Positions 1 through 64,000 of a stretch of DNA of 64,000 bases are shown here, one piece after another. A program made the position numbers and the translations under genes. This stretch comes from a virus (Duplodnaviria; Caudoviricetes), in the IMG/VR virus record IMGVR_UViG_3300027874_000010, positions 1 to 64,000 of that record. One strand, given 5' to 3'. The notes beneath the pieces were generated by a model that was given only the letters and a program-made list of their open reading frames with translations, made no database searches and was not told the DNA's origin. The stretch's first letter is position 1, and each line of letters starts with the position of its first letter.

Positions 1-401
1 TACCAACGGGTCGAGTTCAAGACACCCGTGGTGTGCTGCGCCAGTTCGTACATCTGGTCGAAGCTCGGCCACAGCGTGGACGCCCCGACGTGGTAGCTGC
101 GGAACACCCGCTCGACGCAGTTGGTGTCCATCAACCCGTAGTCCGGATTGACGCACTGCGGGTAGCCGATGTCGTAGGCCACGCTCTCGCGCGCCGCGTT
201 CACGTCCAGGCCGGTCGCCTGCAGCACCCAGGTCGTAGCGCACACCGAGCACGTCCAGTCGTACACCTGGGGAGCCATCCACAGGTCACGGTGGCGGTCG
301 AAGTAGTCGTACCAGCCCAGGACCGGTGTGATCGGCTCGGGCTGCGGCGCGTAGATCGGCACCGCGACGTTCTGAGGTGCGAAGGCAGCTACGCTAACCA
401 T
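1..401 (-). CDS. C39-like cysteine peptidase (putative cell-wall peptidase), truncated by window edge
   Basis: Manual translation MVSVAAFAPQ...APQVYDWTCSVCATTWVL...LNSTRWY; QxxxWxCS oxyanion/nucleophile motif; ATG overlaps upstream stop. Confidence 0.6.
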   Translation of the reverse strand, partial: MVSVAAFAPQNVAVPIYAPQPEPITPVLGWYDYFDRHRDLWMAPQVYDWTCSVCATTWVLQATGLDVNAARESVAYDIGYPQCVNPDYGLMDTNCVERVFRSYHVGASTLWPSFDQMYELAQHTTGVLNSTRW

Positions 402-636
402 TGGCGATGTAAGCTCCGTCGTCCGCGTTCCAGCCGATGACGACGCCACTGGTGAAGCCCTGCTGGACACCCGCCTCGGTCGGGATCTCGGGGGTGCACG
501 GCAGGCCCGGGTTCGCCATAGCCGGGTCGTTGCGAAGCTCGCGCCAGAACTTGTAGATCGCGGCGTCCGGATTGAGCACCAGATCGGGCAGCACGGCACG
601 CCAGAGTTGGTCGTCAATGTAAGACCCGTAAGCCAT
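394..636 (-). CDS. LGFP-repeat-like small protein
   Basis: NPDAAIYKFW...PGLPCTPE...VQQGFTSGVVIGW resembles an LGFP repeat; paralog of 646-879. Confidence 0.5.
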   Translation of the reverse strand: MAYGSYIDDQLWRAVLPDLVLNPDAAIYKFWRELRNDPAMANPGLPCTPEIPTEAGVQQGFTSGVVIGWNADDGAYIANG

Positions 637-645
637 GACAGCCTC

Positions 646-879
646 CTAGCTCGACACCAGTCGAGCACCTTCGTCGGCACTCCACTCGATGACTGCGCCC
701 GACGAGAAGGCTTGCTGCACGCGACCCTCGCCCACGGCCTGCTCCGTCGTGATCGGCGGACCCAGGAAGTGGTCGTCGTCGCGGTACGCCCGCCACAACT
801 TGTAGATCGCGGCGTCCGGATTGAACGGGGTATCAGCCCCGAGCACGGACTGCCAGATCAGATGGTCGATCATGCTCAT
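646..879 (-). CDS. LGFP-repeat-like small protein
   Basis: NPDAAIYKLW...FLGPPITTE...VQQAFSSGAVIEWS. Confidence 0.55.
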   Translation of the reverse strand: MSMIDHLIWQSVLGADTPFNPDAAIYKLWRAYRDDDHFLGPPITTEQAVGEGRVQQAFSSGAVIEWSADEGARLVSS

Positions 880-989
880 CGGCTATTCCCTCTCGCCAGG
901 CATTGGCACGTACAACGACAGGTCAGGCCGACTACGCGACGACCTGGCCGGGTGGACCGGTTGGGTGGACCAGGCGCAGCGGCTTCATC

Positions 990-1280
990 TCAGAACGCGC
1001 CCACCTTCTGCGCCATCTTGCACGGATGCTGCTCCAGCTTGAGCTTCGGCTGGCCCTCGCTCTCTGAGTCGGGAGGCCAGAAGCAGCACTGTGAGCAGCG
1101 CGGGTCGTAGCAGTGCAGCGACCCGATGATGTCGTTATGCGGTGTCAGCGGCGTGCCGCAGTGCGGGCACAGCAGGGGTACCTCGTCGGTGTCGTCAGAC
1201 ACGATCTCGACGGTGGGGGTGGTGGTAGGGGCCGTCTGTTCGGACTCGTCGCCCCAGGGATCTGCTGCCATGCCCGCCAT
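990..1280 (-). CDS. Zn-finger hypothetical protein
   Basis: CPHCG...HC...C..CC; real start at the internal MAGMAAD of ORF 990-1634. Confidence 0.55.
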   Translation of the reverse strand: MAGMAADPWGDESEQTAPTTTPTVEIVSDDTDEVPLLCPHCGTPLTPHNDIIGSLHCYDPRCSQCCFWPPDSESEGQPKLKLEQHPCKMAQKVGAF

Positions 1281-1282
1281 TA

Positions 1283-1750
1283 TCACGCCGCCCGGACGAA
1301 GACGCGGTTGGTCAGCCCGAGCGCGTCCTTGGCGTTGATCGGCAGGTTGCCCGTGTGCTTGTAGCGGAACATGAGCACCGAGAAGGTGATGTTCGCCACC
1401 AGCGGGTTGACCACCACGCGCACGAAGCGCCTGGGTGGGCGGTACGCCTCGATCCAGTACAGGCCCGTGGTCGTCCCTGCCGCAGGCGTCGATGCCGCAG
1501 CACCGGTGCCCGCGTCCACGATGGGCGTCAGGTTCTGAGTGAACGCCGCGTCGTCGGCCATCTGCAGGTACGCCTGCCAGGTGCCCGTCGCCACGACAGC
1601 CGCGATGTTGACCAGCGCGGCCACGCCATCCCAACCCGTCATGTTGACGCCCGCACCGTTGACCAGCGCGCCGAAGCCCGGCGCACCTTGCGGCACCTCC
1701 ACCGACTCCAACAGGACGGCCGAGATTGGGGAGTGGTTCATCATGACCAT
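1283..1750 (-). CDS. putative capsid decoration/cement protein
   Basis: Downstream of MCP; GVNMTGWDGVAAL motif; beta-rich; paralog of 1754-2134. Confidence 0.5.
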   Translation of the reverse strand: MVMMNHSPISAVLLESVEVPQGAPGFGALVNGAGVNMTGWDGVAALVNIAAVVATGTWQAYLQMADDAAFTQNLTPIVDAGTGAAASTPAAGTTTGLYWIEAYRPPRRFVRVVVNPLVANITFSVLMFRYKHTGNLPINAKDALGLTNRVFVRAA

Positions 1751-1753
1751 GAC

Positions 1754-2134
1754 TTACGTGGCCCTTCCGCCCGCCCTCGTCGGTGCTGGAGAAGGAGGCA
1801 TGTTGCCCGTGTGCCTGAACCTGAAGGCGTACACCGGCGCGGTCGCCGTCATCACCGCGATGTAGCGTTTCGCGGGTCGCCAGACTTCCAGCCAGCCAGG
1901 AGGCGTGAAGCCCGCGCCAAGCTGGATTGCCGTGCCACGATCAACCTCGACAATCGGGTTGACGACGTTCTGCGTCATGGCCGAGTCGTCGGCCCCCGCC
2001 GCGACAGCAGCGGTCGTGCCGCTGGCGCACAGGAAGGCGATGCCATCCCATCCGCGCATGTCGATGCCGGTGCCAACCGCCGCGACGGACATCGTGAAGC
2101 CGTCGCTAAACCAGAGGTGGTAGCCGTCAGGCAT
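1754..2134 (-). CDS. putative capsid decoration/cement protein
   Basis: First gene after MCP; GIDMRGWDGIAFL...RYIAV...FRFRHTGNMP. Confidence 0.5.
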   Translation of the reverse strand: MPDGYHLWFSDGFTMSVAAVGTGIDMRGWDGIAFLCASGTTAAVAAGADDSAMTQNVVNPIVEVDRGTAIQLGAGFTPPGWLEVWRPAKRYIAVMTATAPVYAFRFRHTGNMPPSPAPTRAGGRAT

Positions 2135-2204
2135 TGGTGCGTCTCCTCAACTCCGTTTCCCACTGATCCGTAGATCCCCTGTCATGGCGAGCGGGAGGTG
2201 GAAC

Positions 2205-2228
2205 GGGGCCACCGACAGGTGTGGCCCC
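2205..2228 (-). terminator. 8-bp GC hairpin after MCP (terminator/attenuator-like)
   Basis: GGGGCCAC-N8-GTGGCCCC; no clear U-tract. Confidence 0.4.
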
Positions 2229-2231
2229 TGG

Positions 2232-2247
2232 CGATAACCGGTTATCG
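2232..2247. repeat. 16-bp palindrome copy 1
   Basis: CGATAACCGGTTATCG immediately after MCP stop. Confidence 0.9.
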
Positions 2248-2248
2248 G

Positions 2249-3733
2249 CTAGGTGACGTTGCCCAGGCGGAAGGCGTCGATGTTCCACGGCGCGCCACCC
2301 ACGCGCTCCCACAAGATGATGCCGGTCTGGTCGGTGTCGGCAAACCGCTCGCGGAGGATGGTGATCGTAATCATGGCCCGCTCCGCGATGATGTAGCTGG
2401 AGAAGTCGCCGTACACGAGGCCGACATCACCCGTGGCCGCTGGATGGGTCACGAAATCGGACTTGTTGACGGGCTTGCCGAGGAGCGCTGGCTGCGGGCT
2501 ATCAAAGCCAGGTGCCCAAATGAAGGCACCCATGCCGTTGACCAACTGGCGGATGTCGTTCTCGGTGAGACGGTGGAGCAGCCACTGAGCGCCGTTCTGG
2601 TACTGGGACGGCAGCGCGTACTGCAGGTTCATCAGCTTGGGAGCCGACCCCATCGTCGCCGTGGTGTTGGAGATGGTGTGTGCCGTGGTGCCGGTCACGT
2701 CGAGCGCCGCGATGGGCGCGTTGACGATGCCCTGCGGCTGCATCGGTCCGCCATCGCCACGGATGAAGCCCTGGTCCTCGACCAACGCCATGTTGCGCGC
2801 GCCGTCCGTTGACAGGAACGTCAGCGGGTTGGTGATCGCGTCCGCCAGGAAGTCGTTGCTCAGCCGAGTCGCCACGCGGATCTTGCGGATCGGGATGTCG
2901 AAGAAGCCGAACGCAGGGTCCACGTCCTGAAACGCGGGAGTCTCACCAGCCCACGATCCCACGAAACCGCTGGTGAAGATCGAGCCGCCGTCAGCGCCCA
3001 GGGCACCCGACAGACCCGAGGTCGTGCCTGGCGCGGGCTGGATGCGCGGGAAGCGGAGCACGTCACGGGAGGTTTGACGCACCATCGCCATGCCGCGCAT
3101 GACCGCGTTCATGGGCAGGCGCGCGAGCACCTCGGCCTGCATGTCGGGCGGCACCAGATAGCCACCTGACTGGTCGATGCCTTCGGAGAGCGCCTTCTGC
3201 TCGGACGGCTCCAGCAGCGTGAACGCCATCGCCTCGTTCTTGGTGCGGATGGCGGTCGCGAACCACTTGTTGAAGACCTCTTTGTACTCGGGCTGCAGCG
3301 CCGCGCGAACCTGGCCGAAGTAGCGCTCCTCGTCCTCACCCTGGGGCGTGCCGAACAGCACGCGCTCGGGGTACATCGGGTGCGGACCGAGCGAGGTCGG
3401 CGCGTAGACCTGGCCGCTCTTGATCTCCCAACCCGCCTGGAGCATGGTTTGGCGACCGTCCGAGTCGGCGTTGATCGCGCCGCGCGGGGTCTTGTACTGC
3501 GGCGATTCGAGATAGGTGTGCAGATCTCGAACCTGATTGGCCTTCTTCTCAAGCTCATGCTCAAGATCGAGCCGTGGCTTGAGTTCCTCGGCCTTGGACA
3601 GCAGCGCTTCCAGCTTCATCTTCAACTCGGCTGGCATGTCCGACAGGTTGTCGCGCCAGCGCGGGTCGTCAATGATGAGTTGGGTCTGACGGTGGACCTC
3701 ACCCAACTCGGCGGCGAGTACCTTGACGCTCAT
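2249..3733 (-). CDS. HK97-family major capsid protein
   Basis: Coiled-coil delta domain, EQKALSEGIDQSGGYLVP, FIRGDG...PQGI, YGDFSSY, ERVGG. Confidence 0.95.
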   Translation of the reverse strand: MSVKVLAAELGEVHRQTQLIIDDPRWRDNLSDMPAELKMKLEALLSKAEELKPRLDLEHELEKKANQVRDLHTYLESPQYKTPRGAINADSDGRQTMLQAGWEIKSGQVYAPTSLGPHPMYPERVLFGTPQGEDEERYFGQVRAALQPEYKEVFNKWFATAIRTKNEAMAFTLLEPSEQKALSEGIDQSGGYLVPPDMQAEVLARLPMNAVMRGMAMVRQTSRDVLRFPRIQPAPGTTSGLSGALGADGGSIFTSGFVGSWAGETPAFQDVDPAFGFFDIPIRKIRVATRLSNDFLADAITNPLTFLSTDGARNMALVEDQGFIRGDGGPMQPQGIVNAPIAALDVTGTTAHTISNTTATMGSAPKLMNLQYALPSQYQNGAQWLLHRLTENDIRQLVNGMGAFIWAPGFDSPQPALLGKPVNKSDFVTHPAATGDVGLVYGDFSSYIIAERAMITITILRERFADTDQTGIILWERVGGAPWNIDAFRLGNVT

Positions 3734-3759
3734 GAGTCTCCTTACCCTCCAGTTGGGCT

Positions 3760-5703
3760 TTAGGGTTCGACTGACTGGTACTTAGCCAGTGTCAGTTCCA
3801 TGTCCTTGAGCGCGGCGACGTAGCCGTTGGCTCCCGTGGGCTTGCCGTTCCGCCGCTTGCGGGTCTTGCCCTCGTTGTCTTCTCCCACGCCCTCGGCTGA
3901 AGCGTGGCGGTTCAAATGGGCGATGGCCTTGTCCTCCTGGGACTGGGGGTCGCCCTTCATCTGCGGGGCACGCGACAGGGCGTTGCGGAGGTGCGGCATG
4001 TCCAGCGAGCCGTCGCTCTTGTGGTGCGGGAGCTTGCGGACCTTCTGCCCGGCGTCGTTGGTGTAGACCATCGCGAACGCGGAGTCGGGCAGGTCGCTGA
4101 CGTAGCCGGAGTCCCACTCGGCCTTCTGCTCGAACATCTTGGTGTCGTGCTCGGGGTGGACGGCATCGTGGTGACCCACGAACTCGGTCATCGCCTGCGC
4201 CAGGAAGTCGATGGCCGACGCGCGGTCCTTCTCCTCCTTGCGCTGCGGGTCGTCACGGTCATCACCGTTGACATCCGAGACTTTGGAGTCGTCGTCGTCG
4301 TCGTCATCCCCGTTCTTGGGCTTCAACCACGGCGGCAGATCCTTCTTGGCCTTGCCGCTCGGCGGACGCTTGGTGCCTGGGATCGGGTTGCCGTCCTTAT
4401 CCCAGTGGTCGTGGTCGGTGTCACCCTCGGGCGTCGAGTCGTCGTCGCCGTCGTCGTCCGGATCCCACTTCTTGCGGGCCTTCTCGCCCGCGCCCAGGAG
4501 ATCCATCGCCATCAGCAAGTGGTTGATGCCACCGTGCAGGTTGTCGAGGCTGAGTTCGCCCGCGCTGGTCTTGCCGTCCCAGGCGATGGCCTGGGCGAAG
4601 CGCGCCCGCTCCAGCGCTCGACGGGCGGTGCCGCCGCGCGTCTTGCCGTCCGGGGTCATCGCCTCGTTGAGCGTGCTCTCGTCGCTCTCGGCCCAGGTCA
4701 GCAGTTCGTCCAGCGCCGCCTTGATGTTCTTGAGCTTGGCGCGCATGGTGCCCTTGAGCCGTACGCCGACCTTCTGGCCGTCGAAACCGAGCTTGGTACC
4801 CGTGCTCAGCGCGCGTGCCGCTTCGGACGAATCCAGGCTCAGATCGGCCAGCGTTGCACTGATCTCCGAAAGCGCAGACGTTGCGATTTTGGCCCCGTCA
4901 CCCATGACACCCTCGGCCTGGGCGTGCTGCCGAAGGTGGCCGAGGGCGAACTCGCGGAAGGGGGAGTCGGTGGCGCGATCCAGTTCGCGCTTGACCGCCT
5001 CGACGTTGACCGAGCCGTCTTCGTTGTGGTGGGGGAAGTGGCGCAGGGCGTGAGGGATGGTCTTGCCCTCCATCTGTTCGCCGCCGTCCTCGATGTAGGC
5101 GAACGCCTCGTCTGGAAGCCCCTGGATGAAGGCCGTGCTCCAGACTGGCGTCTCGCCGGTCGCGAAATGCTCGTGGTCCGACATGCCGGCTCCTTTCGTT
5201 CGGGTCTTCACCGCTGTGACGAGCGCCGGCGGCGAGGCGATGACTTGCTTCGCGGCGTACGAGTACTCCATCAGGTCCGCGTCGGTGAGCAGCCGGTACG
5301 TCTTGCCGTCCTTGGTCTGCCACTTCGAGTCGCGCGTCTGGAACCCGATGGACATTCCCAGTGGCTGGCCTGCCGCCTGCAACTCCCTAGCCGTCTGAAG
5401 GAGGTCGTCGCCTGCCTGGGTCTTGAAAATGCGCGTCTTGGTCCACAGGCCACGGTCGTCCGTGCGCATCTCGACCGGGATGCCGACAGGCAGCATCGAG
5501 GAGTTGTGGCCGACGAAGACGGCGATGTCGGATGGGGTCTTCTCGGAAAGCGTCTTGACGAACGCCTTCTTGTCGATCACGTCGCCGTTCAGATCGAGGT
5601 TTCCAAACGTGGCGGCGTAGCCCTCGATTGTCCGCTGCTCGGGATCGACCGCCTTGACCTCTAGGGAGGTCAGGAGTTTGGATTGATCGTCGCGGTCGGG
5701 CAA
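3760..5703 (-). CDS. HK97-type prohead protease with ~470-aa C-terminal extension
   Basis: IEGYAATFGNLDLNGDVI, VGH, GMSIGF, LMEYS; TTG start; duplicated LPDxAFA...LPHH domain. Confidence 0.9.
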   Translation of the reverse strand: MPDRDDQSKLLTSLEVKAVDPEQRTIEGYAATFGNLDLNGDVIDKKAFVKTLSEKTPSDIAVFVGHNSSMLPVGIPVEMRTDDRGLWTKTRIFKTQAGDDLLQTARELQAAGQPLGMSIGFQTRDSKWQTKDGKTYRLLTDADLMEYSYAAKQVIASPPALVTAVKTRTKGAGMSDHEHFATGETPVWSTAFIQGLPDEAFAYIEDGGEQMEGKTIPHALRHFPHHNEDGSVNVEAVKRELDRATDSPFREFALGHLRQHAQAEGVMGDGAKIATSALSEISATLADLSLDSSEAARALSTGTKLGFDGQKVGVRLKGTMRAKLKNIKAALDELLTWAESDESTLNEAMTPDGKTRGGTARRALERARFAQAIAWDGKTSAGELSLDNLHGGINHLLMAMDLLGAGEKARKKWDPDDDGDDDSTPEGDTDHDHWDKDGNPIPGTKRPPSGKAKKDLPPWLKPKNGDDDDDDDSKVSDVNGDDRDDPQRKEEKDRASAIDFLAQAMTEFVGHHDAVHPEHDTKMFEQKAEWDSGYVSDLPDSAFAMVYTNDAGQKVRKLPHHKSDGSLDMPHLRNALSRAPQMKGDPQSQEDKAIAHLNRHASAEGVGEDNEGKTRKRRNGKPTGANGYVAALKDMELTLAKYQSVEP

Positions 5704-5823
5704 GCGCCACCCCGAAGCCCCCTGGCGCTCGCCGGCGCTCTAGGCTGACTAGGGGTTCGCAGACCCTCGAACTATCGCGACGTGCGAATTAGCTGCGAGT
5801 GTGCGACTGCCTCTTGGCTCATG

Positions 5824-6024
5824 TCAAGGCTGGCCGCTACTGTAATAGGCCGTACTTCCGCAGCGCGGACACGTGACCTGGGCGGTCCCGTTCAGGCGAA
5901 ACAACATCTTGTTGCAGAGCCGCTGCGTTTTCGGATTGATCTGGCTGCAGCGGATCGCTTTCAGCGGCGGGCGAAGCTGCGTCGAATCCACGTCGCGGCG
6001 CAACGTTGTTTCTGTTGTTGTCAT
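5824..6024 (-). CDS. Mu Com-like zinc-ribbon protein
   Basis: IRCS...LCNKMLF...VTCPRCG; located between gpF and protease. Confidence 0.6.
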   Translation of the reverse strand: MTTTETTLRRDVDSTQLRPPLKAIRCSQINPKTQRLCNKMLFRLNGTAQVTCPRCGSTAYYSSGQP

Positions 6025-6044
6025 CCCGGGCTGTCCACAGCCTA

Positions 6045-6833
6045 CTACTCGAACACCGGCAGGAATACCCGTACGCAGTTCGGATGCGCGATGGGGTGCT
6101 CCAGTGCGTCCGCTATAGGGAACGTCAGTTGATCCACGCCGTCCGGGTAGTCGGGATCGTCGTGCTCGACCCACCCGCAGCCCTCGCCGTCGCGCACCTC
6201 CACCAGATCCACTGCTGACTCATCATAGGTGTCGAGCGTGGCCCGCGCGGACGCAAACGCAAGCTCGGTGCGAGCGATTGCCGCCGAGCGATTGGCGTAG
6301 GTCTGGTCCACGATGTCGTCCAGGCCGACGTAGCCGTCCTCGGGTACGCCGTGCGCGATCTGGTGCTGGTTGTAGCCGCGCGCGCCGCCCAGGACCAGCG
6401 CGTCCTGAATGGAGTTGCGCGTCACGTCGTTGATCTGTGTCACGCGGTCGCCGGCAATCGACAGGTAGTCGCGCACGCGCGGGTCGTCGGGATCGGGGGC
6501 CTCGGAGCCGATCAGTTCGCTGGCGATGTCCGCCGCCTGGAGGTACTGGTCGCGCAGATCCGGGTTGAGCACGATCTGCAGGCGACGGTCCTCCTCGTTG
6601 GGCATCAGCGGGTCGGCCTGCTCCTTGAGTTCGCCGTAGCCCCACAGCCCGCCCATCCACACCGGGTACGGCAGCGTGGCGCTCTTGGTCCCCAGGTAGC
6701 GCGCGACCACGCGGTCGGACTGCTGGTGGAAGAACAGCCGCAGCCGCACCGTGAGCATGGTGTAGCGGCGTGCCTGGACGTACTTGAAGCGTTGGGTGAT
6801 GCCGGTCTTGTGGCGCTCGGTCAGGGCTACCAT
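6045..6833 (-). CDS. phage minor head protein (Mu gpF / SPP1 gp7 family)
   Basis: RSAAIARTELA...DGEGC...HPIAHPNCVR. Confidence 0.85.
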   Translation of the reverse strand: MVALTERHKTGITQRFKYVQARRYTMLTVRLRLFFHQQSDRVVARYLGTKSATLPYPVWMGGLWGYGELKEQADPLMPNEEDRRLQIVLNPDLRDQYLQAADIASELIGSEAPDPDDPRVRDYLSIAGDRVTQINDVTRNSIQDALVLGGARGYNQHQIAHGVPEDGYVGLDDIVDQTYANRSAAIARTELAFASARATLDTYDESAVDLVEVRDGEGCGWVEHDDPDYPDGVDQLTFPIADALEHPIAHPNCVRVFLPVFE

Positions 6834-6841
6834 CAGGACGG

Positions 6842-7192
6842 ATGATTATCCACAAGCACCATGACGAGCACTTCCAGGCGGACTACATCACCGTCGAAGA
6901 AGCCCTGCCGGTCGAGCAGATCGCCGTCGAACTGTTCGAGTGTCCACAACCGTGGCTGCGCATCTGGAACTTCTCGGACGACGCGGACGGCGTGCACGGA
7001 AAGTTCTCGATCAGCGCCAGCAACGGCACGTGGGTGTACCAGTTCACTCGCAAGCTCTGGTGGCTCGACGGCGTGTACGAGGCCAAGCTGACCGATGGTG
7101 TCGTGCTGCGCAACCCGGTCAGCACGACGGCGGCTAGTGTCGTTGTCCAGGCTCAGCGGGTGGCGCAGGGGCACACGAGTACCGCCCTTTGA
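6842..7192 (+). CDS. hypothetical protein antisense to head operon
   Basis: Strong GC3 codon bias in the + frame; AGGA SD upstream. Confidence 0.6.
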   Translation: MIIHKHHDEHFQADYITVEEALPVEQIAVELFECPQPWLRIWNFSDDADGVHGKFSISASNGTWVYQFTRKLWWLDGVYEAKLTDGVVLRNPVSTTAASVVVQAQRVAQGHTSTAL

Positions 7193-7403
7193 TGTGGTTC
7201 GCGATCACCTTCGCCATCGTGCAGTCGGGATCCGGGTCGTAGTGCGGGATCAGCCCGTCGCGCCGAGCTTCATCTACCCAGGCTTGAGCGGTGCCTTCGA
7301 GGTACTTGGCGCGCGCGGCGTGCAGGACTTCATCCTTCTCGGCGTGGACGTGCCCGGCGTCCACGATGTAGCGCTCGCCGCCTAGCTCGACGCGGGCGCT
7401 CAT
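7134..7403 (-). CDS. hypothetical protein (candidate immunity/partner)
   Basis: MSARVELGGERY...; ATGA-coupled to 7400-9754. Confidence 0.6.
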   Translation of the reverse strand: MSARVELGGERYIVDAGHVHAEKDEVLHAARAKYLEGTAQAWVDEARRDGLIPHYDPDPDCTMAKVIANHIKGRYSCAPAPPAEPGQRH

Positions 7404-9754
7404 GTCATCTCCGACAGCGGCGTCGGGAAGATCTGGCGACCACCCTCGCGCGCCTCGGCCAGTAGCTGTTGGGTGAAGTCGAAGCTCTGCGGGTCGTCGC
7501 GGGCGAACTTCACCGGGTCGTCGTGCATGAGTTGCAGCGCCATCGACAGGAACTCGTGGCTGGTCGGCGCGTTGGGACCGTAGTCCTTGCCCATGTACGG
7601 GTCCGCGAACTGGTCGCGGTGCGTCACCTCGTTGTCGTTGTAGTTGCTGCCAGTCACCGAGCGTAACGACACGGTTGGCTCGCCCTGGGTGCGGCTCTCG
7701 ATGTGCGCCTGGATGCGCGGCCCCATGCCCGGGATGTTGTCTTCGAGCCAGTGGCCCATCTCGTGGACCACCGTGCTGTCGGAGTTGTCGCGCGGGTGCA
7801 TGGTGACCATGCCCGTGCCGCTGCTGTGGTAGCTGCGCCCGCTGTCGAACCACTGGTCGTCGGGTGCCATGAACTTGATGCGCGGCTGAAGGAATCCCTG
7901 GGTCACCTGGCCGGTCATCTCGTTGATGCGCTGCACGCCCTGGGTCCAGTTCTTGGGCACCTCGGTGGCTGAGATCGGCGTCAGGTCGCCGCGATAACCG
8001 GTTATCGCCAGGTTGCCTGGGCCGGTCGGGGAGTTGACGTACTTGGCCCGAAGCTCGGCCGTCAGGTTGTCGCGCGCGGCGTCCACCTCGTGCTTGGTCG
8101 CCCAAAAGTTGTTTTGGGTCACATCCATGTTGTGCATCTGGCGGTCGAGTTCGGTCTTGGCGTCTTCGTACTCCTTGCCGTACGTGACCTGATCGTCCTC
8201 TAGCTGCTTGATGACCTCGGGCGAGGCCCCGAGCCGCTTGGCGTCCTCGATGCTTTTCGGCAGCGACCCCACCATGTCGCGCATGTCGCTCCAGTTCTGC
8301 GCGGCGTGCTGGTAGTCCTCGCCCACCTGATCGTATTGCCGCTGCGCCTCGGTCATGCGTGCCTTGAGTGACGCCGTGCGTCGGTCGGCTTCCGCGATCA
8401 TCGCCTCGCGCCTCGCGCGCATCCGCTCGGGGCTGGTGTCGGCACGGACGCCGCCGGTCGGCCCGACCACGGGCTTCGCCGCGCCCTCCTTGGGCTTGCC
8501 CCAGGAACTGACGAACCCCGCGCCGCCCTCGTCGGTGAAGCGACCCGTGTCAGCGTCGTGGTACGGGTTGAACTTCTCCTCGACGGTCTTGGCCTGGTCG
8601 CCGGGCTTCCAGTCTTCGGGTGCGCCCTGCTCGGCCCACTCGATGATGTCCTGCCAGATCTCCCACGCCTGCTCCTCGGTCATGTCGTCCGGCGGCTCGT
8701 CGGTCATCTTCATCATCCGTGCGGCGATGGCCTCGGGCGAGCGGTTGGTGAGTGCGCCGCCCTCGCGCCGCCACTGCTCCCACACCACGGCCTGGAACGC
8801 CGCAGGGTTCATGTTGCGCGCCGACGCTGCGCTGCGCACGCGGTCCGCCGCCCATCCGTAGCCGCCGACTGTCGTCGCGCTCGGGCCGCGCCCGATCTTG
8901 CGGCCCTGGATCAGCGTGTTGACGGCCTTGAGGTTGGCTTCGGTGTCCTCGTGCAGGTTCAGCATGGCGCGCCCCATGTGCGTATCGACGGTCACGTCGA
9001 AGGCCGACTCGGGGTGGCTCAGGTTGTTGTTGAAGGATCGGATCTTGTTGGCGTTGAACACCTCGTCCGGGTCTTCGCCGCGCAGCGCTCGGATGGCGTT
9101 CTCGGCGTTGTTGCCGATGAACGGGTACGGCTTGGAGTGCGGCGTGATCTCGCGGATCTGCTCAGGCGTCATGCCCGGGTGCGCGCGGTCTACCTGCACC
9201 ATCGCGCGCGCAGCTTCGAGGTTGGGCAGTCGCCCGTTCTTGAGGTTCCAGTTGGTCAGCGGGCTGGTCGCCGCGACCGCATCCGTGAAGCGCTGGCGGT
9301 CCACCCCGAGTTGGTCGGCCCACTGGCCGATCTCGTTGTGCTTATCGACGTACCAGTTGGCGTCTTCGGCGTGGCCCTGCTCGATGGCTCGGTCGTACAG
9401 ATCGAGCATGCGCTGCTCCGCGAGCTTGGCGGGCAGATGCGGCGGATCAACAGCCCTGGCGCGGACACCCGTCAGGTGCGCCGTGTCCAGGCCGGTCCGC
9501 GAGGACTTCCACGTCGAGAGGTGGGTGACCGGCGTGCTGACGCCACCGCCGCCACCAGATACGAATCTGCCGCCCTCACCCCTGGGGTGGAGCGACTCAT
9601 CCCACTCTTTGAGTTCGTGCAGGAGCAGGGCGCGTTCCATGTCGAGCAACGCCGCGCGCACATCACGCGGAGCAACCACGACACGACCGTGGGCTACGTC
9701 GAGGCTGACCTCGATCTCACGGAGCTTGGCCTGAAGCGCGTCCCACTCAAGCAC
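7400..9754 (-). CDS. two-module cargo protein: DUF7178/HhH-like domain plus coiled coil and zincin metallopeptidase
   Basis: KEWDESLHPRGEGGRF and KFNPYHDADTGRF motifs; AATSPLTNW, VTVDTHM, QAVVWEQWR; HEMGHWLE...EFLSM. Confidence 0.75.
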   Translation of the reverse strand: MLEWDALQAKLREIEVSLDVAHGRVVVAPRDVRAALLDMERALLLHELKEWDESLHPRGEGGRFVSGGGGGVSTPVTHLSTWKSSRTGLDTAHLTGVRARAVDPPHLPAKLAEQRMLDLYDRAIEQGHAEDANWYVDKHNEIGQWADQLGVDRQRFTDAVAATSPLTNWNLKNGRLPNLEAARAMVQVDRAHPGMTPEQIREITPHSKPYPFIGNNAENAIRALRGEDPDEVFNANKIRSFNNNLSHPESAFDVTVDTHMGRAMLNLHEDTEANLKAVNTLIQGRKIGRGPSATTVGGYGWAADRVRSAASARNMNPAAFQAVVWEQWRREGGALTNRSPEAIAARMMKMTDEPPDDMTEEQAWEIWQDIIEWAEQGAPEDWKPGDQAKTVEEKFNPYHDADTGRFTDEGGAGFVSSWGKPKEGAAKPVVGPTGGVRADTSPERMRARREAMIAEADRRTASLKARMTEAQRQYDQVGEDYQHAAQNWSDMRDMVGSLPKSIEDAKRLGASPEVIKQLEDDQVTYGKEYEDAKTELDRQMHNMDVTQNNFWATKHEVDAARDNLTAELRAKYVNSPTGPGNLAITGYRGDLTPISATEVPKNWTQGVQRINEMTGQVTQGFLQPRIKFMAPDDQWFDSGRSYHSSGTGMVTMHPRDNSDSTVVHEMGHWLEDNIPGMGPRIQAHIESRTQGEPTVSLRSVTGSNYNDNEVTHRDQFADPYMGKDYGPNAPTSHEFLSMALQLMHDDPVKFARDDPQSFDFTQQLLAEAREGGRQIFPTPLSEMT
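7992..8007. repeat. 16-bp palindrome copy 2
   Basis: CGATAACCGGTTATCG inside CDS. Confidence 0.9.
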
Positions 9755-9762
9755 TTGGGCTT

Positions 9763-9966
9763 CTAATCGAAGTCAAAATGGGGTGCTTTGCCTTCGGCCA
9801 TCGTCTTCTCTAAGCCTTGCTTCAGGCGATCCCAATACTCCCTGAACAGGGGCGTGTCGGGTATCCCATCTTCCTTCATGCAGTCCTCAAAGGTCTTGCC
9901 GTCAGCAATGCAGTTCCCCATCGAGGCGAACTCACTCATGTCTGGCACACCATTGTCGGCAGGCAT
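9763..9966 (-). CDS. small acidic protein (candidate zeta antitoxin)
   Basis: MPADNGVPDMSEF...; strong SD AAGGAAAGGAG; own promoter. Confidence 0.65.
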   Translation of the reverse strand: MPADNGVPDMSEFASMGNCIADGKTFEDCMKEDGIPDTPLFREYWDRLKQGLEKTMAEGKAPHFDFD

Positions 9967-10004
9967 CGGTCCTGATCTCCTTTCCTTCTGATCCCTCCAC
10001 TGAC

Positions 10005-10034
10005 ATAATAGCAAACTTTCGCACACGTTCAAAG
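10005..10034 (-). promoter_or_regulatory. GTGCGA-box promoter (minus strand)
   Basis: Reverse complement CTTTGA-ACGT-GTGCGA-N8-TATTAT. Confidence 0.65.
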
Positions 10035-10037
10035 GGT

Positions 10038-13000
10038 TTAGCCCGTGTACTGGCGGTCGGAGCGCTTCTGCGCGTTCTCCCATGCTGTCCTGTCGTGGAT
10101 GATGACCTGACCCTGCTTGGTGCGTTCCGCGATGAGCTTCGCGGCTCGCTGTGGCGAACCCTTGGGTGCCCAGGTGTTGTCCCAAATCTTCACGCTGTCG
10201 TAGCCGGCCTCGCCGTTCAGGATGCGCGGCAGCATCGAGTTGACGCTGGTGTGCGCCGCCTCGATGATCGCCTCGTCCACGGGACGGTCGGTACGCCCCT
10301 TCGCGGCAGCGATGGCCTGGGGGATCGGCACCGTCAGGTAGTTGGCGTTGACCTCCCTGGCTCCGTCGTCGCGGTAGCCCTGGATCTTGGTCTGCAGCTT
10401 GGTCATGGAGCTATTCATGACGGCATCCACGACGGCGTTGCGGCCGTTCTGCAACGCCGTCTTGACCACCTTGCCCGCGATGTCTGAGGACTCCTCGTGG
10501 ACCTTCATCGCCCACTTGACCGAGCCAGCATCGCGCATGGCCTGCGTCTCGGGGATGTCCTCGGTCTTGTTCCAGTCGGCGTTGCTCCACACCGCGTGGT
10601 CCTTATCGGGCACGGCGAACTGCTCGGGGCTGCGCTGCAGCGCCGTGCTCTTGCCCGACGCGCCGCCACCGCCCAGGACGCTGACGGTCGGTCCCCCCTC
10701 GGCGGGTGGCACGTAGCCGCCGCCAGCCACACCTTGTTCGTGGTTCTCGTAGATGCCGTGTTGGGCGCGGTCGATGGCCGGCTCGTGTACCTTGTCCAGG
10801 CGCGCCTGCACGTAGTCGCCCTTCTTGCCGCCCTCGGGCATGTACAGCTTCTGAGTGTCACCCTTGTCGCGCAGGAAGCCGTGCGGGTTGTCCTTGGTAA
10901 TCAGCGACGAGGAGTCGCCCGACTCGACGTTCTCGCCGCCGCCGACGCCAGCGGCGAAGCGCCCCGAGTTGTCGCGCGGGTGCTTGTCCTCGAAGTCCTG
11001 ATCCTTGGTTTCGGGCAGATCGAGGATGTTCAGCCAGGTCTGCGTCTTGGGGCGGAACACCTGTACCGGCTGGCCCGCACCGAGCAGCGAGCGCTCCATG
11101 TCGCGGATCTGCTCGGTGACGGCCTTGGTCAACTCGTCGCGGGAGTCCACGATGGTGTGCTCCCACCCGTTCAGGTTGAGCTTGCCGTTCTTGTCGCTCT
11201 CCTCGGACGGCGCGTGCCCAGGCCAGTAGCCGGTCGCCTCGTGGTGCAGCCACGCGCACAGCGCCTGGGGGTTGTCCACCTTGTCGGTGAGCGTGTCCAC
11301 ACAGTCATCGAAGTCGCCCGGGTGCCCGCCGTCGAAGCGGTCCTTCCAGTAGTCGAGCAGTGCCTCCAGATTGCCCGCCTTGTAGCTCAGCCGCTCGCCG
11401 TCGTCCGCGACCTTGGTCGGCCACTCGCCCGTGGCGTGCTTGTACAGCCACGCCGTCACTTCGAGGTGGTCGTCCAGGGCTTTCATCGCCGCATCGAAGT
11501 CGCCGCCGCCGGCCGCGAAGGTGTCGCGCCAGTGGTTGAGTAGTTCCACCACCTCGGCGGTCTTCTTCTTCTTGGGCGGCTGGCGCGGGCCACCTGGCGG
11601 GACCATGATGCCGCCGTAGGTGTCGATGCCCTCGGTCAGGATCTTGGTGGCATTCAGCGGGATGGCGACCTGGCGACCATCGGTGCCCGAGTAGGTCAGA
11701 TCCCCCAGGGTGATGTGCATGCCATACAGCGGCGACCTCTGGCCGACGTACTTCGAGACGGCCGAATGCTTGATGTAGGCGATGGTCACGTGCGGCGTGT
11801 AGTTGGTGTGCGTCTCGACGTTGGCGAGCGAGCGCTTGATGATGCCGTTGAGATGGCCCGCGTCGTCGCTGGTGACGCTCACGTACAGCGGCACGCCGCC
11901 GCCCTGGTCCTGGCCGGCGAAGACGTAGTTCGGCCCAAACGTCATGGCGACCGGCGTCTGGTCCTTGACCACGCGCGCCACGTCGCTCGCGCCGACGTTG
12001 GGCATCAGCCCGTACTTGACGGTGACGTGCGGCTCCATCTCGATGCCGCCGCTGCCCAGGTCGTCGGGGTCGATGTGGTCCTCAGCCCACTCGACCAGTT
12101 CGTTGCCCAGGATCTCTGGCAGGTTGAGTTGCGTCGAGGAGTAGTCGTAGCCGCTGGTCGCGTCGGTCTTGAGCATGTACGGGTCTTGGCCGCACCAGGC
12201 GCACACGCCGAGTTCCACCGAGCGGTAGTGGCCCATGTCGTCTTCGGGGCAGTCGGGGATGATCTCGAACCGCCCGTCGCTGGTCATCTTCGTCTCGATC
12301 ATCTTCCCTCCTGGGCCGGCTGAGCCTGACTCCTGTGCGCCACCCGGTGGCGGTACGCCAGGGATGGATGGTGGTGCGCCGCCGCCGCCAGGTCGTCCGC
12401 CGAACGCGCCGCCGCCACCTGGCGGCAGGCCGGGCGGCTGGTCAGGCTGTCCTGGCGGCTTGTCCCCCTTGTGGTAGTTCGCCAGTTCGTCGGAGGGCGT
12501 CGGGATCATGTTGGCTGGCAGCAGCACCCACCCTGGCTGGTCGGTCGGGTAGCCGAGCGTCTGCGCCGCGACGTGCCACGGGATCAGGCCCGCCGTGAAG
12601 TCGGCACGCACGCGGGCGTGCACCTTGTCCACGTCCTCGGTGTAGCCCGGCACCTGGCTGAGGTCGAAGTCGAAGTGGTCAACCTCGGGGAAGTCGGGCT
12701 TGATCTGCAGCGAGAACTGCTGCGCCAGATCCTCGTACATCGGAGCCAGCGAGCCAGTCCACCACTGCGCTCGGTCCGACTCCTTGTTCGAGTTGTTCAG
12801 GCCCGACGAGGACTGGTGGCCGAGGACCGTCCAGATGATCGACGGCGGCACGTCCAGTACCGCGCAGATCTTGGACTCGGTGACGCGGTTGATGTCGTCC
12901 AGGCCCAGGCCCACCGGGTCCATGCCCATCTTGGTGTAGGTCGCCTGCCCGTTGTCGATGACCAAGACGTTGCCCCACCCGTCTGGCCCGCCGTACTGCT

Positions 13001-13727
13001 GGCGGAAGCGCTGGCGGATGATCTCGCGCTCGTTGGGTTCGACCGAGCGCATGATGTTGAGCAACCCGCTCGGCACGCCCGCGTTCCTGAAGAACGCCGT
13101 GGTGAACTCGCGGCACCACACGTCGATGTCGATGCGCTCGGCCAGCACCGCCAGCGGCGACAGGCCGTAGTAGTCGTTCAGCGGGTTGGGGTTCTTGAAG
13201 TGGATGACATCATCCGGATCCAGGGTGAACACCCGCTCCCCGATGCGGTACTCGTACGCCTGGATGTAGTCCTTTTCGTCAGGGATGATCCACACGCGGT
13301 CGGGTCGCAGCGGCCAGTACTCGATGATCTTGCCCGAGCGCCCTCGCACGATCTCCCAGTAGGCGTTGCCGTTGATCTTGAGCGCCACCACCGTGGACGA
13401 CCACAGCATGAACGTCGTCCACCACTTGTTGGGGCGGTTCAGGACATCCAGCGCGGGGTGGTCGAAGATGGCGTCGGCGTCGTGCGCCTTGGAATCGAAG
13501 ACCACCATGCGCGGCAGCGCCGCTGACTTCGCGACGGCCTGGCACGCGGCGAAGACGACCTCGGACCCCAGGTAGCCCTTGCGCGCCAACTGGTCGTACG
13601 AACGTTGGTTCCAGATCGGCGTGGCCGGCAGGCCAACCTGCCAGGTCGGGATGGCCGTCGCCACAGCCTGCTTCGTCTCGCCCCCGAACAGAGCGAGCGT
13701 GCGGAAGGCGTCGGCCAGCAGGCCCAT
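10038..13727 (-). CDS. HK97-family portal fused to 2H phosphoesterase (Acb1-like) and zeta-toxin-like P-loop kinase
   Basis: Portal motifs (GNAYW, LRPDRV, VIHFKNPNP, YGLSPL, FFRNAGVPSG); PHVTVKYG/PHVTIAY; GGGGASGKS, VHEESS, AVVD. Confidence 0.9.
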   Translation of the reverse strand: MGLLADAFRTLALFGGETKQAVATAIPTWQVGLPATPIWNQRSYDQLARKGYLGSEVVFAACQAVAKSAALPRMVVFDSKAHDADAIFDHPALDVLNRPNKWWTTFMLWSSTVVALKINGNAYWEIVRGRSGKIIEYWPLRPDRVWIIPDEKDYIQAYEYRIGERVFTLDPDDVIHFKNPNPLNDYYGLSPLAVLAERIDIDVWCREFTTAFFRNAGVPSGLLNIMRSVEPNEREIIRQRFRQQYGGPDGWGNVLVIDNGQATYTKMGMDPVGLGLDDINRVTESKICAVLDVPPSIIWTVLGHQSSSGLNNSNKESDRAQWWTGSLAPMYEDLAQQFSLQIKPDFPEVDHFDFDLSQVPGYTEDVDKVHARVRADFTAGLIPWHVAAQTLGYPTDQPGWVLLPANMIPTPSDELANYHKGDKPPGQPDQPPGLPPGGGGAFGGRPGGGGAPPSIPGVPPPGGAQESGSAGPGGKMIETKMTSDGRFEIIPDCPEDDMGHYRSVELGVCAWCGQDPYMLKTDATSGYDYSSTQLNLPEILGNELVEWAEDHIDPDDLGSGGIEMEPHVTVKYGLMPNVGASDVARVVKDQTPVAMTFGPNYVFAGQDQGGGVPLYVSVTSDDAGHLNGIIKRSLANVETHTNYTPHVTIAYIKHSAVSKYVGQRSPLYGMHITLGDLTYSGTDGRQVAIPLNATKILTEGIDTYGGIMVPPGGPRQPPKKKKTAEVVELLNHWRDTFAAGGGDFDAAMKALDDHLEVTAWLYKHATGEWPTKVADDGERLSYKAGNLEALLDYWKDRFDGGHPGDFDDCVDTLTDKVDNPQALCAWLHHEATGYWPGHAPSEESDKNGKLNLNGWEHTIVDSRDELTKAVTEQIRDMERSLLGAGQPVQVFRPKTQTWLNILDLPETKDQDFEDKHPRDNSGRFAAGVGGGENVESGDSSSLITKDNPHGFLRDKGDTQKLYMPEGGKKGDYVQARLDKVHEPAIDRAQHGIYENHEQGVAGGGYVPPAEGGPTVSVLGGGGASGKSTALQRSPEQFAVPDKDHAVWSNADWNKTEDIPETQAMRDAGSVKWAMKVHEESSDIAGKVVKTALQNGRNAVVDAVMNSSMTKLQTKIQGYRDDGAREVNANYLTVPIPQAIAAAKGRTDRPVDEAIIEAAHTSVNSMLPRILNGEAGYDSVKIWDNTWAPKGSPQRAAKLIAERTKQGQVIIHDRTAWENAQKRSDRQYTG

Positions 13728-13946
13728 TTAGAGTTCTCCGGCAGCTTCGAGTTGGTCAACCAAGAGCGCGATGTCGTCGTAGGCCCGCTGCGTCTTGGCC
13801 CTGCCGCCCCCGCGCGACTGCTTCATGCACACGGCCATCCGCTGTTGCATGTCGGGAAACTCGCCCTTCAGTGCCGACATGCAGCGACCCATGAAATCGC
13901 TCTGTGACTCGCCGCCGCTTGGTTCAGGTAGTGGCATGGTTTCCAT
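13728..13946 (-). CDS. small head-associated hypothetical protein
   Basis: PxPxxGESxxDFMGRCM...EFPD.QQRMAVC motif often seen near phage portal/protease genes. Confidence 0.65.
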   Translation of the reverse strand: METMPLPEPSGGESQSDFMGRCMSALKGEFPDMQQRMAVCMKQSRGGGRAKTQRAYDDIALLVDQLEAAGEL

Positions 13947-14445
13947 CCAATTCGGCAACCCGCGTGATGAGCGCTTGTCCGCGCACCGCCTGCGCGCCGA
14001 CCTGTTCGAGGACGCCCTGCAAGTCGAGAATCGTCTGGCGCAGCACGGCGTTTGAGTGCTCGATGCGCGTGATGCGCTGCGAGGAAGCAGCGAGACGAGA
14101 CTCACTCGCGCGCCGCGCCCCAACCGCCTCGCTCAGTGCGGCGCTCTGTCGTTCCGCAGCGGCTTCGAGTTCGGAGATGCGCTGCTGCAGGCGCGTGATG
14201 TCGTCACGATTTCTCGCCAGGGTCCGCTCCAGGGTCAACGTCTCGGCGCGAATTCGCTCGATCTTCGCGCCACATGGCGCGTGCTGAGCGTTCAGTTCAT
14301 CGAACGCTCGTTGCCACTGCGCTTCGAGCCGCTGCGCATCAGCTTCCATCCGCAGGATGCGCTGGTCCCTGATCTCGACGTAGCGCATCAGGGTGCCCAC
14401 GTCGGGCGCTCCCTCTACCGTGGCGTTCGGCTCAGGCAGCGGCAT
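13924..14445 (-). CDS. coiled-coil hypothetical protein
   Basis: Long heptad-rich stretch. Confidence 0.6.
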   Translation of the reverse strand: MPLPEPNATVEGAPDVGTLMRYVEIRDQRILRMEADAQRLEAQWQRAFDELNAQHAPCGAKIERIRAETLTLERTLARNRDDITRLQQRISELEAAAERQSAALSEAVGARRASESRLAASSQRITRIEHSNAVLRQTILDLQGVLEQVGAQAVRGQALITRVAELDGNHATT

Positions 14446-14454
14446 GGCCCCACT

Positions 14455-14586
14455 CTAGCGCAGGCCGGACACAACTAGGAAGATGCGGACCGCCAAACCG
14501 AGCAGCGCGGCCGAACCGAGCACCAGCAGCACGACCACGACGATGACGCCAGCCGGCCTCAGATCGGAACGGTCAACGACTGCCAT
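14455..14586 (-). CDS. small single-pass membrane protein
   Basis: MAVVDRSDLRPAGVIVVVVLLVLGSAALLGLAVRIFLVVSGLR (manual translation). Confidence 0.5.
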   Translation of the reverse strand: MAVVDRSDLRPAGVIVVVVLLVLGSAALLGLAVRIFLVVSGLR

Positions 14587-14663
14587 ACCCTATCCGTGCA
14601 CCAGCGGGGAATAGTTGGCGGTCCTCCGCGCTCGCGGACACATGCCGCTCGCCCCGTTGGTGC

Positions 14664-14679
14664 CGATAACCGGTTATCA
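14664..14679. repeat. 16-bp palindrome copy 3
   Basis: CGATAACCGGTTATCA, intergenic after TerL. Confidence 0.9.
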
Positions 14680-14724
14680 CTGGTGCTCCGACCGACCTTG
14701 CACGTGTTAGATCGGTCGGAGCAC

Positions 14725-16200
14725 TCAGATCACCCACACGCCCACCGATCCCTGGACCAGTAGCTCGGTCAGCGACCAGACGGCGGCGTCCAGGCGGTTG
14801 GGCGACCAGCCCGTGGTGACCGGATCCCAGGTGCACATCTCGTCTTCAAGCTCGGTCAGCCCGTTGACGCCGACGTGGTGCACGCGGCCCTGGTCGTACA
14901 GCATGGCGACCGGCTCAGCCCTGATCGCCTTGCCGCGCGAGGCCGAGCGCTTCTGGACGTTGCAGTAGATGCCGCGCTCGCGGGCGGCTGTCTCGATGAC
15001 CGCCATCGCCATGTCGCCGCCGAAGTTCGTCTCGACCACGATCAGGTCGGCCTTCCAGTCGAGCCACGCCTGGACCACCCGCGCGCCCCATCCCTCGGGG
15101 TGCAGCTTGCACGAGTAGTCCGCGATCACGTAGCCGTGCGGCAGCGCGCCCGAAAGCTGCGTCGAGTCGGCCACCCAGTTGTCGGGCGCGGGTCCAACGC
15201 CGCATACCACGATGCCCTGCTCGTCGTTCTCGGCACCCGCGCCGCCGGACGGGTCCACGCCGATCACCACACGTCGGAGGTCGGTGGGAGCGCGTGGTAC
15301 CCGCTGGCTGTCCAGCAGCGCGCGGTTCCAGAACGAGTCGGGGTTGTCGTCAATGAGCTTGCCCTCAAGCTCCTGGCGACCGAGCCGCGTGCCGGCGTAC
15401 TTGTCGTAGAAGAACTGGCGAACGTCGGCGTGCAGGAAGCGGTTCTGCGCCGTGGTCGCGATGGTCAGTGCCGTCTTCGGGTCGTTGACCAGATCCTTGA
15501 TGCGCTTACGCGGCTTCGGGGTGGTCGAGGCAACAGCGTGTGGGTGCGGCCCCAACCGCAACCCGAAGCGCATGTGATCGTAGCACTCGTCCAGCTTCTG
15601 CCACGCGGCCAGTTCCTCCAGCCACGCCAGACAGCGGTTGCCACCCGCTCGCAGCCGCTCAACGTCCTCGGGGAAGCTCGCGCCGAACAACTTGCCCTCC
15701 GATCCGTTGGGCCACACGATGTGCAGCCCGCCCTGGGTCTTGAACTTGATGCCGCCCGAGTGCGCCTTCAGGCCAGACGGCCCGGTGACGCACGCCTCCA
15801 CCGCGTCTCCCAGGTTGGGGGCGATGATGGCGATACGATGGCCGCCGGGCAACGACTCCAGACACGGTGGACCCAGTACATGTTGGGTCACGTAGTGGGC
15901 CATCGCGTCGGTCTTGCCCGACCCGCGCCCGCCGAGCATCAGCCAGAGCAGCCACCAGTCGCCCTCGGGCGGGATCTGGTGCGGTTGCGGCGTCCAGGCG
16001 TTGAGGAGACGGTCGAGTTCTTCTAGCTCGCGCTTGTTGAGGAGAGGGAGAAGCTCCTGAAGCTCCTCGACCTCAACCCCGAATCTAGCCGCTTGCTGCC
16101 GAACTGTCTCCAGTCGCGGGTCGTCCGGTGGAACGTGTCCGTTTTGCCCGTTCGCGCGCGAGATCAAGGATGCCGCTAATTCGCTCGGCTCGCTGGTCAT
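14725..16200 (-). CDS. terL: terminase large subunit
   Basis: Walker A GGRGSGKT, Walker B LAWLEE, nuclease GVDPSG, SPNRLDAAVW. Confidence 0.95.
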   Translation of the reverse strand: MTSEPSELAASLISRANGQNGHVPPDDPRLETVRQQAARFGVEVEELQELLPLLNKRELEELDRLLNAWTPQPHQIPPEGDWWLLWLMLGGRGSGKTDAMAHYVTQHVLGPPCLESLPGGHRIAIIAPNLGDAVEACVTGPSGLKAHSGGIKFKTQGGLHIVWPNGSEGKLFGASFPEDVERLRAGGNRCLAWLEELAAWQKLDECYDHMRFGLRLGPHPHAVASTTPKPRKRIKDLVNDPKTALTIATTAQNRFLHADVRQFFYDKYAGTRLGRQELEGKLIDDNPDSFWNRALLDSQRVPRAPTDLRRVVIGVDPSGGAGAENDEQGIVVCGVGPAPDNWVADSTQLSGALPHGYVIADYSCKLHPEGWGARVVQAWLDWKADLIVVETNFGGDMAMAVIETAARERGIYCNVQKRSASRGKAIRAEPVAMLYDQGRVHHVGVNGLTELEDEMCTWDPVTTGWSPNRLDAAVWSLTELLVQGSVGVWVI

Positions 16201-16558
16201 CCGTCAGTCCACTCACCTCGACCTCGATTGCGCCGCCATTCGGTCCGCTGAACTCGGCCCGCTCGATGTAGCCACGCTGCTTGCCCTGGGTCTTGAGCAG
16301 GAAGCACACCGCCCACGCCTCGCCGCGCTGGACGGCGCGCAGCAGCGACAGTTCGCCCACGTCGAGGAAGCTCTCGCGCTCCTGGCGGCGGACTTCGGCC
16401 ACCTGGGGGTAGACCTTGCAGTAGTTCTCGACGGTCTTCAGGTCGCAATGCAGCAGGCGCGCGGCGACGGTGTTCATACCCTTCGCCTCTTTGAGCGCCG
16501 CGATCATCTGGTCCGCCGAGTACTTGCGGTACGTCCCAGGCTTACGTCCACGTGGCAC
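16085..16558 (-). CDS. terS: terminase small subunit (HTH)
   Basis: ALKEAKGMNTVAARLLHC HTH; AWAVCFLLKTQGKQRGY; FSGPNGGAIEV; upstream of TerL. Confidence 0.75.
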   Translation of the reverse strand: MPRGRKPGTYRKYSADQMIAALKEAKGMNTVAARLLHCDLKTVENYCKVYPQVAEVRRQERESFLDVGELSLLRAVQRGEAWAVCFLLKTQGKQRGYIERAEFSGPNGGAIEVEVSGLTDDQRAERISGILDLARERAKRTRSTGRPATGDSSAASG

Positions 16559-16604
16559 GCCCCGAGCATAGCACTGGCGCACACCGGCGGAAACTACGGA
16601 ATGC

Positions 16605-16633
16605 GTGCGCTCACGTGCGAAATTGTGTATACT
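16605..16633 (+). promoter_or_regulatory. GTGCGA-box promoter
   Basis: GTGCGC-TCAC-GTGCGA-N7-TATACT. Confidence 0.65.
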
Positions 16634-16639
16634 CGTGTC

Positions 16640-16789
16640 GTGAGGAGAGCAGAGAGTCCACCACCGGTCCCGCCGCCCGACCCCGAGCAGGAGGCGTACG
16701 AGGCCGCTCTTGTCCGAGAGTACGAGTTGTTCCATCGGTATTCAGATCAAGTAACCTATAAGCGTGTCTTCAAACGCTTACATGCGTGA
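16640..16789 (+). CDS. small hypothetical, probably leaderless
   Basis: GTG 7 nt after the -10 box; MRRAESPPPVPPPDPEQEAYE... Confidence 0.45.
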   Translation: MRRAESPPPVPPPDPEQEAYEAALVREYELFHRYSDQVTYKRVFKRLHA

Positions 16790-17150
16790 ATACATGCAGC
16801 GGCGCTACCGAGCGCGCATGGCGACAGCTATCGAACGGCTCGGTGGCCGGTGCATCCAGTGCGGCTCGACCGAGAGCCTGGAGTTCGACCACATCGACCC
16901 GTCCACGAAACTCATGGACATCTCCCAGGCCGTCACCTACTCGACCCGCGTGTTCGAGGCGGAACTGGCGAAGTGCCAACTGCTGTGCGCCTCGCACCAT
17001 CAGCAGAAGACGCTCCAGCAGAACGGCATGACCCTGGCCCGAGGCACCCACGGCACGCTCTCCGCGCTCCGCTACTGTCGCCCGCCATGTGACGCCTGCC
17101 GAGCGGCCAAGGCCGACTACAACCGGCAGCACTACCTCTCGCGCCGTTAG
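16764..17150 (+). CDS. HNH endonuclease
   Basis: CIQCGSTESLEFDHIDP...CQLLCASHHQQKT; C-terminal HGT...C..C; stop lies inside tRNA-Lys. Confidence 0.85.
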   Translation: MSSNAYMREYMQRRYRARMATAIERLGGRCIQCGSTESLEFDHIDPSTKLMDISQAVTYSTRVFEAELAKCQLLCASHHQQKTLQQNGMTLARGTHGTLSALRYCRPPCDACRAAKADYNRQHYLSRR

Positions 17151-17214
17151 CTCAACTGGCTAGAGCAAGAAGCCCTTAACTTCGAGGTTCTCGGTTCGAG
17201 TCCGAGACGGCGCA
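17141..17214 (+). tRNA. tRNA-Lys(CTT)
   Basis: GCGCCGT/ACGGCGC acceptor; GCTC/GAGC D arm; loop CC-CTT-AA; CTCGG-TTCGAGT-CCGAG. Confidence 0.9.
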
Positions 17215-17311
17215 CTGCCCCCGGCGTTGACCCCGCTGGCGCGTAAACGTTCGCTCATCAGCGACGACCCGCCTTGTCACGTCGGGGCTTTTCCATATCG
17301 TGGAGCGGCCA

Positions 17312-17587
17312 ATGAACCCTGACGAGATCCCAGTCAAGATCCTGCGCGAAGTCGAGGTCGGTGACACGCCGATGTTCCCCCGAGGGCACGCCCCTGGCGC
17401 ATTGCCCAACGGCACGCGGGTGCGCAAGAGCCGCGACGACCCGGGCGACACTCACACCATCGGGGACCAGGCCACCGTGCTGTCCAGCGTCGGACCGCAC
17501 GAAGGCATGTTCCTGTACTTCGTGGAGTGGGACGACTTGCCCCGGATCCCTGTCGGCATCCGCAGTGACAAGCTCTCCCGAGCCTGA
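17312..17587 (+). CDS. hypothetical protein (SH3/KOW-like)
   Basis: GTRVRK...ATVL...YFVEWDD; GC3 bias. Confidence 0.6.
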   Translation: MNPDEIPVKILREVEVGDTPMFPRGHAPGALPNGTRVRKSRDDPGDTHTIGDQATVLSSVGPHEGMFLYFVEWDDLPRIPVGIRSDKLSRA

Positions 17588-17696
17588 TGAACGACGGCTC
17601 AATGTCGCGCTGTTCGTCATCCTTTTCGTTTTTCTCACCTTCGGGATCGCCCTGGTGTTGACGCTTTCTCGACTGCATGGCGCGTAGGGTGGCGAC

Positions 17697-17909
17697 GTGG
17701 CACAACCACTACTTGCCGCCTGCATGGGGTGCGGGGAGCGACTCGCCGTGGACGCTCAGGAAGCGCTCGCGGATACCAGAGGTTGGAAGTACGACTTTGA
17801 TCTCGGCTGGCTGTGTCAGCGCTGCGACGGGCTGGACGCACGCCTGCAGCAGCGCCGCCGCCGAGGACCAGGCATGCCGATGAAAGGACACGGCAACGAT
17901 GACCGATGA
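17697..17909 (+). CDS. Zn-finger hypothetical
   Basis: CMGC...CQRC. Confidence 0.55.
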   Translation: MAQPLLAACMGCGERLAVDAQEALADTRGWKYDFDLGWLCQRCDGLDARLQQRRRRGPGMPMKGHGNDDR

Positions 17910-18195
17910 TCCGCGCACCTGGCTGGATCTGGACAACTGGTGCTACGAGCACATGGTCGAGAAGCTCGACTGTGTGCACTGCCAGTTCGGGGACGACAGT
18001 CTGATCTTCATGTACGACTGCGAGCGCTGCGCGATCCCGCACGGTGCCAAGACCTGGGGGTGGCTGTCGCCCGAGGGCCGCGAGTACTGCATCCGCTGCA
18101 TGGCGATTGGGGCGTATCAGGATCTGGTGAGCCACGACTTGCTGATGCCGCAGTTCCCCAACCAGGGCGATCTGCCACCCGGCGCGCGACCATGA
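17899..18195 (+). CDS. Cys-rich hypothetical
   Basis: CVHC, CERC, CIRC. Confidence 0.6.
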   Translation: MTDDPRTWLDLDNWCYEHMVEKLDCVHCQFGDDSLIFMYDCERCAIPHGAKTWGWLSPEGREYCIRCMAIGAYQDLVSHDLLMPQFPNQGDLPPGARP

Positions 18196-18371
18196 CCAAC
18201 TACAGGCCGATGGCGGTGTGGATCGTCAACCTGCTGGAGACGGACCCGGGGCAAGTCCTGCAGGCCCTGGCGGTGATGATGCGCGACACGCCCATCGACC
18301 AGCGCCTGCCACTGATGGAAGCCATCGAAGCCGAGACGGTGAGGAGGCTCAATGAGCAAGAGCGAGGATAG
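18192..18371 (+). CDS. hypothetical
   Basis: ATGA-coupled; MTNYRPMAVW... Confidence 0.55.
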   Translation: MTNYRPMAVWIVNLLETDPGQVLQALAVMMRDTPIDQRLPLMEAIEAETVRRLNEQERG

Positions 18372-18666
18372 GGCCTGGAAGGACTACGGCGACCGCTTCC
18401 GCCGCGAGGTGCTGCCGAAGATCATGAACTCGGCCGTGTTCCTCGCCATCGGCACCGAGGAACTGGACGTGAAGATGGCGACCGAACTCGGCGCGGCGCT
18501 GCTGGCCGACAAGCCGCTGCTGCTGGTCTGTCCGCGCGGCAGGCGTATCCCTGAGCGACTGCGGCGCGCGGCCGACATCGTGGTGGACAATTGGGATCCG
18601 GCCGATCCCGACGCCCAGGAGCGCTTCGCGGATGCCCTGCAGCAACTGGATCTGCCCCCGCGCTAA
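18352..18666 (+). CDS. nucleoside 2-deoxyribosyltransferase/TIR-like Rossmann protein
   Basis: SAVFLAIG...KMATELGAALLADKPLLLV. Confidence 0.45.
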   Translation: MSKSEDRAWKDYGDRFRREVLPKIMNSAVFLAIGTEELDVKMATELGAALLADKPLLLVCPRGRRIPERLRRAADIVVDNWDPADPDAQERFADALQQLDLPPR

Positions 18667-18696
18667 TGTAGCCGAACGTGTGCTATAAGTGGCGGC

Positions 18697-19146
18697 ATGA
18701 AGCCGACCGGTAAGGTCTACGTCGGGGTGCGCCTGCCACCCCTCAACTCCGCAGGCGAAGCCGTGGTGCTGGTGCTCGACCCCGAGCGGCAGCAAGCCCA
18801 CTACCTGCCGCACATCTGCGACCAGCACACCCCGCGCGCCAAGGCGCTACTGGCCCACTACGGCTGTCACAGCCCAACCGGGTTCAACTGGGGCTACGGC
18901 GGCTCGGGACCATCCGAGCTTGCCTTCATGCTGCTGCTGGATCTCGGCATCGCGGACGAGCGCGCGTGGATGGCCCACAACCCGCTGACGACACAGATCA
19001 TCGCCGGGCTGCAGCAGGACCAGCCGTGGATGCTGAGCGCCAGACGCCTGCGCACCTGGCTGCTGCACTTCGAGAACGGCATGCTCGGCCGCAAGGCCAG
19101 CCCCGAGGAAGTCGCCCACGCCATCCGCGAGGCCGAGGGGGAATAG
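18697..19146 (+). CDS. DUF6166-like protein
   Basis: HSPTGFNWGYGGSGPSELA. Confidence 0.7.
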   Translation: MKPTGKVYVGVRLPPLNSAGEAVVLVLDPERQQAHYLPHICDQHTPRAKALLAHYGCHSPTGFNWGYGGSGPSELAFMLLLDLGIADERAWMAHNPLTTQIIAGLQQDQPWMLSARRLRTWLLHFENGMLGRKASPEEVAHAIREAEGE

Positions 19147-19343
19147 TGCACATCCACCACCCCGACCATCACGCCTGGGGCCAGCAGGCCATCGACGCCC
19201 TGGAAGCCAACTTCAAGACCATCCCGAAGTACGAGGCGATGACCACCGACCAGTTGGCCGACTTCTGGCAGGGCATGACCGAGGCGTGTGTGCTGCGGCT
19301 GGTCAAGCTCAAACCCGAGGGCGTCTCCCACCCACCTGAGTAG
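19146..19343 (+). CDS. hypothetical
   Basis: Coupled start; GC3 bias. Confidence 0.5.
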   Translation: MHIHHPDHHAWGQQAIDALEANFKTIPKYEAMTTDQLADFWQGMTEACVLRLVKLKPEGVSHPPE

Positions 19344-19350
19344 CTAATTC

Positions 19351-19380
19351 TTGCGAGCGTGTGCGATCAATAGTTAGAAT
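19351..19380 (+). promoter_or_regulatory. GTGCGA-box promoter (leaderless gene follows)
   Basis: TTGCGA-GCGT-GTGCGA-N8-TAGAAT. Confidence 0.75.
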
Positions 19381-19385
19381 GTAGC

Positions 19386-19979
19386 GTGAGCGAGAGAGAA
19401 AGCTGGATAGAGGTCGCAGCGCGGCATGAGGCGACGTTCCAGCCGTACGTTGACCGCGCGGTCGAAGCAGGGGCTGACCCTGGGACGATCAAGTACCTGG
19501 CACAGACCGCTGGCATGCAGCGGTACATCTTCGAGAACAACAACCCTGGTCGCGAGACGGCCTACGCCAGCTTCGAGGAGTTCGTGTTGAAGCACGGTGA
19601 GGTCTTCGAGGCCCCACCCACCAAGAAGCCACGACCCAAGGGTTTCCGCAAGGGCCGCGACAAGATGTGCTTCATGAACTCGACGCACGCGGCGTTCGAG
19701 CACGGCTGGTCCTATGTCGAGGGCTTCGGCACCGGCTACATCCCCGCCCACCACGCCTGGGTCGTTGACGACGACGGCAACGTGGTCGAGACGACGTGGA
19801 AGCAGGCGGGCAGCACCTACTTCGGGGTCAAGTTCTCCGACGAGCAGTGGCGGCTGTCGATCTCGTTGACCGGGGTCTACGGCGTGATGAACGCGGTCTT
19901 GATGGAGCAGCCGTACACGCCCGAGGGCCACGTCGCGGCGTTGCGCGCGGCGTTGGCCGAGAAGCGCAGGGCGGCATGA
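19386..19979 (+). CDS. papain/transglutaminase-fold hypothetical
   Basis: KMCFMNS...YVEG...HHAWV...VETTW. Confidence 0.6.
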   Translation: MSERESWIEVAARHEATFQPYVDRAVEAGADPGTIKYLAQTAGMQRYIFENNNPGRETAYASFEEFVLKHGEVFEAPPTKKPRPKGFRKGRDKMCFMNSTHAAFEHGWSYVEGFGTGYIPAHHAWVVDDDGNVVETTWKQAGSTYFGVKFSDEQWRLSISLTGVYGVMNAVLMEQPYTPEGHVAALRAALAEKRRAA

Positions 19980-20626
19980 CCCGGCTCCCGTTGACGCTGG
20001 ACATCGACGGTCGGACGTGGCGTACACCGCTTACCGCGTCGGATGTCCGTGAGCATGGCGGCGCTCGCATGGTGCCGAAAAGCTATGGGCGGGGCGGCTA
20101 CTGGCGAATGGAAGGCACTGGCGGGTACGAGTTCTTTCGCGTGCGCGGCGGTCGCCTGACGGTGATGTCCCTGGACCGCCGTGAACCTGGCCGCAAGCGC
20201 TGGAAGACGTGGATGGTCGATGACCCGCTGCACTGGTACGGGATGCGCGAGTTGGTCCTCGATCTGCCGCCCGGACGCCTGCTGGTCGCCGGGTTGGGAC
20301 TTGGGCTGTTTGCCCACCACCTGATGGACCGTCCCGACATCACCAGCATCGAGGTCATCGAGATCGACCCGGACGTGATCGCGCTGGTCGAGCCAACGCT
20401 GCCCGACGATCCGCGACGAGTCATTGTCAGAGGCGACTACTACGACCGCATCAGCGACGGGCCTGCCCCGGACGCGGTGCTGTGGGATCTGGCAGTTGGC
20501 ACCGAGGATCAGACCCGCCCCGACTTCCTCAAGGCGCAGTTGCTGACAGCCGTCTACCTGCCCGGCACGCCGCTGTTCTGCTTCGGCCTGCGGCGAGAGA
20601 AGCACGCCGAGGAGTTGCTTATCTGA
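19976..20626 (+). CDS. SAM-dependent methyltransferase/spermidine-synthase-like
   Basis: LLVAGLGLG, VIEIDPDVI, GDYY, VLWD. Confidence 0.75.
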   Translation: MTRLPLTLDIDGRTWRTPLTASDVREHGGARMVPKSYGRGGYWRMEGTGGYEFFRVRGGRLTVMSLDRREPGRKRWKTWMVDDPLHWYGMRELVLDLPPGRLLVAGLGLGLFAHHLMDRPDITSIEVIEIDPDVIALVEPTLPDDPRRVIVRGDYYDRISDGPAPDAVLWDLAVGTEDQTRPDFLKAQLLTAVYLPGTPLFCFGLRREKHAEELLI

Positions 20627-20826
20627 TGCCGCTGAACGCCGAGCAGATCGAGCGCGAGACGCTGTGGTGGTGCATCAAACGCCAGGTGAAGGTCGTCGGC
20701 GGCTGGCACATCGCGGCCTTCTGCCCACTGCTGATATGGGACTCGGCCCGCGAGGTCCAGGCCGAGGTCAAAGACATGCACCGCCGCCAACTGGCGATGG
20801 AAGCCCTGTGGGACCGTCTGCTGTGA
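20626..20826 (+). CDS. hypothetical
   Basis: TGATG coupling. Confidence 0.5.
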   Translation: MPLNAEQIERETLWWCIKRQVKVVGGWHIAAFCPLLIWDSAREVQAEVKDMHRRQLAMEALWDRLL

Positions 20827-20830
20827 ATTC

Positions 20831-20860
20831 TTGCGCACACGTGCGAACATAGCGCATAAT
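20831..20860 (+). promoter_or_regulatory. GTGCGA-box promoter
   Basis: TTGCGC-ACAC-GTGCGA-N8-CATAAT-N8-AAGGAG. Confidence 0.75.
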
Positions 20861-20880
20861 GTCTCTGGAAGGAGAGAGGA

Positions 20881-21264
20881 ATGTCCACCACCAAGACGCC
20901 GTTCGTGCCGAGCTTCATCCCTGAGCCGGACGGCCTGCCAATCTGGAAGATGCGCGAGATCGAGCGGTCACGCCAGCACTTCATCGAGGGCGGCGCGTAC
21001 GTCGGCCCCGAGGGTGAGGTGCGCTGGTTCTCCAACGACAGCGTGGTCCCGGGCGACGTGTTCCGTGATGCCTACGTGCGGGTGCCCAACCCCGAGGCTC
21101 AGGAGCGGGTGCGCGACCGTGAGACGCAGGCGTTCCTGGCCGAGTACCGCCGGGCCAACAAGGGCCGCAAGCGGTCGGCTGAGGAGATATTTGAGATGCG
21201 CGCGGCCTTCGGCCCGGGCGAGACGGTTGTCGATGTGATAACCGGTGAGCGGTTCGAGACGTGA
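20881..21264 (+). CDS. hypothetical
   Basis: Strong SD; ends VVDVITGERFET. Confidence 0.7.
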   Translation: MSTTKTPFVPSFIPEPDGLPIWKMREIERSRQHFIEGGAYVGPEGEVRWFSNDSVVPGDVFRDAYVRVPNPEAQERVRDRETQAFLAEYRRANKGRKRSAEEIFEMRAAFGPGETVVDVITGERFET

Positions 21265-22133
21265 GTACGACCTACTCACCCTCCCTGTGCACGGCGGCGC
21301 GGGATCTCCCTGTTCGCCTGTCCGAGTGGTGGATGGAACCCAAGATGGACGGCATCCGTCTGCAGATGGTCGCCAGAGGTGGCCGCGTAGACTGCTACTC
21401 GCGGGCGGGGCTGACCTACAACGGTCGTATGCCCGCCGTCGAGGAGGCCCTGTCCGCCCTGGACGTGGTAGTCGATGGCGAGGTCGTCTGGTTCTCACCC
21501 GAAACGGGTGAGGTGGACTTCCACAAAGGCTCGGGCCTGTTCCGTCGCGAAGACTCGGCGCGGGCGCAGCGCTTCGAGGGGCCGCTGACCTACGTGGTCT
21601 TCGACATGCTCGAACTGGCCGGCCAGGATCTGCGCAAGCTGCCCATCGAGACACGGCGCGGCCTGCTGGCGCAGTTGGTCGAGGGCCTCGGGTGCCCGCA
21701 GCTTCGCCTGATCGAACAGGCCGAAGCGTCACCCGAGGCACAAGCAGCCTACATCGCGCGCTACCGCGAAGGGGTGGTCCTCAAGAAGAAGGGCAGCACC
21801 TACGTCGCGGGCCGGCCTCCGACCTGGCTCAAGCTGAAGGTGGTCGAGGATGCCGATGTGGTCATCACCGGCTTCGAGCGCGGCAAGGGCAAGTACGCCA
21901 ACACCCTGGGGTGCGTCGAGTTCAGCCAGTTCCGCGAGGGCCTGTTGGAGCGGCGCGGGACGTGCTCGGGCATGACCGACGCCGAGCGCGATCACATCTG
22001 GCACAACCGCTCCGAGTACGAGGGCAAGGTGCTGGTCATCCGTCACATGGGAGCCGATGGCGAGGGCTTCCGGCACCCACAGTGGAGCCACGTTCGAGAA
22101 GACAAAAACGCCTGGGAGTGCGTCTGGTCATGA
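21261..22133 (+). CDS. lig: ATP-dependent DNA ligase
   Basis: EPKMDGIR (KxDG), VVDGE, YVVFD, EGVVLK, WLKLK, C-terminal OB fold. Confidence 0.9.
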   Translation: MSTTYSPSLCTAARDLPVRLSEWWMEPKMDGIRLQMVARGGRVDCYSRAGLTYNGRMPAVEEALSALDVVVDGEVVWFSPETGEVDFHKGSGLFRREDSARAQRFEGPLTYVVFDMLELAGQDLRKLPIETRRGLLAQLVEGLGCPQLRLIEQAEASPEAQAAYIARYREGVVLKKKGSTYVAGRPPTWLKLKVVEDADVVITGFERGKGKYANTLGCVEFSQFREGLLERRGTCSGMTDAERDHIWHNRSEYEGKVLVIRHMGADGEGFRHPQWSHVREDKNAWECVWS

Positions 22134-22214
22134 CGCGCTCCTGTCGTATGCTGACCCCGCTGCCGGGGAGTCACCCTGTTTCTCCTTCCAAAGTGCAGGG
22201 GCGCTTGGAGTGCT

Positions 22215-23006
22215 GTGGTGGCCTCTGAGCCGACGACTCCCGGCAGCGGTCCGCCCATCCCGCCCGAGCTACTGCGGCAAGCGCGCGTGACGCTGCGCGC
22301 GCACGAGGCGATGGACGAGGCGTGGCGGCTGATCGAAGAAGTCAACGCCCGCCAGGAGCACCCGGGCCAGGTCGCGTGTGCCAGCGGTTGCGCGGCGTGC
22401 TGCAGCTACCTCGTGGACACCATCTCCTCCGAGGGAGCGGTGATCGCCACGGGCATCGAGTACGGCGACCCGGGCTACAAGGCCGTGGTCATGGAGCGGC
22501 TGCTGGATTGGGAGTACGAGTTCATGCACTGGATGCTGCGGCACCCCATCCCCAACGAGGGCCGCAAGGATCACGAGCACGACCTGTGGCGCGGCCAGTG
22601 GCAGATCCGCAGGATCGCCTGCCCGTTTCTGGATCTCGACTCCAACATGTGCTCGATCTACGCCGACCGACCGGCGACGTGCCGAGGGCACCATGCCTGC
22701 TACCCGCCGCCCCAGGTCGCGGATCACGTCTCGATGCCGCCCGAGGGCTGCTTCACCAAGATCGAGGATCTCCAGCGCGGCGAACTGACCCCGATCTGGC
22801 AACTCAACGACACCGTGACGCAGACGTTCTCGAAGTTGCTGGCCGACTCGTTGCACGCCCGCGACATCGCGTTTTCGTCGCATCTGCTGCCGATCATGGT
22901 GCTGTGGGCCGGGCGCTCATGGTTCGGTTGGCCCGCACCCGACTCGCGCAAGCGGAGAGCCAAACCCCCACGGATAACCGTAGCCAGGAAGGAGCCACCA
23001 CAATGA
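22215..23006 (+). CDS. YkgJ/FliB-like Fe-S or Zn chelating protein
   Basis: CASGCAACC...CPFLD...CSIYADRPATCR. Confidence 0.8.
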   Translation: MVASEPTTPGSGPPIPPELLRQARVTLRAHEAMDEAWRLIEEVNARQEHPGQVACASGCAACCSYLVDTISSEGAVIATGIEYGDPGYKAVVMERLLDWEYEFMHWMLRHPIPNEGRKDHEHDLWRGQWQIRRIACPFLDLDSNMCSIYADRPATCRGHHACYPPPQVADHVSMPPEGCFTKIEDLQRGELTPIWQLNDTVTQTFSKLLADSLHARDIAFSSHLLPIMVLWAGRSWFGWPAPDSRKRRAKPPRITVARKEPPQ

Positions 23007-23248
23007 TCGACCCGATGAACCTGCTGGTGCTGGAGGCGACGTTCTGCACGTTCTGCTTCCGCCAGGGCAAGCGTCCGCCAGCACACGAGGCGGGCATCCT
23101 GGGCGGCGTGCGCTTCGGGCGCGGCGGACGGATCGGCAACTTCGACCGCAGCTACCGGCGTGCCACGCGGCGGCGCGTCATCAAGCACGTCCGCGCCGAG
23201 CACCCCGAGTTCAAGGCCCCACTCAAGGGCGAGAAGGTCGCGCCATGA
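23003..23248 (+). CDS. hypothetical
   Basis: SD AGGAG; CTFC. Confidence 0.5.
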   Translation: MIDPMNLLVLEATFCTFCFRQGKRPPAHEAGILGGVRFGRGGRIGNFDRSYRRATRRRVIKHVRAEHPEFKAPLKGEKVAP

Positions 23249-23457
23249 GCGTCTGCGACGACGAGCGGAATCTGTACCCGCTGGAGGCAGCGCTCGATGC
23301 CCTCGAACGGCTGCACGACTACATCGTGCAGGACGGCGAACAGAAAGCGCGGGAGTGTCTGTGCCAGGAAGCCGCTGCATGGCGGGCCGCGCGCAAGGTG
23401 ACTGTGGCGTGGCGGGAGGAGCGCGGCATGAAGGTCCGCCTGCTGGATCAGGTATGA
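23245..23457 (+). CDS. hypothetical
   Basis: Coupled starts/stops. Confidence 0.5.
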   Translation: MSVCDDERNLYPLEAALDALERLHDYIVQDGEQKARECLCQEAAAWRAARKVTVAWREERGMKVRLLDQV

Positions 23458-24524
23458 GCATCGGCAACCCGGGCGTTGGCTTGAGCCTGCGAGACGCCAT
23501 GCTGAACATGACCCGCAACCCGACGCGGCTGTGGCACGCCTCGTCGCTGGTCGCCAACAGCAACGACGACGACGCCATCGCGACGATGGCCGGCTACATC
23601 AAGCCGACCGCCGAGCGCGCCGCCGTGTACTACGCGACTTCGAGTGTCTCGCGCGACCTGGGCGCTGCCGCCAGAGCGCTGCAGCAGGAGCACCTCGTGC
23701 GCTTCTACCGTGAGGACTTCCCGACGCCGTTCGGCCTGATGGTCTTCGACGGCGACGACTATGAGCTACCGTCCTGGGGCACCTACGGCAAGCAGACGCT
23801 GCGCGGCATCCTGTGGGCGGTCGCCGCCGACGCCCTGATCCTGTGGAGCATCGTCCACGACCGGAGCGACTTCGAGGAGCACGCGCGCATATTCAGCTTC
23901 GGCGGCGCGCACTTCCGCCAGATGCTGGCCGCGCCCTGGGGACGCCAGATGCAGATCGTGCCCGGCCCCAACCCGCAGCAGCGCGCCGAGGCCGAGGAGT
24001 CCAAGGGTTGGCCGGGCGGCAAGGGTGTCACCCTCCAATCGGACGGCATCGTGCGAATCCACGGCGGCGACATCGCCACCTTCCGCGAGGAGACGGAGAA
24101 GAAGATCCCGGGCTACGACGCGGGCATCAGCGTCGAAGACGAGCAGGTTCAGGTTGCCTACGCCGCCGCTGCGATTTTCAGATTGGTCTACACATGGACG
24201 CAGTTCGTGGCCGACGAGATCGTGACCGTCAGCCGTGCGGCGCTGAGCCGTGCTGAGAGACGCCGCGCCGAGCGCGAGAAGACCCCCGAACCGCAACTCA
24301 ACGTCATTCTGCTCAGACGGGTGCGGCACGAGCGACCCGAGGGCGACGAGATTCACGACGTGGACTGGAAGTCGCGCTGGTACGTGCACGGCCACTGGCG
24401 CAACCAGCCGTACGGTCCCAGGGACAACCCCGAGTACCGTGCCAAGTTCATCACCGGCTACATCAAAGGGCCAGAAGGGAAACCTCTCGTGATGAAAGAT
24501 CGGGTGATCGTCCTTGGCCGCTGA
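23454..24524 (+). CDS. conserved phage hypothetical
   Basis: C-terminal DWKSRWYVHGHWRNQPYGP...YIKGPEGKPL motif seen in many phages. Confidence 0.7.
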   Translation: MSIGNPGVGLSLRDAMLNMTRNPTRLWHASSLVANSNDDDAIATMAGYIKPTAERAAVYYATSSVSRDLGAAARALQQEHLVRFYREDFPTPFGLMVFDGDDYELPSWGTYGKQTLRGILWAVAADALILWSIVHDRSDFEEHARIFSFGGAHFRQMLAAPWGRQMQIVPGPNPQQRAEAEESKGWPGGKGVTLQSDGIVRIHGGDIATFREETEKKIPGYDAGISVEDEQVQVAYAAAAIFRLVYTWTQFVADEIVTVSRAALSRAERRRAEREKTPEPQLNVILLRRVRHERPEGDEIHDVDWKSRWYVHGHWRNQPYGPRDNPEYRAKFITGYIKGPEGKPLVMKDRVIVLGR

Positions 24525-24705
24525 CCCGCGCCTCGACGTGCGCAATCTCATCGAGCAGTGCATCGACCAGACCGAGGAGCGCCGCCGTATGGAAACGGTG
24601 ATCGACGCCGTGGTCGCCAGGATCAAAACCGACCCGGCGCTCACGGACGCCATCATCGAGGAGTACGTCCGCAATCAGTACCGCAGCCGTGAGTACGGGC
24701 TGTGA
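24514..24705 (+). CDS. hypothetical
   Basis: ORF track, GC3 bias. Confidence 0.5.
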   Translation: MAADPRLDVRNLIEQCIDQTEERRRMETVIDAVVARIKTDPALTDAIIEEYVRNQYRSREYGL

Positions 24706-24947
24706 GCGAGGAGTTCACCATCCTGTGCGGCTGGTGCCACCGCGAGGTGGTCAGCTTCGTCGGCCCGCCAGCGATGGTCACCGTCAACACGCTGGCTCCT
24801 GGGCTGGACGGCAACTTCTGGCGGATCTGCCTGTCGTGCTACGCCGAACTCATCAAGCTGATCGCTGAGCGCGACTGGCGCTCGACGCCTCCTGACCGTG
24901 AGCCGCCTCGCCCTGGCAGCTTTGAGTTCGAGATCGAGAATCCGTGA
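24702..24947 (+). CDS. Zn-finger hypothetical
   Basis: CGWC...CLSC. Confidence 0.55.
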   Translation: MSEEFTILCGWCHREVVSFVGPPAMVTVNTLAPGLDGNFWRICLSCYAELIKLIAERDWRSTPPDREPPRPGSFEFEIENP

Positions 24948-25114
24948 TCCCTGACGACCACAAGCCCACGCTGTACCGCGCGCGAGGCCACGCCTGGGTG
25001 GTGTGCGCCTGCGGTTGGAAGTCCGGCGACCAGCGCGACCAGGCTGCGGCGCAGCTTGCCTGGTCAGGCCACATCCGCGACGTGCTGCTCGCTCATCCTA
25101 GAGATCGAGGATGA
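24944..25114 (+). CDS. small CxCGW..H protein
   Basis: Manual translation; motif shared with 58245-58469. Confidence 0.5.
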   Translation: MIPDDHKPTLYRARGHAWVVCACGWKSGDQRDQAAAQLAWSGHIRDVLLAHPRDRG

Positions 25115-25177
25115 TCCCCGACTGGCTGGTCTACCTGCTGTGCTTCGCGGCGGGCGAACTCAGCGTGGTGCTCTGGC

Positions 25178-25498
25178 TCAACTTTCGATGCTCAAGACGA
25201 GGCCGCGACCGTCGTTAGGGAAGCTCTCCTGATGCCCGGGCCACGCCACCAGCCAGTGGTAGAAGTACGCGCCAGGAACGTCCGTCTCGCCAGGTAGCCA
25301 GATGTGCTGCACCAGCCCCTGGGTCGCATCGGCACCCGCGATGGTCGCGGGCAGGATCGTCTCGATGCTGGTCGCCATCTCAAAGAGCTTGAGCGAGACG
25401 GTGGCGTCGGTGAGATCCACGGCACTGAGATCCGGGTTGAGCAGCGTGCCCGTGATTGTCGGCAGCGTGTCGGAGAGCTTGAGATAGAAGTCGGCCAT
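25178..25498 (-). CDS. BppU-like (baseplate upper/Ig-like) protein
   Basis: FYLKLSDTLP...VDLTDATV...GLVQHIW..GETDVPG.Y...ESFPNDG. Confidence 0.65.
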   Translation of the reverse strand: MADFYLKLSDTLPTITGTLLNPDLSAVDLTDATVSLKLFEMATSIETILPATIAGADATQGLVQHIWLPGETDVPGAYFYHWLVAWPGHQESFPNDGRGLVLSIES

Positions 25499-28400
25499 CA
25501 GCTTGGCTCCTCGCCTCGATTCGGGTTGCCCCACGTCACCTTGCCAGATGCACCCGCGCTGGTCCTAGAGCCGTAGGGCGAGCCACTGGTTGCCCTGCGC
25601 CGTCCGCCCGCCGAGGTGCGCCCGTTGCTGCCGCCCACTGAGGTCCGCGACGGACCGGTGTGGATGATCTGACCGTCACCGGTCGTGCCCTCGAAGCGGT
25701 TGATGTGCAGGGTCGCATCCAGCGTGGCCTGCCCAACGGATGACCCGAACAGCATCTTGAAGATGGCGATCTCGCATTCGAGGGCGACCGAGGTGAGCAC
25801 GCCCGATGGCGGCAGGTAGACCAGCAGCCCGGCCGCGAAGCTCGACTGCGCGACGGTGACCACCGTCAGGCCGATACGCAGCGGACTCAGGCTCGAAGAC
25901 GCCTGGGCGACCAGCGGCGGCGGCTGGATGTACTGATAACGGGTTATCGCTGCCGTGCTGCCCGAGGCCGTCAGCACCGTCGCCTGGACGAAGACCGTCA
26001 GCCCCGCTTGAGTGCCGCCCTGAGCCGCGCCCGAGGCCCCCAGGCCGATGGCGAGCACCGCGTCGAGGGTGACGTGGGTGGTGACGATGCCCGCGAACTC
26101 GGTGCCCGCCTGGACGAACGTCACACCCGAGGTCTGCGCCTGGGCGATGGTGACGACACTCAGGCCGAAGTTGACCGGCGGCGCGCTCAGGCTGGCCTGG
26201 GCGATGACCGTGCCCGAGAGCACCGCGCGCTGGCCGGTCTGCGCGCTCGACGCGGCCTGGGCGACGGACTGGCCCGCCAGCAGCAGGACGAAGGGGACGT
26301 TCTGGACCAGCGCCTGACCCTGGACGCTGCCCGCAACCAGCGTGTTGAGCAGTGCGTCGAACTGCGACTGGGCGCGGATCGGGAGTGGCACCAGCGTGGC
26401 ACCGAAGGCGCACGCTGAGATCGCCTGCGAGACAACCTGGCCGCTGAGCGCCACGCGCACCGTCAGCGCCGTGACGCTCGTGCTCGCCTGCGGCAGGACG
26501 CTGCCAGCCATGAAGTAGGTGATGAACGGGTTGGGGACGAAGACCGTCGCCTGGGCCGCGCTCGCGCCGACGAGTGGGGAGGCAGGCACCAGCGAGCACG
26601 AGGTGCTGGCCTGGGCGACGGTCAGCCCGGCGAGGCCGTACGTAGCGGGCAGTTGTCCCGTGGCCTGGGCCTGGGCGACCACAGATCCCTGCAGCGCCAG
26701 GGCGACCTGGGCCGTGGCCGTGGCCTGGGCGACCACGACGGCCGAGCCGATCAGCGGCGAGTAGATCGCGGAGAGTGTGGCCTGCGTCGTGATCTGGCCG
26801 GTCAGAAGCTCGGTGGCCGGGCCGAAGACCAGCGCCTGGGCCGTGACGGTGCCCGCCAGCCCGATGGTGAGCGTGCCGGTGCCCGTCGAGAGCGCAACGG
26901 ACTGGCTCGCCAGGAGCACCGTGGGTGCACCAAGCACTTCATCCAGCGCCGCCTGGGTGACGATGGCGACCGGTGCCAGGACCAGTTTGAGCGCCGCCGT
27001 GGTGTTGGTCGTGGTGAGGACCGCACCCGCCATCTGGACGCCGGTGCCGAAGGCTCCCGTCGAGATGGCCTGGGCGACGACGGCCTGCGAGCCGAGGGCG
27101 ACCTTGAGGCCAGGGATTGGCCCGACTTCATCCAGTGCCGCCTGGGTCGCGATGGTGCCCGCCAGGGCGTTGGCTTGGCTCAGCGCCGCAGTGCTTACTG
27201 CCTGGGTCGCGGCATTGCCAGCCAGCCCCAGGACCAGCGTGTTGGTACTCAGCACCTGGGTGACCGTCGCGCCCTGGAGCTTCGCCGTCAGCGTGGCTGT
27301 GGACTGCGCCTGGGTGACCGTCGCACCCGTAACCAGCATGCCGATGATGAGTTGCGCCGAGGTGCTCGACGCCTGTGCGGTGGTGACCTGGGGCGGGAAG
27401 GCGACGGTGATGATCGCGCTGGTCGATGCCTGCGCTGTGCCGATGCCGGTCAGGTTCGACATCGCACCGACGAAGACGGCCTGGGCGACGATGGTCTGGT
27501 TGCCGAGCGACAGCTTCAGCCCTGGGGTTGCGCCGATCTCATCCAGCGCAGCCTGGGTGGTGACCGTGCCCGTCAGGATGTTGACCTGGCTGAGCGCGCC
27601 AGCCAGCGTGACCTGGGTGACCGTCGCCGCTGGCAGGAAGACGGTTGGCGCGCTCGTACTGAGCGCCTGGGTCGCCGTCAGCCCCTGCAGCTTGAGGGTC
27701 GGCGCGGCTCCGATCTCGTCCAGTGCGGCCTGCCCGAAGAAGCTCGCCTGGAGCGCCTGGACCTGAACCATCACCGCGCTGGTGCTGGCCTGGGTGACGG
27801 TCGGTCCTGCCAGCAAGATCCTGGGCGCGCCGGTCGCGACGGCCTGGGTGACGATGCCCGGGGTACTCAGCCACTCGGTGAGCGGACCGCTGACGATGGC
27901 CTGGGCGATGACCGATCCCTGAACCAGCAGCGTCGGCGCAGCCAGGATCTCGTCCAGGCCGGCCTGGGTCGCGATGGTGCCCGCCAGCGCCTGCTTCGCC
28001 GTGAGCGTGCCGCTCAGCGTTGCCTGGCCGATGGAGTTGCCGCCGAACGCTGGCGCGACCTCGCGCGGCGCGCCCAGGACGATGCGCCCGAGCAGCGTCA
28101 TCGGCGTGCCCAGGACCGCCGTGTCGCGCAGCGCGATGCCGAGGCGCGTCGGCACACGAAGGTTGGCCGAGGTAACTGCCTGGGTCGCCACGACCTGGGT
28201 GCCGAGCGCGAAGCGCGGGCTGGCGGTGCTGACGGCCTGGGCGACGGGCGAGGCCGTCAGCATCTCCCACATCGGACCGATGACCGTGGCTTGCGCGACA
28301 GAGGTGCCCGCCAAACCAGCGGTCAGCGTAGTGAGCACCGGTGCGCCCTGGCTGACCGTCGCGCCCGCCAGTGCGAAGGCTTGGCTCAAGGTTGCGGACG

Positions 28401-31400
28401 AGACGGCCTGGGTCGCCGTCACCACCGCCGGTAGTGCCTGGGTGAAGGTGACGCTGCCGCTAGAGACGGCCTGGGTCGCGATGACCTGGGCACCGAGCGA
28501 GATTCGCAGCGTGGCCGTGCTGATCGCCTGGGCGACGAACGCGCCCATCATGCTGCCGCCGCCTGCGGCGTAGTGCAGTGCGACCTGGGTGGGCGACAGC
28601 GCCACGTTGTAGTAGGCGAACTGGGCGAGCTTCCCGGTGAAGTTGCCGCCACCGCCGCCGTTGCGCCAACCGAAGTTGTTGGTGATGTTCGTCAGCAGCG
28701 CGTAGCCGCTCAGGTCAATCGTGCCGACCTGGGCACCGTTGACGTAGGCGATGCCCGTGTTGACATCGCGCACGACCACGATGTGGTTCCACTGGTTCTG
28801 CTTGATGACACCCGTCGTGGACTGGATGGCGTGGTTGCCGCCGCTGCTATCGACGTAGTTGGCGTACAGCGCGGTTGGCGTGTCGTACTGCCAGACGTGG
28901 AAACCCTGGGTGGCGGTGCCGTTGCTGTAGTCGATAATCGGCTCGGTGTTGGCCGTTGTCGGGTAGATCCACATTTCCCAGGTGAACGGGTTGCTAATCA
29001 GATCCAGCAGTGAGAACGGCGCGGCGCTGTCCAGCGTGGCGTTGGTCGTGCCATCGAGCGAATAGGCGTAGCTCGGAACGTCAGTTGACAGACCGGGCTG
29101 CATGACGTTGACGCCTGTCGGATTGGCCCGCATGGTCAGGCCGTGACCGCTCTCATCGAAGGCGTTGGCATCGCCCGCCTCGTGCATCCGCCAGTAGCCT
29201 TGAAGCCCCGTCGTAGCCTCGATGGACGAGCCGAGCGAGTCGCGTGCCTTGATGCCCTTGTAGTAGTGGTCCTGAGCGACGGCCAGGGTCATGACGTTGG
29301 TGTAGATCGCCATCTCGTCAACGTTGCCCGCAAGGAGCGCGTTCGTGTACGAGTTCTTGCCGACGTAGGTGTTCCCGTATGCGTCAGCAAAGTTGTAGAA
29401 CGTCCCCTTGCTGCCCGCCTGGGCCTCGATAGCCCCATTGACCATGACCGTCAGCGTGCCGCCACCGGAGGGCGACCAACTCGCCACGATGTGGTGCCAC
29501 TGGCCGGTGGACAGCGGTCGCCAGGTCGTGATGTTCTGCCAGGTGCCGTTGCCGCTCGTGTCGATAAACCAGTTCAGCGTGCCATTTGTGGCCGCGACCT
29601 CCAGCGAGAAGCCGCCCTTGTTGGTGTTGTCGTAGTAGCGGCGCTGAAAGATGGGCGCGCCAACAGTCCACGACGTGGCCCTTAGCCACGTCTCGATGGT
29701 GAAGCCGGTTGTGGTCCAGGGCGTCGAGTAGTCGCTCGAATAGATGTAGTTGACCGAGCCGTCGAGCGTTGCCGACTTGCCAATGCCATCGCTCAGCGCT
29801 GATGTGCCGCGCGGCTGCAGCGCACCCTGGAGGGCGAGGTTGGCGTTGAGCGCGGAGTCCCAACACGTCGTGCCGGCCGCCTCATCGAAGCGCCAGTAGT
29901 ACTTGAGCGAGCCACCGAAGTTACTCAGGATCGTCGTGCTGTACTCGTTGTTCGCTATTGCCGAGGAGGTCGAAGCCTGAGCCTTCGCGATGCCACTCGA
30001 TCCTGTCCACGTGATCGGGAGCCAGGTGTTGAGCGAGCTATAGAGGGCTTTGCCCGGCGAGGTGACGGCCTGGTAACAGCCCTCGACAATGTTCACCAGC
30101 AGGGCGGTGACCGCGAACGGATCGGCAACGGCGGTTCCGAGGGGGGTCCACTGGGCATTCAGCGGACCCCACGCCTGGAAGATGGTGTACCCGGTGTCGT
30201 AGTACGAGAAGTAGACCTTGCCAGCAGATTCGGTGATGCGCAGCCACAGGTTGTGGAGGCTCGTATTCGCGACCGTGCCGAGGGTGGTGAGCGTGCCCGC
30301 CACATTGGTGCGCGCAACCACATTCAGATCGACCATCCCGATTTCGAGGTAGTTGTTGCTGTCGATCTGAAGCTGAATCGTGGCGGTCTGGCCGGCCTTC
30401 CACGTTGAGGACAGTTGCAGGTAGACGAACATGGATTTGTTCGTCAGGTCGTAGCTAGATTTTGAAAGCACCCCGCCATAGGTGCTTGCTCCTGGCCCGG
30501 CGTTGTTGACAGCCAGCGTGTAGGGGAAGGCCCACGGGTAGCCGGAGTAGCCAGAGTCGTTCTCGATTGCGGCTCCCGTGCCCCAGAAGCCCCACAACGT
30601 CGTATTCAGCGCTGGAGCGTTGAAGTAGTCGCTGATGGGGATGGTTGCCCCCATCGCAACCTGCCCCGAGCCGATCAGGAAGTGGTTGGTAATCTGTGAT
30701 TTGGTGAGCGCGGTGTTGTACCAGGCAACTTCGTCAACACCGCCGCCGCCACCGATTGAGTAGTTGGTCGTTGGTGATGTCGGATAGCTGTTGCCAAGGA
30801 CGAGGTTGGCCCCACCACTGGATCCGGGTCCGGCGAAGCTACCGCCAGTGACAGGGGACGAGCCTTGCAGAATAGAGTCGATGTAGATGGCAGCATTGGC
30901 TCCGTCGTACGTCAGGGCAACGTGGTGCCACACGTCCTTCGTGACGGTGTAGTTGACGCCACCGACCCAAACGCTGCCGCCGGTGCCATAGAACAAGCAA
31001 TCGAGTTGCGTGCTGTTGCCTGGGCCGAAGTAGTAGCCAGCACTGCCATTGGTGGTGTCAAAAAACTGGCCGTACGCAACTGTTTGCGTTGAGGACCACT
31101 TGAACCAGCACTCCATCGTGAACGGATTGGTGCCACCAGTGCCGACATCGACACTGGTGCCAGAGATCCTGTCGGTGGTCTGCTGTGTGGTCCATGTCGC
31201 GCCGATGTTGCCCAGTAACGAGCTTGTCGCAGCGCCCTGGACGAGCGAGCCGCTGCTCGTCGCCATCAGGTCGTCGGTGCCTTTGTAGTCGTAGACCCGG
31301 CCGCTGCTCTCGTCCAACCGCCAGTAGTGCCTGAGCGACGACTCGGCGGCGATCATCGTGCCGTACGGATCGGTGGGAGCCGGTGGAGTTGGCCGGATGA

Positions 31401-32619
31401 ACGGAAACGCGATCCACGGGAAGATGTACTGGGTGGTTGTCGCGTTGGTGGCGTAGTTGACCGTGAAACCTGTGGCAGTCATCGAGCCGTGGTCGAGCAA
31501 CACCTCGGTCGTGCCTGCCGCCGACACAGACGCTGGCAGGTTGCGCTGCAGCAGCAAGTCGGCTGCACCGCCACCAGTAATGCTGTGCCGCGACTGGGTG
31601 CTGAGGACGCCGTTCTTGTTCTCCCAACAGCCCTGGTTCCAGTTGGTCCCGTCCGAGGCACCGATGGCCGAGCGCCAGCCGGTGGACTGCGCCGTGCTGC
31701 TGGTAGCCGAGTTGGTGAACAGCATGTACGCGCTCGGCTGGAAGCCACAGGTGACCGTCTCGGAGGTAGCCGTCGTGTTGGCGGCTTTGGTGATCGCGCC
31801 CACGGCGAAGCTCGCCGCAGCGCCACCGAGCGCCAGGTAACGCGCACTCACGGCCGTCGCGCTTGCCGTCGTCCAGTTCAGCGTGAAGCCGTTGGCGTCC
31901 ATGCTGGTCAGGTCCGCCGCCATCATGGTTGTCGTCGCGCCGCTGGCAGTCAGCAGGTTGATGCACTTGGTCGTGTCCTGAATACGCGAGGCAAGCGCGG
32001 TGCTCGACATCGTTGCGCCGCCTGTGGCCGACTGACTGAACGCCCACCGCGCGGTTGTTGACGCCGCTGCTCCATAGCCAACACCGTTGTTGCCATTGGT
32101 CGTCGTAGAGCCGAGGAGCGCAAACAGCAACAGCTTCGGCTGGAAGCCCGTACCCGTGTACGCCTGGGTGCCGGTGCTGGTCTTGGGCGTGAACGCCGCA
32201 CTGAAGACACTGAGATCTGTACCGCCAAGCGCCAGGTAGTGCCCGGTGTAAGACCCGCCGCCACCGACAGTCCAGTTGATCGTGAAGCCGTTGGTGTCGA
32301 GCGAGACGAGCGTGCCTTGCAGGGCATACCCGAGAGCAGCATTGAAGATCGTGCCGCTATTGGTCAGGTAGGCGTTGGAGGTACTACCGTTGGTGGAGGA
32401 AGCGTTGTTGCCCATGCCCCCACCGAAGACACCTTGCTGGCCGGCTCCTGTTCCTACGGTCCACCCGAAGCCGAAGACTGCGTTCGCCTGGTCACCTGTG
32501 CCAGCCGGATCGGAGGCGTTGAACCAGATGATGACCTTGGGCGTGAAGCCACAGGTGTACGAGACGTTGCCGTTCGCCGCTGGTGCGCTGTACGTGCCCT
32601 GGTAGGCGAAGAAGGTCAG
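25498..32619 (-). CDS. giant virion surface protein: N-terminal beta repeats, LamG/ConA domains, long Ala/Thr/Gln repeat region (probable CTG start)
   Basis: YWRLDESSG/YWRFDE/YWRMHE, FTxExW, WHHV; frame open 68 codons upstream of the annotated ATG to CTG with GAGGA SD. Confidence 0.8.
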   Translation of the reverse strand: MTFFAYQGTYSAPAANGNVSYTCGFTPKVIIWFNASDPAGTGDQANAVFGFGWTVGTGAGQQGVFGGGMGNNASSTNGSTSNAYLTNSGTIFNAALGYALQGTLVSLDTNGFTINWTVGGGGSYTGHYLALGGTDLSVFSAAFTPKTSTGTQAYTGTGFQPKLLLFALLGSTTTNGNNGVGYGAAASTTARWAFSQSATGGATMSSTALASRIQDTTKCINLLTASGATTTMMAADLTSMDANGFTLNWTTASATAVSARYLALGGAAASFAVGAITKAANTTATSETVTCGFQPSAYMLFTNSATSSTAQSTGWRSAIGASDGTNWNQGCWENKNGVLSTQSRHSITGGGAADLLLQRNLPASVSAAGTTEVLLDHGSMTATGFTVNYATNATTTQYIFPWIAFPFIRPTPPAPTDPYGTMIAAESSLRHYWRLDESSGRVYDYKGTDDLMATSSGSLVQGAATSSLLGNIGATWTTQQTTDRISGTSVDVGTGGTNPFTMECWFKWSSTQTVAYGQFFDTTNGSAGYYFGPGNSTQLDCLFYGTGGSVWVGGVNYTVTKDVWHHVALTYDGANAAIYIDSILQGSSPVTGGSFAGPGSSGGANLVLGNSYPTSPTTNYSIGGGGGVDEVAWYNTALTKSQITNHFLIGSGQVAMGATIPISDYFNAPALNTTLWGFWGTGAAIENDSGYSGYPWAFPYTLAVNNAGPGASTYGGVLSKSSYDLTNKSMFVYLQLSSTWKAGQTATIQLQIDSNNYLEIGMVDLNVVARTNVAGTLTTLGTVANTSLHNLWLRITESAGKVYFSYYDTGYTIFQAWGPLNAQWTPLGTAVADPFAVTALLVNIVEGCYQAVTSPGKALYSSLNTWLPITWTGSSGIAKAQASTSSAIANNEYSTTILSNFGGSLKYYWRFDEAAGTTCWDSALNANLALQGALQPRGTSALSDGIGKSATLDGSVNYIYSSDYSTPWTTTGFTIETWLRATSWTVGAPIFQRRYYDNTNKGGFSLEVAATNGTLNWFIDTSGNGTWQNITTWRPLSTGQWHHIVASWSPSGGGTLTVMVNGAIEAQAGSKGTFYNFADAYGNTYVGKNSYTNALLAGNVDEMAIYTNVMTLAVAQDHYYKGIKARDSLGSSIEATTGLQGYWRMHEAGDANAFDESGHGLTMRANPTGVNVMQPGLSTDVPSYAYSLDGTTNATLDSAAPFSLLDLISNPFTWEMWIYPTTANTEPIIDYSNGTATQGFHVWQYDTPTALYANYVDSSGGNHAIQSTTGVIKQNQWNHIVVVRDVNTGIAYVNGAQVGTIDLSGYALLTNITNNFGWRNGGGGGNFTGKLAQFAYYNVALSPTQVALHYAAGGGSMMGAFVAQAISTATLRISLGAQVIATQAVSSGSVTFTQALPAVVTATQAVSSATLSQAFALAGATVSQGAPVLTTLTAGLAGTSVAQATVIGPMWEMLTASPVAQAVSTASPRFALGTQVVATQAVTSANLRVPTRLGIALRDTAVLGTPMTLLGRIVLGAPREVAPAFGGNSIGQATLSGTLTAKQALAGTIATQAGLDEILAAPTLLVQGSVIAQAIVSGPLTEWLSTPGIVTQAVATGAPRILLAGPTVTQASTSAVMVQVQALQASFFGQAALDEIGAAPTLKLQGLTATQALSTSAPTVFLPAATVTQVTLAGALSQVNILTGTVTTQAALDEIGATPGLKLSLGNQTIVAQAVFVGAMSNLTGIGTAQASTSAIITVAFPPQVTTAQASSTSAQLIIGMLVTGATVTQAQSTATLTAKLQGATVTQVLSTNTLVLGLAGNAATQAVSTAALSQANALAGTIATQAALDEVGPIPGLKVALGSQAVVAQAISTGAFGTGVQMAGAVLTTTNTTAALKLVLAPVAIVTQAALDEVLGAPTVLLASQSVALSTGTGTLTIGLAGTVTAQALVFGPATELLTGQITTQATLSAIYSPLIGSAVVVAQATATAQVALALQGSVVAQAQATGQLPATYGLAGLTVAQASTSCSLVPASPLVGASAAQATVFVPNPFITYFMAGSVLPQASTSVTALTVRVALSGQVVSQAISACAFGATLVPLPIRAQSQFDALLNTLVAGSVQGQALVQNVPFVLLLAGQSVAQAASSAQTGQRAVLSGTVIAQASLSAPPVNFGLSVVTIAQAQTSGVTFVQAGTEFAGIVTTHVTLDAVLAIGLGASGAAQGGTQAGLTVFVQATVLTASGSTAAITRYQYIQPPPLVAQASSSLSPLRIGLTVVTVAQSSFAAGLLVYLPPSGVLTSVALECEIAIFKMLFGSSVGQATLDATLHINRFEGTTGDGQIIHTGPSRTSVGGSNGRTSAGGRRRATSGSPYGSRTSAGASGKVTWGNPNRGEEPS
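25934..25949. repeat. 16-bp palindrome copy 4
   Basis: TGATAACGGGTTATCG. Confidence 0.85.
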
Positions 32620-32972
32620 GGTGCGATCCTCAGCGTCTGTGCTCTAGCCGCCAGATCCCAAAACGCGGTGCCTGTCGCCTCCAGCATCCACGCCCCCGTC
32701 TTGAGCGCGCCTGCACTCAGGTCGGCTGGTACGTCGGCGGCTGCGCCCGCGCCAGGACCGTCAGCGCCGAGCCAGTAGTAGTCCTGGCCGTAGAACTGCT
32801 CGACGTAGTTCTCGGTGACCCACTCCGTCTCGATCCAGATCGGGTACGTCTCGGCCAGGTAGAAGGTGACGAACTGCACGTCCTGGCTCGGCAAGTCGGC
32901 CCACTCGCCCTCTCTGCTGGTCTTGACCAGGCCGTTGCCGTACCAGATGCGGAAGCCAACGTAGTCGGGCAT
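32616..32972 (-). CDS. hypothetical structural-block protein
   Basis: FRIWYGNG...WADLPSQDVQFV. Confidence 0.65.
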   Translation of the reverse strand: MPDYVGFRIWYGNGLVKTSREGEWADLPSQDVQFVTFYLAETYPIWIETEWVTENYVEQFYGQDYYWLGADGPGAGAAADVPADLSAGALKTGAWMLEATGTAFWDLAARAQTLRIAP

Positions 32973-32974
32973 AG

Positions 32975-32990
32975 CGATAACCGGTTATCA
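32975..32990. repeat. 16-bp palindrome copy 5
   Basis: CGATAACCGGTTATCA filling an intergenic gap. Confidence 0.9.
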
Positions 32991-33386
32991 GACCGGCTGC
33001 GGCGGCGGCGCGGGTGCCTGGACCTGGCTCTCGTCCACCACTGGTCCCGCCGGCGACATGGGTGTGACGACGGTGCCCTGGTCCAGGCCAAGCGCCGAGA
33101 CGACTGCGGCTTGCTGCTCGGGTGTGCCGTAGGCGTACGCCGTCGCAATGTCAATGGTCGGCACCGGCGTGGTCGCCAAGTTGAAGCTCCGCACGTAGGT
33201 GTCGAGGATCTCGTTGTTGCGGTCCTGCAGCCACTTGGCAGGGTCGTTGCCCTCGCCCGCGACCCACAGCAGCGCCTGGTTCTGCACGTCGGTCGCCTCG
33301 ATGGTGTACGTGCCTGCGGCCAGCGGCGGGATGTACGGCGGCGGGGCGACGATGGTCGTACCAGGGGTCGGTGGTTGGTCAGTCAT
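32988..33386 (-). CDS. hypothetical (tail fibre-associated)
   Basis: ATGA-coupled to tail fibre gene. Confidence 0.6.
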   Translation of the reverse strand: MTDQPPTPGTTIVAPPPYIPPLAAGTYTIEATDVQNQALLWVAGEGNDPAKWLQDRNNEILDTYVRSFNLATTPVPTIDIATAYAYGTPEQQAAVVSALGLDQGTVVTPMSPAGPVVDESQVQAPAPPPQPV

Positions 33387-36300
33387 GCAGCCCTCCCGTC
33401 GAGCGCGTCCACGCGGCCGGCAAGCTCTTTGATCGCCTCGACCACGATGGGGATGAGTTCGGTGTACGCGATGCCCTCGATCTTGCCTTCTGCACTGCGG
33501 CGCACCACGTCGGGCAATATGGCATCCAGATCCTCCGCGATGAAGCCGTGGTGCGCCTGCGCCGGGTCGTGGACGTAGTTGAAGCGCTGGCCGTCCATGC
33601 GGCGCACCGTCGCCAGGGCGTTGCTCAGCGGGGTCAGGTTGGTCTTCACATCCCGCGTCGAGCCGACCGCCCACGCCTGGTTGACGTAGGGATAGCCGTC
33701 ACCCCGAAGGTAGAAGATGTTGATCGAAGCCGCTCGGTTGTAGACCACCATCGCGATGTCACCGGACCCAGTGCCAGCCTGGACTTGCAGTCCGTACGAA
33801 CCCGACCCGTTGTAACCAACGAGCAGCGTGCTGTACGAGCCAGTCGCCCCGTAAACATTGAAGACGTTGCCCGCCGAAACGGTCTGTTGGGTATTGACCG
33901 TAATCTGACCACCAGAAGCAATGGTGAGCCACTGGTTGGTAGCCGTAAACCCGTTGTTGCCCGCGTGCAGCGCGAGCGTGCCCGCCGACTTGATGCGCTG
34001 TGTGCCCTGCGCCGAATCCGACCACATCTCGAACTGGGGTGTGCCGTTGTTGGCCTGGATGAAGTAACCGCCCAGGTCACCCGCCGAGTTGCCGCCCGTG
34101 CGAACGAGTACGTTGAGGTGCGAGCCTGACGACTGCGCGGCGATGAGCACGTCGGCAACGCAATAGATGCCGTAGTTGCTCGATGACGCGCCGCTCTGCG
34201 CCGCGATGTAGATCCCGAAGGCGCTCGTGATGCCCGCCGCACCCTGGTTGGCGATATACAGGCCGTACTGGGTCGTGAGCGATGAGCCAGCCCCGAGCGA
34301 CGGGCCATACGCCAGGAACGTGTAGCCCGTGCCGACCGTGTAGCTTGCCGCCGCCGTGGTCATCACGGCGCTCACCCCGATGATGCCGCTCGTGCCCGCC
34401 GAGGTGCCGTTCACGACGACCTGAACGCCGAACTGGTTGAGGCCACCCAATGCGGTCGGGTTGACGTATAGCGAGGACTGGTTAGGGCTTGGATTTGCGG
34501 CTCCAATGCTGATGTTGCCCTGGTTGTTGACCTGCATCCGAACGGTGTTGCCCTGGTAGAAGTCCAGGCCGTTCTGGTTGCCGCCGCTCGTGCGCTTGGA
34601 GCCGAGGCCCTCGCCACCACCCGCGAAGTGCAGCCACGGCTGGTTGACCGTGCCGTCGCCCAGGCCGTTCCTATCAACGTTGACGCTGCCACCTCGGTAG
34701 TCGCCGTCCGTGACGAAGTACTGGCCCTGCATCCAGCCACCGGTCTGGAAGTTGCCGTTGGTGCTGAAGCCGCCCGCCGAGACGTTGCCCGCGTACCACG
34801 CGGCTCCGTTGACGCGCAGCGCGTACGCCGGGTCGGTACCGCCCATGATCCCGGTGCGATCCAGGCTGTTGTTGGCCGCGCCCGTGGTGCCCTGGACGAT
34901 GCTCATGCCAGAAGCCATCACCAACTGGTTGCTGATGGGTGCGGTGCCCATCCCGACAGCGGTGCTCAGTTGCGTCGAGCCGGCGTTATACAGGCTGATG
35001 TTGGTGCTCGACGCGCCCGAGGTGTTCTCCAGATACAGGCCGTAGGCGTTGGCGATCCCCGACACGCCCTGGTTACGGACATACACGCCGTACTGCGTCG
35101 TGATGGCACTGCCTGACCCCAGGACGGGAGTCTGCACCCACAGCGCGTACCCCGATGTGACCGTGAATCCAGCGGCCTGGGTGATGACGGAGCAGGCGAT
35201 GGCTGCAGCAGTCGCTGTCGTCTGCGAGTTGAACGTCGGGTTGACCCAAAACCCGTAGCCGTTTGGACTAGTAGAGATGAGCAGGGTGCTGCTCATCCGG
35301 AATCCCACCGAGGGATTCGGCACCGTACCCATCCCGATGCCACGGTCGAAGCGGGCTTGACCCAGGCACCACAACCCGACGTTGTTGGTCGATCCTGTCT
35401 GGTCCGCGATGTAGACGCCGTAGGACGTGCCAACACCCGAGACGGTCTGGTTGTTGACGTAGATCCCGTACATCGTCGTGACCGTGGCCCCGCTCTGCAC
35501 CAGCGCAGCCTGGATCTGAAGGCCGTAACCGCTGGTCATCGTGAAAACTTGTGCGGCGGTCTGGAAGCCGACCGAGATCGACGCGCCCGAGACGGTTGCG
35601 GACGAGTTGAAATTGGTCGTGACAGCCAGACCGCTCTGTTGAGTGCCCGTGAGCGTGGAGCCGCCCTGGAGCCAGACCATCGTGGTGCTTGATGGGCCTA
35701 TGCCGATGCCCAGGAACGAGTTAAGTTGGGTGGTGCCCGCGTTGTACAGCCCGACGTTCTGGCTCGATCCAGACTGAGCGTCGATGTACACGCCGTAAGC
35801 GTTGGTCGCCTGCCCGCCGCCCTGGTTGTTGACGTGCACGCCGATGGCGTTGGTGATGCTCGAACCCGATCCCCAGGACGGTCCGAGTGCCAGGAAGTCG
35901 GTGCTCTCGGCCTGGGTGAAGCTCGCCGGCTGCGTTGCTGACTGGGCCGCGACCGCCGCGCCCATGACCGTCGCCACACTGGAGGTGATCGCCGCGAACA
36001 GCGCGCCGTACTGGGTCGCACCCGCCAACTGGGTGGACGGCGTGAGCACGACCATGCCCGTGTTGCTCAGGACGGGCGCGCCCACGCCTAGCTGCCCCTG
36101 GACGGTCAGGTTGCCAGTAAGCGTGCCACCCGTCAGCGGCAGGAAGTTGCCTGCGCCCAGGTACGCTGCCAGCCCACCATTGGTGATAACCGCCGAGATG
36201 GTCGAGCCACTCGGCCATGCATAGGCCGTGGTGCTGCCGTTGTAGCTCTCGGCCCCGCGCACCACCGTCAGGGTCGCCGTGCCCTGCCCACCAGTGATCC

Positions 36301-36475
36301 TGACCAACTCGAACGGACCGTTGACCGGATCCTGGCACAGCACGGCGCGATACTGGCCCGACGACGGCCAGCTACCCGCATCACCCGTCTGGATGGTGAG
36401 GCTCGTCGCGGCGGCGGTTATAGCTCCGTTGAGCGTGCTCTGTAGCCCGTTACCGGGCAGCACCTCCATGACCAT
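33383..36475 (-). CDS. tail fibre/spike with beta repeats and C-terminal S74 intramolecular chaperone
   Basis: STRDVKTNL...HGFIAEDL...YTELIPIVVEAIKEL; repeated NQG..NAYG.YI..QSG. Confidence 0.8.
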   Translation of the reverse strand: MVMEVLPGNGLQSTLNGAITAAATSLTIQTGDAGSWPSSGQYRAVLCQDPVNGPFELVRITGGQGTATLTVVRGAESYNGSTTAYAWPSGSTISAVITNGGLAAYLGAGNFLPLTGGTLTGNLTVQGQLGVGAPVLSNTGMVVLTPSTQLAGATQYGALFAAITSSVATVMGAAVAAQSATQPASFTQAESTDFLALGPSWGSGSSITNAIGVHVNNQGGGQATNAYGVYIDAQSGSSQNVGLYNAGTTQLNSFLGIGIGPSSTTMVWLQGGSTLTGTQQSGLAVTTNFNSSATVSGASISVGFQTAAQVFTMTSGYGLQIQAALVQSGATVTTMYGIYVNNQTVSGVGTSYGVYIADQTGSTNNVGLWCLGQARFDRGIGMGTVPNPSVGFRMSSTLLISTSPNGYGFWVNPTFNSQTTATAAAIACSVITQAAGFTVTSGYALWVQTPVLGSGSAITTQYGVYVRNQGVSGIANAYGLYLENTSGASSTNISLYNAGSTQLSTAVGMGTAPISNQLVMASGMSIVQGTTGAANNSLDRTGIMGGTDPAYALRVNGAAWYAGNVSAGGFSTNGNFQTGGWMQGQYFVTDGDYRGGSVNVDRNGLGDGTVNQPWLHFAGGGEGLGSKRTSGGNQNGLDFYQGNTVRMQVNNQGNISIGAANPSPNQSSLYVNPTALGGLNQFGVQVVVNGTSAGTSGIIGVSAVMTTAAASYTVGTGYTFLAYGPSLGAGSSLTTQYGLYIANQGAAGITSAFGIYIAAQSGASSSNYGIYCVADVLIAAQSSGSHLNVLVRTGGNSAGDLGGYFIQANNGTPQFEMWSDSAQGTQRIKSAGTLALHAGNNGFTATNQWLTIASGGQITVNTQQTVSAGNVFNVYGATGSYSTLLVGYNGSGSYGLQVQAGTGSGDIAMVVYNRAASINIFYLRGDGYPYVNQAWAVGSTRDVKTNLTPLSNALATVRRMDGQRFNYVHDPAQAHHGFIAEDLDAILPDVVRRSAEGKIEGIAYTELIPIVVEAIKELAGRVDALDGRAA

Positions 36476-36478
36476 GCG

Positions 36479-36577
36479 TCACCACCAACGGAACCAGTAG
36501 TGGCCCGCGTCGAACATCAGGTCGAAGAAGAACTTCAGGATCAGGAACAGCAGGATGAGACGGACGAGAAGGATCAC
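36479..36577 (-). CDS. 32-aa hydrophobic peptide
   Basis: MILLVRLILLFLILKFFFDLMFDAGHYWFRWW; GTGA-coupled. Confidence 0.45.
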   Translation of the reverse strand: MILLVRLILLFLILKFFFDLMFDAGHYWFRWW

Positions 36578-37002
36578 GCCTCCGTAACTTTGAGCGCACC
36601 CGCCGCGAACGAGGCTGTCGCACCCGAGCCAACGGTCGTGGCCGAGCCGAACGTGCCCCAGTACAGCAGCGTGCCGACCGTCGCCGTGTCATAGATGCCG
36701 TAGCCCGTCGCCGCCGTCCAGCCTGCCGAGGCCGTGGGGAACGAGATCTGGTTGGCGTTGGTCTTCCACACGCCCGTGGCGTCGGTGGTCGTCGCGCTCC
36801 AGGCGGCTGCAGCGTTGGCCGCGTCGATGGTCGCCCGCGTGTAGCCCGATCCCGAAAGCTCCGTAAACGTGCCGTTGTCAGCCGTCGCCGTGGTGCTAAA
36901 CAGCGCCGCATAGCAGCCCGCCGGAGCCGTGTACGCCGCTTTGCCCAGGACGTACTGGAGGATGTTCGAGTCGGTCGTGGAACCGCGTCCTGATGTCGCC
37001 AT
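36574..37002 (-). CDS. Gp80-like phage tail fibre-associated protein
   Basis: YAALFST...TELSGSGYTR...NANQISFPTASAGW...GIYDTATVGTLLYWG. Confidence 0.7.
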   Translation of the reverse strand: MATSGRGSTTDSNILQYVLGKAAYTAPAGCYAALFSTTATADNGTFTELSGSGYTRATIDAANAAAAWSATTTDATGVWKTNANQISFPTASAGWTAATGYGIYDTATVGTLLYWGTFGSATTVGSGATASFAAGALKVTEA

Positions 37003-37005
37003 CGC

Positions 37006-37470
37006 TCAGGCCCCCGTCGTGGCTGGTGCTGGCACGTCCTCGGGATTGCCGAGCCGCACGCGACCGGTCGCGTTGCCAGCGGAGTCGAGTTCCGCAACGT
37101 AGTGCATGCCGCGCACGCGCACGAACGAGCCGTCCGCTGGCGGGCCGTCACCCGATACCCACTCGGGATGCCGCGCACTGAACACACCGCGTACCGCCTG
37201 GAGATCCAGTTCGAGCGGCTTGCCTGGCGCTGGTCGGCCCTCGCTATCGAGTTGCGAGTAGTCCTCGGCCACCAGATAGATGGGGTGGCGTCTGACCTGG
37301 CGTCCTGGCTCGGCCGGGTGCGGGTCGAGGTCGTGAGAATTCGCAGCGATTGCGACTTCGATCTGCTGCAGGTTGCAGTCGTGGCAGTTTATGACCGCCG
37401 ACCACTGATCTTCGGTGCTGCTGGCATCACCCGTTGGGGGTGGGCTGCTCGACAAGGGCTGGTCCGTCAT
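37006..37470 (-). CDS. hypothetical
   Basis: SD GAGGAG; GC3 bias. Confidence 0.55.
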   Translation of the reverse strand: MTDQPLSSSPPPTGDASSTEDQWSAVINCHDCNLQQIEVAIAANSHDLDPHPAEPGRQVRRHPIYLVAEDYSQLDSEGRPAPGKPLELDLQAVRGVFSARHPEWVSGDGPPADGSFVRVRGMHYVAELDSAGNATGRVRLGNPEDVPAPATTGA

Positions 37471-37529
37471 GGCGTTACTTTGCTCCTCTCTTGGACGCAG
37501 TGCAACTGGCCTGCTCCAAGGTGAAATCG

Positions 37530-37559
37530 TTGCCGAAAACGTGCGAGTTCATGCAAAAT
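37530..37559 (+). promoter_or_regulatory. GTGCGA-box promoter variant
   Basis: TTGCCG-N5-GTGCGA-N7-CAAAAT. Confidence 0.5.
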
Positions 37560-37585
37560 AGACGAAAGGAGTTGAAATCTCACCT

Positions 37586-37753
37586 ATGCCGCGACCCATG
37601 AAGCCACTCAAGCCTGTGTGCCAGACGTGCAAAGCCGTGCTACCGCATGCGCTTGCATGTCGCCACGGCCAGCTACTGTGTCTGTCCTGCTGCAAGCACA
37701 CCCACGCGCCGGTCGCCGCACAGACCGCCAAGCGTCAGCCAGTCCTCGTCTGA
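37586..37753 (+). CDS. small Zn-finger protein
   Basis: Manual translation MPRPMKPLKPVCQTC...C..G..LCLSCC. Confidence 0.4.
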   Translation: MPRPMKPLKPVCQTCKAVLPHALACRHGQLLCLSCCKHTHAPVAAQTAKRQPVLV

Positions 37754-38046
37754 GTGAAGCGGCGACCCTGCTCGGTCGCGTGCGGGGATAGCGCCTCGCC
37801 CAGTTCCGCCGCGTAGCTCTTTTGCTGCGCCGGCGGGACTTTCCCGGCTGCCCCCTGGTTGTGCTTGGCCCACGCGCTCGCGTGGTCGGCGTCGTTACTG
37901 TTGGCCGCATCCTGCTGGTCGCTGCCCATCTCGCCCGTGCCGGGCAGCTTGCCGAAGTTCTTCGGCGGCGGCGCTTCTTTGTTCTCGGACAGTCGCTTGT
38001 CCTTGTCCGTCCCCGGGTTGGGCTTGCCGCCCTTCTGCTCGTCCAT
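37735..38046 (-). CDS. hydrophilic hypothetical
   Basis: MDEQKGGKPNPG...; coupled to lysin stop. Confidence 0.5.
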   Translation of the reverse strand: MDEQKGGKPNPGTDKDKRLSENKEAPPPKNFGKLPGTGEMGSDQQDAANSNDADHASAWAKHNQGAAGKVPPAQQKSYAAELGEALSPHATEQGRRFTQTRTG

Positions 38047-38684
38047 CACTTCACCCTGCACACGTTGCAATCGAGCGGCTCGTCGGTGAACTGCTTCATC
38101 CACGCTTCCGTCCAGCCGCCGTAGGGCCGGAAGCCCACGTTGACATCAGCCTTGCGGTCGTAGTTGCTGTCCCACAGCCGCCGCTCTGACCACCAGTCGT
38201 AGTCCGACCAGCCAAGCTGATCGAAGATCCACTTGCCCGTGTAGAAGGGTGAGTCGGGCACGATCTCGTCGCAGCGCAGCAGATCCGCGTCCACGTCGTC
38301 GGGCGTGAGGCCCATCTCCTCGACATCCAGTGCCACGAACACGATGTCGTCGGTGAAACGCTCGATCAGGTCCAGCCGACGCTGGAAGCGACCCCGGTCC
38401 ATCGAGTCGCCCGAGGAGCACCACACGTACGACGAGATCGCCCAGTTGTGGTCGAGGCCCGCCTGGAGTTGCTGAGCCGTGTAGCTGTAGCCATCCAGCC
38501 CGACCACCGCCTGGACGATCAGCCCGCTGTAGCCGAGCGCGCCCCAGTGCTCGAAGAAGTCGTCGCCCAGGACGCGCTGGTAGTTGGATACGTCCAGAGA
38601 CAACTCAGGCCACACGTCCTTGGGAAAGACGAGTGGCCCGGTGGGTGCCCATCGGCGGATGAGTCCCGCGCCGCTGATGCTCAC
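38046..38684 (-). CDS. GH25-family muramidase (endolysin)
   Basis: LDVSNYQ, VALDVEE, FYTGKW, LWDSNY, KQFT. Confidence 0.8.
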   Translation of the reverse strand: MSISGAGLIRRWAPTGPLVFPKDVWPELSLDVSNYQRVLGDDFFEHWGALGYSGLIVQAVVGLDGYSYTAQQLQAGLDHNWAISSYVWCSSGDSMDRGRFQRRLDLIERFTDDIVFVALDVEEMGLTPDDVDADLLRCDEIVPDSPFYTGKWIFDQLGWSDYDWWSERRLWDSNYDRKADVNVGFRPYGGWTEAWMKQFTDEPLDCNVCRVK

Positions 38685-38803
38685 GCGCCTCAGCTTAGCG
38701 CACGCCGATGATCCGTTACCGGTACGTTCCCTGATTGGTCCCTGATTGGTTCTTGCGTCGTTACGTCTTGCGTCGTAGCGTGATTGGTGTGAAAGGAGTC
38801 CTG

Positions 38804-39133
38804 ATGGCAAAAGCCTTCACCTACACGAATATGTCCCTTGAGGACACGCTCTCGGAATGCCGCTCTGGTGGCGAGGACGTGCTCGTCGGTTACCAGGGCG
38901 GCGCGGCGGGCATGAAGCGTGACGCCCGCAACTTCCGCGACCCCGACACCGGCGAGCGCGGCGTCACCGTCCCCGAGTACCTGGCGATGCGCACCCGCTT
39001 CAAGGTCCATCGCAAGAACGGCGACGGCGACCTGACGCTGATCGGGCCACCCGTGGCCGCGAATTGGATGAAGGCGGCGGACTTCATCAAGATGGCCGAA
39101 CCCGAGCCGGCCCTCCCTGCCGCCACAACGTAA
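38804..39133 (+). CDS. hypothetical
   Basis: SD AAAGGAG; followed by terminator. Confidence 0.7.
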   Translation: MAKAFTYTNMSLEDTLSECRSGGEDVLVGYQGGAAGMKRDARNFRDPDTGERGVTVPEYLAMRTRFKVHRKNGDGDLTLIGPPVAANWMKAADFIKMAEPEPALPAATT

Positions 39134-39138
39134 ACGCC

Positions 39139-39170
39139 GAAGCCCGGACCAGTGGTCCGGGCTTCTCTTG
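39139..39170. terminator. intrinsic terminator between convergent genes
   Basis: GAAGCCCGGACC-AGT-GGTCCGGGCTTC then TCTTG. Confidence 0.8.
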
Positions 39171-39173
39171 TGT

Positions 39174-39773
39174 CTAGCGCAGGCCGATGATCCGCGAGCA
39201 CCTCGGCCAAGCGCCCCATCCCTGTGACGCCTGCCCCGCTATGGCGACGGTGATCTGCTGGTTCGGACTTGCCAGGTCGGGCCTGGCAGCGAAGGCTTTA
39301 CCACCGTAACGTGCCCAAAATGTGAGATCCTCTTGGAGTCCGCCGTAGTAGCCATTGCCCGTATTCGTTGCCCAGTTTCCGGAAGATTCGCAGGCAGCGA
39401 GACGAGTCCAGACGCTACTCGGCGGTCCCGTTTGTGGGGGAGTCGCCGCCTGAGCGGAAGACGCCACAGCCTGCTGGCCCTGCGGAATTTCGAGTCGCCA
39501 GGTCCGCCAGCCATCGGTAAACGATGGTTGCTCGCCTTTGCGCCACACGGCCAGCCCGGTCGTTGTTCGCTGCACAGCGTCGGCATCCTCATTCTGATGC
39601 TCGACTTCGACCGGGGTGCCCATGATGTCCCCGATCTGGCTATGCAGTTGCTCAAACCCTTCCGCGAAGTCTGGCCCGCGCGCCGCTGGTAGGATAGTCA
39701 TCTCGTCTGCAGACACCCCGCCCCCGGGGTTCAGCGTCTGCGCGACGAGTAACAAACTCGCCAGTACGTGCAA
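39174..39773 (-). CDS. resuscitation-promoting factor (Rpf) transglycosylase domain protein
   Basis: VWTRLAACESSGNWATNTGNGYYGGLQ...RPDLAS..QQI...QGWGAWPRCS. Confidence 0.9.
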   Translation of the reverse strand: MHVLASLLLVAQTLNPGGGVSADEMTILPAARGPDFAEGFEQLHSQIGDIMGTPVEVEHQNEDADAVQRTTTGLAVWRKGEQPSFTDGWRTWRLEIPQGQQAVASSAQAATPPQTGPPSSVWTRLAACESSGNWATNTGNGYYGGLQEDLTFWARYGGKAFAARPDLASPNQQITVAIAGQASQGWGAWPRCSRIIGLR

Positions 39774-39839
39774 CGGTCTGCAACCACCCTACCGGCCCCG
39801 GCCTATCGACTGTCAACCCTGTCCTGCGAAAATGAGACG

Positions 39840-40028
39840 GTGAAGACGTTTGTAGTGCGGTATCCAGAGTGGTTCATGGGTAACGCCGAGACGCCCGAAG
39901 AAGTCGTGCTGTACGCCATCGCGCGCGCCAACCTGCACGCCGAGACGTACATCGTGTACGACCACGACCTGAACCGCTTCGAGGTGCCCCACCCTGAGCG
40001 GCCATCCGAACCACCAGCCGTGGGCTGA
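39840..40028 (+). CDS. hypothetical
   Basis: MKTFVVRYPEWF... Confidence 0.5.
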   Translation: MKTFVVRYPEWFMGNAETPEEVVLYAIARANLHAETYIVYDHDLNRFEVPHPERPSEPPAVG

Positions 40029-40224
40029 CCATCCGACCAACGGCGGTCCTGGCTGCATCTCGTGCGCGCTGTTTGTGTTAGTAGTTTGCGTCGTGCTCGT
40101 GATCTGCGCCGGCGGGATCATCATGGCGGTGCGCACGGGCCTATGATGGTCGCGCAGGACCAGTCCCCTTCCCCCTCCTGTGCGCCGGACGGCTTATGCC
40201 TCCAACTCCCCGGGCCGTCTGGCG

Positions 40225-40431
40225 CTACGCCTCCGAGCCAACTGGCGGCGGCAAGCGCAACTGGCGCGAGCGTCGGGGCAGACGATGCGGGTCGTCCTCG
40301 GAGACGCCCTCGAAGAACTCGCGTAGGGCACTACGCCCGGCACCGTGCAGCGAGCCATTGCAGCGACACTTGCAGCGCGGGTGCTTGCCCTGCTCGCAGC
40401 GCGTGACCTGAGTCGAGGTCAGCGCTCTCAC
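40225..40431 (-). CDS. small Zn-binding hypothetical
   Basis: C..G..P.CKCRCNGSLHG. Confidence 0.5.
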   Translation of the reverse strand: MRALTSTQVTRCEQGKHPRCKCRCNGSLHGAGRSALREFFEGVSEDDPHRLPRRSRQLRLPPPVGSEA

Positions 40432-40651
40432 GTCCGATGCCTGACCATCTGGTGCTGCTCGCCATCCTTGTCGTGGTGGTCCTGGCCGTGGCCGTTGCGC
40501 TCTGGTACTGGCGTGGCGACGACTGGCACTAGCGGCTTCAGTGGTCTGCCCTTCCGAAAACGCCGCACCCGCTTGGTTCGTTTTGGGGCTGAAGGCTCAT
40601 CTGTCATGCGATAATGGGCATGCTAACGCACAGGCACGAAGGGATTCGAGG

Positions 40652-40798
40652 ATGAACGGATGGCTACTACTCCTCGGTGCCTGGGTCACGGGCGGGGCGC
40701 TCGTGGCGTGGGGCTTCTGCCGATTCAAACAGTACGAACGCTGGAAGGACGAACAAGAACGTGAGCTTCAACATCGACGCGGATATTGCGAATGCTGA
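40652..40798 (+). CDS. small membrane protein
   Basis: MNGWLLLLGAWVTGGALVAWGF. Confidence 0.45.
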   Translation: MNGWLLLLGAWVTGGALVAWGFCRFKQYERWKDEQERELQHRRGYCEC

Positions 40799-40973
40799 CT
40801 GGGCCAAGCGCACCTGGGACATCTACACGCCGGACGGCCAGGTGGTCACCTCACTGGTGCAGTTGAAGTCGGTCTTCCCGGCGTACTCGGACGCCGAACT
40901 CAAGCACTTCCTCGATCTGCCCGTGGCCGAGAACATGCCCGCGCAGTTGAAGGGTGAGCTTCAGCGACTCTAG
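40761..40973 (+). CDS. hypothetical
   Basis: NADWAKRTWDIY...FLDLPV. Confidence 0.55.
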   Translation: MSFNIDADIANADWAKRTWDIYTPDGQVVTSLVQLKSVFPAYSDAELKHFLDLPVAENMPAQLKGELQRL

Positions 40974-41095
40974 GTGGTCGAGGGCTGCGGAGGCTATCGA
41001 ACTTCCTTCGCTCGCGCAGCCGGTCATGGGGCGGGGGGTTAGCCACCATGACGCTTTACATGGAAAGGTGCAGCGATCCTTTGTGTCTATGACAC

Positions 41096-41359
41096 ATGGA
41101 ACACTGCACCGTTTGCGGCCATCCGCTGGATGCGCACGAACCCGACAACGACGGCTTCGCCTGCACCGTCCCGTACTTCGACCCGCTCACCGACGAGGTG
41201 AGCTTCTGCACGTGCTCGCGGACGTGCTGCCTGCCCGAGCGCTGCCCGCACTGCCCTGAGTACCAGGGCCGCGCCGTGGGGTGGGGCGGCGGCAATCCCC
41301 GCCACATCTGCTGTCTGTGCCTGGATCTACCCGAGGAGATCCTCGCCGCCAACCCGTAG
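41096..41359 (+). CDS. Cys-rich hypothetical
   Basis: 13 Cys in 87 aa. Confidence 0.55.
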   Translation: MEHCTVCGHPLDAHEPDNDGFACTVPYFDPLTDEVSFCTCSRTCCLPERCPHCPEYQGRAVGWGGGNPRHICCLCLDLPEEILAANP

Positions 41360-42976
41360 CTGGAAGCGGCGGATCTGCGCCAGTCGGTGCTCCGAGAACC
41401 GATAACCGGTTATCGTTTTGGTCGCGAGCGCACTTCTGGCTTCGGGCGAGATCGGGTAGCCGTACTGGTCGGCCTTGCCGATCACCGCCTTGCCGAGCGC
41501 GGGGAACTTGTCGGCCATGAAGCTCGGTTCGTCGTGCAGCACCGAGTACGCCTCCGCGACGATCTCGCCCGGCGTGGTCTGGCCGTTGACGCCCCATATC
41601 TCGCCGTTTTTGCCCTTCGCGCCCATCGCCCCCTGGTCGGCCAGGTCGAACGCCGAGCCGTCCTTGAGCATCTCGTCGGACAGACCGTGGCCGATCTCGT
41701 GGTGGATTACCGCCTCCCGCTGGCGATTATCCAGATCGAAAAATTCTGAACCGAGGGTGATGTCGCTGCCGCCGCCGCGCCCGTGCTGGCCCTCGTGCCC
41801 CAGGCCGGCGTCGTACTTGAAGCCTTTGGGCGGATGGTCCTTGAAGTCCTGCTCGGACATGGCCGCGACCTTCTTCGGGTCGGCGTAGGTCGCCTGCACG
41901 CTGCCGCCGCCACCACCTACGGTCCAGCGACCCGACTCGTCGCGGGCCTGGTCCTCGCGAAACTTCAGCACGCGCGCCAGCAGCGGGTCCATCGCGACCC
42001 ACTGGCCCGGCCCCTGGACGGCGAGCACCTTCAGGATGGCTTCGAGCATCTTGGCTGTGCCCGCTTTCTGCGCGATGCCCATTGCCGTGGTGTACTCGCG
42101 CGAGGTGTCCAGAATCGTGCCGATGTCGGCGTCCACGCGCTGCACCGGCAGATCGAACTTGGTCTTGCCCGCTCTGAGGTTCGCCAGCACCGTCGCCGCC
42201 CACTGGTGGTGGCCGTCCACCACGTAGTCGTCCTTGCTAACAAAGATCGGCCGGATGTTGAGCTTGCCCTGCTCCAGGGCGTCGGCCATGCCCGCGACCT
42301 GGGGGCCGACCAGATCCATCTGAGTCGCCCGCAAGCTCTCGGCCGGCACGCGACCGTCCGTCACCTTGAAGCCCTGGTGCTCCAGTTCGTCGCGGAACGC
42401 CTCGCCTAAATTGACCGAGCCGCGCGAGTTCTTGGGGTACTTCGACTCGTCGTCGGCTGGACTGCCCTTGGTCGGCGGGCCGGATAGTTGCGGCATCTGC
42501 ACGCGCGGGATGCCCAGGGACTGCTGCGTAAAGAGGTTGGTGCCCGGCACGGTCACCAGGCCCAGGTCGTACGTCGGGGCCTTCTCACCCTTGGCGACGG
42601 CATCCTCAGCCATGTCCCCGAGCTTGTCGGTCAACGTCACCACCTGGCGGGCCTGGTCCAGGCGCACGTGGTGCCCGGCATGGATCTCGCGTACCGCGTG
42701 GTCGAGGTCGCCATCGACGTAGATCGGATGCGCCATCGAGCCATCCGCGTTCGGGTCACCGCCGGTGTGCGGCACCTGAGCGACAGCGTTGTGCGCGGCG
42801 TCACTGTGATCGGGTGGTGGCGACGACGATGGGGTCGTCGCACCCCCTCCCCCGCCAGACGAGAACTCGCCGCGCTCGTTGCGCGGATGCTGCGATTCGT
42901 CCCACTCCTTGAACTCGACGCGCTCCAGTACCGCGCGCATGGCCTGGATCTCGCGGGTTAGCTCGGCGCGGTCCAT
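41327..42976 (-). CDS. two-module cargo protein: ParB/Srx-like domain plus zincin
   Basis: KEWDESQHPRNERGEF; LRATQ...IFVSKDDYVVDGHHQW; KFREDQARDESGRW; HHEIGHG...EIVAEAY. Confidence 0.8.
   Translation of the reverse strand: MDRAELTREIQAMRAVLERVEFKEWDESQHPRNERGEFSSGGGGGATTPSSSPPPDHSDAAHNAVAQVPHTGGDPNADGSMAHPIYVDGDLDHAVREIHAGHHVRLDQARQVVTLTDKLGDMAEDAVAKGEKAPTYDLGLVTVPGTNLFTQQSLGIPRVQMPQLSGPPTKGSPADDESKYPKNSRGSVNLGEAFRDELEHQGFKVTDGRVPAESLRATQMDLVGPQVAGMADALEQGKLNIRPIFVSKDDYVVDGHHQWAATVLANLRAGKTKFDLPVQRVDADIGTILDTSREYTTAMGIAQKAGTAKMLEAILKVLAVQGPGQWVAMDPLLARVLKFREDQARDESGRWTVGGGGGSVQATYADPKKVAAMSEQDFKDHPPKGFKYDAGLGHEGQHGRGGGSDITLGSEFFDLDNRQREAVIHHEIGHGLSDEMLKDGSAFDLADQGAMGAKGKNGEIWGVNGQTTPGEIVAEAYSVLHDEPSFMADKFPALGKAVIGKADQYGYPISPEARSALATKTITGYRFSEHRLAQIRRFQLRVGGEDLLG
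41400..41415. repeat. 16-bp palindrome copy 6
   Basis: CGATAACCGGTTATCG. Confidence 0.9.
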
Positions 42977-43158
42977 GCGGGATCTCCGTCCTCGAACTGG
43001 ATGCCGTGGTCGCCCGGGTACGTCTGGCGATGCTCGATCTTGGACTGCCAGATCTCGTCGGGGATGCCGTGCGTAAACGCCTCGCAGCGCATGAACGCCT
43101 TGGGTGGCGGCGCTTCGAGGTGGATGCAGTGCAGGCAGATGGCTGGTGGGAACTTCAC
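42958..43158 (-). CDS. small CxxCxH...CxAFxxGIP protein (candidate immunity)
   Basis: CLHCIH...CEAFTHGIPDEI...H...PGDHGIQFE; ATGA-coupled to giant gene. Confidence 0.75.
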   Translation of the reverse strand: MKFPPAICLHCIHLEAPPPKAFMRCEAFTHGIPDEIWQSKIEHRQTYPGDHGIQFEDGDPAWTAPS

Positions 43159-52893: not shown

Positions 52894-52922
52894 TTGCGAA
52901 CACGTGCGAGATTTTGTACACT
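52894..52922 (+). promoter_or_regulatory. GTGCGA-box promoter
   Basis: TTGCGA-ACAC-GTGCGA-N7-TACACT-N8-AAGGAG. Confidence 0.8.
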
Positions 52923-52941
52923 CTATTCGGAAGGAGAAGTG

Positions 52942-53586
52942 ATGACCACCACCACCGCCCGCGCCTCAGCCCCTCGGCCCGAGGGCGGGATCACGATCCC
53001 TGAGTACGCCCCAGGGATGGAGAAGGACCAGTACGGCAAGCCGCTCGTCGTGGCCTGGAACCAGTCCTACGTCGGGGCCGTGCTCATGACCTACGAACGC
53101 AACGGCTACGACGACTCGGACTTCTTCGCCATCGTTTACGACGAGGCGACCGACTCGCTCAAGCACGTCGAATACGCCAGCACCCGTGGTTACACCTACG
53201 ACTGCGGAGCGCGCGTGGACGCGACCGAGGAAGTCAAGGCCAAGGCCCGCGAAGTCCTGCGGCGCGCGAGCTTCCGGTCGCTGACCGCTGCGGCGGCGAA
53301 CGAGGCCGAAGCGCCCGAGGTCGGCAAGGCCGTCACCGTCGTCAAGGGCCGCAAGGTTCCAGTCGGGACCGCAGGCACCGTCGTCTGGAAGGGCGTGGAT
53401 GCCTACAAGTCGAAGTACGGCTCGACCCACTACCGGGTGGGCGTCAAGGATGCCAGCGGCACCGTCCACTGGACCAGCGCTGACAACGTGAGGGTGGTCG
53501 ATCCCCAGGACTTCATGCCCGCCTGGAGCGACCTCGAACAGCGGGCCGCGCGGTACGCCCGAGGCGACCACTGGCGGCAGTACTGA
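52942..53586 (+). CDS. hypothetical with C-terminal KOW/SH3-like domain
   Basis: GKAVTVVKGRKVPVGTAGTV. Confidence 0.7.
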   Translation: MTTTTARASAPRPEGGITIPEYAPGMEKDQYGKPLVVAWNQSYVGAVLMTYERNGYDDSDFFAIVYDEATDSLKHVEYASTRGYTYDCGARVDATEEVKAKAREVLRRASFRSLTAAAANEAEAPEVGKAVTVVKGRKVPVGTAGTVVWKGVDAYKSKYGSTHYRVGVKDASGTVHWTSADNVRVVDPQDFMPAWSDLEQRAARYARGDHWRQY

Positions 53587-53609
53587 GAGGACCTAGCGCC
53601 CTCTCTTTC

Positions 53610-53639
53610 TTGCGCTTGTGTGCGAATGTCGGCTAAAAT
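53610..53639 (+). promoter_or_regulatory. GTGCGA-box promoter
   Basis: TTGCGC-TTGT-GTGCGA-N8-TAAAAT-N8-AAGGAG. Confidence 0.8.
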
Positions 53640-53661
53640 GCTCTTGGAAGGAGAGAGCAGG

Positions 53662-53892
53662 ATGTTCACCCGGATGCCACCACCATCCAAAGAGGAGCGC
53701 GCGAAGTTGGCGCAGTACGTCTTGGATGAGCGCACGGCGCGCAACAAGAAGCGTGACCCGGACAAAGAGGGGTCGCGCGGCTCGACTTGCGAAGACTCGG
53801 GCATGAGCTACGGCGGGCGACCCCGCCAGCCCAAGAAGCGGCGACGGCCCGCGCAGTCGCGCTACGACAGCTACCACACGTGGAAGGGGTAA
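53662..53892 (+). CDS. basic hypothetical
   Basis: SD; follows promoter. Confidence 0.55.
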   Translation: MFTRMPPPSKEERAKLAQYVLDERTARNKKRDPDKEGSRGSTCEDSGMSYGGRPRQPKKRRRPAQSRYDSYHTWKG

Positions 53893-53894
53893 CG

Positions 53895-54110
53895 ATGTTC
53901 ACCACACAGCAAGCGACCTACGTGCGCGAATTACTCGAAGACGAGGTTGACAAGCACGACCTGAACGTCTTCGGCGCAGAGCAGGACATGCAGCACAAGT
54001 ACGAGCGCATCCGTGAGCGCGGCAAGCGGCGTCTGCCCGAAGCGCAGCGCAAGCTGGCCCTGGCCCAGGAGACGCTCCAGGCATTCGTGAAGGAGTACTT
54101 CCCCAAGTGA
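53895..54110 (+). CDS. hypothetical
   Basis: MFTTQQATY... Confidence 0.55.
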   Translation: MFTTQQATYVRELLEDEVDKHDLNVFGAEQDMQHKYERIRERGKRRLPEAQRKLALAQETLQAFVKEYFPK

Positions 54111-54490
54111 GCCACCCCGTCACCGGCGTCACCACGCCGACCTACGAAAACTTCCGACATCTGCCCACGGTGTTCTCGGTGCGCATGACCAGCGTCTGTC
54201 CGCACGGCAAGCGCTCGAACCAGTGCTGCGGCAACGCGGAGTGGCTCCAAGTAATCCACGCCGTCAACGGTGCGCTTGAAGAAGGCACGCGCCAGGAGCA
54301 CGGTTTCGGCGCTCCGGTCGCGACCTACGCCTGGTGGACGGGCGGCATCTGGACCGAGGAGTACCCCGAGTTTCGGGTGCTGCTGCGGCCGGACTGGACC
54401 ACCAACATCGTCGCCAAGACCGAGGCGGCGGCGGAACGACTGAAGGCGGCGGTGCGCCAGGTCACCGGTCACGAGGCTGTCGGTGCCTGA
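54107..54490 (+). CDS. hypothetical
   Basis: GTGA coupling. Confidence 0.6.
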   Translation: MSHPVTGVTTPTYENFRHLPTVFSVRMTSVCPHGKRSNQCCGNAEWLQVIHAVNGALEEGTRQEHGFGAPVATYAWWTGGIWTEEYPEFRVLLRPDWTTNIVAKTEAAAERLKAAVRQVTGHEAVGA

Positions 54491-54749
54491 TCCATTCGCG
54501 CGCTACGACATGTGGCTGCAGCAGGGCAATCCCTGGGACCAGCCCGAGCGCGAGCCAGATCGCCTGATCTGCTCCGAATGCGGCGACGAGTACTTCGATT
54601 TCAAAAACCACAAGGAGGGCGAGGCCCACTGCGTAGACGAAGACGACGGCACGGTGTACGGGAGCCTGCAGTGGGGCTACGGACCCGACGAAGACGATGG
54701 GCCGGATCCGGATGAAGCCTACGACCGGATGCGAGAAGGAGATTACTGA
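54483..54749 (+). CDS. acidic hypothetical
   Basis: CSEC; DPDEAYDRMRE. Confidence 0.55.
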   Translation: MPDPFARYDMWLQQGNPWDQPEREPDRLICSECGDEYFDFKNHKEGEAHCVDEDDGTVYGSLQWGYGPDEDDGPDPDEAYDRMREGDY

Positions 54750-55021
54750 TGGCGAGTCCACTGGTGTGGAAGGTCTACAGCGCGAGCGGCGAGCACATCG
54801 CCAGCCTGCGCGATGCCGAGGATGCTGCGGCCCTGGTCGGGCTGCACGACGACGGCAAGGTGCTCGTGGACGGGCGAATCGTCTGGCGCGAGGGCAAGGA
54901 AGAAGATCGGGCTGGCAACAGCTACGACTTCGCGGCGGGCGTCATGTACCAGCGGCGCGCCGAGCACCACCGTGCGGCCCAGGCGCGCTGGCTGAACCTG
55001 CAGCGGGCGGGGGTGCGCTGA
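54749..55021 (+). CDS. hypothetical
   Basis: TGATG coupling. Confidence 0.6.
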   Translation: MASPLVWKVYSASGEHIASLRDAEDAAALVGLHDDGKVLVDGRIVWREGKEEDRAGNSYDFAAGVMYQRRAEHHRAAQARWLNLQRAGVR

Positions 55022-55197
55022 TGGCCCAACTCAGCGACAGCGAGCGCGCGGCAGTCCTGCTCGCCCTGGACTCCATCGAGACGCTTGCCAATCTGGTGCG
55101 CGACGTGCCGCCGGAGAACATGCGGCGCGTGCAAGGCGAGCTAACGAGCGCGGCCAGCGAGATCCGTAAGCAACTGGATCTCGACTCCGATGTCTGA
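55021..55197 (+). CDS. hypothetical
   Basis: TGATG coupling. Confidence 0.55.
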   Translation: MAQLSDSERAAVLLALDSIETLANLVRDVPPENMRRVQGELTSAASEIRKQLDLDSDV

Positions 55198-55369
55198 GAG
55201 CAAGCTGCGCGACGTGGTGGAGGGCGCGATGGCGGACCTCGGGCTGGACCCCGAGGACTGCCAGGACTTCATCGAACTGCTCCAGCAGCGCTTGTCCAAA
55301 GCCATGCTAATCGAACTGGACGACGCCACGGTGTTCGTCCGTCGTCCGCCGCTGCGCAAACTGCGGTGA
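55190..55369 (+). CDS. hypothetical
   Basis: Manual translation MSESKLRDVVEG... Confidence 0.5.
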   Translation: MSESKLRDVVEGAMADLGLDPEDCQDFIELLQQRLSKAMLIELDDATVFVRRPPLRKLR

Positions 55370-55614
55370 GCCGCCACACACACGGCGTCCTCTGGACGCT
55401 GTTCGCCGCCGTCCCAGGCGGCTTCTGCGCACTGTTCCTGATCGGCGGGCTGCTGCTCGGCTCCCTGGGCGCGAGCCTGTTCGTCGCCTTCGGCATGGCG
55501 TGCATCGCCGCACCGCTGCTGGCGAAGGCCCACGCCGCGTTCCGGGACGCACGGGAAAGCCGACTACTTGATGAGTCGCGGTCGGCCAGCGCGAGCAACA
55601 CGTTGCCCCGATAA
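55366..55614 (+). CDS. two-TM membrane protein
   Basis: Two hydrophobic segments. Confidence 0.55.
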   Translation: MSRHTHGVLWTLFAAVPGGFCALFLIGGLLLGSLGASLFVAFGMACIAAPLLAKAHAAFRDARESRLLDESRSASASNTLPR

Positions 55615-55941
55615 CGGGGGCATGTGTAGGTCACCAGTATAGGCGTGCCCGAGCGCTTGTGCGTTTCCTCGAACCCACCCCGCGTCCGCTCCCTCAGAGA
55701 GTTCGCGACGGTTCGGGGCGCACCGCGATGTCGCTTCCCGCCTGAAACCCCGGGCGGCTCCAGTTTACACCCTTCCGAAGGTTCGCACACGTCTTAGCAT
55801 TCAGTCGCTTACGAAACAACGTACACGCATGAAATGACTGACGTGTCCGATGCGTCGTGAGCGTCTAGCCCGGGCCGACGTTTCCGACGCCCTGCCGCGA
55901 ATTCTAACACTTCTCTTACACATGCCAGCCTTGGATAATGT

Positions 55942-55971
55942 GTGTGAACCCGTGCGAGTGTGGTATAAATT
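55942..55971 (+). promoter_or_regulatory. GTGCGA-box promoter variant
   Basis: GTGTGA-ACCC-GTGCGA-N8-TAAATT. Confidence 0.5.
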
Positions 55972-56007
55972 AGTGTGGCCTCCGAGGGGGTCACAGAGAG
56001 GAGTCGA

Positions 56008-56421
56008 ATGACCGACAGTCGGTTCAACCCGTACCGCTACGTCTATGACGAAGTGGCGCGGGAAACGCGGGCCATGTACGACGTGTGGTCGGGGACGGAG
56101 ATCCCGCCCGACACGCGCCCCGTGGTCTTCCCTGAGACGTGCCCGGCGTGTGGCGCGGAGGCCGTGGCCCACGGCACGTTCTGGCGCAAGCCAGTCACCT
56201 ACGCCTGTGGCGGCGGGTATGACTCGAAGCCACAGATCCAGAACCACCGCGACGTGTGGTGGGGACACTGCCCCGTGACGAAGGCCCAGGTTGAGGCCGA
56301 GGCCGAGGCAGCAGGCATGGTCAAGACCGAGTTCGGGGGCTACATCCCTCGCGCTCAGGCCGAGGCCGAAGGCTGGACATTGGGTAGATGGGGTTACCAG
56401 CGCCCCACGGGAGTTCGGTGA
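56008..56421 (+). CDS. hypothetical with CxxC
   Basis: SD GAGGAG; CPACG. Confidence 0.6.
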   Translation: MTDSRFNPYRYVYDEVARETRAMYDVWSGTEIPPDTRPVVFPETCPACGAEAVAHGTFWRKPVTYACGGGYDSKPQIQNHRDVWWGHCPVTKAQVEAEAEAAGMVKTEFGGYIPRAQAEAEGWTLGRWGYQRPTGVR

Positions 56422-56864
56422 CCACCATCCCCTTCGTCTTCGATGACGGCGGCCGGGAGGCCGCCGGATTCAGGGGCATCGCAGGCGACTGCGCTGTCCG
56501 AGCTATCGCCATCGCCACGGGCAAGCCGTACCGCGAGGTGTACGACGCGATCAACGCCATCGCCAGGACGACCAGGCGGCGCAAGAGCGGCAAGCGGTCG
56601 AGCGCGCGCGATGGCGTCTTTGTCGAGGACATGCACCGCTACCTGGGCGGCGTGCTCGGCTGGACCTGGCACCCGACAATGCACATCGGCTCGGGCTGCA
56701 CGGTCCACGTGCGGGCTGACGAACTGCCGCCAGGTCGCCTGGTGCTCAACCTCAGTCGCCACTTCGCAGCGGTGATCGACGGCACGCTGTTCGACACCCA
56801 CGACTGCTCGCGCGACGGTACGCGCTGCGTCTATGGCTACTGGCAACCACCTGGGGGCGCGTGA
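56418..56864 (+). CDS. papain-fold-like conserved phage protein
   Basis: GDCAVRAIAIATG..Y...HFAAVIDG.LFDTHDC. Confidence 0.7.
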   Translation: MTTIPFVFDDGGREAAGFRGIAGDCAVRAIAIATGKPYREVYDAINAIARTTRRRKSGKRSSARDGVFVEDMHRYLGGVLGWTWHPTMHIGSGCTVHVRADELPPGRLVLNLSRHFAAVIDGTLFDTHDCSRDGTRCVYGYWQPPGGA

Positions 56865-57532
56865 TGCGCCCCTTCTCTGTGCGTACCACCTCCCAGGAGG
56901 AGCGCCTGGTGCGCGCTCGGGATCTGGTGGACGCCCTGGTCGTGGCCCGCGCCACCTGGCCGGAGGATGCGTTCGTCAGCGTCATCGAGGCTCCCGAGCC
57001 ACCCCGCCGACGCCCTGGTTGGCAGAAGGGCCGACCGCGACCGTTCACCCACTGCGGGTGGTGCGGGCAGCGCGGCCACAACGCCAGGACATGCCCCGAT
57101 TGGGACAAGGCTCACCAGCCGGTCGAGACGCTCGGTGACTGGCTGCTGCGCAACCAGCCGCAGACCCTGGAGCAGGCCATCGCCCTGGACCCGCCCGTCG
57201 AAGCGCCCAGGCCGACCAGGGTGGTCGAGCCAGATCCCGCCGATGTCGAGCGCACCCCCGATGGCGTCCGCCTGTGCGAGTGCGGCGAGCCGTCCATCAG
57301 TCAGAAGAACACCCGTGTGCGCACGTGCCAGCGCTGCCGCGACATCGAGGAGGCATCGACCCACCGAGGCGACCACGTGCGGGGTGCCCACCCGACGCCG
57401 AACACGAGCTACAAGGTCAACTTCAACCCGACCACGAGGCTGCTGCCGCAGCTTGACTCGCGCACGATCCACTCGGGTCTGGCCGAGGTCATCCGCGAGA
57501 TGAACCGCCTCAAGCCGTTCACCACGATGTGA
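56864..57532 (+). CDS. hypothetical with zinc knuckle (CCHC) and CxC motifs
   Basis: HCGWCGQRGHNARTC; CECG; CQRC. Confidence 0.6.
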   Translation: MRPFSVRTTSQEERLVRARDLVDALVVARATWPEDAFVSVIEAPEPPRRRPGWQKGRPRPFTHCGWCGQRGHNARTCPDWDKAHQPVETLGDWLLRNQPQTLEQAIALDPPVEAPRPTRVVEPDPADVERTPDGVRLCECGEPSISQKNTRVRTCQRCRDIEEASTHRGDHVRGAHPTPNTSYKVNFNPTTRLLPQLDSRTIHSGLAEVIREMNRLKPFTTM

Positions 57533-57534
57533 GC

Positions 57535-57550
57535 CGATAACCCGTTATCG
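57535..57550. repeat. 16-bp palindrome copy 8
   Basis: CGATAACCCGTTATCG just after a stop codon. Confidence 0.85.
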
Positions 57551-57585
57551 CTTGCCGGCATGTGTGTGCGTCCGTGCGCTAATTC

Positions 57586-57614
57586 TTGCGCAGATGTGCG
57601 AACGGGTGTATTAT
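57586..57614 (+). promoter_or_regulatory. GTGCGA-box promoter
   Basis: TTGCGC-AGAT-GTGCGA-N7-TATTAT. Confidence 0.8.
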
Positions 57615-57637
57615 CTAGTTGTCAGGAGAACAAGGCA

Positions 57638-57850
57638 GTGACCACCACCACGACGGCCTTCCCCACTTGGAAGCCTTCCCCCCGCCACGCGGCGATGATG
57701 GAAGAACCACCCACGGCCCCCAAAGCTACGGCCGAGGCCGTGACGCACGATTGGGGCTTCGGGGCCAGGGGCGCGGCCAAAGCCTGGTCGCCGCCCGAAA
57801 CGCCCGCTCCACCCAAGGATTGGTGGAAACGGGATCGAGCTTTCGCCTGA
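57638..57850 (+). CDS. hypothetical
   Basis: MTTTTTAFPTW... Confidence 0.5.
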   Translation: MTTTTTAFPTWKPSPRHAAMMEEPPTAPKATAEAVTHDWGFGARGAAKAWSPPETPAPPKDWWKRDRAFA

Positions 57851-57875
57851 CGGTCTTCGGGCCGTCGTTCCCCTC

Positions 57876-57950
57876 GCACGAGGAGCCAGGCCGGTTGCCA
57901 GGCGCACGTCTGCAAAACGTGATTCGCGGGTTCGACTCCCGCCTCGTGCT
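57876..57950 (+). tRNA. tRNA-Cys(GCA)
   Basis: GCACGAG/CTCGTGC acceptor; CACGT-CTGCAAA-ACGTG; GCGGG-TTCGACT-CCCGC; U discriminator. Confidence 0.85.
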
Positions 57951-58038
57951 CCGCGCGTCACCGCCCGTGAATTGTTCGGGCCTGGGCCGGAAGTCTTGCC
58001 GCCGACGCGACCACACTCAGAGAAGGAGAACCCACCAC

Positions 58039-58245
58039 ATGAAGTACCGCACGTACCGCGTCGAGCAGTCGTCACCTGGCTTTTGGGTCGTGACGGACCC
58101 GAACCAGGCCAGCGAGCCTTGCATGGGCGTCTTCGAGACGCGCGCCAAGGCCAAGGAGTTCGTGGACGAGTTGATGGCCGCTGCCGGGCGCGGCATGGCC
58201 CAGGCGATGCGCGCGATGCGCGAGCGCCGACAGGCGGGCCAGTGA
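58039..58245 (+). CDS. hypothetical
   Basis: SD AAGGAG. Confidence 0.6.
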   Translation: MKYRTYRVEQSSPGFWVVTDPNQASEPCMGVFETRAKAKEFVDELMAAAGRGMAQAMRAMRERRQAGQ

Positions 58246-58469
58246 TGGCCTGGTACGACGTTGATCTGGTCGTGCCGCCCGAGCACAAGTTGTCCTGCAC
58301 CTCCCAGGACTACACCCGCTGGTCGGCCCACTGTAGCTGCGGCTGGCGCTCCCCCTGGGTCGAGCGCGAGTCGTGGTCGCTGCTGGACTGGCGGCTGCAC
58401 GTCGAGGCGCTGCTGACCAGCGCCCTGGACCAGCCCTGGAACTGGTCAGCTACCTCACCGCCCGCGTGA
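58245..58469 (+). CDS. CxCGW..H hypothetical
   Basis: HCSCGWRS...WRLH. Confidence 0.55.
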   Translation: MAWYDVDLVVPPEHKLSCTSQDYTRWSAHCSCGWRSPWVERESWSLLDWRLHVEALLTSALDQPWNWSATSPPA

Positions 58470-58473
58470 ATTC

Positions 58474-58502
58474 TTGCGATCTCGTGCGTTATCCCGTACA
58501 CT
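58474..58502 (+). promoter_or_regulatory. GTGCG(T)-box promoter
   Basis: TTGCGA-TCTC-GTGCGT-N7-TACACT-N8-AAGGAG. Confidence 0.75.
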
Positions 58503-58521
58503 CTACTCGGAAGGAGATGAA

Positions 58522-59469
58522 GTGACCACCACCAGCAAGCGACGGACCGATGCCCACGCTCCGTCGAACTTCGTGCCCGAGAACTACACGTTTGTGGGCA
58601 GCTACGACGCCTCCCCTTCGGCCTACATGGTCGTTGAGGTTGGGCAGTTCGGCCAGAAGTACGTCAGCTACCTGCCCGGATACGAACGGGCCAAGCAATT
58701 GGAGGCGATGGTCGCGGCCTCGTCTGAGAGCCGCAGCGACGGTCGCTGTGACCACTGTGGCGCGACGATCCGCTACCGGGCAGTGATGCGGCACACGCCG
58801 ACCGGCCAGGTCATACAGGTCGGTGAGACGTGCTTGGACAACCGCTTCTCGCTGGCGACCGCCGAGTTCAAGGCGATGAAAAAGGCGGCTGAGGAGGCCC
58901 GCAAAGACCAGCGCGTCAAGAAGGCCGTGGCCCTGTGGGTCGCGGAGAACCCCGAGATGGGCTGGATGGCTTCCCAGGTCGAGACTGAGGCGAAGGCCCC
59001 AGGAAACAACTTCGTCGCGGACGTGGCGCGCAAGCTGCGGGCCTACGGCTCGATCTCTGAGCGCCAGGTCGAGGCCGTCAAGCACTCGCTGGTCAAGGAC
59101 GCGGAGATGGCCGCGAAGCGAGCGCGATGGGCTGCTGAGCGCGAGGCCGAGGAGTCCGCGCGAGCCGCCGAGCACGGCACGGCTCCGGTCCCACGCGGGC
59201 GGGTGACGGTCGAGGGCAAAGTCCTGACGGTCCGCGAGCCAGACCCGAACGCGCAGTTCCCCGCCTGGAAGATGCTGGTCCAAACCGACCAGGGTTGGAA
59301 GGTGTGGGGCACCGTCCCCCGCGCGCTGGACACCGTGGATCGCGGCGACCGGGTGAGCTTCGTAGCTGAGGTCCAGCCATCCGACAAAGATCCGATGTTC
59401 GGCTTCTACAGTCGGCCAATGCAGGCGCGCTTCGTGGAGCGCGCCCCGCGCGAGGGGAGCGGCAAGTAA
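58522..59469 (+). CDS. Zn-finger plus C-terminal OB-fold protein
   Basis: CDHCG...VGETC; GRVTVEGKV...WKVWGTVP...GDRVSFVAEV. Confidence 0.65.
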   Translation: MTTTSKRRTDAHAPSNFVPENYTFVGSYDASPSAYMVVEVGQFGQKYVSYLPGYERAKQLEAMVAASSESRSDGRCDHCGATIRYRAVMRHTPTGQVIQVGETCLDNRFSLATAEFKAMKKAAEEARKDQRVKKAVALWVAENPEMGWMASQVETEAKAPGNNFVADVARKLRAYGSISERQVEAVKHSLVKDAEMAAKRARWAAEREAEESARAAEHGTAPVPRGRVTVEGKVLTVREPDPNAQFPAWKMLVQTDQGWKVWGTVPRALDTVDRGDRVSFVAEVQPSDKDPMFGFYSRPMQARFVERAPREGSGK

Positions 59470-59483
59470 CTGGAGTTACGCTC

Positions 59484-59664
59484 CAGACCGTGCGATGACA
59501 CGTGAGATCATTCGAGCATGAGCGCGAGCAATTGGGGATTGCGAATCCCTGGAGGAGGGTGCCTCAGACTGGCGGCGGCGAAACACGCCAAACCGCCCGC
59601 CAGTCGCCTATGGAACTGAGCTACACGGATGCGGGTCTGCGGCCTCCCCGCCCATCGAGGCCGC
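59484..59664 (+). ncRNA. candidate structured RNA
   Basis: Several nested stems (GACTGGCGG/CCGCCAGTC, GGGAT/ATCCC, CAGACC/GGTCTG) then an 8-bp hairpin. Confidence 0.45.
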
Positions 59665-59675
59665 TCGTTGAATTC

Positions 59676-59705
59676 CTGTGAACGTGTGCGAGCATCGGCT
59701 ATACT
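59676..59705 (+). promoter_or_regulatory. GTGCGA-box promoter
   Basis: CTGTGA-ACGT-GTGCGA-N8-TATACT-N8-AAGGAG. Confidence 0.7.
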
Positions 59706-59725
59706 GTGTGTGCAAGGAGATAACA

Positions 59726-59893
59726 GTGACCACCACCAAGGCGTATCGACCACAGTGCAAGCAGCAGGTTCCGACCCGCCCAGGGCGGACCTACTTCCCG
59801 GTCCCGCTGTTCGCGCGCTGTTCGCGCCGAGCCGTCGCAGGCTCGCGCTACTGCAAGCAGCACCAGCCAGCATCTGAGAGGAGCCAGGCATGA
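59726..59893 (+). CDS. small Cys/His hypothetical
   Basis: QC...RCS...YCKQH. Confidence 0.55.
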   Translation: MTTTKAYRPQCKQQVPTRPGRTYFPVPLFARCSRRAVAGSRYCKQHQPASERSQA

Positions 59894-60024
59894 GCAAGCC
59901 GCGCATCATCTACAGCCGCGTTCTCGGCGGCTGGTTCATCGTCGTCGGTCCGCACATGACGCCCATCGGCGGGCGCTACGAAACCAGGGAAGCTGCGGAG
60001 GCTGCGCTCCATGCCAAAAAGTGA
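59890..60024 (+). CDS. hypothetical
   Basis: MSKPRIIYSRVLGGWFIV... Confidence 0.5.
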   Translation: MSKPRIIYSRVLGGWFIVVGPHMTPIGGRYETREAAEAALHAKK

Positions 60025-60229
60025 TCGACGCGACCGGCAGCGCGTCAAGGCTCGCTACAACCTGCCGACCAGCCGCACGTTCCTGCACACGCTCGACCGC
60101 CTCGCGGCCGAACGGGATCGGGCCAAGCGCGCCGAGGTTGCGGACCACGCCTTCGAGGGCGACGGGATGCCTGGTGCCAGCATCTGCTCGTGCGGGCGCT
60201 ACCGCGAGGAGCACCTCCGATTCCGATGA
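60011..60229 (+). CDS. hypothetical
   Basis: DHAF...CSCG...EEH. Confidence 0.5.
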   Translation: MPKSDRRDRQRVKARYNLPTSRTFLHTLDRLAAERDRAKRAEVADHAFEGDGMPGASICSCGRYREEHLRFR

Positions 60230-60516
60230 CCACCAGCAAGTACCGACCCACCCACTACAAGCCGGTGGCCTTCACCAACGGCACCTCGTGCGGCGTGCAG
60301 ACGCGGCACGGCGTCAACTACTCGCTGCGCATGGAGAGCGTGACGTGCCCGCGCTGCATCAAGGAGATGCTCAAGCCGGCCACCACCGTCGAGGAGGCGC
60401 TCAAGCGCGTCAGCCACTACGCCCACCACACGCTCGGCAACGACCCCGAGGCGACCCATCGACTACTCGACACGCTGAATGCCCTGGTCCCAACACCCAC
60501 AAAGGAGAACTCGTGA
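60226..60516 (+). CDS. hypothetical
   Basis: THY...TSCG...VTCPRC. Confidence 0.55.
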   Translation: MTTSKYRPTHYKPVAFTNGTSCGVQTRHGVNYSLRMESVTCPRCIKEMLKPATTVEEALKRVSHYAHHTLGNDPEATHRLLDTLNALVPTPTKENS

Positions 60517-60905
60517 CCACCAACGCCTTCGATACCCCGCTCTACGCTGGCCCACCGACCGAGGCCACGCTCGACCAACTCACGCGGGATCTGACCGCCT
60601 TCGAGAGCTTCCGTGCGATGCTCGACGCCGAGGGCAACTACCGCCCGACGATCATGATGCGCGATCTGCGCCACGTCCAGTTGGCCGACGCCTACGACCT
60701 GGCGATGATCGGTCGCGGCGATCCACGGCGCGCCTACCGAGGATCGCTGGACAACCGCCCGCTGCCGATCACGCTGACGGTCACCGAGGGTCGCCAGCTT
60801 ATGGACTTCCTGGGCACCAAAGACGACGAGATCGTGGACGGCGGGTGGGAGCACGTCGAGAGCGTGCTCGGCAAGGTCGTCGCGGCGCTCCAGGCGGCAG
60901 GCTGA
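60513..60905 (+). CDS. hypothetical
   Basis: SD AAAGGAG. Confidence 0.6.
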   Translation: MTTNAFDTPLYAGPPTEATLDQLTRDLTAFESFRAMLDAEGNYRPTIMMRDLRHVQLADAYDLAMIGRGDPRRAYRGSLDNRPLPITLTVTEGRQLMDFLGTKDDEIVDGGWEHVESVLGKVVAALQAAG

Positions 60906-61228
60906 TGACAAGCAGTGTGACGGCGGGACCGACCCGCCTGCAGGACTACCTGTACATGCGCGCGTTCATGGACGGCCCTCTGGATGCCGAGCAGCGGCGT
61001 GAGGCACGTGCCGCAGCGGGTGTGAACCCCACCGGCGGCTGGATGGACGGTTGTCTTGAGTGGTGCGCCGACCACGTGCGCATGCAACTGACAATCGGAG
61101 GCCGCGCCTACGTCGCCTGGTGCGAGTGGCAGGGCTACCCCGATGGCCCGATTCACGACGACGACACGCACGGGTGGGAAACCTGGCTGGCTGGCTTCAT
61201 CCAGGGCTACACGTTGGGCGTAGGCTGA
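60905..61228 (+). CDS. hypothetical
   Basis: TGATG coupling. Confidence 0.55.
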   Translation: MTSSVTAGPTRLQDYLYMRAFMDGPLDAEQRREARAAAGVNPTGGWMDGCLEWCADHVRMQLTIGGRAYVAWCEWQGYPDGPIHDDDTHGWETWLAGFIQGYTLGVG

Positions 61229-61232
61229 GGGC

Positions 61233-61514
61233 ATGGCTGAGGAGCAGATGGTCCGCGACATGCTCGACCTGGCAACCGTCAAGGCCCCCGAGGTCGCGGA
61301 GTGGGCGCAGGACAAACGCCGCGCCGCGTTCGTCGCGTTTGCGATGGGCGCGCAGTGGGCGCTCGAACTCGCTGCCCTGGACCCCGAGGTCGCCCGCAAG
61401 CTGATCGAGCAGATCCACGCCTCGCAGACCAGCGACACCGCGCCCGAGTGGAACACCAACGCGCTGGCGTTCATCGCTCGCTGCCACGGCCACCGCCCAC
61501 CCGGATCCAACTAG
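61233..61514 (+). CDS. hypothetical
   Basis: SD GAGG. Confidence 0.55.
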   Translation: MAEEQMVRDMLDLATVKAPEVAEWAQDKRRAAFVAFAMGAQWALELAALDPEVARKLIEQIHASQTSDTAPEWNTNALAFIARCHGHRPPGSN

Positions 61515-61519
61515 CCCAC

Positions 61520-61561
61520 TGGCCTGTAGCTCAACGGTAGAGCACGCGACTGTGTACCGTG
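61520..61561 (+). pseudogene. 5' half of tRNA-His(GTG)
   Basis: TGGCCTG-TA-GCTC-AACGGTA-GAGC-A-CGCGA-CTGTGTA-CCGTG; no T arm or 3' acceptor strand found. Confidence 0.6.
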
Positions 61562-61567
61562 TGCTCT

Positions 61568-64000: not shown

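Follow-up and report, generated by a model that had tools for sequence, protein, structure and literature searches.

The window analysed here, 64,000 nucleotides of a 74.4-kb IMG/VR contig from an uncultured soil phage, carries genes for the MCP, TerL and several giant proteins, together with eight exact copies of the 16-bp palindrome YGATAACSSGTTATCR. All eight lie where the sequence-only reading had found them, four of them intergenic or at gene ends and four within coding sequences, as it had described, and none of 100 dinucleotide shuffles contained any match to the 16-mer. The copies, one partial site and the genes of interest are as follows, in contig positions.

2232–2247: motif copy CGATAACCGGTTATCG, 1 nt past the MCP stop; a GC-rich terminator-like hairpin starts 3 nt further on
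2258–3166, minus strand: Phage_capsid domain, which identifies the MCP
7992–8007: motif copy within the 784-aa DUF7178 gene (7400–9754, minus strand), reading A-I-T-G-Y-R with rare ATA, GGT and TAT codons
14664–14679: motif copy CGATAACCGGTTATCA, 45 nt past the TerL stop and immediately after a hairpin with a 14-bp stem
21236–21251: half-decayed copy TGATAACCGGTGAGCG, with one perfect half-site and the centre, about 10 nt upstream of the DNA-ligase start codon
21261–22133: ATP-dependent DNA ligase gene
25934–25949: motif copy TGATAACGGGTTATCG within the gene for a 2305-aa Laminin_G_3 fibre-like protein, 150 codons from its stop
32975–32990: motif copy filling the junction of two minus-strand genes; the upstream ORF stops at its TGA-TAA, and the ATG of the following gene lies 4 nt on
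41400–41415: motif copy within a 619-aa gene (41327–43186, minus strand), 25 codons from its stop, reading T-I-T-G-Y-R
48759–48774: motif copy in the middle of a 2892-aa gene, reading D-N-G-L-S with a rare TTA codon
57535–57550: motif copy 2 nt past the stop of a plus-strand gene; a TTGCGC-17-TATTAT promoter lies 35 nt downstream
61559–61996, plus strand: free-standing I-Ssp6803I-like PD-(D/E)XK endonuclease (PDDEXK_5) of 145 aa, a candidate reader whose core was aligned to 2OST
66886–67167 (on the contig, past the window): XRE HTH protein, a candidate reader

The phenomenon extends past the window. The contig itself (G000) has a ninth exact copy at 68422, and joining it with a second IMG/VR contig (G002/G003) gives one map of ~147.2 kb with 15 exact, two one-mismatch and two half-decayed copies. 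The contigs that make up this composite map come from different samples; of its two junctions (74412|74413 and 147168|1), one is supported by a 32-bp overlap (31/32 matching) and a continuous ORF. In soil samples (runs X1–X7) the phage reaches a depth of about 10x. On ~147 kb, about 0.00014 copies would be expected, which corresponds to an enrichment of about 1e5-fold. The two genome halves have only tail-fibre repeats in common; a tblastx comparison of G002 with G000 otherwise returned high-GC noise, the fibre match being its sole usable result. The half-sites that had been proposed near 22974 and 55609 turned out to be lone hexamers at chance frequency (seven lone GATAAC/GTTATC, with 7.5 ± 2.5 expected). 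A better partial site is the half-decayed copy at 21236, which falls in the 11.3-kb gap between the sites at 14664 and 25934.

The centre of the motif is CG or CC/GG in all copies and GC in none, and the consensus is therefore a perfect 8+8 palindrome, YGATAACC-GGTTATCR. Conservation is all-or-none, since mismatch counts are bimodal: sites are near-perfect, or else they carry 4–5 mismatches and are no more numerous than chance predicts. No other repeated palindrome is present in both genome halves. As the data are metagenomic, one might invoke chance, faulty assembly or a very small mobile element. These explanations are, however, effectively refuted by the shuffles, by the unchanged state of the sites in independent assemblies from several soil samples, by the absence of target duplications and common flanks, and by the copies in coding sequences, which are in frame and made by codon choice.

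Spacing, placement and codon choice

Even spacing is the strongest statistical feature of the sites (P about 1e-5), with gaps of 5.8 to 16.2 kb around the composite map. On the composite circle the CV of the spacing is 0.33 (P = 1.5e-5), the observed minimum gap was matched by 0 of 200,000 random placements, and evenness holds under a gene-aware null (P < 1e-5), all in tests that were picked post hoc with the data already seen. Such spacing points to a function by distance or coverage, not to local gene control. It fits the genome-organisation option of the sequence-only reading, which had given the spacing only as a range, although the evidence does not favour any one of the specific options put forward there.

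The sites also avoid coding sequence. Six of the 17 lie fully within a CDS, where 86.5% would be expected (P = 1.6e-6), leaving 11 that do not, and 8–9 of the 17 adjoin or include a stop codon. Coding cost explains this preference for gene junctions, because the motif presents a TAA in one of the three frames on either strand. There is no orientation bias: copies with a CCC/GGG centre split 3 versus 3 relative to the transcribed strand. From the stoperator-like option that had been suggested, the junction preference is thus retained, while the symmetry, the lack of orientation bias and the six sites inside genes speak against it. A role as promoter element was rejected. About ten TTGCGN-GTGCG-TAnnnT cassettes occur in G000, separate from the motif; two of them have a palindrome nearby, placed 18 and 35 nt ahead of the -35 element, and most sites are not close to any promoter.

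Placement at gene ends would likewise be expected if the motif worked in RNA, as a cistron-end hairpin serving as terminator, processing site or stabiliser. About half of the sites adjoin or include a stop, and two stand beside terminator-like hairpins, but the motif itself folds at only −2.6 kcal/mol and has no T-run. Its sequence is invariant, with neither covariation nor compensatory changes, and in seven sites the outer pair is C/A or T/G, irrespective of the transcribed strand. Moreover, two of the six sites within genes are located mid-gene, and coding cost already accounts for those at junctions, which makes a function in RNA very improbable. The flanks of the sites display a weak, half-site-specific A-A-S preference, and the left and right flanks of the same site do not pair with each other, as was established for the G000 half. 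Flanks that vary by half-site and remain unpaired favour protein contacts over RNA pairing.

Within genes, the motif has left an imprint on codon usage. Three of the four copies in coding sequences of the window read ATA-ACC-GGT-TAT and one reads GAT-AAC-GGG-TTA-TCG, with codons that account for 3%, 10%, 14% and 0.8% of their families, the rare ones being ATA, TAT, GGT and TTA; this bears out the claim that these copies constrain codons. Two homologues (L032 and L033) encode a similar peptide with ATC-ACG and GGT-TAC in place of the motif’s rare codons. Such an imprint at the codon level reveals selection on the DNA sequence as such.

Occurrence in relatives and cellular genomes

Absence from relatives had been named in the sequence-only reading as a finding that would count against function, and it was partly encountered: relatives at 80–92% protein identity have no sites at the orthologous places. 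Close relatives without sites imply that the function is dispensable or very young, and their absence there argues for a recent, lineage-specific accessory system and against chance or artefact. The gain of such a young system is open to comparative study. Specificity switching, in which relatives would use another palindrome, was rejected after a search of 31 kb of close relatives, where no alternative repeated palindrome was found. Two further contigs, G013 and G014, turned out to be no genuine relatives. An abundant strain in run X3 skips positions 2199–2267.

Scans of IMG/VR with three 16-mers and one 14-mer found no other phage with multiple copies. When whole records were counted for about 25 contigs, at least two good copies were present only in contigs of the same phage (G002, G003 and G007), the remaining matches being low-GC chance matches. 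A viral scan with a 502-aa gene from G002 also returned only contigs of this phage, and a literature search for the motif sequence itself yielded nothing relevant. Across one genome per species, for 185,579 species, the exact 16-mer occurs as 58 scattered single copies. Five of these 58 single-match genomes were searched whole and held one core copy each, and a core copy was present, again singly, in 6 of 401 sampled Actinomycetota genomes. The motif is essentially absent from cellular genomes. A host regulon or repeat of the REP, DUS, matS or NBS type was rejected, as no multi-copy genome was seen among the cellular genomes searched, a result that covers the sampled genomes, outside which the actual host may lie.

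These counts bear on the idea that the phage exploits a host protein that binds the sites, for instance a nucleoid protein or a regulator of the TetR/GntR type. Palindromes with an AAC-NN-GTT core are typical of TetR-family operators, and no reader encoded by the phage has been identified. On the other hand, the single copies in cells provide no sequenced cell with a multi-site system, and close relatives, which presumably infect similar hosts, are devoid of sites. A further argument, that two unrelated phages with a common motif must share a host reader, was dropped once the overlapping contig ends proved G002 and G000 to be halves of one genome. We regard a host binder as distinctly unlikely.

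Candidate readers

About five recognizable candidate readers are encoded by the phage, namely the XRE HTH protein and the I-Ssp6803I-like nuclease listed above and, in the other genome half, two HTH_17 proteins (36509–36997 and 38279–38548 on G002) and an RHH protein (28003–28224 on G002). No recognizable DNA-binding gene adjoins a site. A six-frame search of both G000 and G002 for ParB_N (PF02195) gave no match at E ≤ 1, with detection in 11 of 14 control genomes, and Pfam scans of the giant proteins revealed no ParB domain. The link to a ParB-like cargo that had been raised is consequently unsupported, and of the parS-like option there remains the near-perfect 16-bp palindrome. Without a ParB/KorB-type domain, the best-understood mechanism for acting at a distance lacks its protein here.

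The endonuclease offers a different reading of the array, in which the sites would be programmed cut or nick sites of the phage’s own I-Ssp6803I-like enzyme. Breaks or nicks at regular intervals would then be starting points for recombination, repair or recombination-dependent replication, to be closed again by the phage’s ATP-dependent DNA ligase. The phage protein matches PDDEXK_5 (PF11645, 2.4e-33) and I-Ssp6803I (PDB code 2OST, E = 5.5e-6), with the D...QxK core (YDL...VQxK) conserved. Enzymes of this family are tetramers that recognise a 23-bp pseudo-palindrome, with two subunits on the half-sites (PMC3384342), and this agrees with a 16–22-bp dyad site and with all-or-none conservation. 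The half-decayed site immediately before the ligase gene is also in keeping with this reading, and a break-seeded process of limited tract length would account for the even spacing. However, recognition of the motif by the phage homologue is putative, and for the known enzyme there is just one intron-homing target, within a tRNA gene. Free-standing nucleases of the homing type normally attack rival genomes at one site, whereas here the phage’s own genome would offer 15. In addition, contigs from several runs span the sites and no contig ends at one, although contigs are blind to nicks. Taken together, we consider programmed cutting or nicking an unlikely explanation.

Methylation provides another candidate, with the motif as target or nucleation site of phage DNA methylases and hence an epigenetic mark. 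Two beta-class N6A/N4C methylase genes (48664–50118 and 50310–51251 on G002) exactly flank the copy at 50293, and the larger methylase has a 220-aa N-terminal domain without assignment. Methylase targets normally measure 4–8 bp, however, and only this one of the 17 sites is near methylase genes, so that we hold an epigenetic role to be highly improbable.

Proposed function and comparison with known systems

A dispersed site for a dimeric protein, as put forward in the sequence-only reading, is the best-supported interpretation, given the perfect dyad, the all-or-none conservation, the independently varying half-site flanks, the lack of a stable hairpin and the selection at synonymous positions. 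We infer that a protein binds the sites, that it is encoded by the phage and that it acts at a distance, and we see about an even chance that the palindromes are recognition sites for such a dimeric or tetrameric DNA protein working genome-wide. A symmetric dimer or tetramer would bind the palindromes on double-stranded DNA with high affinity, and selection would keep one site about every 6–16 kb round the whole ~147-kb chromosome. From each site the bound protein might act over kilobases, whether it spreads, slides, forms loops or blocks processive enzymes, and sites at regular intervals would then cover the genome. Its role would be chromosome-wide (silencing, insulation, protection or organisation) and not the control of single promoters. 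New sites would appear at the places of lowest cost, namely the small gaps between genes, with the TGA or TAA of the motif often reused as a stop; where no gap is available, the site would be written into a gene by rare synonymous codons.

A more specific version, which we advance tentatively and think less probable than its negation, holds that the sites form a recent, regular array of loading or anchoring points for a non-ParB protein that coats, loops, insulates or protects domains of ~9 kb, and that the array was created by point mutation, including synonymous recoding in giant genes. If this were true, the phage would possess a chromosome-scale system of cis elements in a virus, with even spacing as the selected trait. 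If the reader were found, viruses would be known to have a further, new type of cis/trans system that spans the genome, and a very specific, very rare 16-bp protein–DNA pair would be available.

Highly conserved repressor sites scattered genome-wide, many of them intergenic, are represented by the C1 operators of phage P1 and the CIR operators of Streptomyces phage phiC31. Both sets are located at, or close to, the promoters under their control, those of P1 are asymmetric, and to our knowledge neither set has been described as evenly spaced. Stoperators lie preferentially in small gaps between genes, may overlap a start or stop codon, and act off promoters by blocking elongation. Among phages and plasmids, published precedents for invariant dyad sites in dispersed positions include the 17-bp repeats of Cluster O (PMC4351075), the stoperators (PMC9283540) and the KorB operators OB (PMC11790492). 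The Cluster A stoperators, read by a repressor of the L5 gp71 type, resemble the present sites in being numerous, near-perfect and genome-wide (PMC9283540). They differ in being 13-bp, asymmetric, monomer-bound, oriented with transcription and spaced at roughly 2 kb (PMC9283540), whereas the sites described here are dyads and no homologous repressor was found in the phage.

The RK2 KorB–OB and ParB–parS systems likewise rely on palindromes that are perfectly conserved and have S at the centre (TTTAGCSGCTAAA), parS being 16 bp long as is the motif (PMC11790492), and their sites are dispersed, some of them far from promoters or inside genes. KorB and ParB load at a site and slide for kilobases, a behaviour that would make regular coverage useful. 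In contrast, the ParB_N/CTPase domain went undetected in either genome half here, the sequences are unrelated, and parS clusters near origins without even spacing.

The closest precedent is the repeat of the Cluster O mycobacteriophages (Corndog and relatives), a 17-bp dyad, TGTTCGG-NNN-CCGAACA (PMC4351075), whose function is likewise unexplained. Both have invariant 7-bp inverted arms around a variable centre and many copies throughout a large phage genome (PMC4351075). In both, about a third of the copies lie in genes, most are off promoters, the centre lacks orientation bias and binding by a dimeric protein is predicted; the likeness is that of a descriptive class, not of a homology family. 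The sequences differ, as do the centres (2 bp here, 3 bp in Cluster O) and the densities, since 147 kb contain 15–17 copies here, whereas a Cluster O genome of about 70 kb has over 30. Corndog sites crowd toward one genome end, whereas those of the present phage are evenly spaced, and the repeats are kept across Cluster O, whereas the motif is absent from relatives. Dispersed invariant dyad repeats are therefore already known in phages, and the present case adds the extreme evenness of their spacing, the codon imprint and the absence from relatives. If the array reading held, the repeats of Cluster O, for which a decade has brought no explanation, could be elements of the same kind.

The repeated palindrome and its genome

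The 16-bp palindrome is a real and strongly non-random feature. The sequence-only reading had counted eight copies, and YGATAACSSGTTATCR is found exactly eight times in the window, with every position upheld, and in 0 of 100 dinucleotide-preserving shuffles. With up to two mismatches allowed in the 14-bp core, the only further window site is at 21237, and the lone half-sites proposed near 22974 and 55609 are at chance level. The parent contig, G000 (74,412 bp, GC 65.7%; the window is its first 64 kb), carries a ninth copy, and its copies share no sequence beyond the 16 bp. An assembly artefact is rejected, as the sites are unchanged in independent assemblies of several soil samples, and contigs span them. 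Window genes were called by GC3, supplemented with family searches; four window copies are in genes.

Motif copies at or near gene ends, with the capsid gene (G000 coordinates)
2232: motif copy, 1 nt past the major capsid gene stop; GC-rich hairpin just beyond
2258-3166, minus: major capsid gene, Phage_capsid domain
14664: motif copy, behind the TerL stop and a 14-bp-stem hairpin
32975: motif copy filling a gene junction; its own TGA-TAA closes the upstream ORF, next ATG 4 nt on
57535: motif copy, stop codon 2 nt before
68422: ninth motif copy, may terminate a 40-codon ORF

A second IMG/VR contig, G002 (72,120 bp, GC 65.3%), holds six exact and two one-mismatch copies, all fitting the 16-bp consensus; contigs G003 and G007 are pieces of the same sequence. 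G000 and G002 have only tail-fibre repeats in common. Head genes are present in G000, with no tail or replication genes, and G002 encodes a contractile tail, lysis and DNA metabolism, without capsid, portal or terminase. The first 123 bases of G000 and of G003 are identical once one of them is reverse-complemented, and G003 (1-791 at this junction) continues into G002. At the other end, 31 of 32 positions agree between G000 74381-74412 and the final 32 bases of G002 (72089-72120), again in reverse complement. Because of the 123-bp overlap at 100% identity, the 31/32 overlap and the ORFs continuous across both junctions, the four contigs are predicted to be parts of one phage genome of ~147.2 kb, circular or permuted. 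The composite map, assembled from contigs of different samples, closes on itself at 147,168 bp, which is a predicted closure only, and the junction-spanning intersite gaps (8,984 and 7,173 bp) are inside the range of the others. CheckV completeness values for the two contigs (67% and 81%) are misleading.

Had G002 been an unrelated phage, the balance would have leaned towards a host factor; this was rejected on the complementary gene contents and overlapping contig ends, and a host protein as reader of the sites appears improbable. Searches of cellular genomes returned 58 scattered single matches to the exact 16-mer (185,579 species, each represented by one genome) and, for the core, six single copies only in 401 sampled Actinomycetota genomes, by which a widespread cellular element was also rejected. 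Other IMG/VR phages hold chance single copies only.

The composite carries 15 exact 16-mers plus two one-mismatch cores, with 1.4e-4 expected. The mismatch spectrum is bimodal and at chance level at four (4 vs 3.0 expected) and five mismatches (29 vs 27.6); the two three-mismatch copies, at 21236 and 137451, each retain one perfect half-site plus the centre, and sit within two of the larger gaps. Since the centre of exact sites is CG in nine, CC/GG in six and never GC, the consensus is a perfect palindrome, YGATAACC-GGTTATCR, with one central change tolerated. A weak A-A-S preference flanking each half-site extends the site to ~22 bp. Neither genome half holds other repeated palindromes.

Exact-site gaps range from 5.8 to 16.2 kb on the composite circle (CV 0.33). 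By spacing tests that were picked post hoc, with the data already seen, and that gave a large effect, a CV as low has P = 1.5e-5 under random circular placement, the observed minimum gap was reached in 0 of 200,000 random-placement trials, and a null keeping the coding and non-coding site numbers yields P<1e-5 for the CV and 2e-5 for the minimum gap. Each half is evenly spaced alone (G000, P = 1e-4; G002 exact sites, P = 0.006).

Coding imprint, placement and relatives

Three of the four in-gene copies share one phase, encoding (A/T)-I-T-G/R-Y-R/Q, and the remaining one encodes D-N-G-L-S. In this genome ATA accounts for 3% of Ile codons, TAT for 10% of Tyr, GGT for 14% of Gly and TTA for 0.8% of Leu; I-T-G-Y spelled ATA-ACC-GGT-TAT has an expected frequency of ~2e-4 from codon usage. 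The earlier proposal that the four copies within CDSs constrain codons is borne out by this rare-codon spelling. At the motif position, homologues of the 784-aa gene (contigs L032 and L033, 62-66% identity) encode a similar peptide, spelled ATC-ACG and GGT-TAC, and neither carries the motif. Given the rare codons and these motif-free spellings, selection on the DNA sequence itself maintains the in-CDS copies.

Only 6 of the 17 composite sites lie wholly within a called CDS (expectation 86.5%; P 1.6e-6), and roughly half touch or include a stop codon. Because TAA is read within the motif in one frame of three on either strand, a site costs least at a gene end, and we read the junction bias as cost avoidance, not translational function. 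Hairpins lie beside the capsid and TerL copies; the palindrome as a terminator or RNA hairpin was nevertheless rejected (fold -2.6 kcal/mol, no covariation, C/A outer mismatches, unpaired flanks), and we give an RNA role very little credence. An oriented element was rejected as well, the asymmetric centres being 3 vs 3 relative to transcription, as was a promoter part, since the ~10 promoter cassettes of G000 are separate from the motif and only two have a palindrome near.

Those cassettes, TTGCGN-N4-GTGCG-N(7-9)-TAnnnT, form a predicted sigma-70-like promoter family whose spacer contains a conserved GTGCG box, and AGGAG with a start codon comes after each. Small plus-strand genes, at least eight of them, have GTGACCACCACCA (GTG start plus Thr-Thr-Thr) at or beside their starts, and a Shine-Dalgarno AGGAG precedes each copy; the recurrence suggests either a sequence common to these gene starts or an MTTT tag shared by the N-termini. 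Internal DNA repeats in two giant genes point to tandem protein modules.

Other features of G000
10005-10032 (minus), 19351, 52894, 53610, 57586, 58474, 62210 (window), 68456, 70492, 72003 (contig): promoter cassettes
52943, 57638, 58522, 59726, 63341 (window), 69139, 72055, 73748 (contig), plus: GTGACCACCACCA
10038-13727, minus: portal protein, 1229 aa, with fused 2',5' RNA-ligase-like (2H) and Zeta-toxin-type kinase domains
25498-32415, minus: giant gene, 2305-aa protein, three Laminin_G_3 domains; GGCCTGGGCGAC repeated ~8 times at 26.2-28.5 kb
43155-51833, minus: giant gene, 2892-aa protein, no Pfam matches; ATGTACGACAACAC repeated five times at 44.4-51.2 kb

Capsid and TerL relatives (contigs L016, L017 and L021) show 80-92% protein identity. 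Downstream of the capsid gene, a copy with one mismatch, GATCACCGGTTATC, is present in L016, and a similarly long but unrelated stretch in L017; downstream of TerL, L021 has a small ORF in place of the hairpin and motif. In one soil sequencing run (X3), the commoner related strain (depth ~31 vs ~10) skips or replaces 2199-2267, 69 bp comprising exactly the terminator-like hairpin and motif after the capsid gene. No alternative repeated palindrome occurs in 31 kb of relatives. These comparisons make the array lineage-specific and young, or rapidly lost.

Candidate readers and mechanism

Dyad symmetry, all-or-none conservation, half-site-wise flanks and selection on the DNA letters argue that a symmetric oligomer recognises the duplex. 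The dimeric-protein site of the sequence-only reading is therefore retained in this form, and its tentative ParB link is unsupported, as a search of both halves at E<=1 returned no ParB_N domain. Pfam searches supplied the candidate readers, and none of the DNA-binding genes among them adjoins a site.

Candidate reader proteins
G000 66886-67167: XRE HTH protein
Window 61559-61996, plus: PDDEXK_5 protein, 145 aa; free-standing, amid small early-type genes
G002 half: two HTH_17 proteins
G002 half: one RHH protein

Binding of the array by a predicted phage protein is the most likely mechanism, with about an even chance of being correct. Even spacing, indifference to local context and lack of promoter association suggest a chromosome-covering role. 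Such a role would hinge on coverage of the chromosome. The protein might load at the sites and then spread or slide, loop the DNA between anchored sites, or block processive enzymes; breaks seeded at regular intervals are a further possible mode.

The main rival, that the sites are read by a nuclease, draws on the PDDEXK_5 protein, which matches the PD-(D/E)XK homing endonuclease I-Ssp6803I (solved structure PDB 2OST, E 5.5e-6) with its catalytic core aligned and conserved. I-Ssp6803I is a tetramer reading a 23-bp pseudo-palindrome (PMC3384342). We consider this version unlikely. A methylation role seems highly doubtful; one motif copy sits exactly between two neighbouring genes for beta-class N6A/N4C DNA methylases (G002 48664-51251; L168 8664-11248), and the larger methylase carries a ~220-aa N-terminal domain without family match.

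Comparison with known dispersed sites

The closest published case to the array is the Cluster O mycobacteriophage repeat, a 17-bp dyad with invariant 7-bp arms and a variable centre, present in more than 30 copies, of which one third are intragenic and most stand clear of promoters; a dimer is predicted to bind it, and its function is unexplained (PMC4351075). Like the array, stoperators are dispersed and favour gene junctions; unlike it, they are asymmetric sites with an orientation and bind a monomer (PMC9283540). KorB operators (OB) are perfect palindromes that act at a distance and need a ParB-family clamp (PMC11790492); the array is similar in its perfect palindromes and proposed distant action, whereas such a clamp is absent in the phage. 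Dispersed cis-elements of this kind are thus already known in phages but unexplained, and what is new here, and differs from all three systems, is the regular spacing, the low density, the codon-level imprint and the restriction to one lineage, with the array missing in close relatives.

Follow-up and report, generated by a model that had tools for sequence, protein, structure and literature searches.

A portal protein fused to predicted effector enzymes in an uncultured soil phage

Organization of the portal–effector fusion gene

The DNA analysed here (the window) is a stretch of 64,000 nucleotides, positions 1 to 64,000 of IMG/VR record IMGVR_UViG_3300027874_000010, and belongs to an uncultured soil phage known from metagenomes. 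One of its minus-strand genes encodes a fusion protein consisting, from the N- to the C-terminus, of an HK97-type portal, a Pro/Gly linker, a conserved C/H/C/C motif, a 2H phosphoesterase domain, two GDFD helical modules, a tag and a zeta/AvrRxo1-like kinase. The features of this gene and of the genes that bear on its interpretation are as follows, with the basis of each assignment in brackets.

10038–13727 (−): portal–effector fusion ORF, 1229 residues, 134 kDa, without stops
12483–13727 (−): HK97-type portal core, residues 1–415 (Pfam PF04860, PHROG, plain portal of a relative)
12303–12482 (−): flexible Pro/Gly-rich linker, residues 416–475 (read from the sequence)
12300–12314 (−): SD-like GGAGGGAAG and, after it, the conserved Met476 ATG (DNA of homologues)
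12153–12299 (−): candidate cut between IETK (K480) and M, and a C-x6-H-x8-C-x2-C motif, residues 477–525 (alignment of homologues)
11652–12152 (−): 2H phosphoesterase domain, residues 526–692, with HxT motifs at H567 and H646 (Pfam PF13563, AF2, Foldseek)
11595–11651 (−): copy of the major capsid protein (MCP) junction motif, residues 693–711, with a predicted prohead-protease cut after K695 (comparison with the MCP)
11208–11564 (−): two GDFD three-helix modules, residues 722–770 and 783–840 (phrog_6439, AF2)
10923–11156 (−): helical spacer, KTxxW..LPETK (candidate cut after K908) and HPRDxxGRF tag with a Gly-rich spacer, residues 858–935 (tag HMM)
10041–10880 (−): zeta/AvrRxo1-like P-loop kinase, residues 950–1229 (Pfam PF06414, AF2, Foldseek, profiles)
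9763–9966 (−): acidic protein of 67 residues, predicted antitoxin-like inhibitor of the kinase (complex model, gene conservation)
3760–5703 (−): prohead serine protease (S78), 647 residues including a long C-terminal extension, presumably the enzyme responsible for processing (Pfam, PHROG)
3143–3202 (−): junction of the delta-domain and the N-arm in the MCP, residues 178–197, the original of the copy in the tail (motif comparison)

The fusion ORF is real and not chimeric. An initial annotation of this DNA had described a portal continued by a tail of about 800 residues in one unbroken frame, and both the frame and the motifs it named are present: IETK (residues 477–480), MTSDGRF (481–487), the HxT motifs (567 and 646), GDFD (742 and 804), the KTQTW...PETK spacer (894–908) and the PRDNSGRF tag (917–924). 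It had also named chimerism between portal and tail as something to be excluded. Chimerism is excluded because the identical protein, surrounded by the same gene order, is encoded on eight contigs from at least five samples (the longest contig is 118 kb), and because four homologues of 1229–1233 residues with 60–77% identity have the same three Pfam domains and the full architecture. Separate portal and tail genes could in principle have been joined by mis-assembly, or by a sequencing error that hides a stop, since this is a metagenomic contig with linker DNA that is GC-rich and of low complexity, but the eight contigs were assembled independently and the homologues hold one frame despite linkers that differ in length and sequence, so that an artefact of this kind is hardly conceivable. 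The alignment of five full-length homologues shows no variation at C493, H500, C509 and C512 of the C/H/C/C motif, in either HxT motif or at the Walker A Lys.

The portal core and its native appendage

The N-terminal 415 residues are, by sequence and gene position, an ordinary HK97-type portal. The Phage_portal family (PF04860) matches residues 57–359 (E = 8.8e-55; 186.6 bits against a cut-off of 39.1; profile positions 2–290 of 321), phrog_2662 (residues 25–413) and phrog_12 match as well, and residues 1–413 are 46% identical to the ordinary 518-residue portal of a relative. The gene adjoins that of the large terminase (TerL, 14725–16200) and lies upstream of the genes for the S78 protease (3760–5703) and the MCP (2249–3733), all on the same strand, as befits a portal gene of this type. 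Portals are dodecameric rings that occupy a single vertex of the capsid and serve as the passage for DNA into and out of the head; the C-terminus of a portal points towards the head interior.

The Pro/Gly linker, the length of which differs among the homologues, has a counterpart in the plain portal of the relative. This 518-residue protein ends in the same kind of linker and a single GDFD module (63% identity). The GDFD modules of the fusion protein are helical in the AF2 model, and the second one is matched by phrog_6439 (E = 4e-14). Judging by these comparisons, GDFD is a native C-terminal appendage of the portal lineage that was duplicated here and is not an effector. The description of the whole tail as an effector tail, tempting as it is, was thus right in its architecture but over-reads the GDFD part.

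Between the linker and the 2H domain, the AF2 model has low confidence (residues 477–525, pLDDT 43–54), and for this reason no fold is assigned to the C/H/C/C motif. All five homologues have K or R at position 480; this conservation, limited to K/R, makes K480 a weak candidate for a cut site. A cut there would leave a portal of 52.7 kDa and not the mature portal of about 45 kDa that had been expected.

Two predicted enzymes and a predicted inhibitor

The 2_5_RNA_ligase2 family (PF13563) matches residues 565–656 above its gathering score (E = 6.7e-7). Two invariant motifs, H567-x-T569 and H646-x-T648, and the duplicated α+β lobe fold of the AF2 model (pLDDT ~95) identify this domain as a 2H phosphoesterase. 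Its subfamily is ambiguous: the fold is LigT-like, whereas the sequence profile is Acb1-like. Foldseek returns cyclic phosphodiesterases of the LigT/ThpR type first, with a probability of 1.0 for LigT, CPDase and Usb1 structures, and places Acb1 at rank 34; the best match of a profile search against the PDB is phage Acb1 (9q2g, E = 8.9e-5).

The C-terminal kinase matches the Zeta_toxin family (PF06414) over residues 1010–1169 (E = 2.1e-10; 40.8 bits against a cut-off of 22.3) and is modelled by AF2 with a pLDDT of 89.6. Across 23 sequences, the Walker A Lys (K1026) and the catalytic Asp (D1051) do not vary, and the HEESS motif is invariant as well. Foldseek lists AvrRxo1-ORF1 first, followed by zeta and PezT and, from rank 10 onward, by polynucleotide kinases; the E-values of the profile search are 1.1e-9 for AvrRxo1, 1.5e-8 for zeta and 7.6e-5 for Pnkp1. 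Profile and fold agree in placing the kinase nearest to AvrRxo1, which is an NAD 3'-kinase, and then to zeta. Zeta phosphorylates the 3'-OH of UDP-GlcNAc, and AvrRxo1 that of NAD.

A small gene of 63–67 codons is found downstream of every kinase-bearing homologue whose contig continues; its homology by sequence was compared in one relative, L006, where the product is 52% identical. The 67-residue protein of the window matches no Pfam family above threshold. In the model of its complex with the kinase, the ipSAE is 0.91 (the best control reaches 0.01; the mark applied is attained by 58 of 80 solved complexes and by 2 of 110 mismatched pairs), model runs have at least 80% of contacts in common, and the pLDDT of the partner is at least 91. 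The predicted interface extends over the P-loop, the catalytic Asp, the HEESS motif and the lid of the kinase. The 67-residue protein is therefore predicted, from this model, to be a cognate inhibitor that caps the active site, a prediction that the already solved complexes epsilon/zeta and AvrRxo1/AvrRxo2 may have shaped in part. Since the gene of a predicted active-site inhibitor adjoins it, the kinase is presumably toxic.

In the relative L002, the fusion protein is 77% identical to that of the window over residues 15–903, but after the tag a small-alarmone-synthetase-like module (PDB 8vx3, E = 1.7e-13) replaces the kinase, and an unrelated ORF of 87 residues takes the place of the downstream small gene, whereas the window and L006 keep both the kinase and the 63–67-residue protein. 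On this single contrast, the terminal module and the small gene appear to be exchanged together in the manner of a polymorphic toxin–immunity cassette. The layout of portal, 2H domain and zeta kinase is also found on the unrelated Phage_portal_3 family (P0021, P0026), and the tail modules occur in MuF fusions and in multi-domain proteins of up to 5127 residues. The kinase is often carried by MuF proteins that have no 2H domain.

Candidate release sites in the tail

Between the 2H domain and the GDFD modules, directly after K695, the tail has a 17-residue segment in which 11 of 17 residues are identical to residues 180–196 of the MCP. When all six frames of the window are searched, this junction motif is found in just two places, the MCP and the portal tail. 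Among 115 homologues of the MCP, with identities as low as 45%, it is 90–100% conserved, and its copy is retained in all homologues of the tail, where it belongs to a segment modelled as disordered (pLDDT <50). The copy is likely to be a prohead-protease site, as suggested by this sequence relationship. The exact cut position in the MCP is presumably the one given by analogy with HK97; a profile search of the MCP against the PDB did not reach HK97 gp5. The S78 protease (PF04586, E = 4e-16; phrog_80, E = 1e-31) is encoded in one operon with the MCP and TerL.

A second set of candidate sites is associated with the tag. A search with the tag HMM gives 14 strong in-frame copies, spread over five minus-strand, head-associated genes of the window, and a Lys immediately precedes the tag in 12 of them. 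The tag marks the starts of modules in five genes of the window, and stand-alone kinases elsewhere begin with the same tag. The initial proposal that effectors are clipped at Lys sites thus gains support from the junction copy after K695, from the Lys that precedes the tag, from K or R at position 480 and from the S78 protease encoded nearby; the cleavage itself is something that we infer. Cuts next to the tag could equally come from zincin peptidases of neighbouring cargo genes.

A possible internal start at Met476

The codon of Met476, located exactly at the end of the linker, is preceded by an SD-like element, and the element and the ATG are kept in all four available DNAs. Three of the four have GGAGGGAAG-ATG, and L007 has GAGGGAGAAAAG-ATG although its amino acids differ. 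All four retain GGA, a rare codon (6% of Gly codons), while the neighbouring Gly codons drift, and the Met476 region is among the highest in synonymous conservation. An SD-like element is found upstream of no more than 6 of the 241 in-frame ATGs. Taken from these DNA comparisons, the element is possibly an internal start for a tail-only product of 82 kDa, or else a relic of gene fusion.

It is conceivable, if somewhat doubtful, that the free 82-kDa protein is the main form of the tail, the read-through fusion supplying some tethered copies, or that the fusion is recent and keeps an old start signal. The conserved element, the GGA codon held against the drift around it, the small share of ATGs so preceded and the placement at the end of the linker all speak for initiation at Met476. 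However, GGAGG-like strings arise from Gly-rich linkers anyway, a strong SD is missing from most genes of the phage, and split portal and tail genes were not seen among 4528 matches of the tail. Internal initiation and anchoring of the cargo on the portal can coexist. The earlier estimate of up to 12 copies of each effector need not hold exactly, because an internal start may add untethered tail.

Proposed mechanism and its alternatives

The fusion protein is probably a portal-anchored 'polyvalent' cargo protein, the tail of which is freed in the head and the enzymes of which leave with the DNA; cleavage, packaging, ejection and substrates are steps that we infer. A native appendage, composed of the flexible Pro/Gly linker and the GDFD helical module, would have been expanded by insertion of the Zn-knuckle-like motif and the 2H domain and by duplication of GDFD, and the tag and the zeta/AvrRxo1-like kinase would have been appended at the end of the tail. 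In the producing cell, the 67-residue protein from the downstream gene would keep the kinase inactive. In the procapsid, the S78 prohead protease would cut the tail at exposed Lys sites, most likely after K695 in the junction copy, with K908 before the tag and K480 behind the linker as other candidates. These cuts would yield a portal of 53 kDa and set free modules of 23, 24 and 35 kDa; without the cut at K480, the 2H enzyme would remain tethered to the portal. The freed enzymes would accompany the DNA out of the head and be the first to act in the new host, where the 2H enzyme may destroy defence molecules that are cyclic nucleotides or have a 2',3'-cyclic phosphate, and the kinase may have a nucleotide cofactor, for example NAD or UDP-GlcNAc, as its substrate.

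A tail that is never released would stay covalently on the portal and work in the head or at the vertex, for instance by adding structural mass on the inside or by acting on the nucleic acid packaged there, and would not be injected. Part of the tail presumably does have a portal-linked role, because GDFD is the native appendage of plain portals, and cleavage is a proposed step. Nevertheless, both enzymes are soluble and keep their catalytic residues, and one of them has a predicted inhibitor and is swapped as a cassette, which fits effectors better than structural mass; the copy of the capsid junction is in a disordered segment, and the same modules recur in MuF fusions and giant multi-domain proteins, so that permanent attachment is unlikely. 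Even less probable is a pair of RNA-repair enzymes, in which the 2H domain would serve as 2',3'-cyclic phosphodiesterase and the P-loop kinase as 5'-OH polynucleotide kinase, the two together healing tRNAs cut by host anticodon nucleases in the way of Trl1-type or T4 Pnkp-type enzymes. The phage does have tRNAs and a ligase, but the latter is of the DNA-ligase type (PF01068, E = 1.5e-24). The 2H fold is nearest to the LigT/ThpR RNA cyclic phosphodiesterases and polynucleotide kinases are among the fold matches of the kinase (rank 10 onward; Pnkp1, E = 7.6e-5), yet AvrRxo1 and zeta are closer to it by profile and fold, including the common HEESS/HSESS motif. The two enzymes are found together on two portal families, but the kinase is frequently fused to MuF without a 2H domain and can be replaced by an alarmone-synthetase-like module, and the predicted inhibitor gene implies toxicity.

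Comparison with known systems

The portal-anchored cargo model has precedents in the polyvalent proteins. In the searched text of Iyer, Burroughs, Anand, de Souza and Aravind 2017 (PMC5512222), 2H domains on portal or MuF proteins and zeta-like kinases on MuF proteins are described, and their packaging and injection are deduced; head packaging is likewise deduced for such fusions in that of PMC9503650. Both texts, as far as searched, propose autoproteolysis by zincin domains for polyvalent proteins (PMC5512222, PMC9503650) and contain no mention of processing by a prohead protease. Polyvalent proteins combine several unrelated enzymatic domains in one polypeptide encoded among head genes, and here the 2H domain and the kinase, two unrelated domains of effector type, are on one chain in the head operon. 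Unlike in those proteins, both enzymes are on one portal, apparently grafted around its native GDFD appendage, and the tail has a copy of the capsid junction, the likely release site, and a predicted cognate inhibitor encoded next to it.

MuF polymorphic toxins of temperate phages, reportedly the subject of Jamet et al. 2017, and the 'portal and MuF-like fusion protein' of Streptomyces phages resemble the present protein: an N-terminal domain anchors them to the head, the toxin module at the C-terminus varies, and the small immunity gene that follows varies in step with it. In contrast to the MuF toxins, the anchor is the portal itself, and the polypeptide has no MuF domain. A separate MuF-like protein may be encoded at 6045–6833, according to a PHROG profile search.

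Zeta/epsilon, PezT/PezA and AvrRxo1/AvrRxo2 have in common with the phage kinase the fold and the motifs (Walker A, catalytic Asp, HEESS-type). Epsilon (1gvn) and AvrRxo2 (4z8v) cover the active site in solved complexes, and the 67-residue protein is predicted by modelling to do likewise. Whereas zeta, PezT and AvrRxo1 are free proteins, the phage kinase forms the terminal module of a portal protein. The anti-CBASS protein Acb1, which hydrolyses cyclic oligonucleotides, and LigT/ThpR have the 2H fold and the two HxT motifs, and T4 Acb1 is a free protein; compared to Acb1, the 2H domain of this phage is larger, structurally nearer to the LigT type and fused to a virion protein.

The internal proteins of T4 carry a capsid-targeting sequence and are head cargo cut by the prohead protease. 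In giant phage SPN3US, ejection proteins are described as protease-cut head cargo in the text consulted (PMC10052503, PMC7411985). A protease recognition motif common to cargo and MCP, and cargo that is ejected with the DNA, are the points of likeness with the cargo model proposed here. The proteases of these phages are of the T4 type and the motifs are short, whereas the enzyme implied for the present phage is an S78 (HK97-type) protease and the junction copy is 17 residues long.

Implications for putative head-borne effectors

Portal and MuF effector fusions have already been described from genome comparisons, and the protein reported here is a well-documented new example of them, not a new principle. 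The evidence added by the present analysis consists of the junction copy, the recognition of GDFD as an appendage, the swap of the terminal module with its small gene, the predicted inhibitor and the Met476 element. Effectors fused to portal or MuF proteins have so far been deduced from domain architectures alone. The locus offers testable handles: the predicted cut at K695, the Lys-tag boundaries common to five cargo genes, the kinase with its predicted inhibitor and the natural swap of the terminal module. Proteins that enter with the DNA act before phage gene expression and are therefore prime candidates for first-strike counter-defence.

Tentatively, loading and release might both be built into the tail itself, which would then reveal a processing code for the polyvalent cargo of HK97-like phages. 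The junction copy and the Lys-tag boundaries would guide the protease, the internal ribosome-binding site would add untethered copies, and the terminal toxin would be silenced by, and exchanged with, a co-encoded inhibitor. If this is true, cargo and its cleavage sites could be predicted for many uncultured phages from the junction copy together with the KTxW..ExK motif and the HPRD..GRF/W tag.

Architecture and authenticity of the portal fusion

The IMG/VR viral contig is 74 kb long, and the window is its first 64 kb. The portal–effector fusion comes after the terminase gene and is followed by further head genes:

14725–16200, large terminase
10038–13727, minus strand, portal–effector fusion, 1229 aa, a single ORF
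7400–9754, minus strand, 784-aa head protein with one tag (see below), DUF7178 and a C-terminal HEMGH zincin-like "minor head protein" region
3760–5703, S78 prohead protease
2249–3733, HK97-fold capsid protein
downstream of the fusion, MuF-like protein, 262 aa

The initial annotation described one uninterrupted frame from portal to kinase; 10038–13727 (minus strand) indeed reads as a stop-free ORF of 1229 aa, and all motifs named in it were found where the annotation had placed them. Three Pfam domains score above their curated cut-offs: Phage_portal (aa 57–359, E = 8.8e-55), the 2H phosphoesterase (aa 565–656) and Zeta_toxin (aa 1010–1169). The second of the GDFD modules, the helical units between the 2H domain and the kinase, matches phrog_6439 in PHROGs.

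Chimerism, which the annotation wished to see excluded, does not account for the fusion. The identical protein is found in the same gene order on eight contigs, one of them 118 kb long, which represent at least five samples at ENA and JGI, and four further homologues (1229–1233 aa, 60–77% identity) align end to end and carry the same three Pfam domains; the assembly-chimera reading is therefore rejected. The full-length homologues vary in length only in the Pro/Gly linker, and their C/H/C/C motif, both HxT motifs and the Walker A lysine are invariant. No cultured relatives were found by megablast and tblastn among 50,697 phage records, where the only matches were to distant portals and, in a single case, to a 2H domain of an uncultured 595-kb phage.

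Structure of the 2H domain and the kinase

In an AlphaFold2 (AF2) model covering aa 481–900, the 2H domain is predicted with confidence (pLDDT of about 95), the GDFD region forms two three-helix units, the C/H motif has no resolved fold, and residues 695–717 are disordered. By structure, the 2H domain is closest to RNA 2',3'-cyclic phosphodiesterases of the LigT/ThpR type, with Acb1 ranking lower, whereas by sequence profile its best solved relative is phage Acb1 (PDB id: 9q2g, E = 8.9e-5), so the two rankings do not fix its subfamily. The kinase model (pLDDT 89.6) matches, in this order, AvrRxo1-ORF1, zeta and PezT, and polynucleotide kinases. Its profile matches, AvrRxo1 (1.1e-9) and zeta (1.5e-8), point the same way, with the catalytic Asp and the HEESS/HSESS motifs in common. 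When the tail pieces were searched as single sequences, the PDB sequences returned nothing useful; the AvrRxo1/zeta and Acb1 matches required profiles.

Elsewhere, the window encodes a 290-aa ATP-dependent ligase (21261–22133, plus strand; DNA_ligase_A_M, E = 1.5e-24, with a weaker RNA_ligase match, 3.3e-6) and three plus-strand tRNA genes (Lys-CTT, 17141–17215; Cys-GCA, 57876–57952; Asn-GTT, 61987–62060). Two further minus-strand products probably form tail fibres or tail spikes: one of 2305 aa (25498–32415), which has three Laminin_G_3 (concanavalin-like) domains, and one of 1030 aa (33383–36475), which has a C-terminal Peptidase_S74 intramolecular chaperone domain.

The GDFD modules belong to the portal lineage

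A phage with a 58%-identical capsid protein carries an ordinary 518-aa portal, 46% identical to the fusion over aa 1–413, which ends in a Pro/Gly/Ala linker and a single GDFD unit with 63% identity to its counterpart in the fusion. The portal of another relative is 457 aa long. Linker and GDFD together are thus an ancestral appendage, native to the portal lineage, around which the enzymes have been grafted. The GDFD region has neither a Pfam family nor a match among PDB sequences, and none of its neighbours in the Atlas was informative.

A copy of the capsid junction in the portal tail

The major capsid protein contains the motif EQK|ALSEGIDQSGGYLVPP where its N-terminal delta region meets the Phage_capsid domain. 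A copy, ATK|ILTEGIDTYGGIMVPP, separates the 2H domain from the GDFD modules in the portal tail, and a six-frame search of the window with the motif pattern returned these two sites only. The motif is 90–100% conserved in capsid homologues (n = 115, down to 45% identity) and present in every tail homologue. HK97 loses its delta domain immediately before the N-arm, which we take to be equivalent to the capsid junction motif. By this analogy the capsid junction would be a maturation site, and the tail copy following K695 is a likely prohead-protease site. The capsid profile reached the RcGTA capsid protein among solved structures; it did not reach HK97 gp5, whose N-arm could not be aligned here. 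No cleavage site is stated in the paper on the RcGTA structure, and a search for the GTA N-terminal peptide found nothing.

A boundary tag shared by probable cargo genes

The second recurrent element is a tag of the HPRDxxGRF type with a preceding KTxxW..ExK element, present in 14 copies in five minus-strand genes of the window: one copy each in the portal fusion and the 784-aa ORF, and the remainder in three further genes:

41327–43186, minus strand, 619-aa protein, two tags
43155–51833, minus strand, 2892-aa ORF, nine KTxW..ExK + QPRDxxGRW copies at a spacing of ~320 aa, no Pfam match
51830–52651, minus strand, GNAT acetyltransferase, one tag

A lysine immediately precedes the tag in 12 of the 14 copies, and stand-alone kinases from other metagenomes begin with the same tag. 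Nothing relevant to the motif was found in the literature. The 2892-aa ORF has the look of a string of tagged modules and is probably further head cargo. Cuts at the tag sites could alternatively be made by the zincins of tagged genes. In P0026, a fusion of 1342 aa (Phage_portal_3 + 2H + zeta), a different repeated linker, GGPGSGNFGHAGRPG..GGS, separates the modules; this other phage lineage may thus use a boundary tag of a similar kind.

Exchange of the terminal module and a predicted inhibitor

The fusion of one relative (contig L002) is 77% identical to that of the window over aa 15–903, but directly after the tag the kinase is replaced by a module resembling small alarmone synthetases (PDB id: 8vx3, E = 1.7e-13). 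A further match of this module (protein P0162, L002 2466–3530, plus strand) is to XopAD/skwp type III effectors, at their C-terminal end (NCBIfam, E = 4.5e-34). Both putative portal-tail toxins, this module and the AvrRxo1-like kinase that it replaces, are thus related to effectors of plant pathogens. The next small gene differs as well: it is an unrelated 87-aa ORF in L002, whereas the kinase-bearing window and contig L006 share an acidic protein of 63–67 aa. L002 has an extra 271-aa gene after the portal fusion (3896–4711, plus strand), with a QPRDxxGRW tag and a poly-Gly spacer before an uncharacterised domain; close relatives thus differ in the cargo that they encode.

The predicted complex of the kinase with the 67-aa protein reaches an ipSAE of 0.91 (best control, 0.01), passing a mark that 58 of 80 solved complexes attained, against 2 of 110 mismatched pairs. 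This pass may partly mirror likeness to the solved epsilon/zeta and AvrRxo1/AvrRxo2 complexes. At least 80% of the contacts are common to the runs, partner pLDDT is at least 91, and the predicted contacts fall on the P-loop, the catalytic Asp, HEESS and the lid. The 67-aa protein is thus a predicted kinase inhibitor. Its homologue search returned only itself. On contig L010, a 56-aa gene (7010–7180, plus strand) follows the P0021 fusion (Phage_portal_3 + 2H + zeta) and overlaps its stop codon; its product does not resemble the 67-aa protein in sequence.

Proposed function and alternatives

We favour, with some reservation, a reading in which the fusion is a portal-anchored polyvalent cargo protein that is cut loose and leaves with the DNA, the kinase being a toxin silenced by its neighbour. 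The flexible linker would let the tail hang into the procapsid, where the head protease would cut it at K695 and probably also at K908 and K480, with calculated products of 52.7, 23.3, 23.8 and 34.7 kDa. The released enzymes would exit with the DNA, and in the producer cell the 67-aa protein would keep the kinase toxin silent.

The main rival is internal initiation at Met476, where the linker ends. Before this codon, three of four DNAs have GGAGGGAAG and the remaining one has GAGGGAGAAAAG, an upstream element that is found at only 6 of 241 in-frame ATGs. GGA, a rare codon that accounts for 6% of Gly codons, is retained there in all four, and synonymous conservation in the region is among the best. 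These features suggest that a free 82-kDa tail may be made in addition to the fusion, which is compatible with portal-anchored cargo. Synonymous conservation is also unusually high across aa 842–872 (11090–11200, minus strand), where it equals that of the Met476 region in the same four DNAs. That the 2H domain and kinase form an RNA-repair pair, jointly healing tRNAs cut by host anticodon nucleases, appears improbable to us.

Relation to known polyvalent proteins

Polyvalent proteins, including fusions that join 2H domains to MuF or portal and others that join zeta-like kinases to MuF, were described by Iyer et al. 2017 (PMC5512222), who inferred packaging and injection for such fusions; a 2022 survey repeats this for 2H–portal fusions (PMC9503650). 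In BFVD, large head proteins of cultured actinophages contain 2H domains. The class is therefore already known. Both enzyme types have a wide distribution: a search with the tail returned 4528 matches, many within proteins of 2000–5000 aa. The modules are found in MuF+zeta(+ART) and portal+2H fusions, and the 2H-then-kinase order recurs on the unrelated Phage_portal_3 family (P0021, P0026). The fusion is an unusually complete example of this class, to which it adds features that we did not find in the compared polyvalent-protein literature: the copy of the capsid junction, a GDFD native to the portal, a predicted inhibitor gene and the swap of the terminal cassette.

Follow-up and report, generated by a model that had tools for sequence, protein, structure and literature searches.

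The stretch of phage DNA analysed here (the window, 64,000 nucleotides) carries on its minus strand, to which all coordinates given below refer, a 1229-aa ORF (10038-13727). This ORF combines, in this order, an HK97-type portal domain, a Pro/Gly linker, a Cys/His knuckle, a 2H phosphoesterase domain, two helical repeats, a PRD..GRF tag and a zeta/AvrRxo1-like kinase. An earlier note on this DNA had placed an Acb1-like 2H phosphoesterase bracketed by Lys sites at 11646-12167, which corresponds to residues T521-T694 of the ORF. Since the plus-strand reading of 11646-12167 contains no HxT motifs, the feature was assigned to the minus strand. The portal domain (aa 1-415; 12483..13727) is recognized by PF04860 (aa 57-359, E 8.8e-55), by TIGR01537 (115 bits for a cut-off of 112) and by phrog_2662 and phrog_12, both of which are portal families. 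It is followed by a flexible linker rich in Pro and Gly (aa 416-477; 12297..12482) that was identified by direct reading of the sequence and that varies in length and sequence, with indels, among five homologues. A small Cys/His knuckle (12168..12296), delimited from homologue conservation, comes next and ends in L519-K520. Its residues C493, H500, C509 and C512, as well as L519-K520, are invariant in the five full-length homologues, and the fragment P0020 has this segment as well. AF2 confidence is low over this knuckle, which may be a zinc binder. Downstream of the 2H domain, a basic linker precedes two helical repeats of about 50 aa that are visible in the sequence (..W+D+F..GDFD.....AWL.+.ATG.WP..; aa 712-908; 11004..11594). 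No Pfam family matches this region, and phrog_6439, a family of unknown function, matches it at aa 783-843 (E 7.6e-12). The full architecture is kept in five proteins sharing 63-75% identity.

The ORF belongs to a group of head genes encoding terminase, portal, DUF7178, S78 protease and HK97-fold capsid, the protein that unites portal, 2H domain and zeta kinase being located between the terminase and the protease/capsid genes. The major capsid protein (494 aa; 2249..3733; PF05065 at aa 190-492, E 1.4e-48) includes an N-terminal scaffold (delta-like) domain of about 180 aa. The prohead serine protease (3760..5703), whose S78 domain occupies aa 13-149 of 647 (PF04586, E 4.1e-16), is the candidate enzyme for the cuts considered below. 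Megablast against INPHARED retrieved no near-identical or similar phage, and tblastn of the 2H domain retrieved only distant free-standing 2H genes.

The 2H domain (aa 521-695; 11643..12167) was delimited using PF13563, homologue clusters, invariant motifs and an AF2 model. The two HxT motifs reported by the earlier note in a segment of about 175 aa between MLK/TD and ATK/IL were all located on the minus strand (aa 518-697): EPHVTVKYG at aa 565-573 (12009-12035) and TPHVTIAY at aa 644-651 (11775-11798), with MLK/TD at aa 518-522 and ATK/IL at aa 693-697. PF13563 scores 29.9 bits on the whole protein, 33.6 on the domain alone and 34.1 in the genome scan for a cut-off of 27. An exhaustive phmmer search returned 3474 cluster representatives at E<=1e-3; the matches cover query residues ~33-205, i.e. 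aa 523-695, which is nearly identical to the brackets proposed in the note. When the domain is aligned with 22 relatives, E563, H567, T569, G573, H646, T648 and Y651 are invariant. The AlphaFold2 model of the domain has the 2H fold (pLDDT 84.8, 93-98 in the core) and gives VIA Z scores of at least 10 to more than 40 2H entries. A single-sequence PDB search with the domain retrieved AKAP7-like chains alone, as insignificant matches. Both H-x-T motifs, the pseudo-twofold alpha+beta fold and a curated model above its threshold, all characteristic of the 2H superfamily, are found here. The segment is thus confirmed, well beyond chance, as a 2H phosphoesterase with intact catalytic motifs, inside an ORF whose first 415 residues are an HK97-type portal, as had been proposed.

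By contrast, the attribution of the domain to the Acb1 family was not upheld. The Pfam model of Acb1, PF23474, stays below its cut-off of 27 (12.9 bits, E 0.09 on the domain; 9 bits in the genome scan), although 18 of the 23 family members match the model at E<=0.01 (best E 5.6e-7). The ThpR/LigT models also remain below threshold, TIGR02258 with 12.9 bits for 65.7 and PF02834 with 11.6 bits for 23.3. The best structural matches of the 2H model are RNA cyclic phosphodiesterases of ThpR/LigT type and Usb1 (Z 14-15.4), led by drCPDase (15.4, 160 residues), T. thermophilus LigT (15.3) and E. coli LigT (14.8). Acb1 structures (Z 12.3) rank behind them, but Acb1 is a smaller protein and is aligned over its whole length (135/137 residues). 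Hence, the comparison with Acb1 and LigT/ThpR that the note had suggested does not group the domain with tRNA-repair 2H enzymes only, since Acb1 structures match over their whole length too. In profile comparisons, hhalign yields a probability of 78.7% with T4 Acb1, over 52 columns only, and of 59.7% with ThpR, and the best solved-structure match of the family profile by sequence is that of Burkholderia phage BCSR5 (E 4.3e-7), deposited under the label 'Anti-CBASS protein Acb1', the best cyclic phosphodiesterase reaching 2e-3.

Residue by residue, the domain shares with Acb1 (T4 gp57B; Erwinia phage FBB1, PDB 7T26/7T27; BCSR5, PDB 9Q2G/9Q2Y) the 2H fold, the HxT/HxT tetrad, a Tyr three residues after each Thr and the Y-x-P-H-[IV]-T signature. 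Both HxT motifs that form the catalytic tetrad of T4 Acb1 (H44, T46, H113, T115) are present, and the second one aligns to H113/T115 of T4 by hhalign as well as to the FBB1 and BCSR5 chains. Among the base-stacking aromatics of T4 Acb1, W74 aligns with the near-invariant aromatic F603 and F107 to the conserved H640, whereas Y12 and W147 are not alignable. The domain differs from Acb1 by its size (about 175 aa versus about 150), by the apparent lack of the Trp-bearing C-terminal lid, no aromatic residue being found in the sequence at the lid position within the last 15 residues (aa 681-695), and by its context, since Acb1 is a free protein made during infection whereas the 2H domain is here embedded in a structural protein. 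ThpR/LigT enzymes (E. coli ThpR, PDB 5LDI/5LDM; Deinococcus drCPDase, 5H7E; T. thermophilus, 1IUH) are of similar size and resemble the domain most closely in structure (Z 14.5-15.4 over 150-160 residues). However, the motif is HxTxxY here versus HxTLxF/HxTLxR in E. coli ThpR, and no RNA-ligase partner was found in the 74-kb record. Taken together, Foldseek, VIA-align, hhalign and Pfam scores place it between Acb1 and ThpR, so that membership of the Acb1 family was rejected; it is about equally distant from Acb1 and from ThpR/LigT.

The same 2H clade is found on other portals, of the PF04860 family (P0021, P0154, P0048, P0015) and of the PF06381 family (P0016, P0055). Among the best 150 relatives of the domain, 94 exceed 1000 aa and 68 exceed 2000 aa, and the giant ones pair 2H with MuF, ART, NUDIX or DarB-like helicase domains. 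In 2017, Iyer et al. reported this clade from the polyvalent proteins of phages, fusions of 2H with portal or MuF among them, and made the same functional prediction for it (PMC5512222). Since both the portal-fused class and its role were already proposed there, the presence of the 2H domain is in itself no surprise. Like the members of the polyvalent class, the protein described here has at least two unrelated effector domains in fusion with, or adjacent to, portal/MuF genes of a terminase-portal phage. Its nearest relatives (35-46% identity) lie within multidomain proteins of 1000-6000 aa or portal/MuF fusions, with which it shares the head-gene context and the predicted delivery and function. 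By analogy with this class, portal fusions of this kind would be expected to be carried in the virion (PMC5512222). This lineage differs from the proteins of Iyer et al. by the addition of a zeta-like kinase, two repeats of unknown function, a Cys/His knuckle and a capsid-junction copy where the 2H domain ends.

The C-terminal kinase (aa 1000-1229; 10041..10730) is a Zeta-toxin/AvrRxo1-like P-loop kinase, with 40.8-45.2 bits to PF06414 (Zeta toxin) for a cut-off of 22.3 and a Walker A motif, GGGGASGKST, at aa 1019-1028 (10644-10673). AAA_33 is a secondary Pfam match that remains below threshold (21 bits). The AF2 model of the kinase (pLDDT 71) matches AvrRxo1 (VIA Z 15.1), zeta (14.0), PezT (13.3) and C. 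thermocellum Pnk (13.0, 22% identity), and the clusters neighbouring it in the atlas are of the Zeta_toxin/AAA_33 type. A search by word index for free-standing proteins (134-429 aa) homologous to the kinase domain gave no match. Within the 2H clade, the kinase is present in 6 of about 160 proteins examined; one of them, P0055, has the 2H and kinase domains arranged in this order too, but on a portal of an unrelated family.

Directly after the 2H domain, the ORF carries a copy of the maturation junction of the capsid protein, K695/ILTEGIDTYGGIMVPP (11595..11645), which is a new result at this locus. The model for this copy, the capsid scaffold/N-arm junction K180/ALSEGIDQSGGYLVPP (3146-3196), was positioned from the HK97 register and from relatives: K180 aligns within one residue of HK97 K103/S104 (PMC10275583), and the motif is conserved in five capsid relatives (47-92% identity). 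The copy shares 11 of 17 residues with aa 180-196 of the capsid protein (BLASTP E 0.004), and its ungapped BLOSUM62 score of 58 was reached by none of 20,000 shuffles, the shuffle maximum averaging 18.5 +/- 4.2. In the window, the motif is limited to two ORFs, those of the capsid and of the portal fusion. It is kept in all five homologues of the portal fusion and absent from the other 2H-domain-bearing proteins fetched (about 160), so that 2H domains are not, in general, followed by it. Among diverged relatives, the viral-contig and metagenome loci with a portal homologue do not extend as far as the capsid gene, and the loci with the capsid gene lack the portal tail. Because the 17 residues after K695 copy the capsid maturation junction with a score unmatched by shuffles, K695 is probably, judging from this likeness, a cleavage site of the prohead protease. 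The copy therefore points to this protease as the releaser, rather than to the metallopeptidase autoprocessing proposed by Iyer et al. (PMC5512222).

Of the two Lys sites that were said to bracket the domain, only the C-terminal one thus receives support, from the capsid-junction copy that follows it. The N-terminal one, K520, is invariant in the close family only; no conserved Lys was found upstream of the 2H domain in 135 embedded distant relatives, no upstream column exceeding 35 K+R, and K520 was rejected as a general boundary feature of the clade. Furthermore, a tag recognized from its repetition and from homologues, K908/DQDFEDKHPRDNSGRF (10956..11003), stands ahead of the kinase, and its residues P917, R918, G922 and R923 are invariant in homologues. 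Elsewhere in the window, a 2892-aa ORF (43155-51833) encodes a multi-enzyme protein bearing Lys-preceded tags, with six copies of K/x[FY]D..QPRD..GRW.

We favour, with a probability of roughly 40%, the reading that the 2H module is a protease-released portal cargo acting on a nucleotide signal of host immunity. The module would be part of a polyvalent cargo tail at the C-terminus of the HK97-type portal. As portals of this type point their C-terminus towards the inside of the capsid, about twelve copies of the cargo would lie inside each head. Because the residues after K695 copy the capsid maturation junction, the S78 prohead protease would most likely cut there during head maturation, and K520 and K908 may each be followed by an additional cut. 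Once released, the 2H domain and the kinase would accompany the DNA out of the head at infection, ahead of any phage gene expression. In the newly infected cell, the HxT/HxT site would transesterify or hydrolyse a phosphodiester without the help of a metal; the substrate that we prefer is a nucleotide signal of host immunity, for instance a cyclic di- or trinucleotide of CBASS type or a related messenger with 2'-5'/3'-5' linkages. The domain would therefore work like Acb1 without belonging to its family. The anti-type-III-CRISPR role also put forward in the earlier note finds no precedent in Acb1, which cannot cleave cA4 (PMC9117128). Effectors that are packed into the prohead, shortened at a consensus site by the prohead protease and expelled together with the DNA are described for T4 internal proteins and Alt, for the Dar proteins of phage P1 and for SPN3US/phiKZ ejection proteins (PMC5512222; PMC10052503). 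Compared with the cargo of these accounts, the one described here differs by being covalently part of the portal, and its putative site resembles the junction of the capsid itself, which would be cut after Lys as in HK97.

Other readings of the same locus have to be weighed against this one. The pairing of a 2H domain with a kinase, repeated on another portal family in P0055, could instead be a cargo for the healing of RNA ends, which we consider somewhat unlikely. Host anticodon nucleases or other metal-independent RNases leave 2',3'-cyclic phosphate ends, which the 2H domain would open, and the kinase would phosphorylate 5'-OH ends, so that broken tRNA or mRNA would be readied for a ligase. 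The healing module of Trl1, the fungal and plant tRNA ligase, acts in this way with its kinase and cyclic-phosphodiesterase domains (PMC5029449). Trl1 likewise joins a P-loop kinase and a 2H domain in one polypeptide; however, their order is reversed here, the ligase domain is missing and the kinase is of the zeta/AvrRxo1 and not of the polynucleotide-kinase branch. The top structural neighbours of the 2H model are indeed RNA 2',3'-cyclic phosphodiesterases (Z 15.4, 15.3 and 14.8), but TIGR02258 scores 12.9 bits for a cut-off of 65.7. The resemblance of the kinase to C. thermocellum polynucleotide kinase (Z 13.0, 22% identity) and its secondary match to AAA_33 fit end healing; nevertheless, it scores 45 bits as Zeta_toxin versus 21 as AAA_33, its best and longest structural matches, AvrRxo1 and zeta, are small-molecule kinases, and it accompanies so few (just 6 of about 160) of the 2H-clade proteins examined. 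The phage also has genes for tRNA-Lys, tRNA-Cys and tRNA-Asn, in keeping with a pressure from tRNA-targeting defences. Against RNA repair, no RNA ligase (RtcB, T4-type Rnl1) or 2'-phosphotransferase (KptA/Tpt1, PTS_2-RNA) was found in the 74-kb record, which is weak evidence because the record is only about 67% complete, and Iyer et al. never saw the 2H clade associated with RNA ligases (PMC5512222). The sole ligase-like gene, matched by PF09414 (RNA_ligase), turned out to encode an ATP-dependent DNA ligase (PF01068, 87 bits).

It is decidedly unlikely that the tail is not injected at all, but stays on the portal or acts solely during late infection of the producing cell, its enzymes having late-triggered defence signals or packaging/assembly substrates as targets. 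The portal is a late protein produced in quantity, and the N-terminal Lys site lacks support beyond the close family. Moreover, as the capsid-like motif also belongs to the N-arm of the mature capsid, it could be a binding element used for docking and not for cleavage. However, K180 of the capsid falls within one residue of the HK97 cleavage register, an additional Lys-preceded tag is common to the portal fusion and the 2892-aa multi-enzyme protein, long flexible Pro/Gly and basic linkers separate the modules, and packaged and ejected polyvalent effectors are a precedent (PMC5512222). Even less probable, and in our view very unlikely, is an injected enzyme degrading RNA or oligoadenylates, i.e. 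a Usb1-like exo-/endoribonuclease acting on host RNA or a 2',5'-phosphodiesterase like ns2, VP3 and AKAP7. Both options were listed for the clade by Iyer et al., who drew a parallel with the fusion of PBECR RNases to MuF and portal (PMC5512222). Usb1 structures (Z 14.0-14.4) and viral 2',5'-phosphodiesterases (MHV ns2 and rotavirus VP3, Z 10-11.4) do resemble the model, and AKAP7-like chains are its sole single-sequence PDB matches, although insignificant. Nevertheless, this likeness is at the level of a fold common to the whole superfamily, identity to Usb1 is 7-12%, and no family-specific motif was found.

Returning to the protease-released portal cargo, a broader formulation of it, which we hold to be unlikely as a whole, would make the portal a dock on which counter-defence enzymes made in advance are loaded. 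A release code consisting of the capsid-junction copy and of the Lys-preceded PRD..GRF tag would guide the prohead protease, a signal-degrading 2H enzyme and a zeta-like kinase would be freed in twelve copies each, and an Acb1-like activity would enter with the DNA before CBASS-type signalling builds up.

Acb1 and other known anti-CBASS nucleases are made as free proteins once infection has started. If the preferred reading is true, a 2H enzyme delivered by the virion would act before phage transcription, which would be a different timing strategy against nucleotide-signalling immunity. Furthermore, the mimic of the capsid junction located exactly at a domain boundary adds a testable handle on the release of portal-tethered cargo. 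With its protease, its capsid protein, its portal tail and its 2892-aa tagged multi-enzyme protein, this phage can be viewed as a compact system for working out cleavage rules.

The window covers the initial 64 kb of a linear 74.4-kb IMG/VR record that is ~67% complete and has ~65% G+C. The stretch 11646-12167 is meaningful on the minus strand only, where it encodes residues 521-694 of a 1229-aa ORF (10038-13727, -). This ORF starts with an HK97-type portal domain (aa 1-415; PF04860, E 9e-55; TIGR01537 above cut-off; portal PHROGs), followed by a Pro/Gly linker and a Cys/His segment (12168-12296, -; DCPED..GHYRS..GVCAWCG) that directly precedes a 2H domain matching PF13563 above cut-off. Then come a basic linker and two repeats of ~50 aa that end in AWLY/HxxATGxWP (11004-11594, -), a PRD..GRF tag (10956-11003, -) and, as the last domain, a Zeta_toxin-family P-loop kinase. 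The repeats match phrog_6439 (unknown function) only and no Pfam family. The Cys/His segment, with invariant C493, H500, C509 and C512, is confined to the close family and has low AlphaFold2 confidence; it is possibly a zinc knuckle. Since the whole arrangement is kept in five proteins, i.e. this one and four other metagenomic proteins sharing 63-75% identity, the fusion is real and not a frameshift artefact.

The fusion gene is surrounded by genes encoding a terminase, a DUF7178 protein, an S78 prohead protease and an HK97-fold capsid protein. The DUF7178 protein (784 aa; 7400-9754, -), whose gene lies immediately downstream of the portal gene, may carry head cargo as well, like MuF; DUF7178 is fused to the same 2H clade in the relative P0024. 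The prohead protease (647 aa; 3760-5703, -) has an S78 domain limited to aa 13-149; the long acidic/basic tail that follows contains two repeats (..LPHH..DGS.....L+.AL.. ...HL..HA.AEG). Elsewhere, the window carries tRNA-Lys(CTT) (17141-17215, +), tRNA-Cys(GCA) (57876-57952, +) and tRNA-Asn(GTT) (61987-62060, +). A 2305-aa protein with three Laminin_G_3 (concanavalin-like) domains (25498-32415, -) and a 1030-aa protein ending in a Peptidase_S74 intramolecular chaperone (33383-36475, -) are probably tail-fibre or host-recognition proteins. The gene at 21261-22133 (+), which could be mis-called as an RNA ligase (RNA_ligase model just above cut-off), encodes an ATP-dependent DNA ligase (PF01068, 87 bits), and the former identity was rejected.

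Both HxT motifs and both Lys boundaries described in the earlier note are present in the minus-strand ORF. When 1.84 billion cluster representatives were searched exhaustively with HMMER (E<=1e-3), 3474 matched the 2H domain; since the matches span aa 523-695, the proposed brackets are true domain limits. In the alignment with 22 short relatives, the invariant columns are the Glu that precedes motif 1, both HxT motifs, a Gly and the Tyr that follows motif 2. The AlphaFold2 model has a mean pLDDT of 84.8 (core 93-98), and its Foldseek and VIA-align matches are exclusively 2H enzymes.

The earlier note called this domain Acb1-like. It scores 33.6 bits with PF13563, 12.9 with the Acb1 model PF23474 (cut-off 27), 11.6 with LigT_PEase and 12.9 with the NCBIfam ThpR model (cut-off 65.7), and thus does not belong to the Acb1 family. 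Among 23 family members, all match PF13563, 18 touch Acb1 and 15 LigT_PEase. When PDB sequences were searched with the family profile, the BCSR5 phage 'Anti-CBASS protein Acb1' came first (E 4e-7), followed by drCPDase (2e-3), FBB1 Acb1 (4e-3) and YjcG. The structural ranking is the opposite: drCPDase (Z 15.4), LigT (14.5-15.3), Usb1 (~14) and Acb1 (12.3 and 11.9), the latter matches spanning the entire, smaller Acb1 chain. The hhalign probability is 78.7% for T4 Acb1 vs 59.7% for E. coli ThpR. Since no method separates Acb1 from the RNA cyclic phosphodiesterases, the domain is filed as its own clade of 2H enzymes, outside both the Acb1 and ThpR/LigT families. Acb1 has four base-stacking positions and a Trp-bearing lid (PMC9117128); two of these positions have plausible equivalents here (F603 and H640), whereas the lid has none. 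An Acb1-like function is a plausible prediction. The suggested activity against type III CRISPR lacks precedent, since Acb1 cannot cleave cA4 (PMC9117128).

Among the 150 best relatives, 94 are more than 1000 aa long and 68 more than 2000 aa. The sampled architectures are MuF + ART + 2H + NUDIX, DUF7178 + 2H, 2H + DarB-like helicase, histidine phosphatase + 2H, 2H + topoisomerase IB, and portal + 2H in two unrelated portal families. For instance, the metagenomic protein P0055 (1167 aa) combines an unrelated portal (PF06381, Phage_portal_3) with the same 2H-then-Zeta_toxin order; hence, the pair moved between portal scaffolds or arose twice. These relatives belong to the class of polyvalent proteins described by Iyer et al. 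(2017), who explicitly reported fusions of 2H domains to MuF or portal and noted that these domains are limited to polyvalent proteins of the phage type and never occur with RNA ligases (PMC5512222). The feature is real and well defined, and a new member of a class already described.

The capsid protein has an N-terminal scaffold domain of ~180 aa, then K180 followed by ALSEGIDQSGGYLVPP. In the portal tail, the final strand of the 2H domain leads straight into K695, followed by ILTEGIDTYGGIMVPP. The two motifs share 11/17 residues (pairwise BLASTP E 0.004), with an ungapped score of 58 reached by none of 20,000 shuffles (mean maximum 18.5 +/- 4.2). When the window was translated in six frames, no ORF other than those of these two proteins contained the motif. 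It is kept in 5/5 portal fusions within an otherwise variable linker, and none of the other ~160 fetched proteins with a 2H domain has it; capsid relatives with identities as low as 47% keep the capsid copy. At this junction, HK97 gp5 reads FNK103 followed by S104LGSDADSAGSLIQP, the maturation cut falling after K103, and K180 lies within one residue of K103 in the register of the Pfam capsid model. Maturation of HK97 removes the 103-residue scaffold domain of gp5 (PMC10275583). The most economical interpretation is that the S78 protease would cut the portal tail after K695, recognizing it as it does the capsid protein.

Of the two bracketing Lys sites, K695, which the capsid-junction copy follows, is a probable prohead-protease site; K520 has no such support. 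L519-K520 is invariant in the close family, with variable following residues and an indel, and no conserved basic residue precedes the domain among 135 more distant embedded relatives; K520 as a cleavage site is a guess. A third type of site is K908 with its PRD..GRF tag, matching six Lys-preceded tags in a 2892-aa ORF (43155-51833, -) that has no Pfam match at E<=0.001. The consensus (Lys followed by x[FY]D..QPRD..GRW) occurs six times there and a single time in the portal tail, ahead of the kinase; it resembles a signal for cargo or cleavage common to both proteins. Just before the kinase P-loop lies GGGYVPP (aa 1002-1008; 10704-10724, -), a second element similar to the capsid N-arm but weaker, kept as GG.[LMIV][VI]P in most homologues.

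We give a probability of about 0.40 to a 2H enzyme that would be packaged in the virion, freed by the protease and degrade a host immune nucleotide signal. Iyer et al. proposed that these domains are RNases or degraders of defence nucleotides (PMC5512222), so the core of the earlier idea was already published, as a prediction. There is a report of a virion ejection protein blocking CBASS (bioRxiv 10.1101/2025.07.23.666291), which makes injected anti-CBASS factors a reasonable idea. The main rival, healing of RNA ends by the 2H domain together with the kinase, is rather unlikely. RNA cyclic phosphodiesterases are the closest structures to the 2H model, the kinase resembles C. thermocellum Pnk (Z 13.0) and the pair is found again in P0055; however, the kinase is closer to zeta/AvrRxo1 (Z 15.1 over 211 residues; Zeta_toxin 45 bits vs AAA_33 21 bits), and sharing a polyvalent protein need not imply one pathway. 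RNA-repair partners were not found in the ~67% complete record. This, the published context and the sequence-level pull to phage Acb1 proteins lead us to favour destruction of an immune signal. A role as RNase or 2'-5' phosphodiesterase and a non-injected role of the portal tail both seem improbable. What the capsid-junction mimic adds is that release of portal-tethered cargo becomes directly testable.
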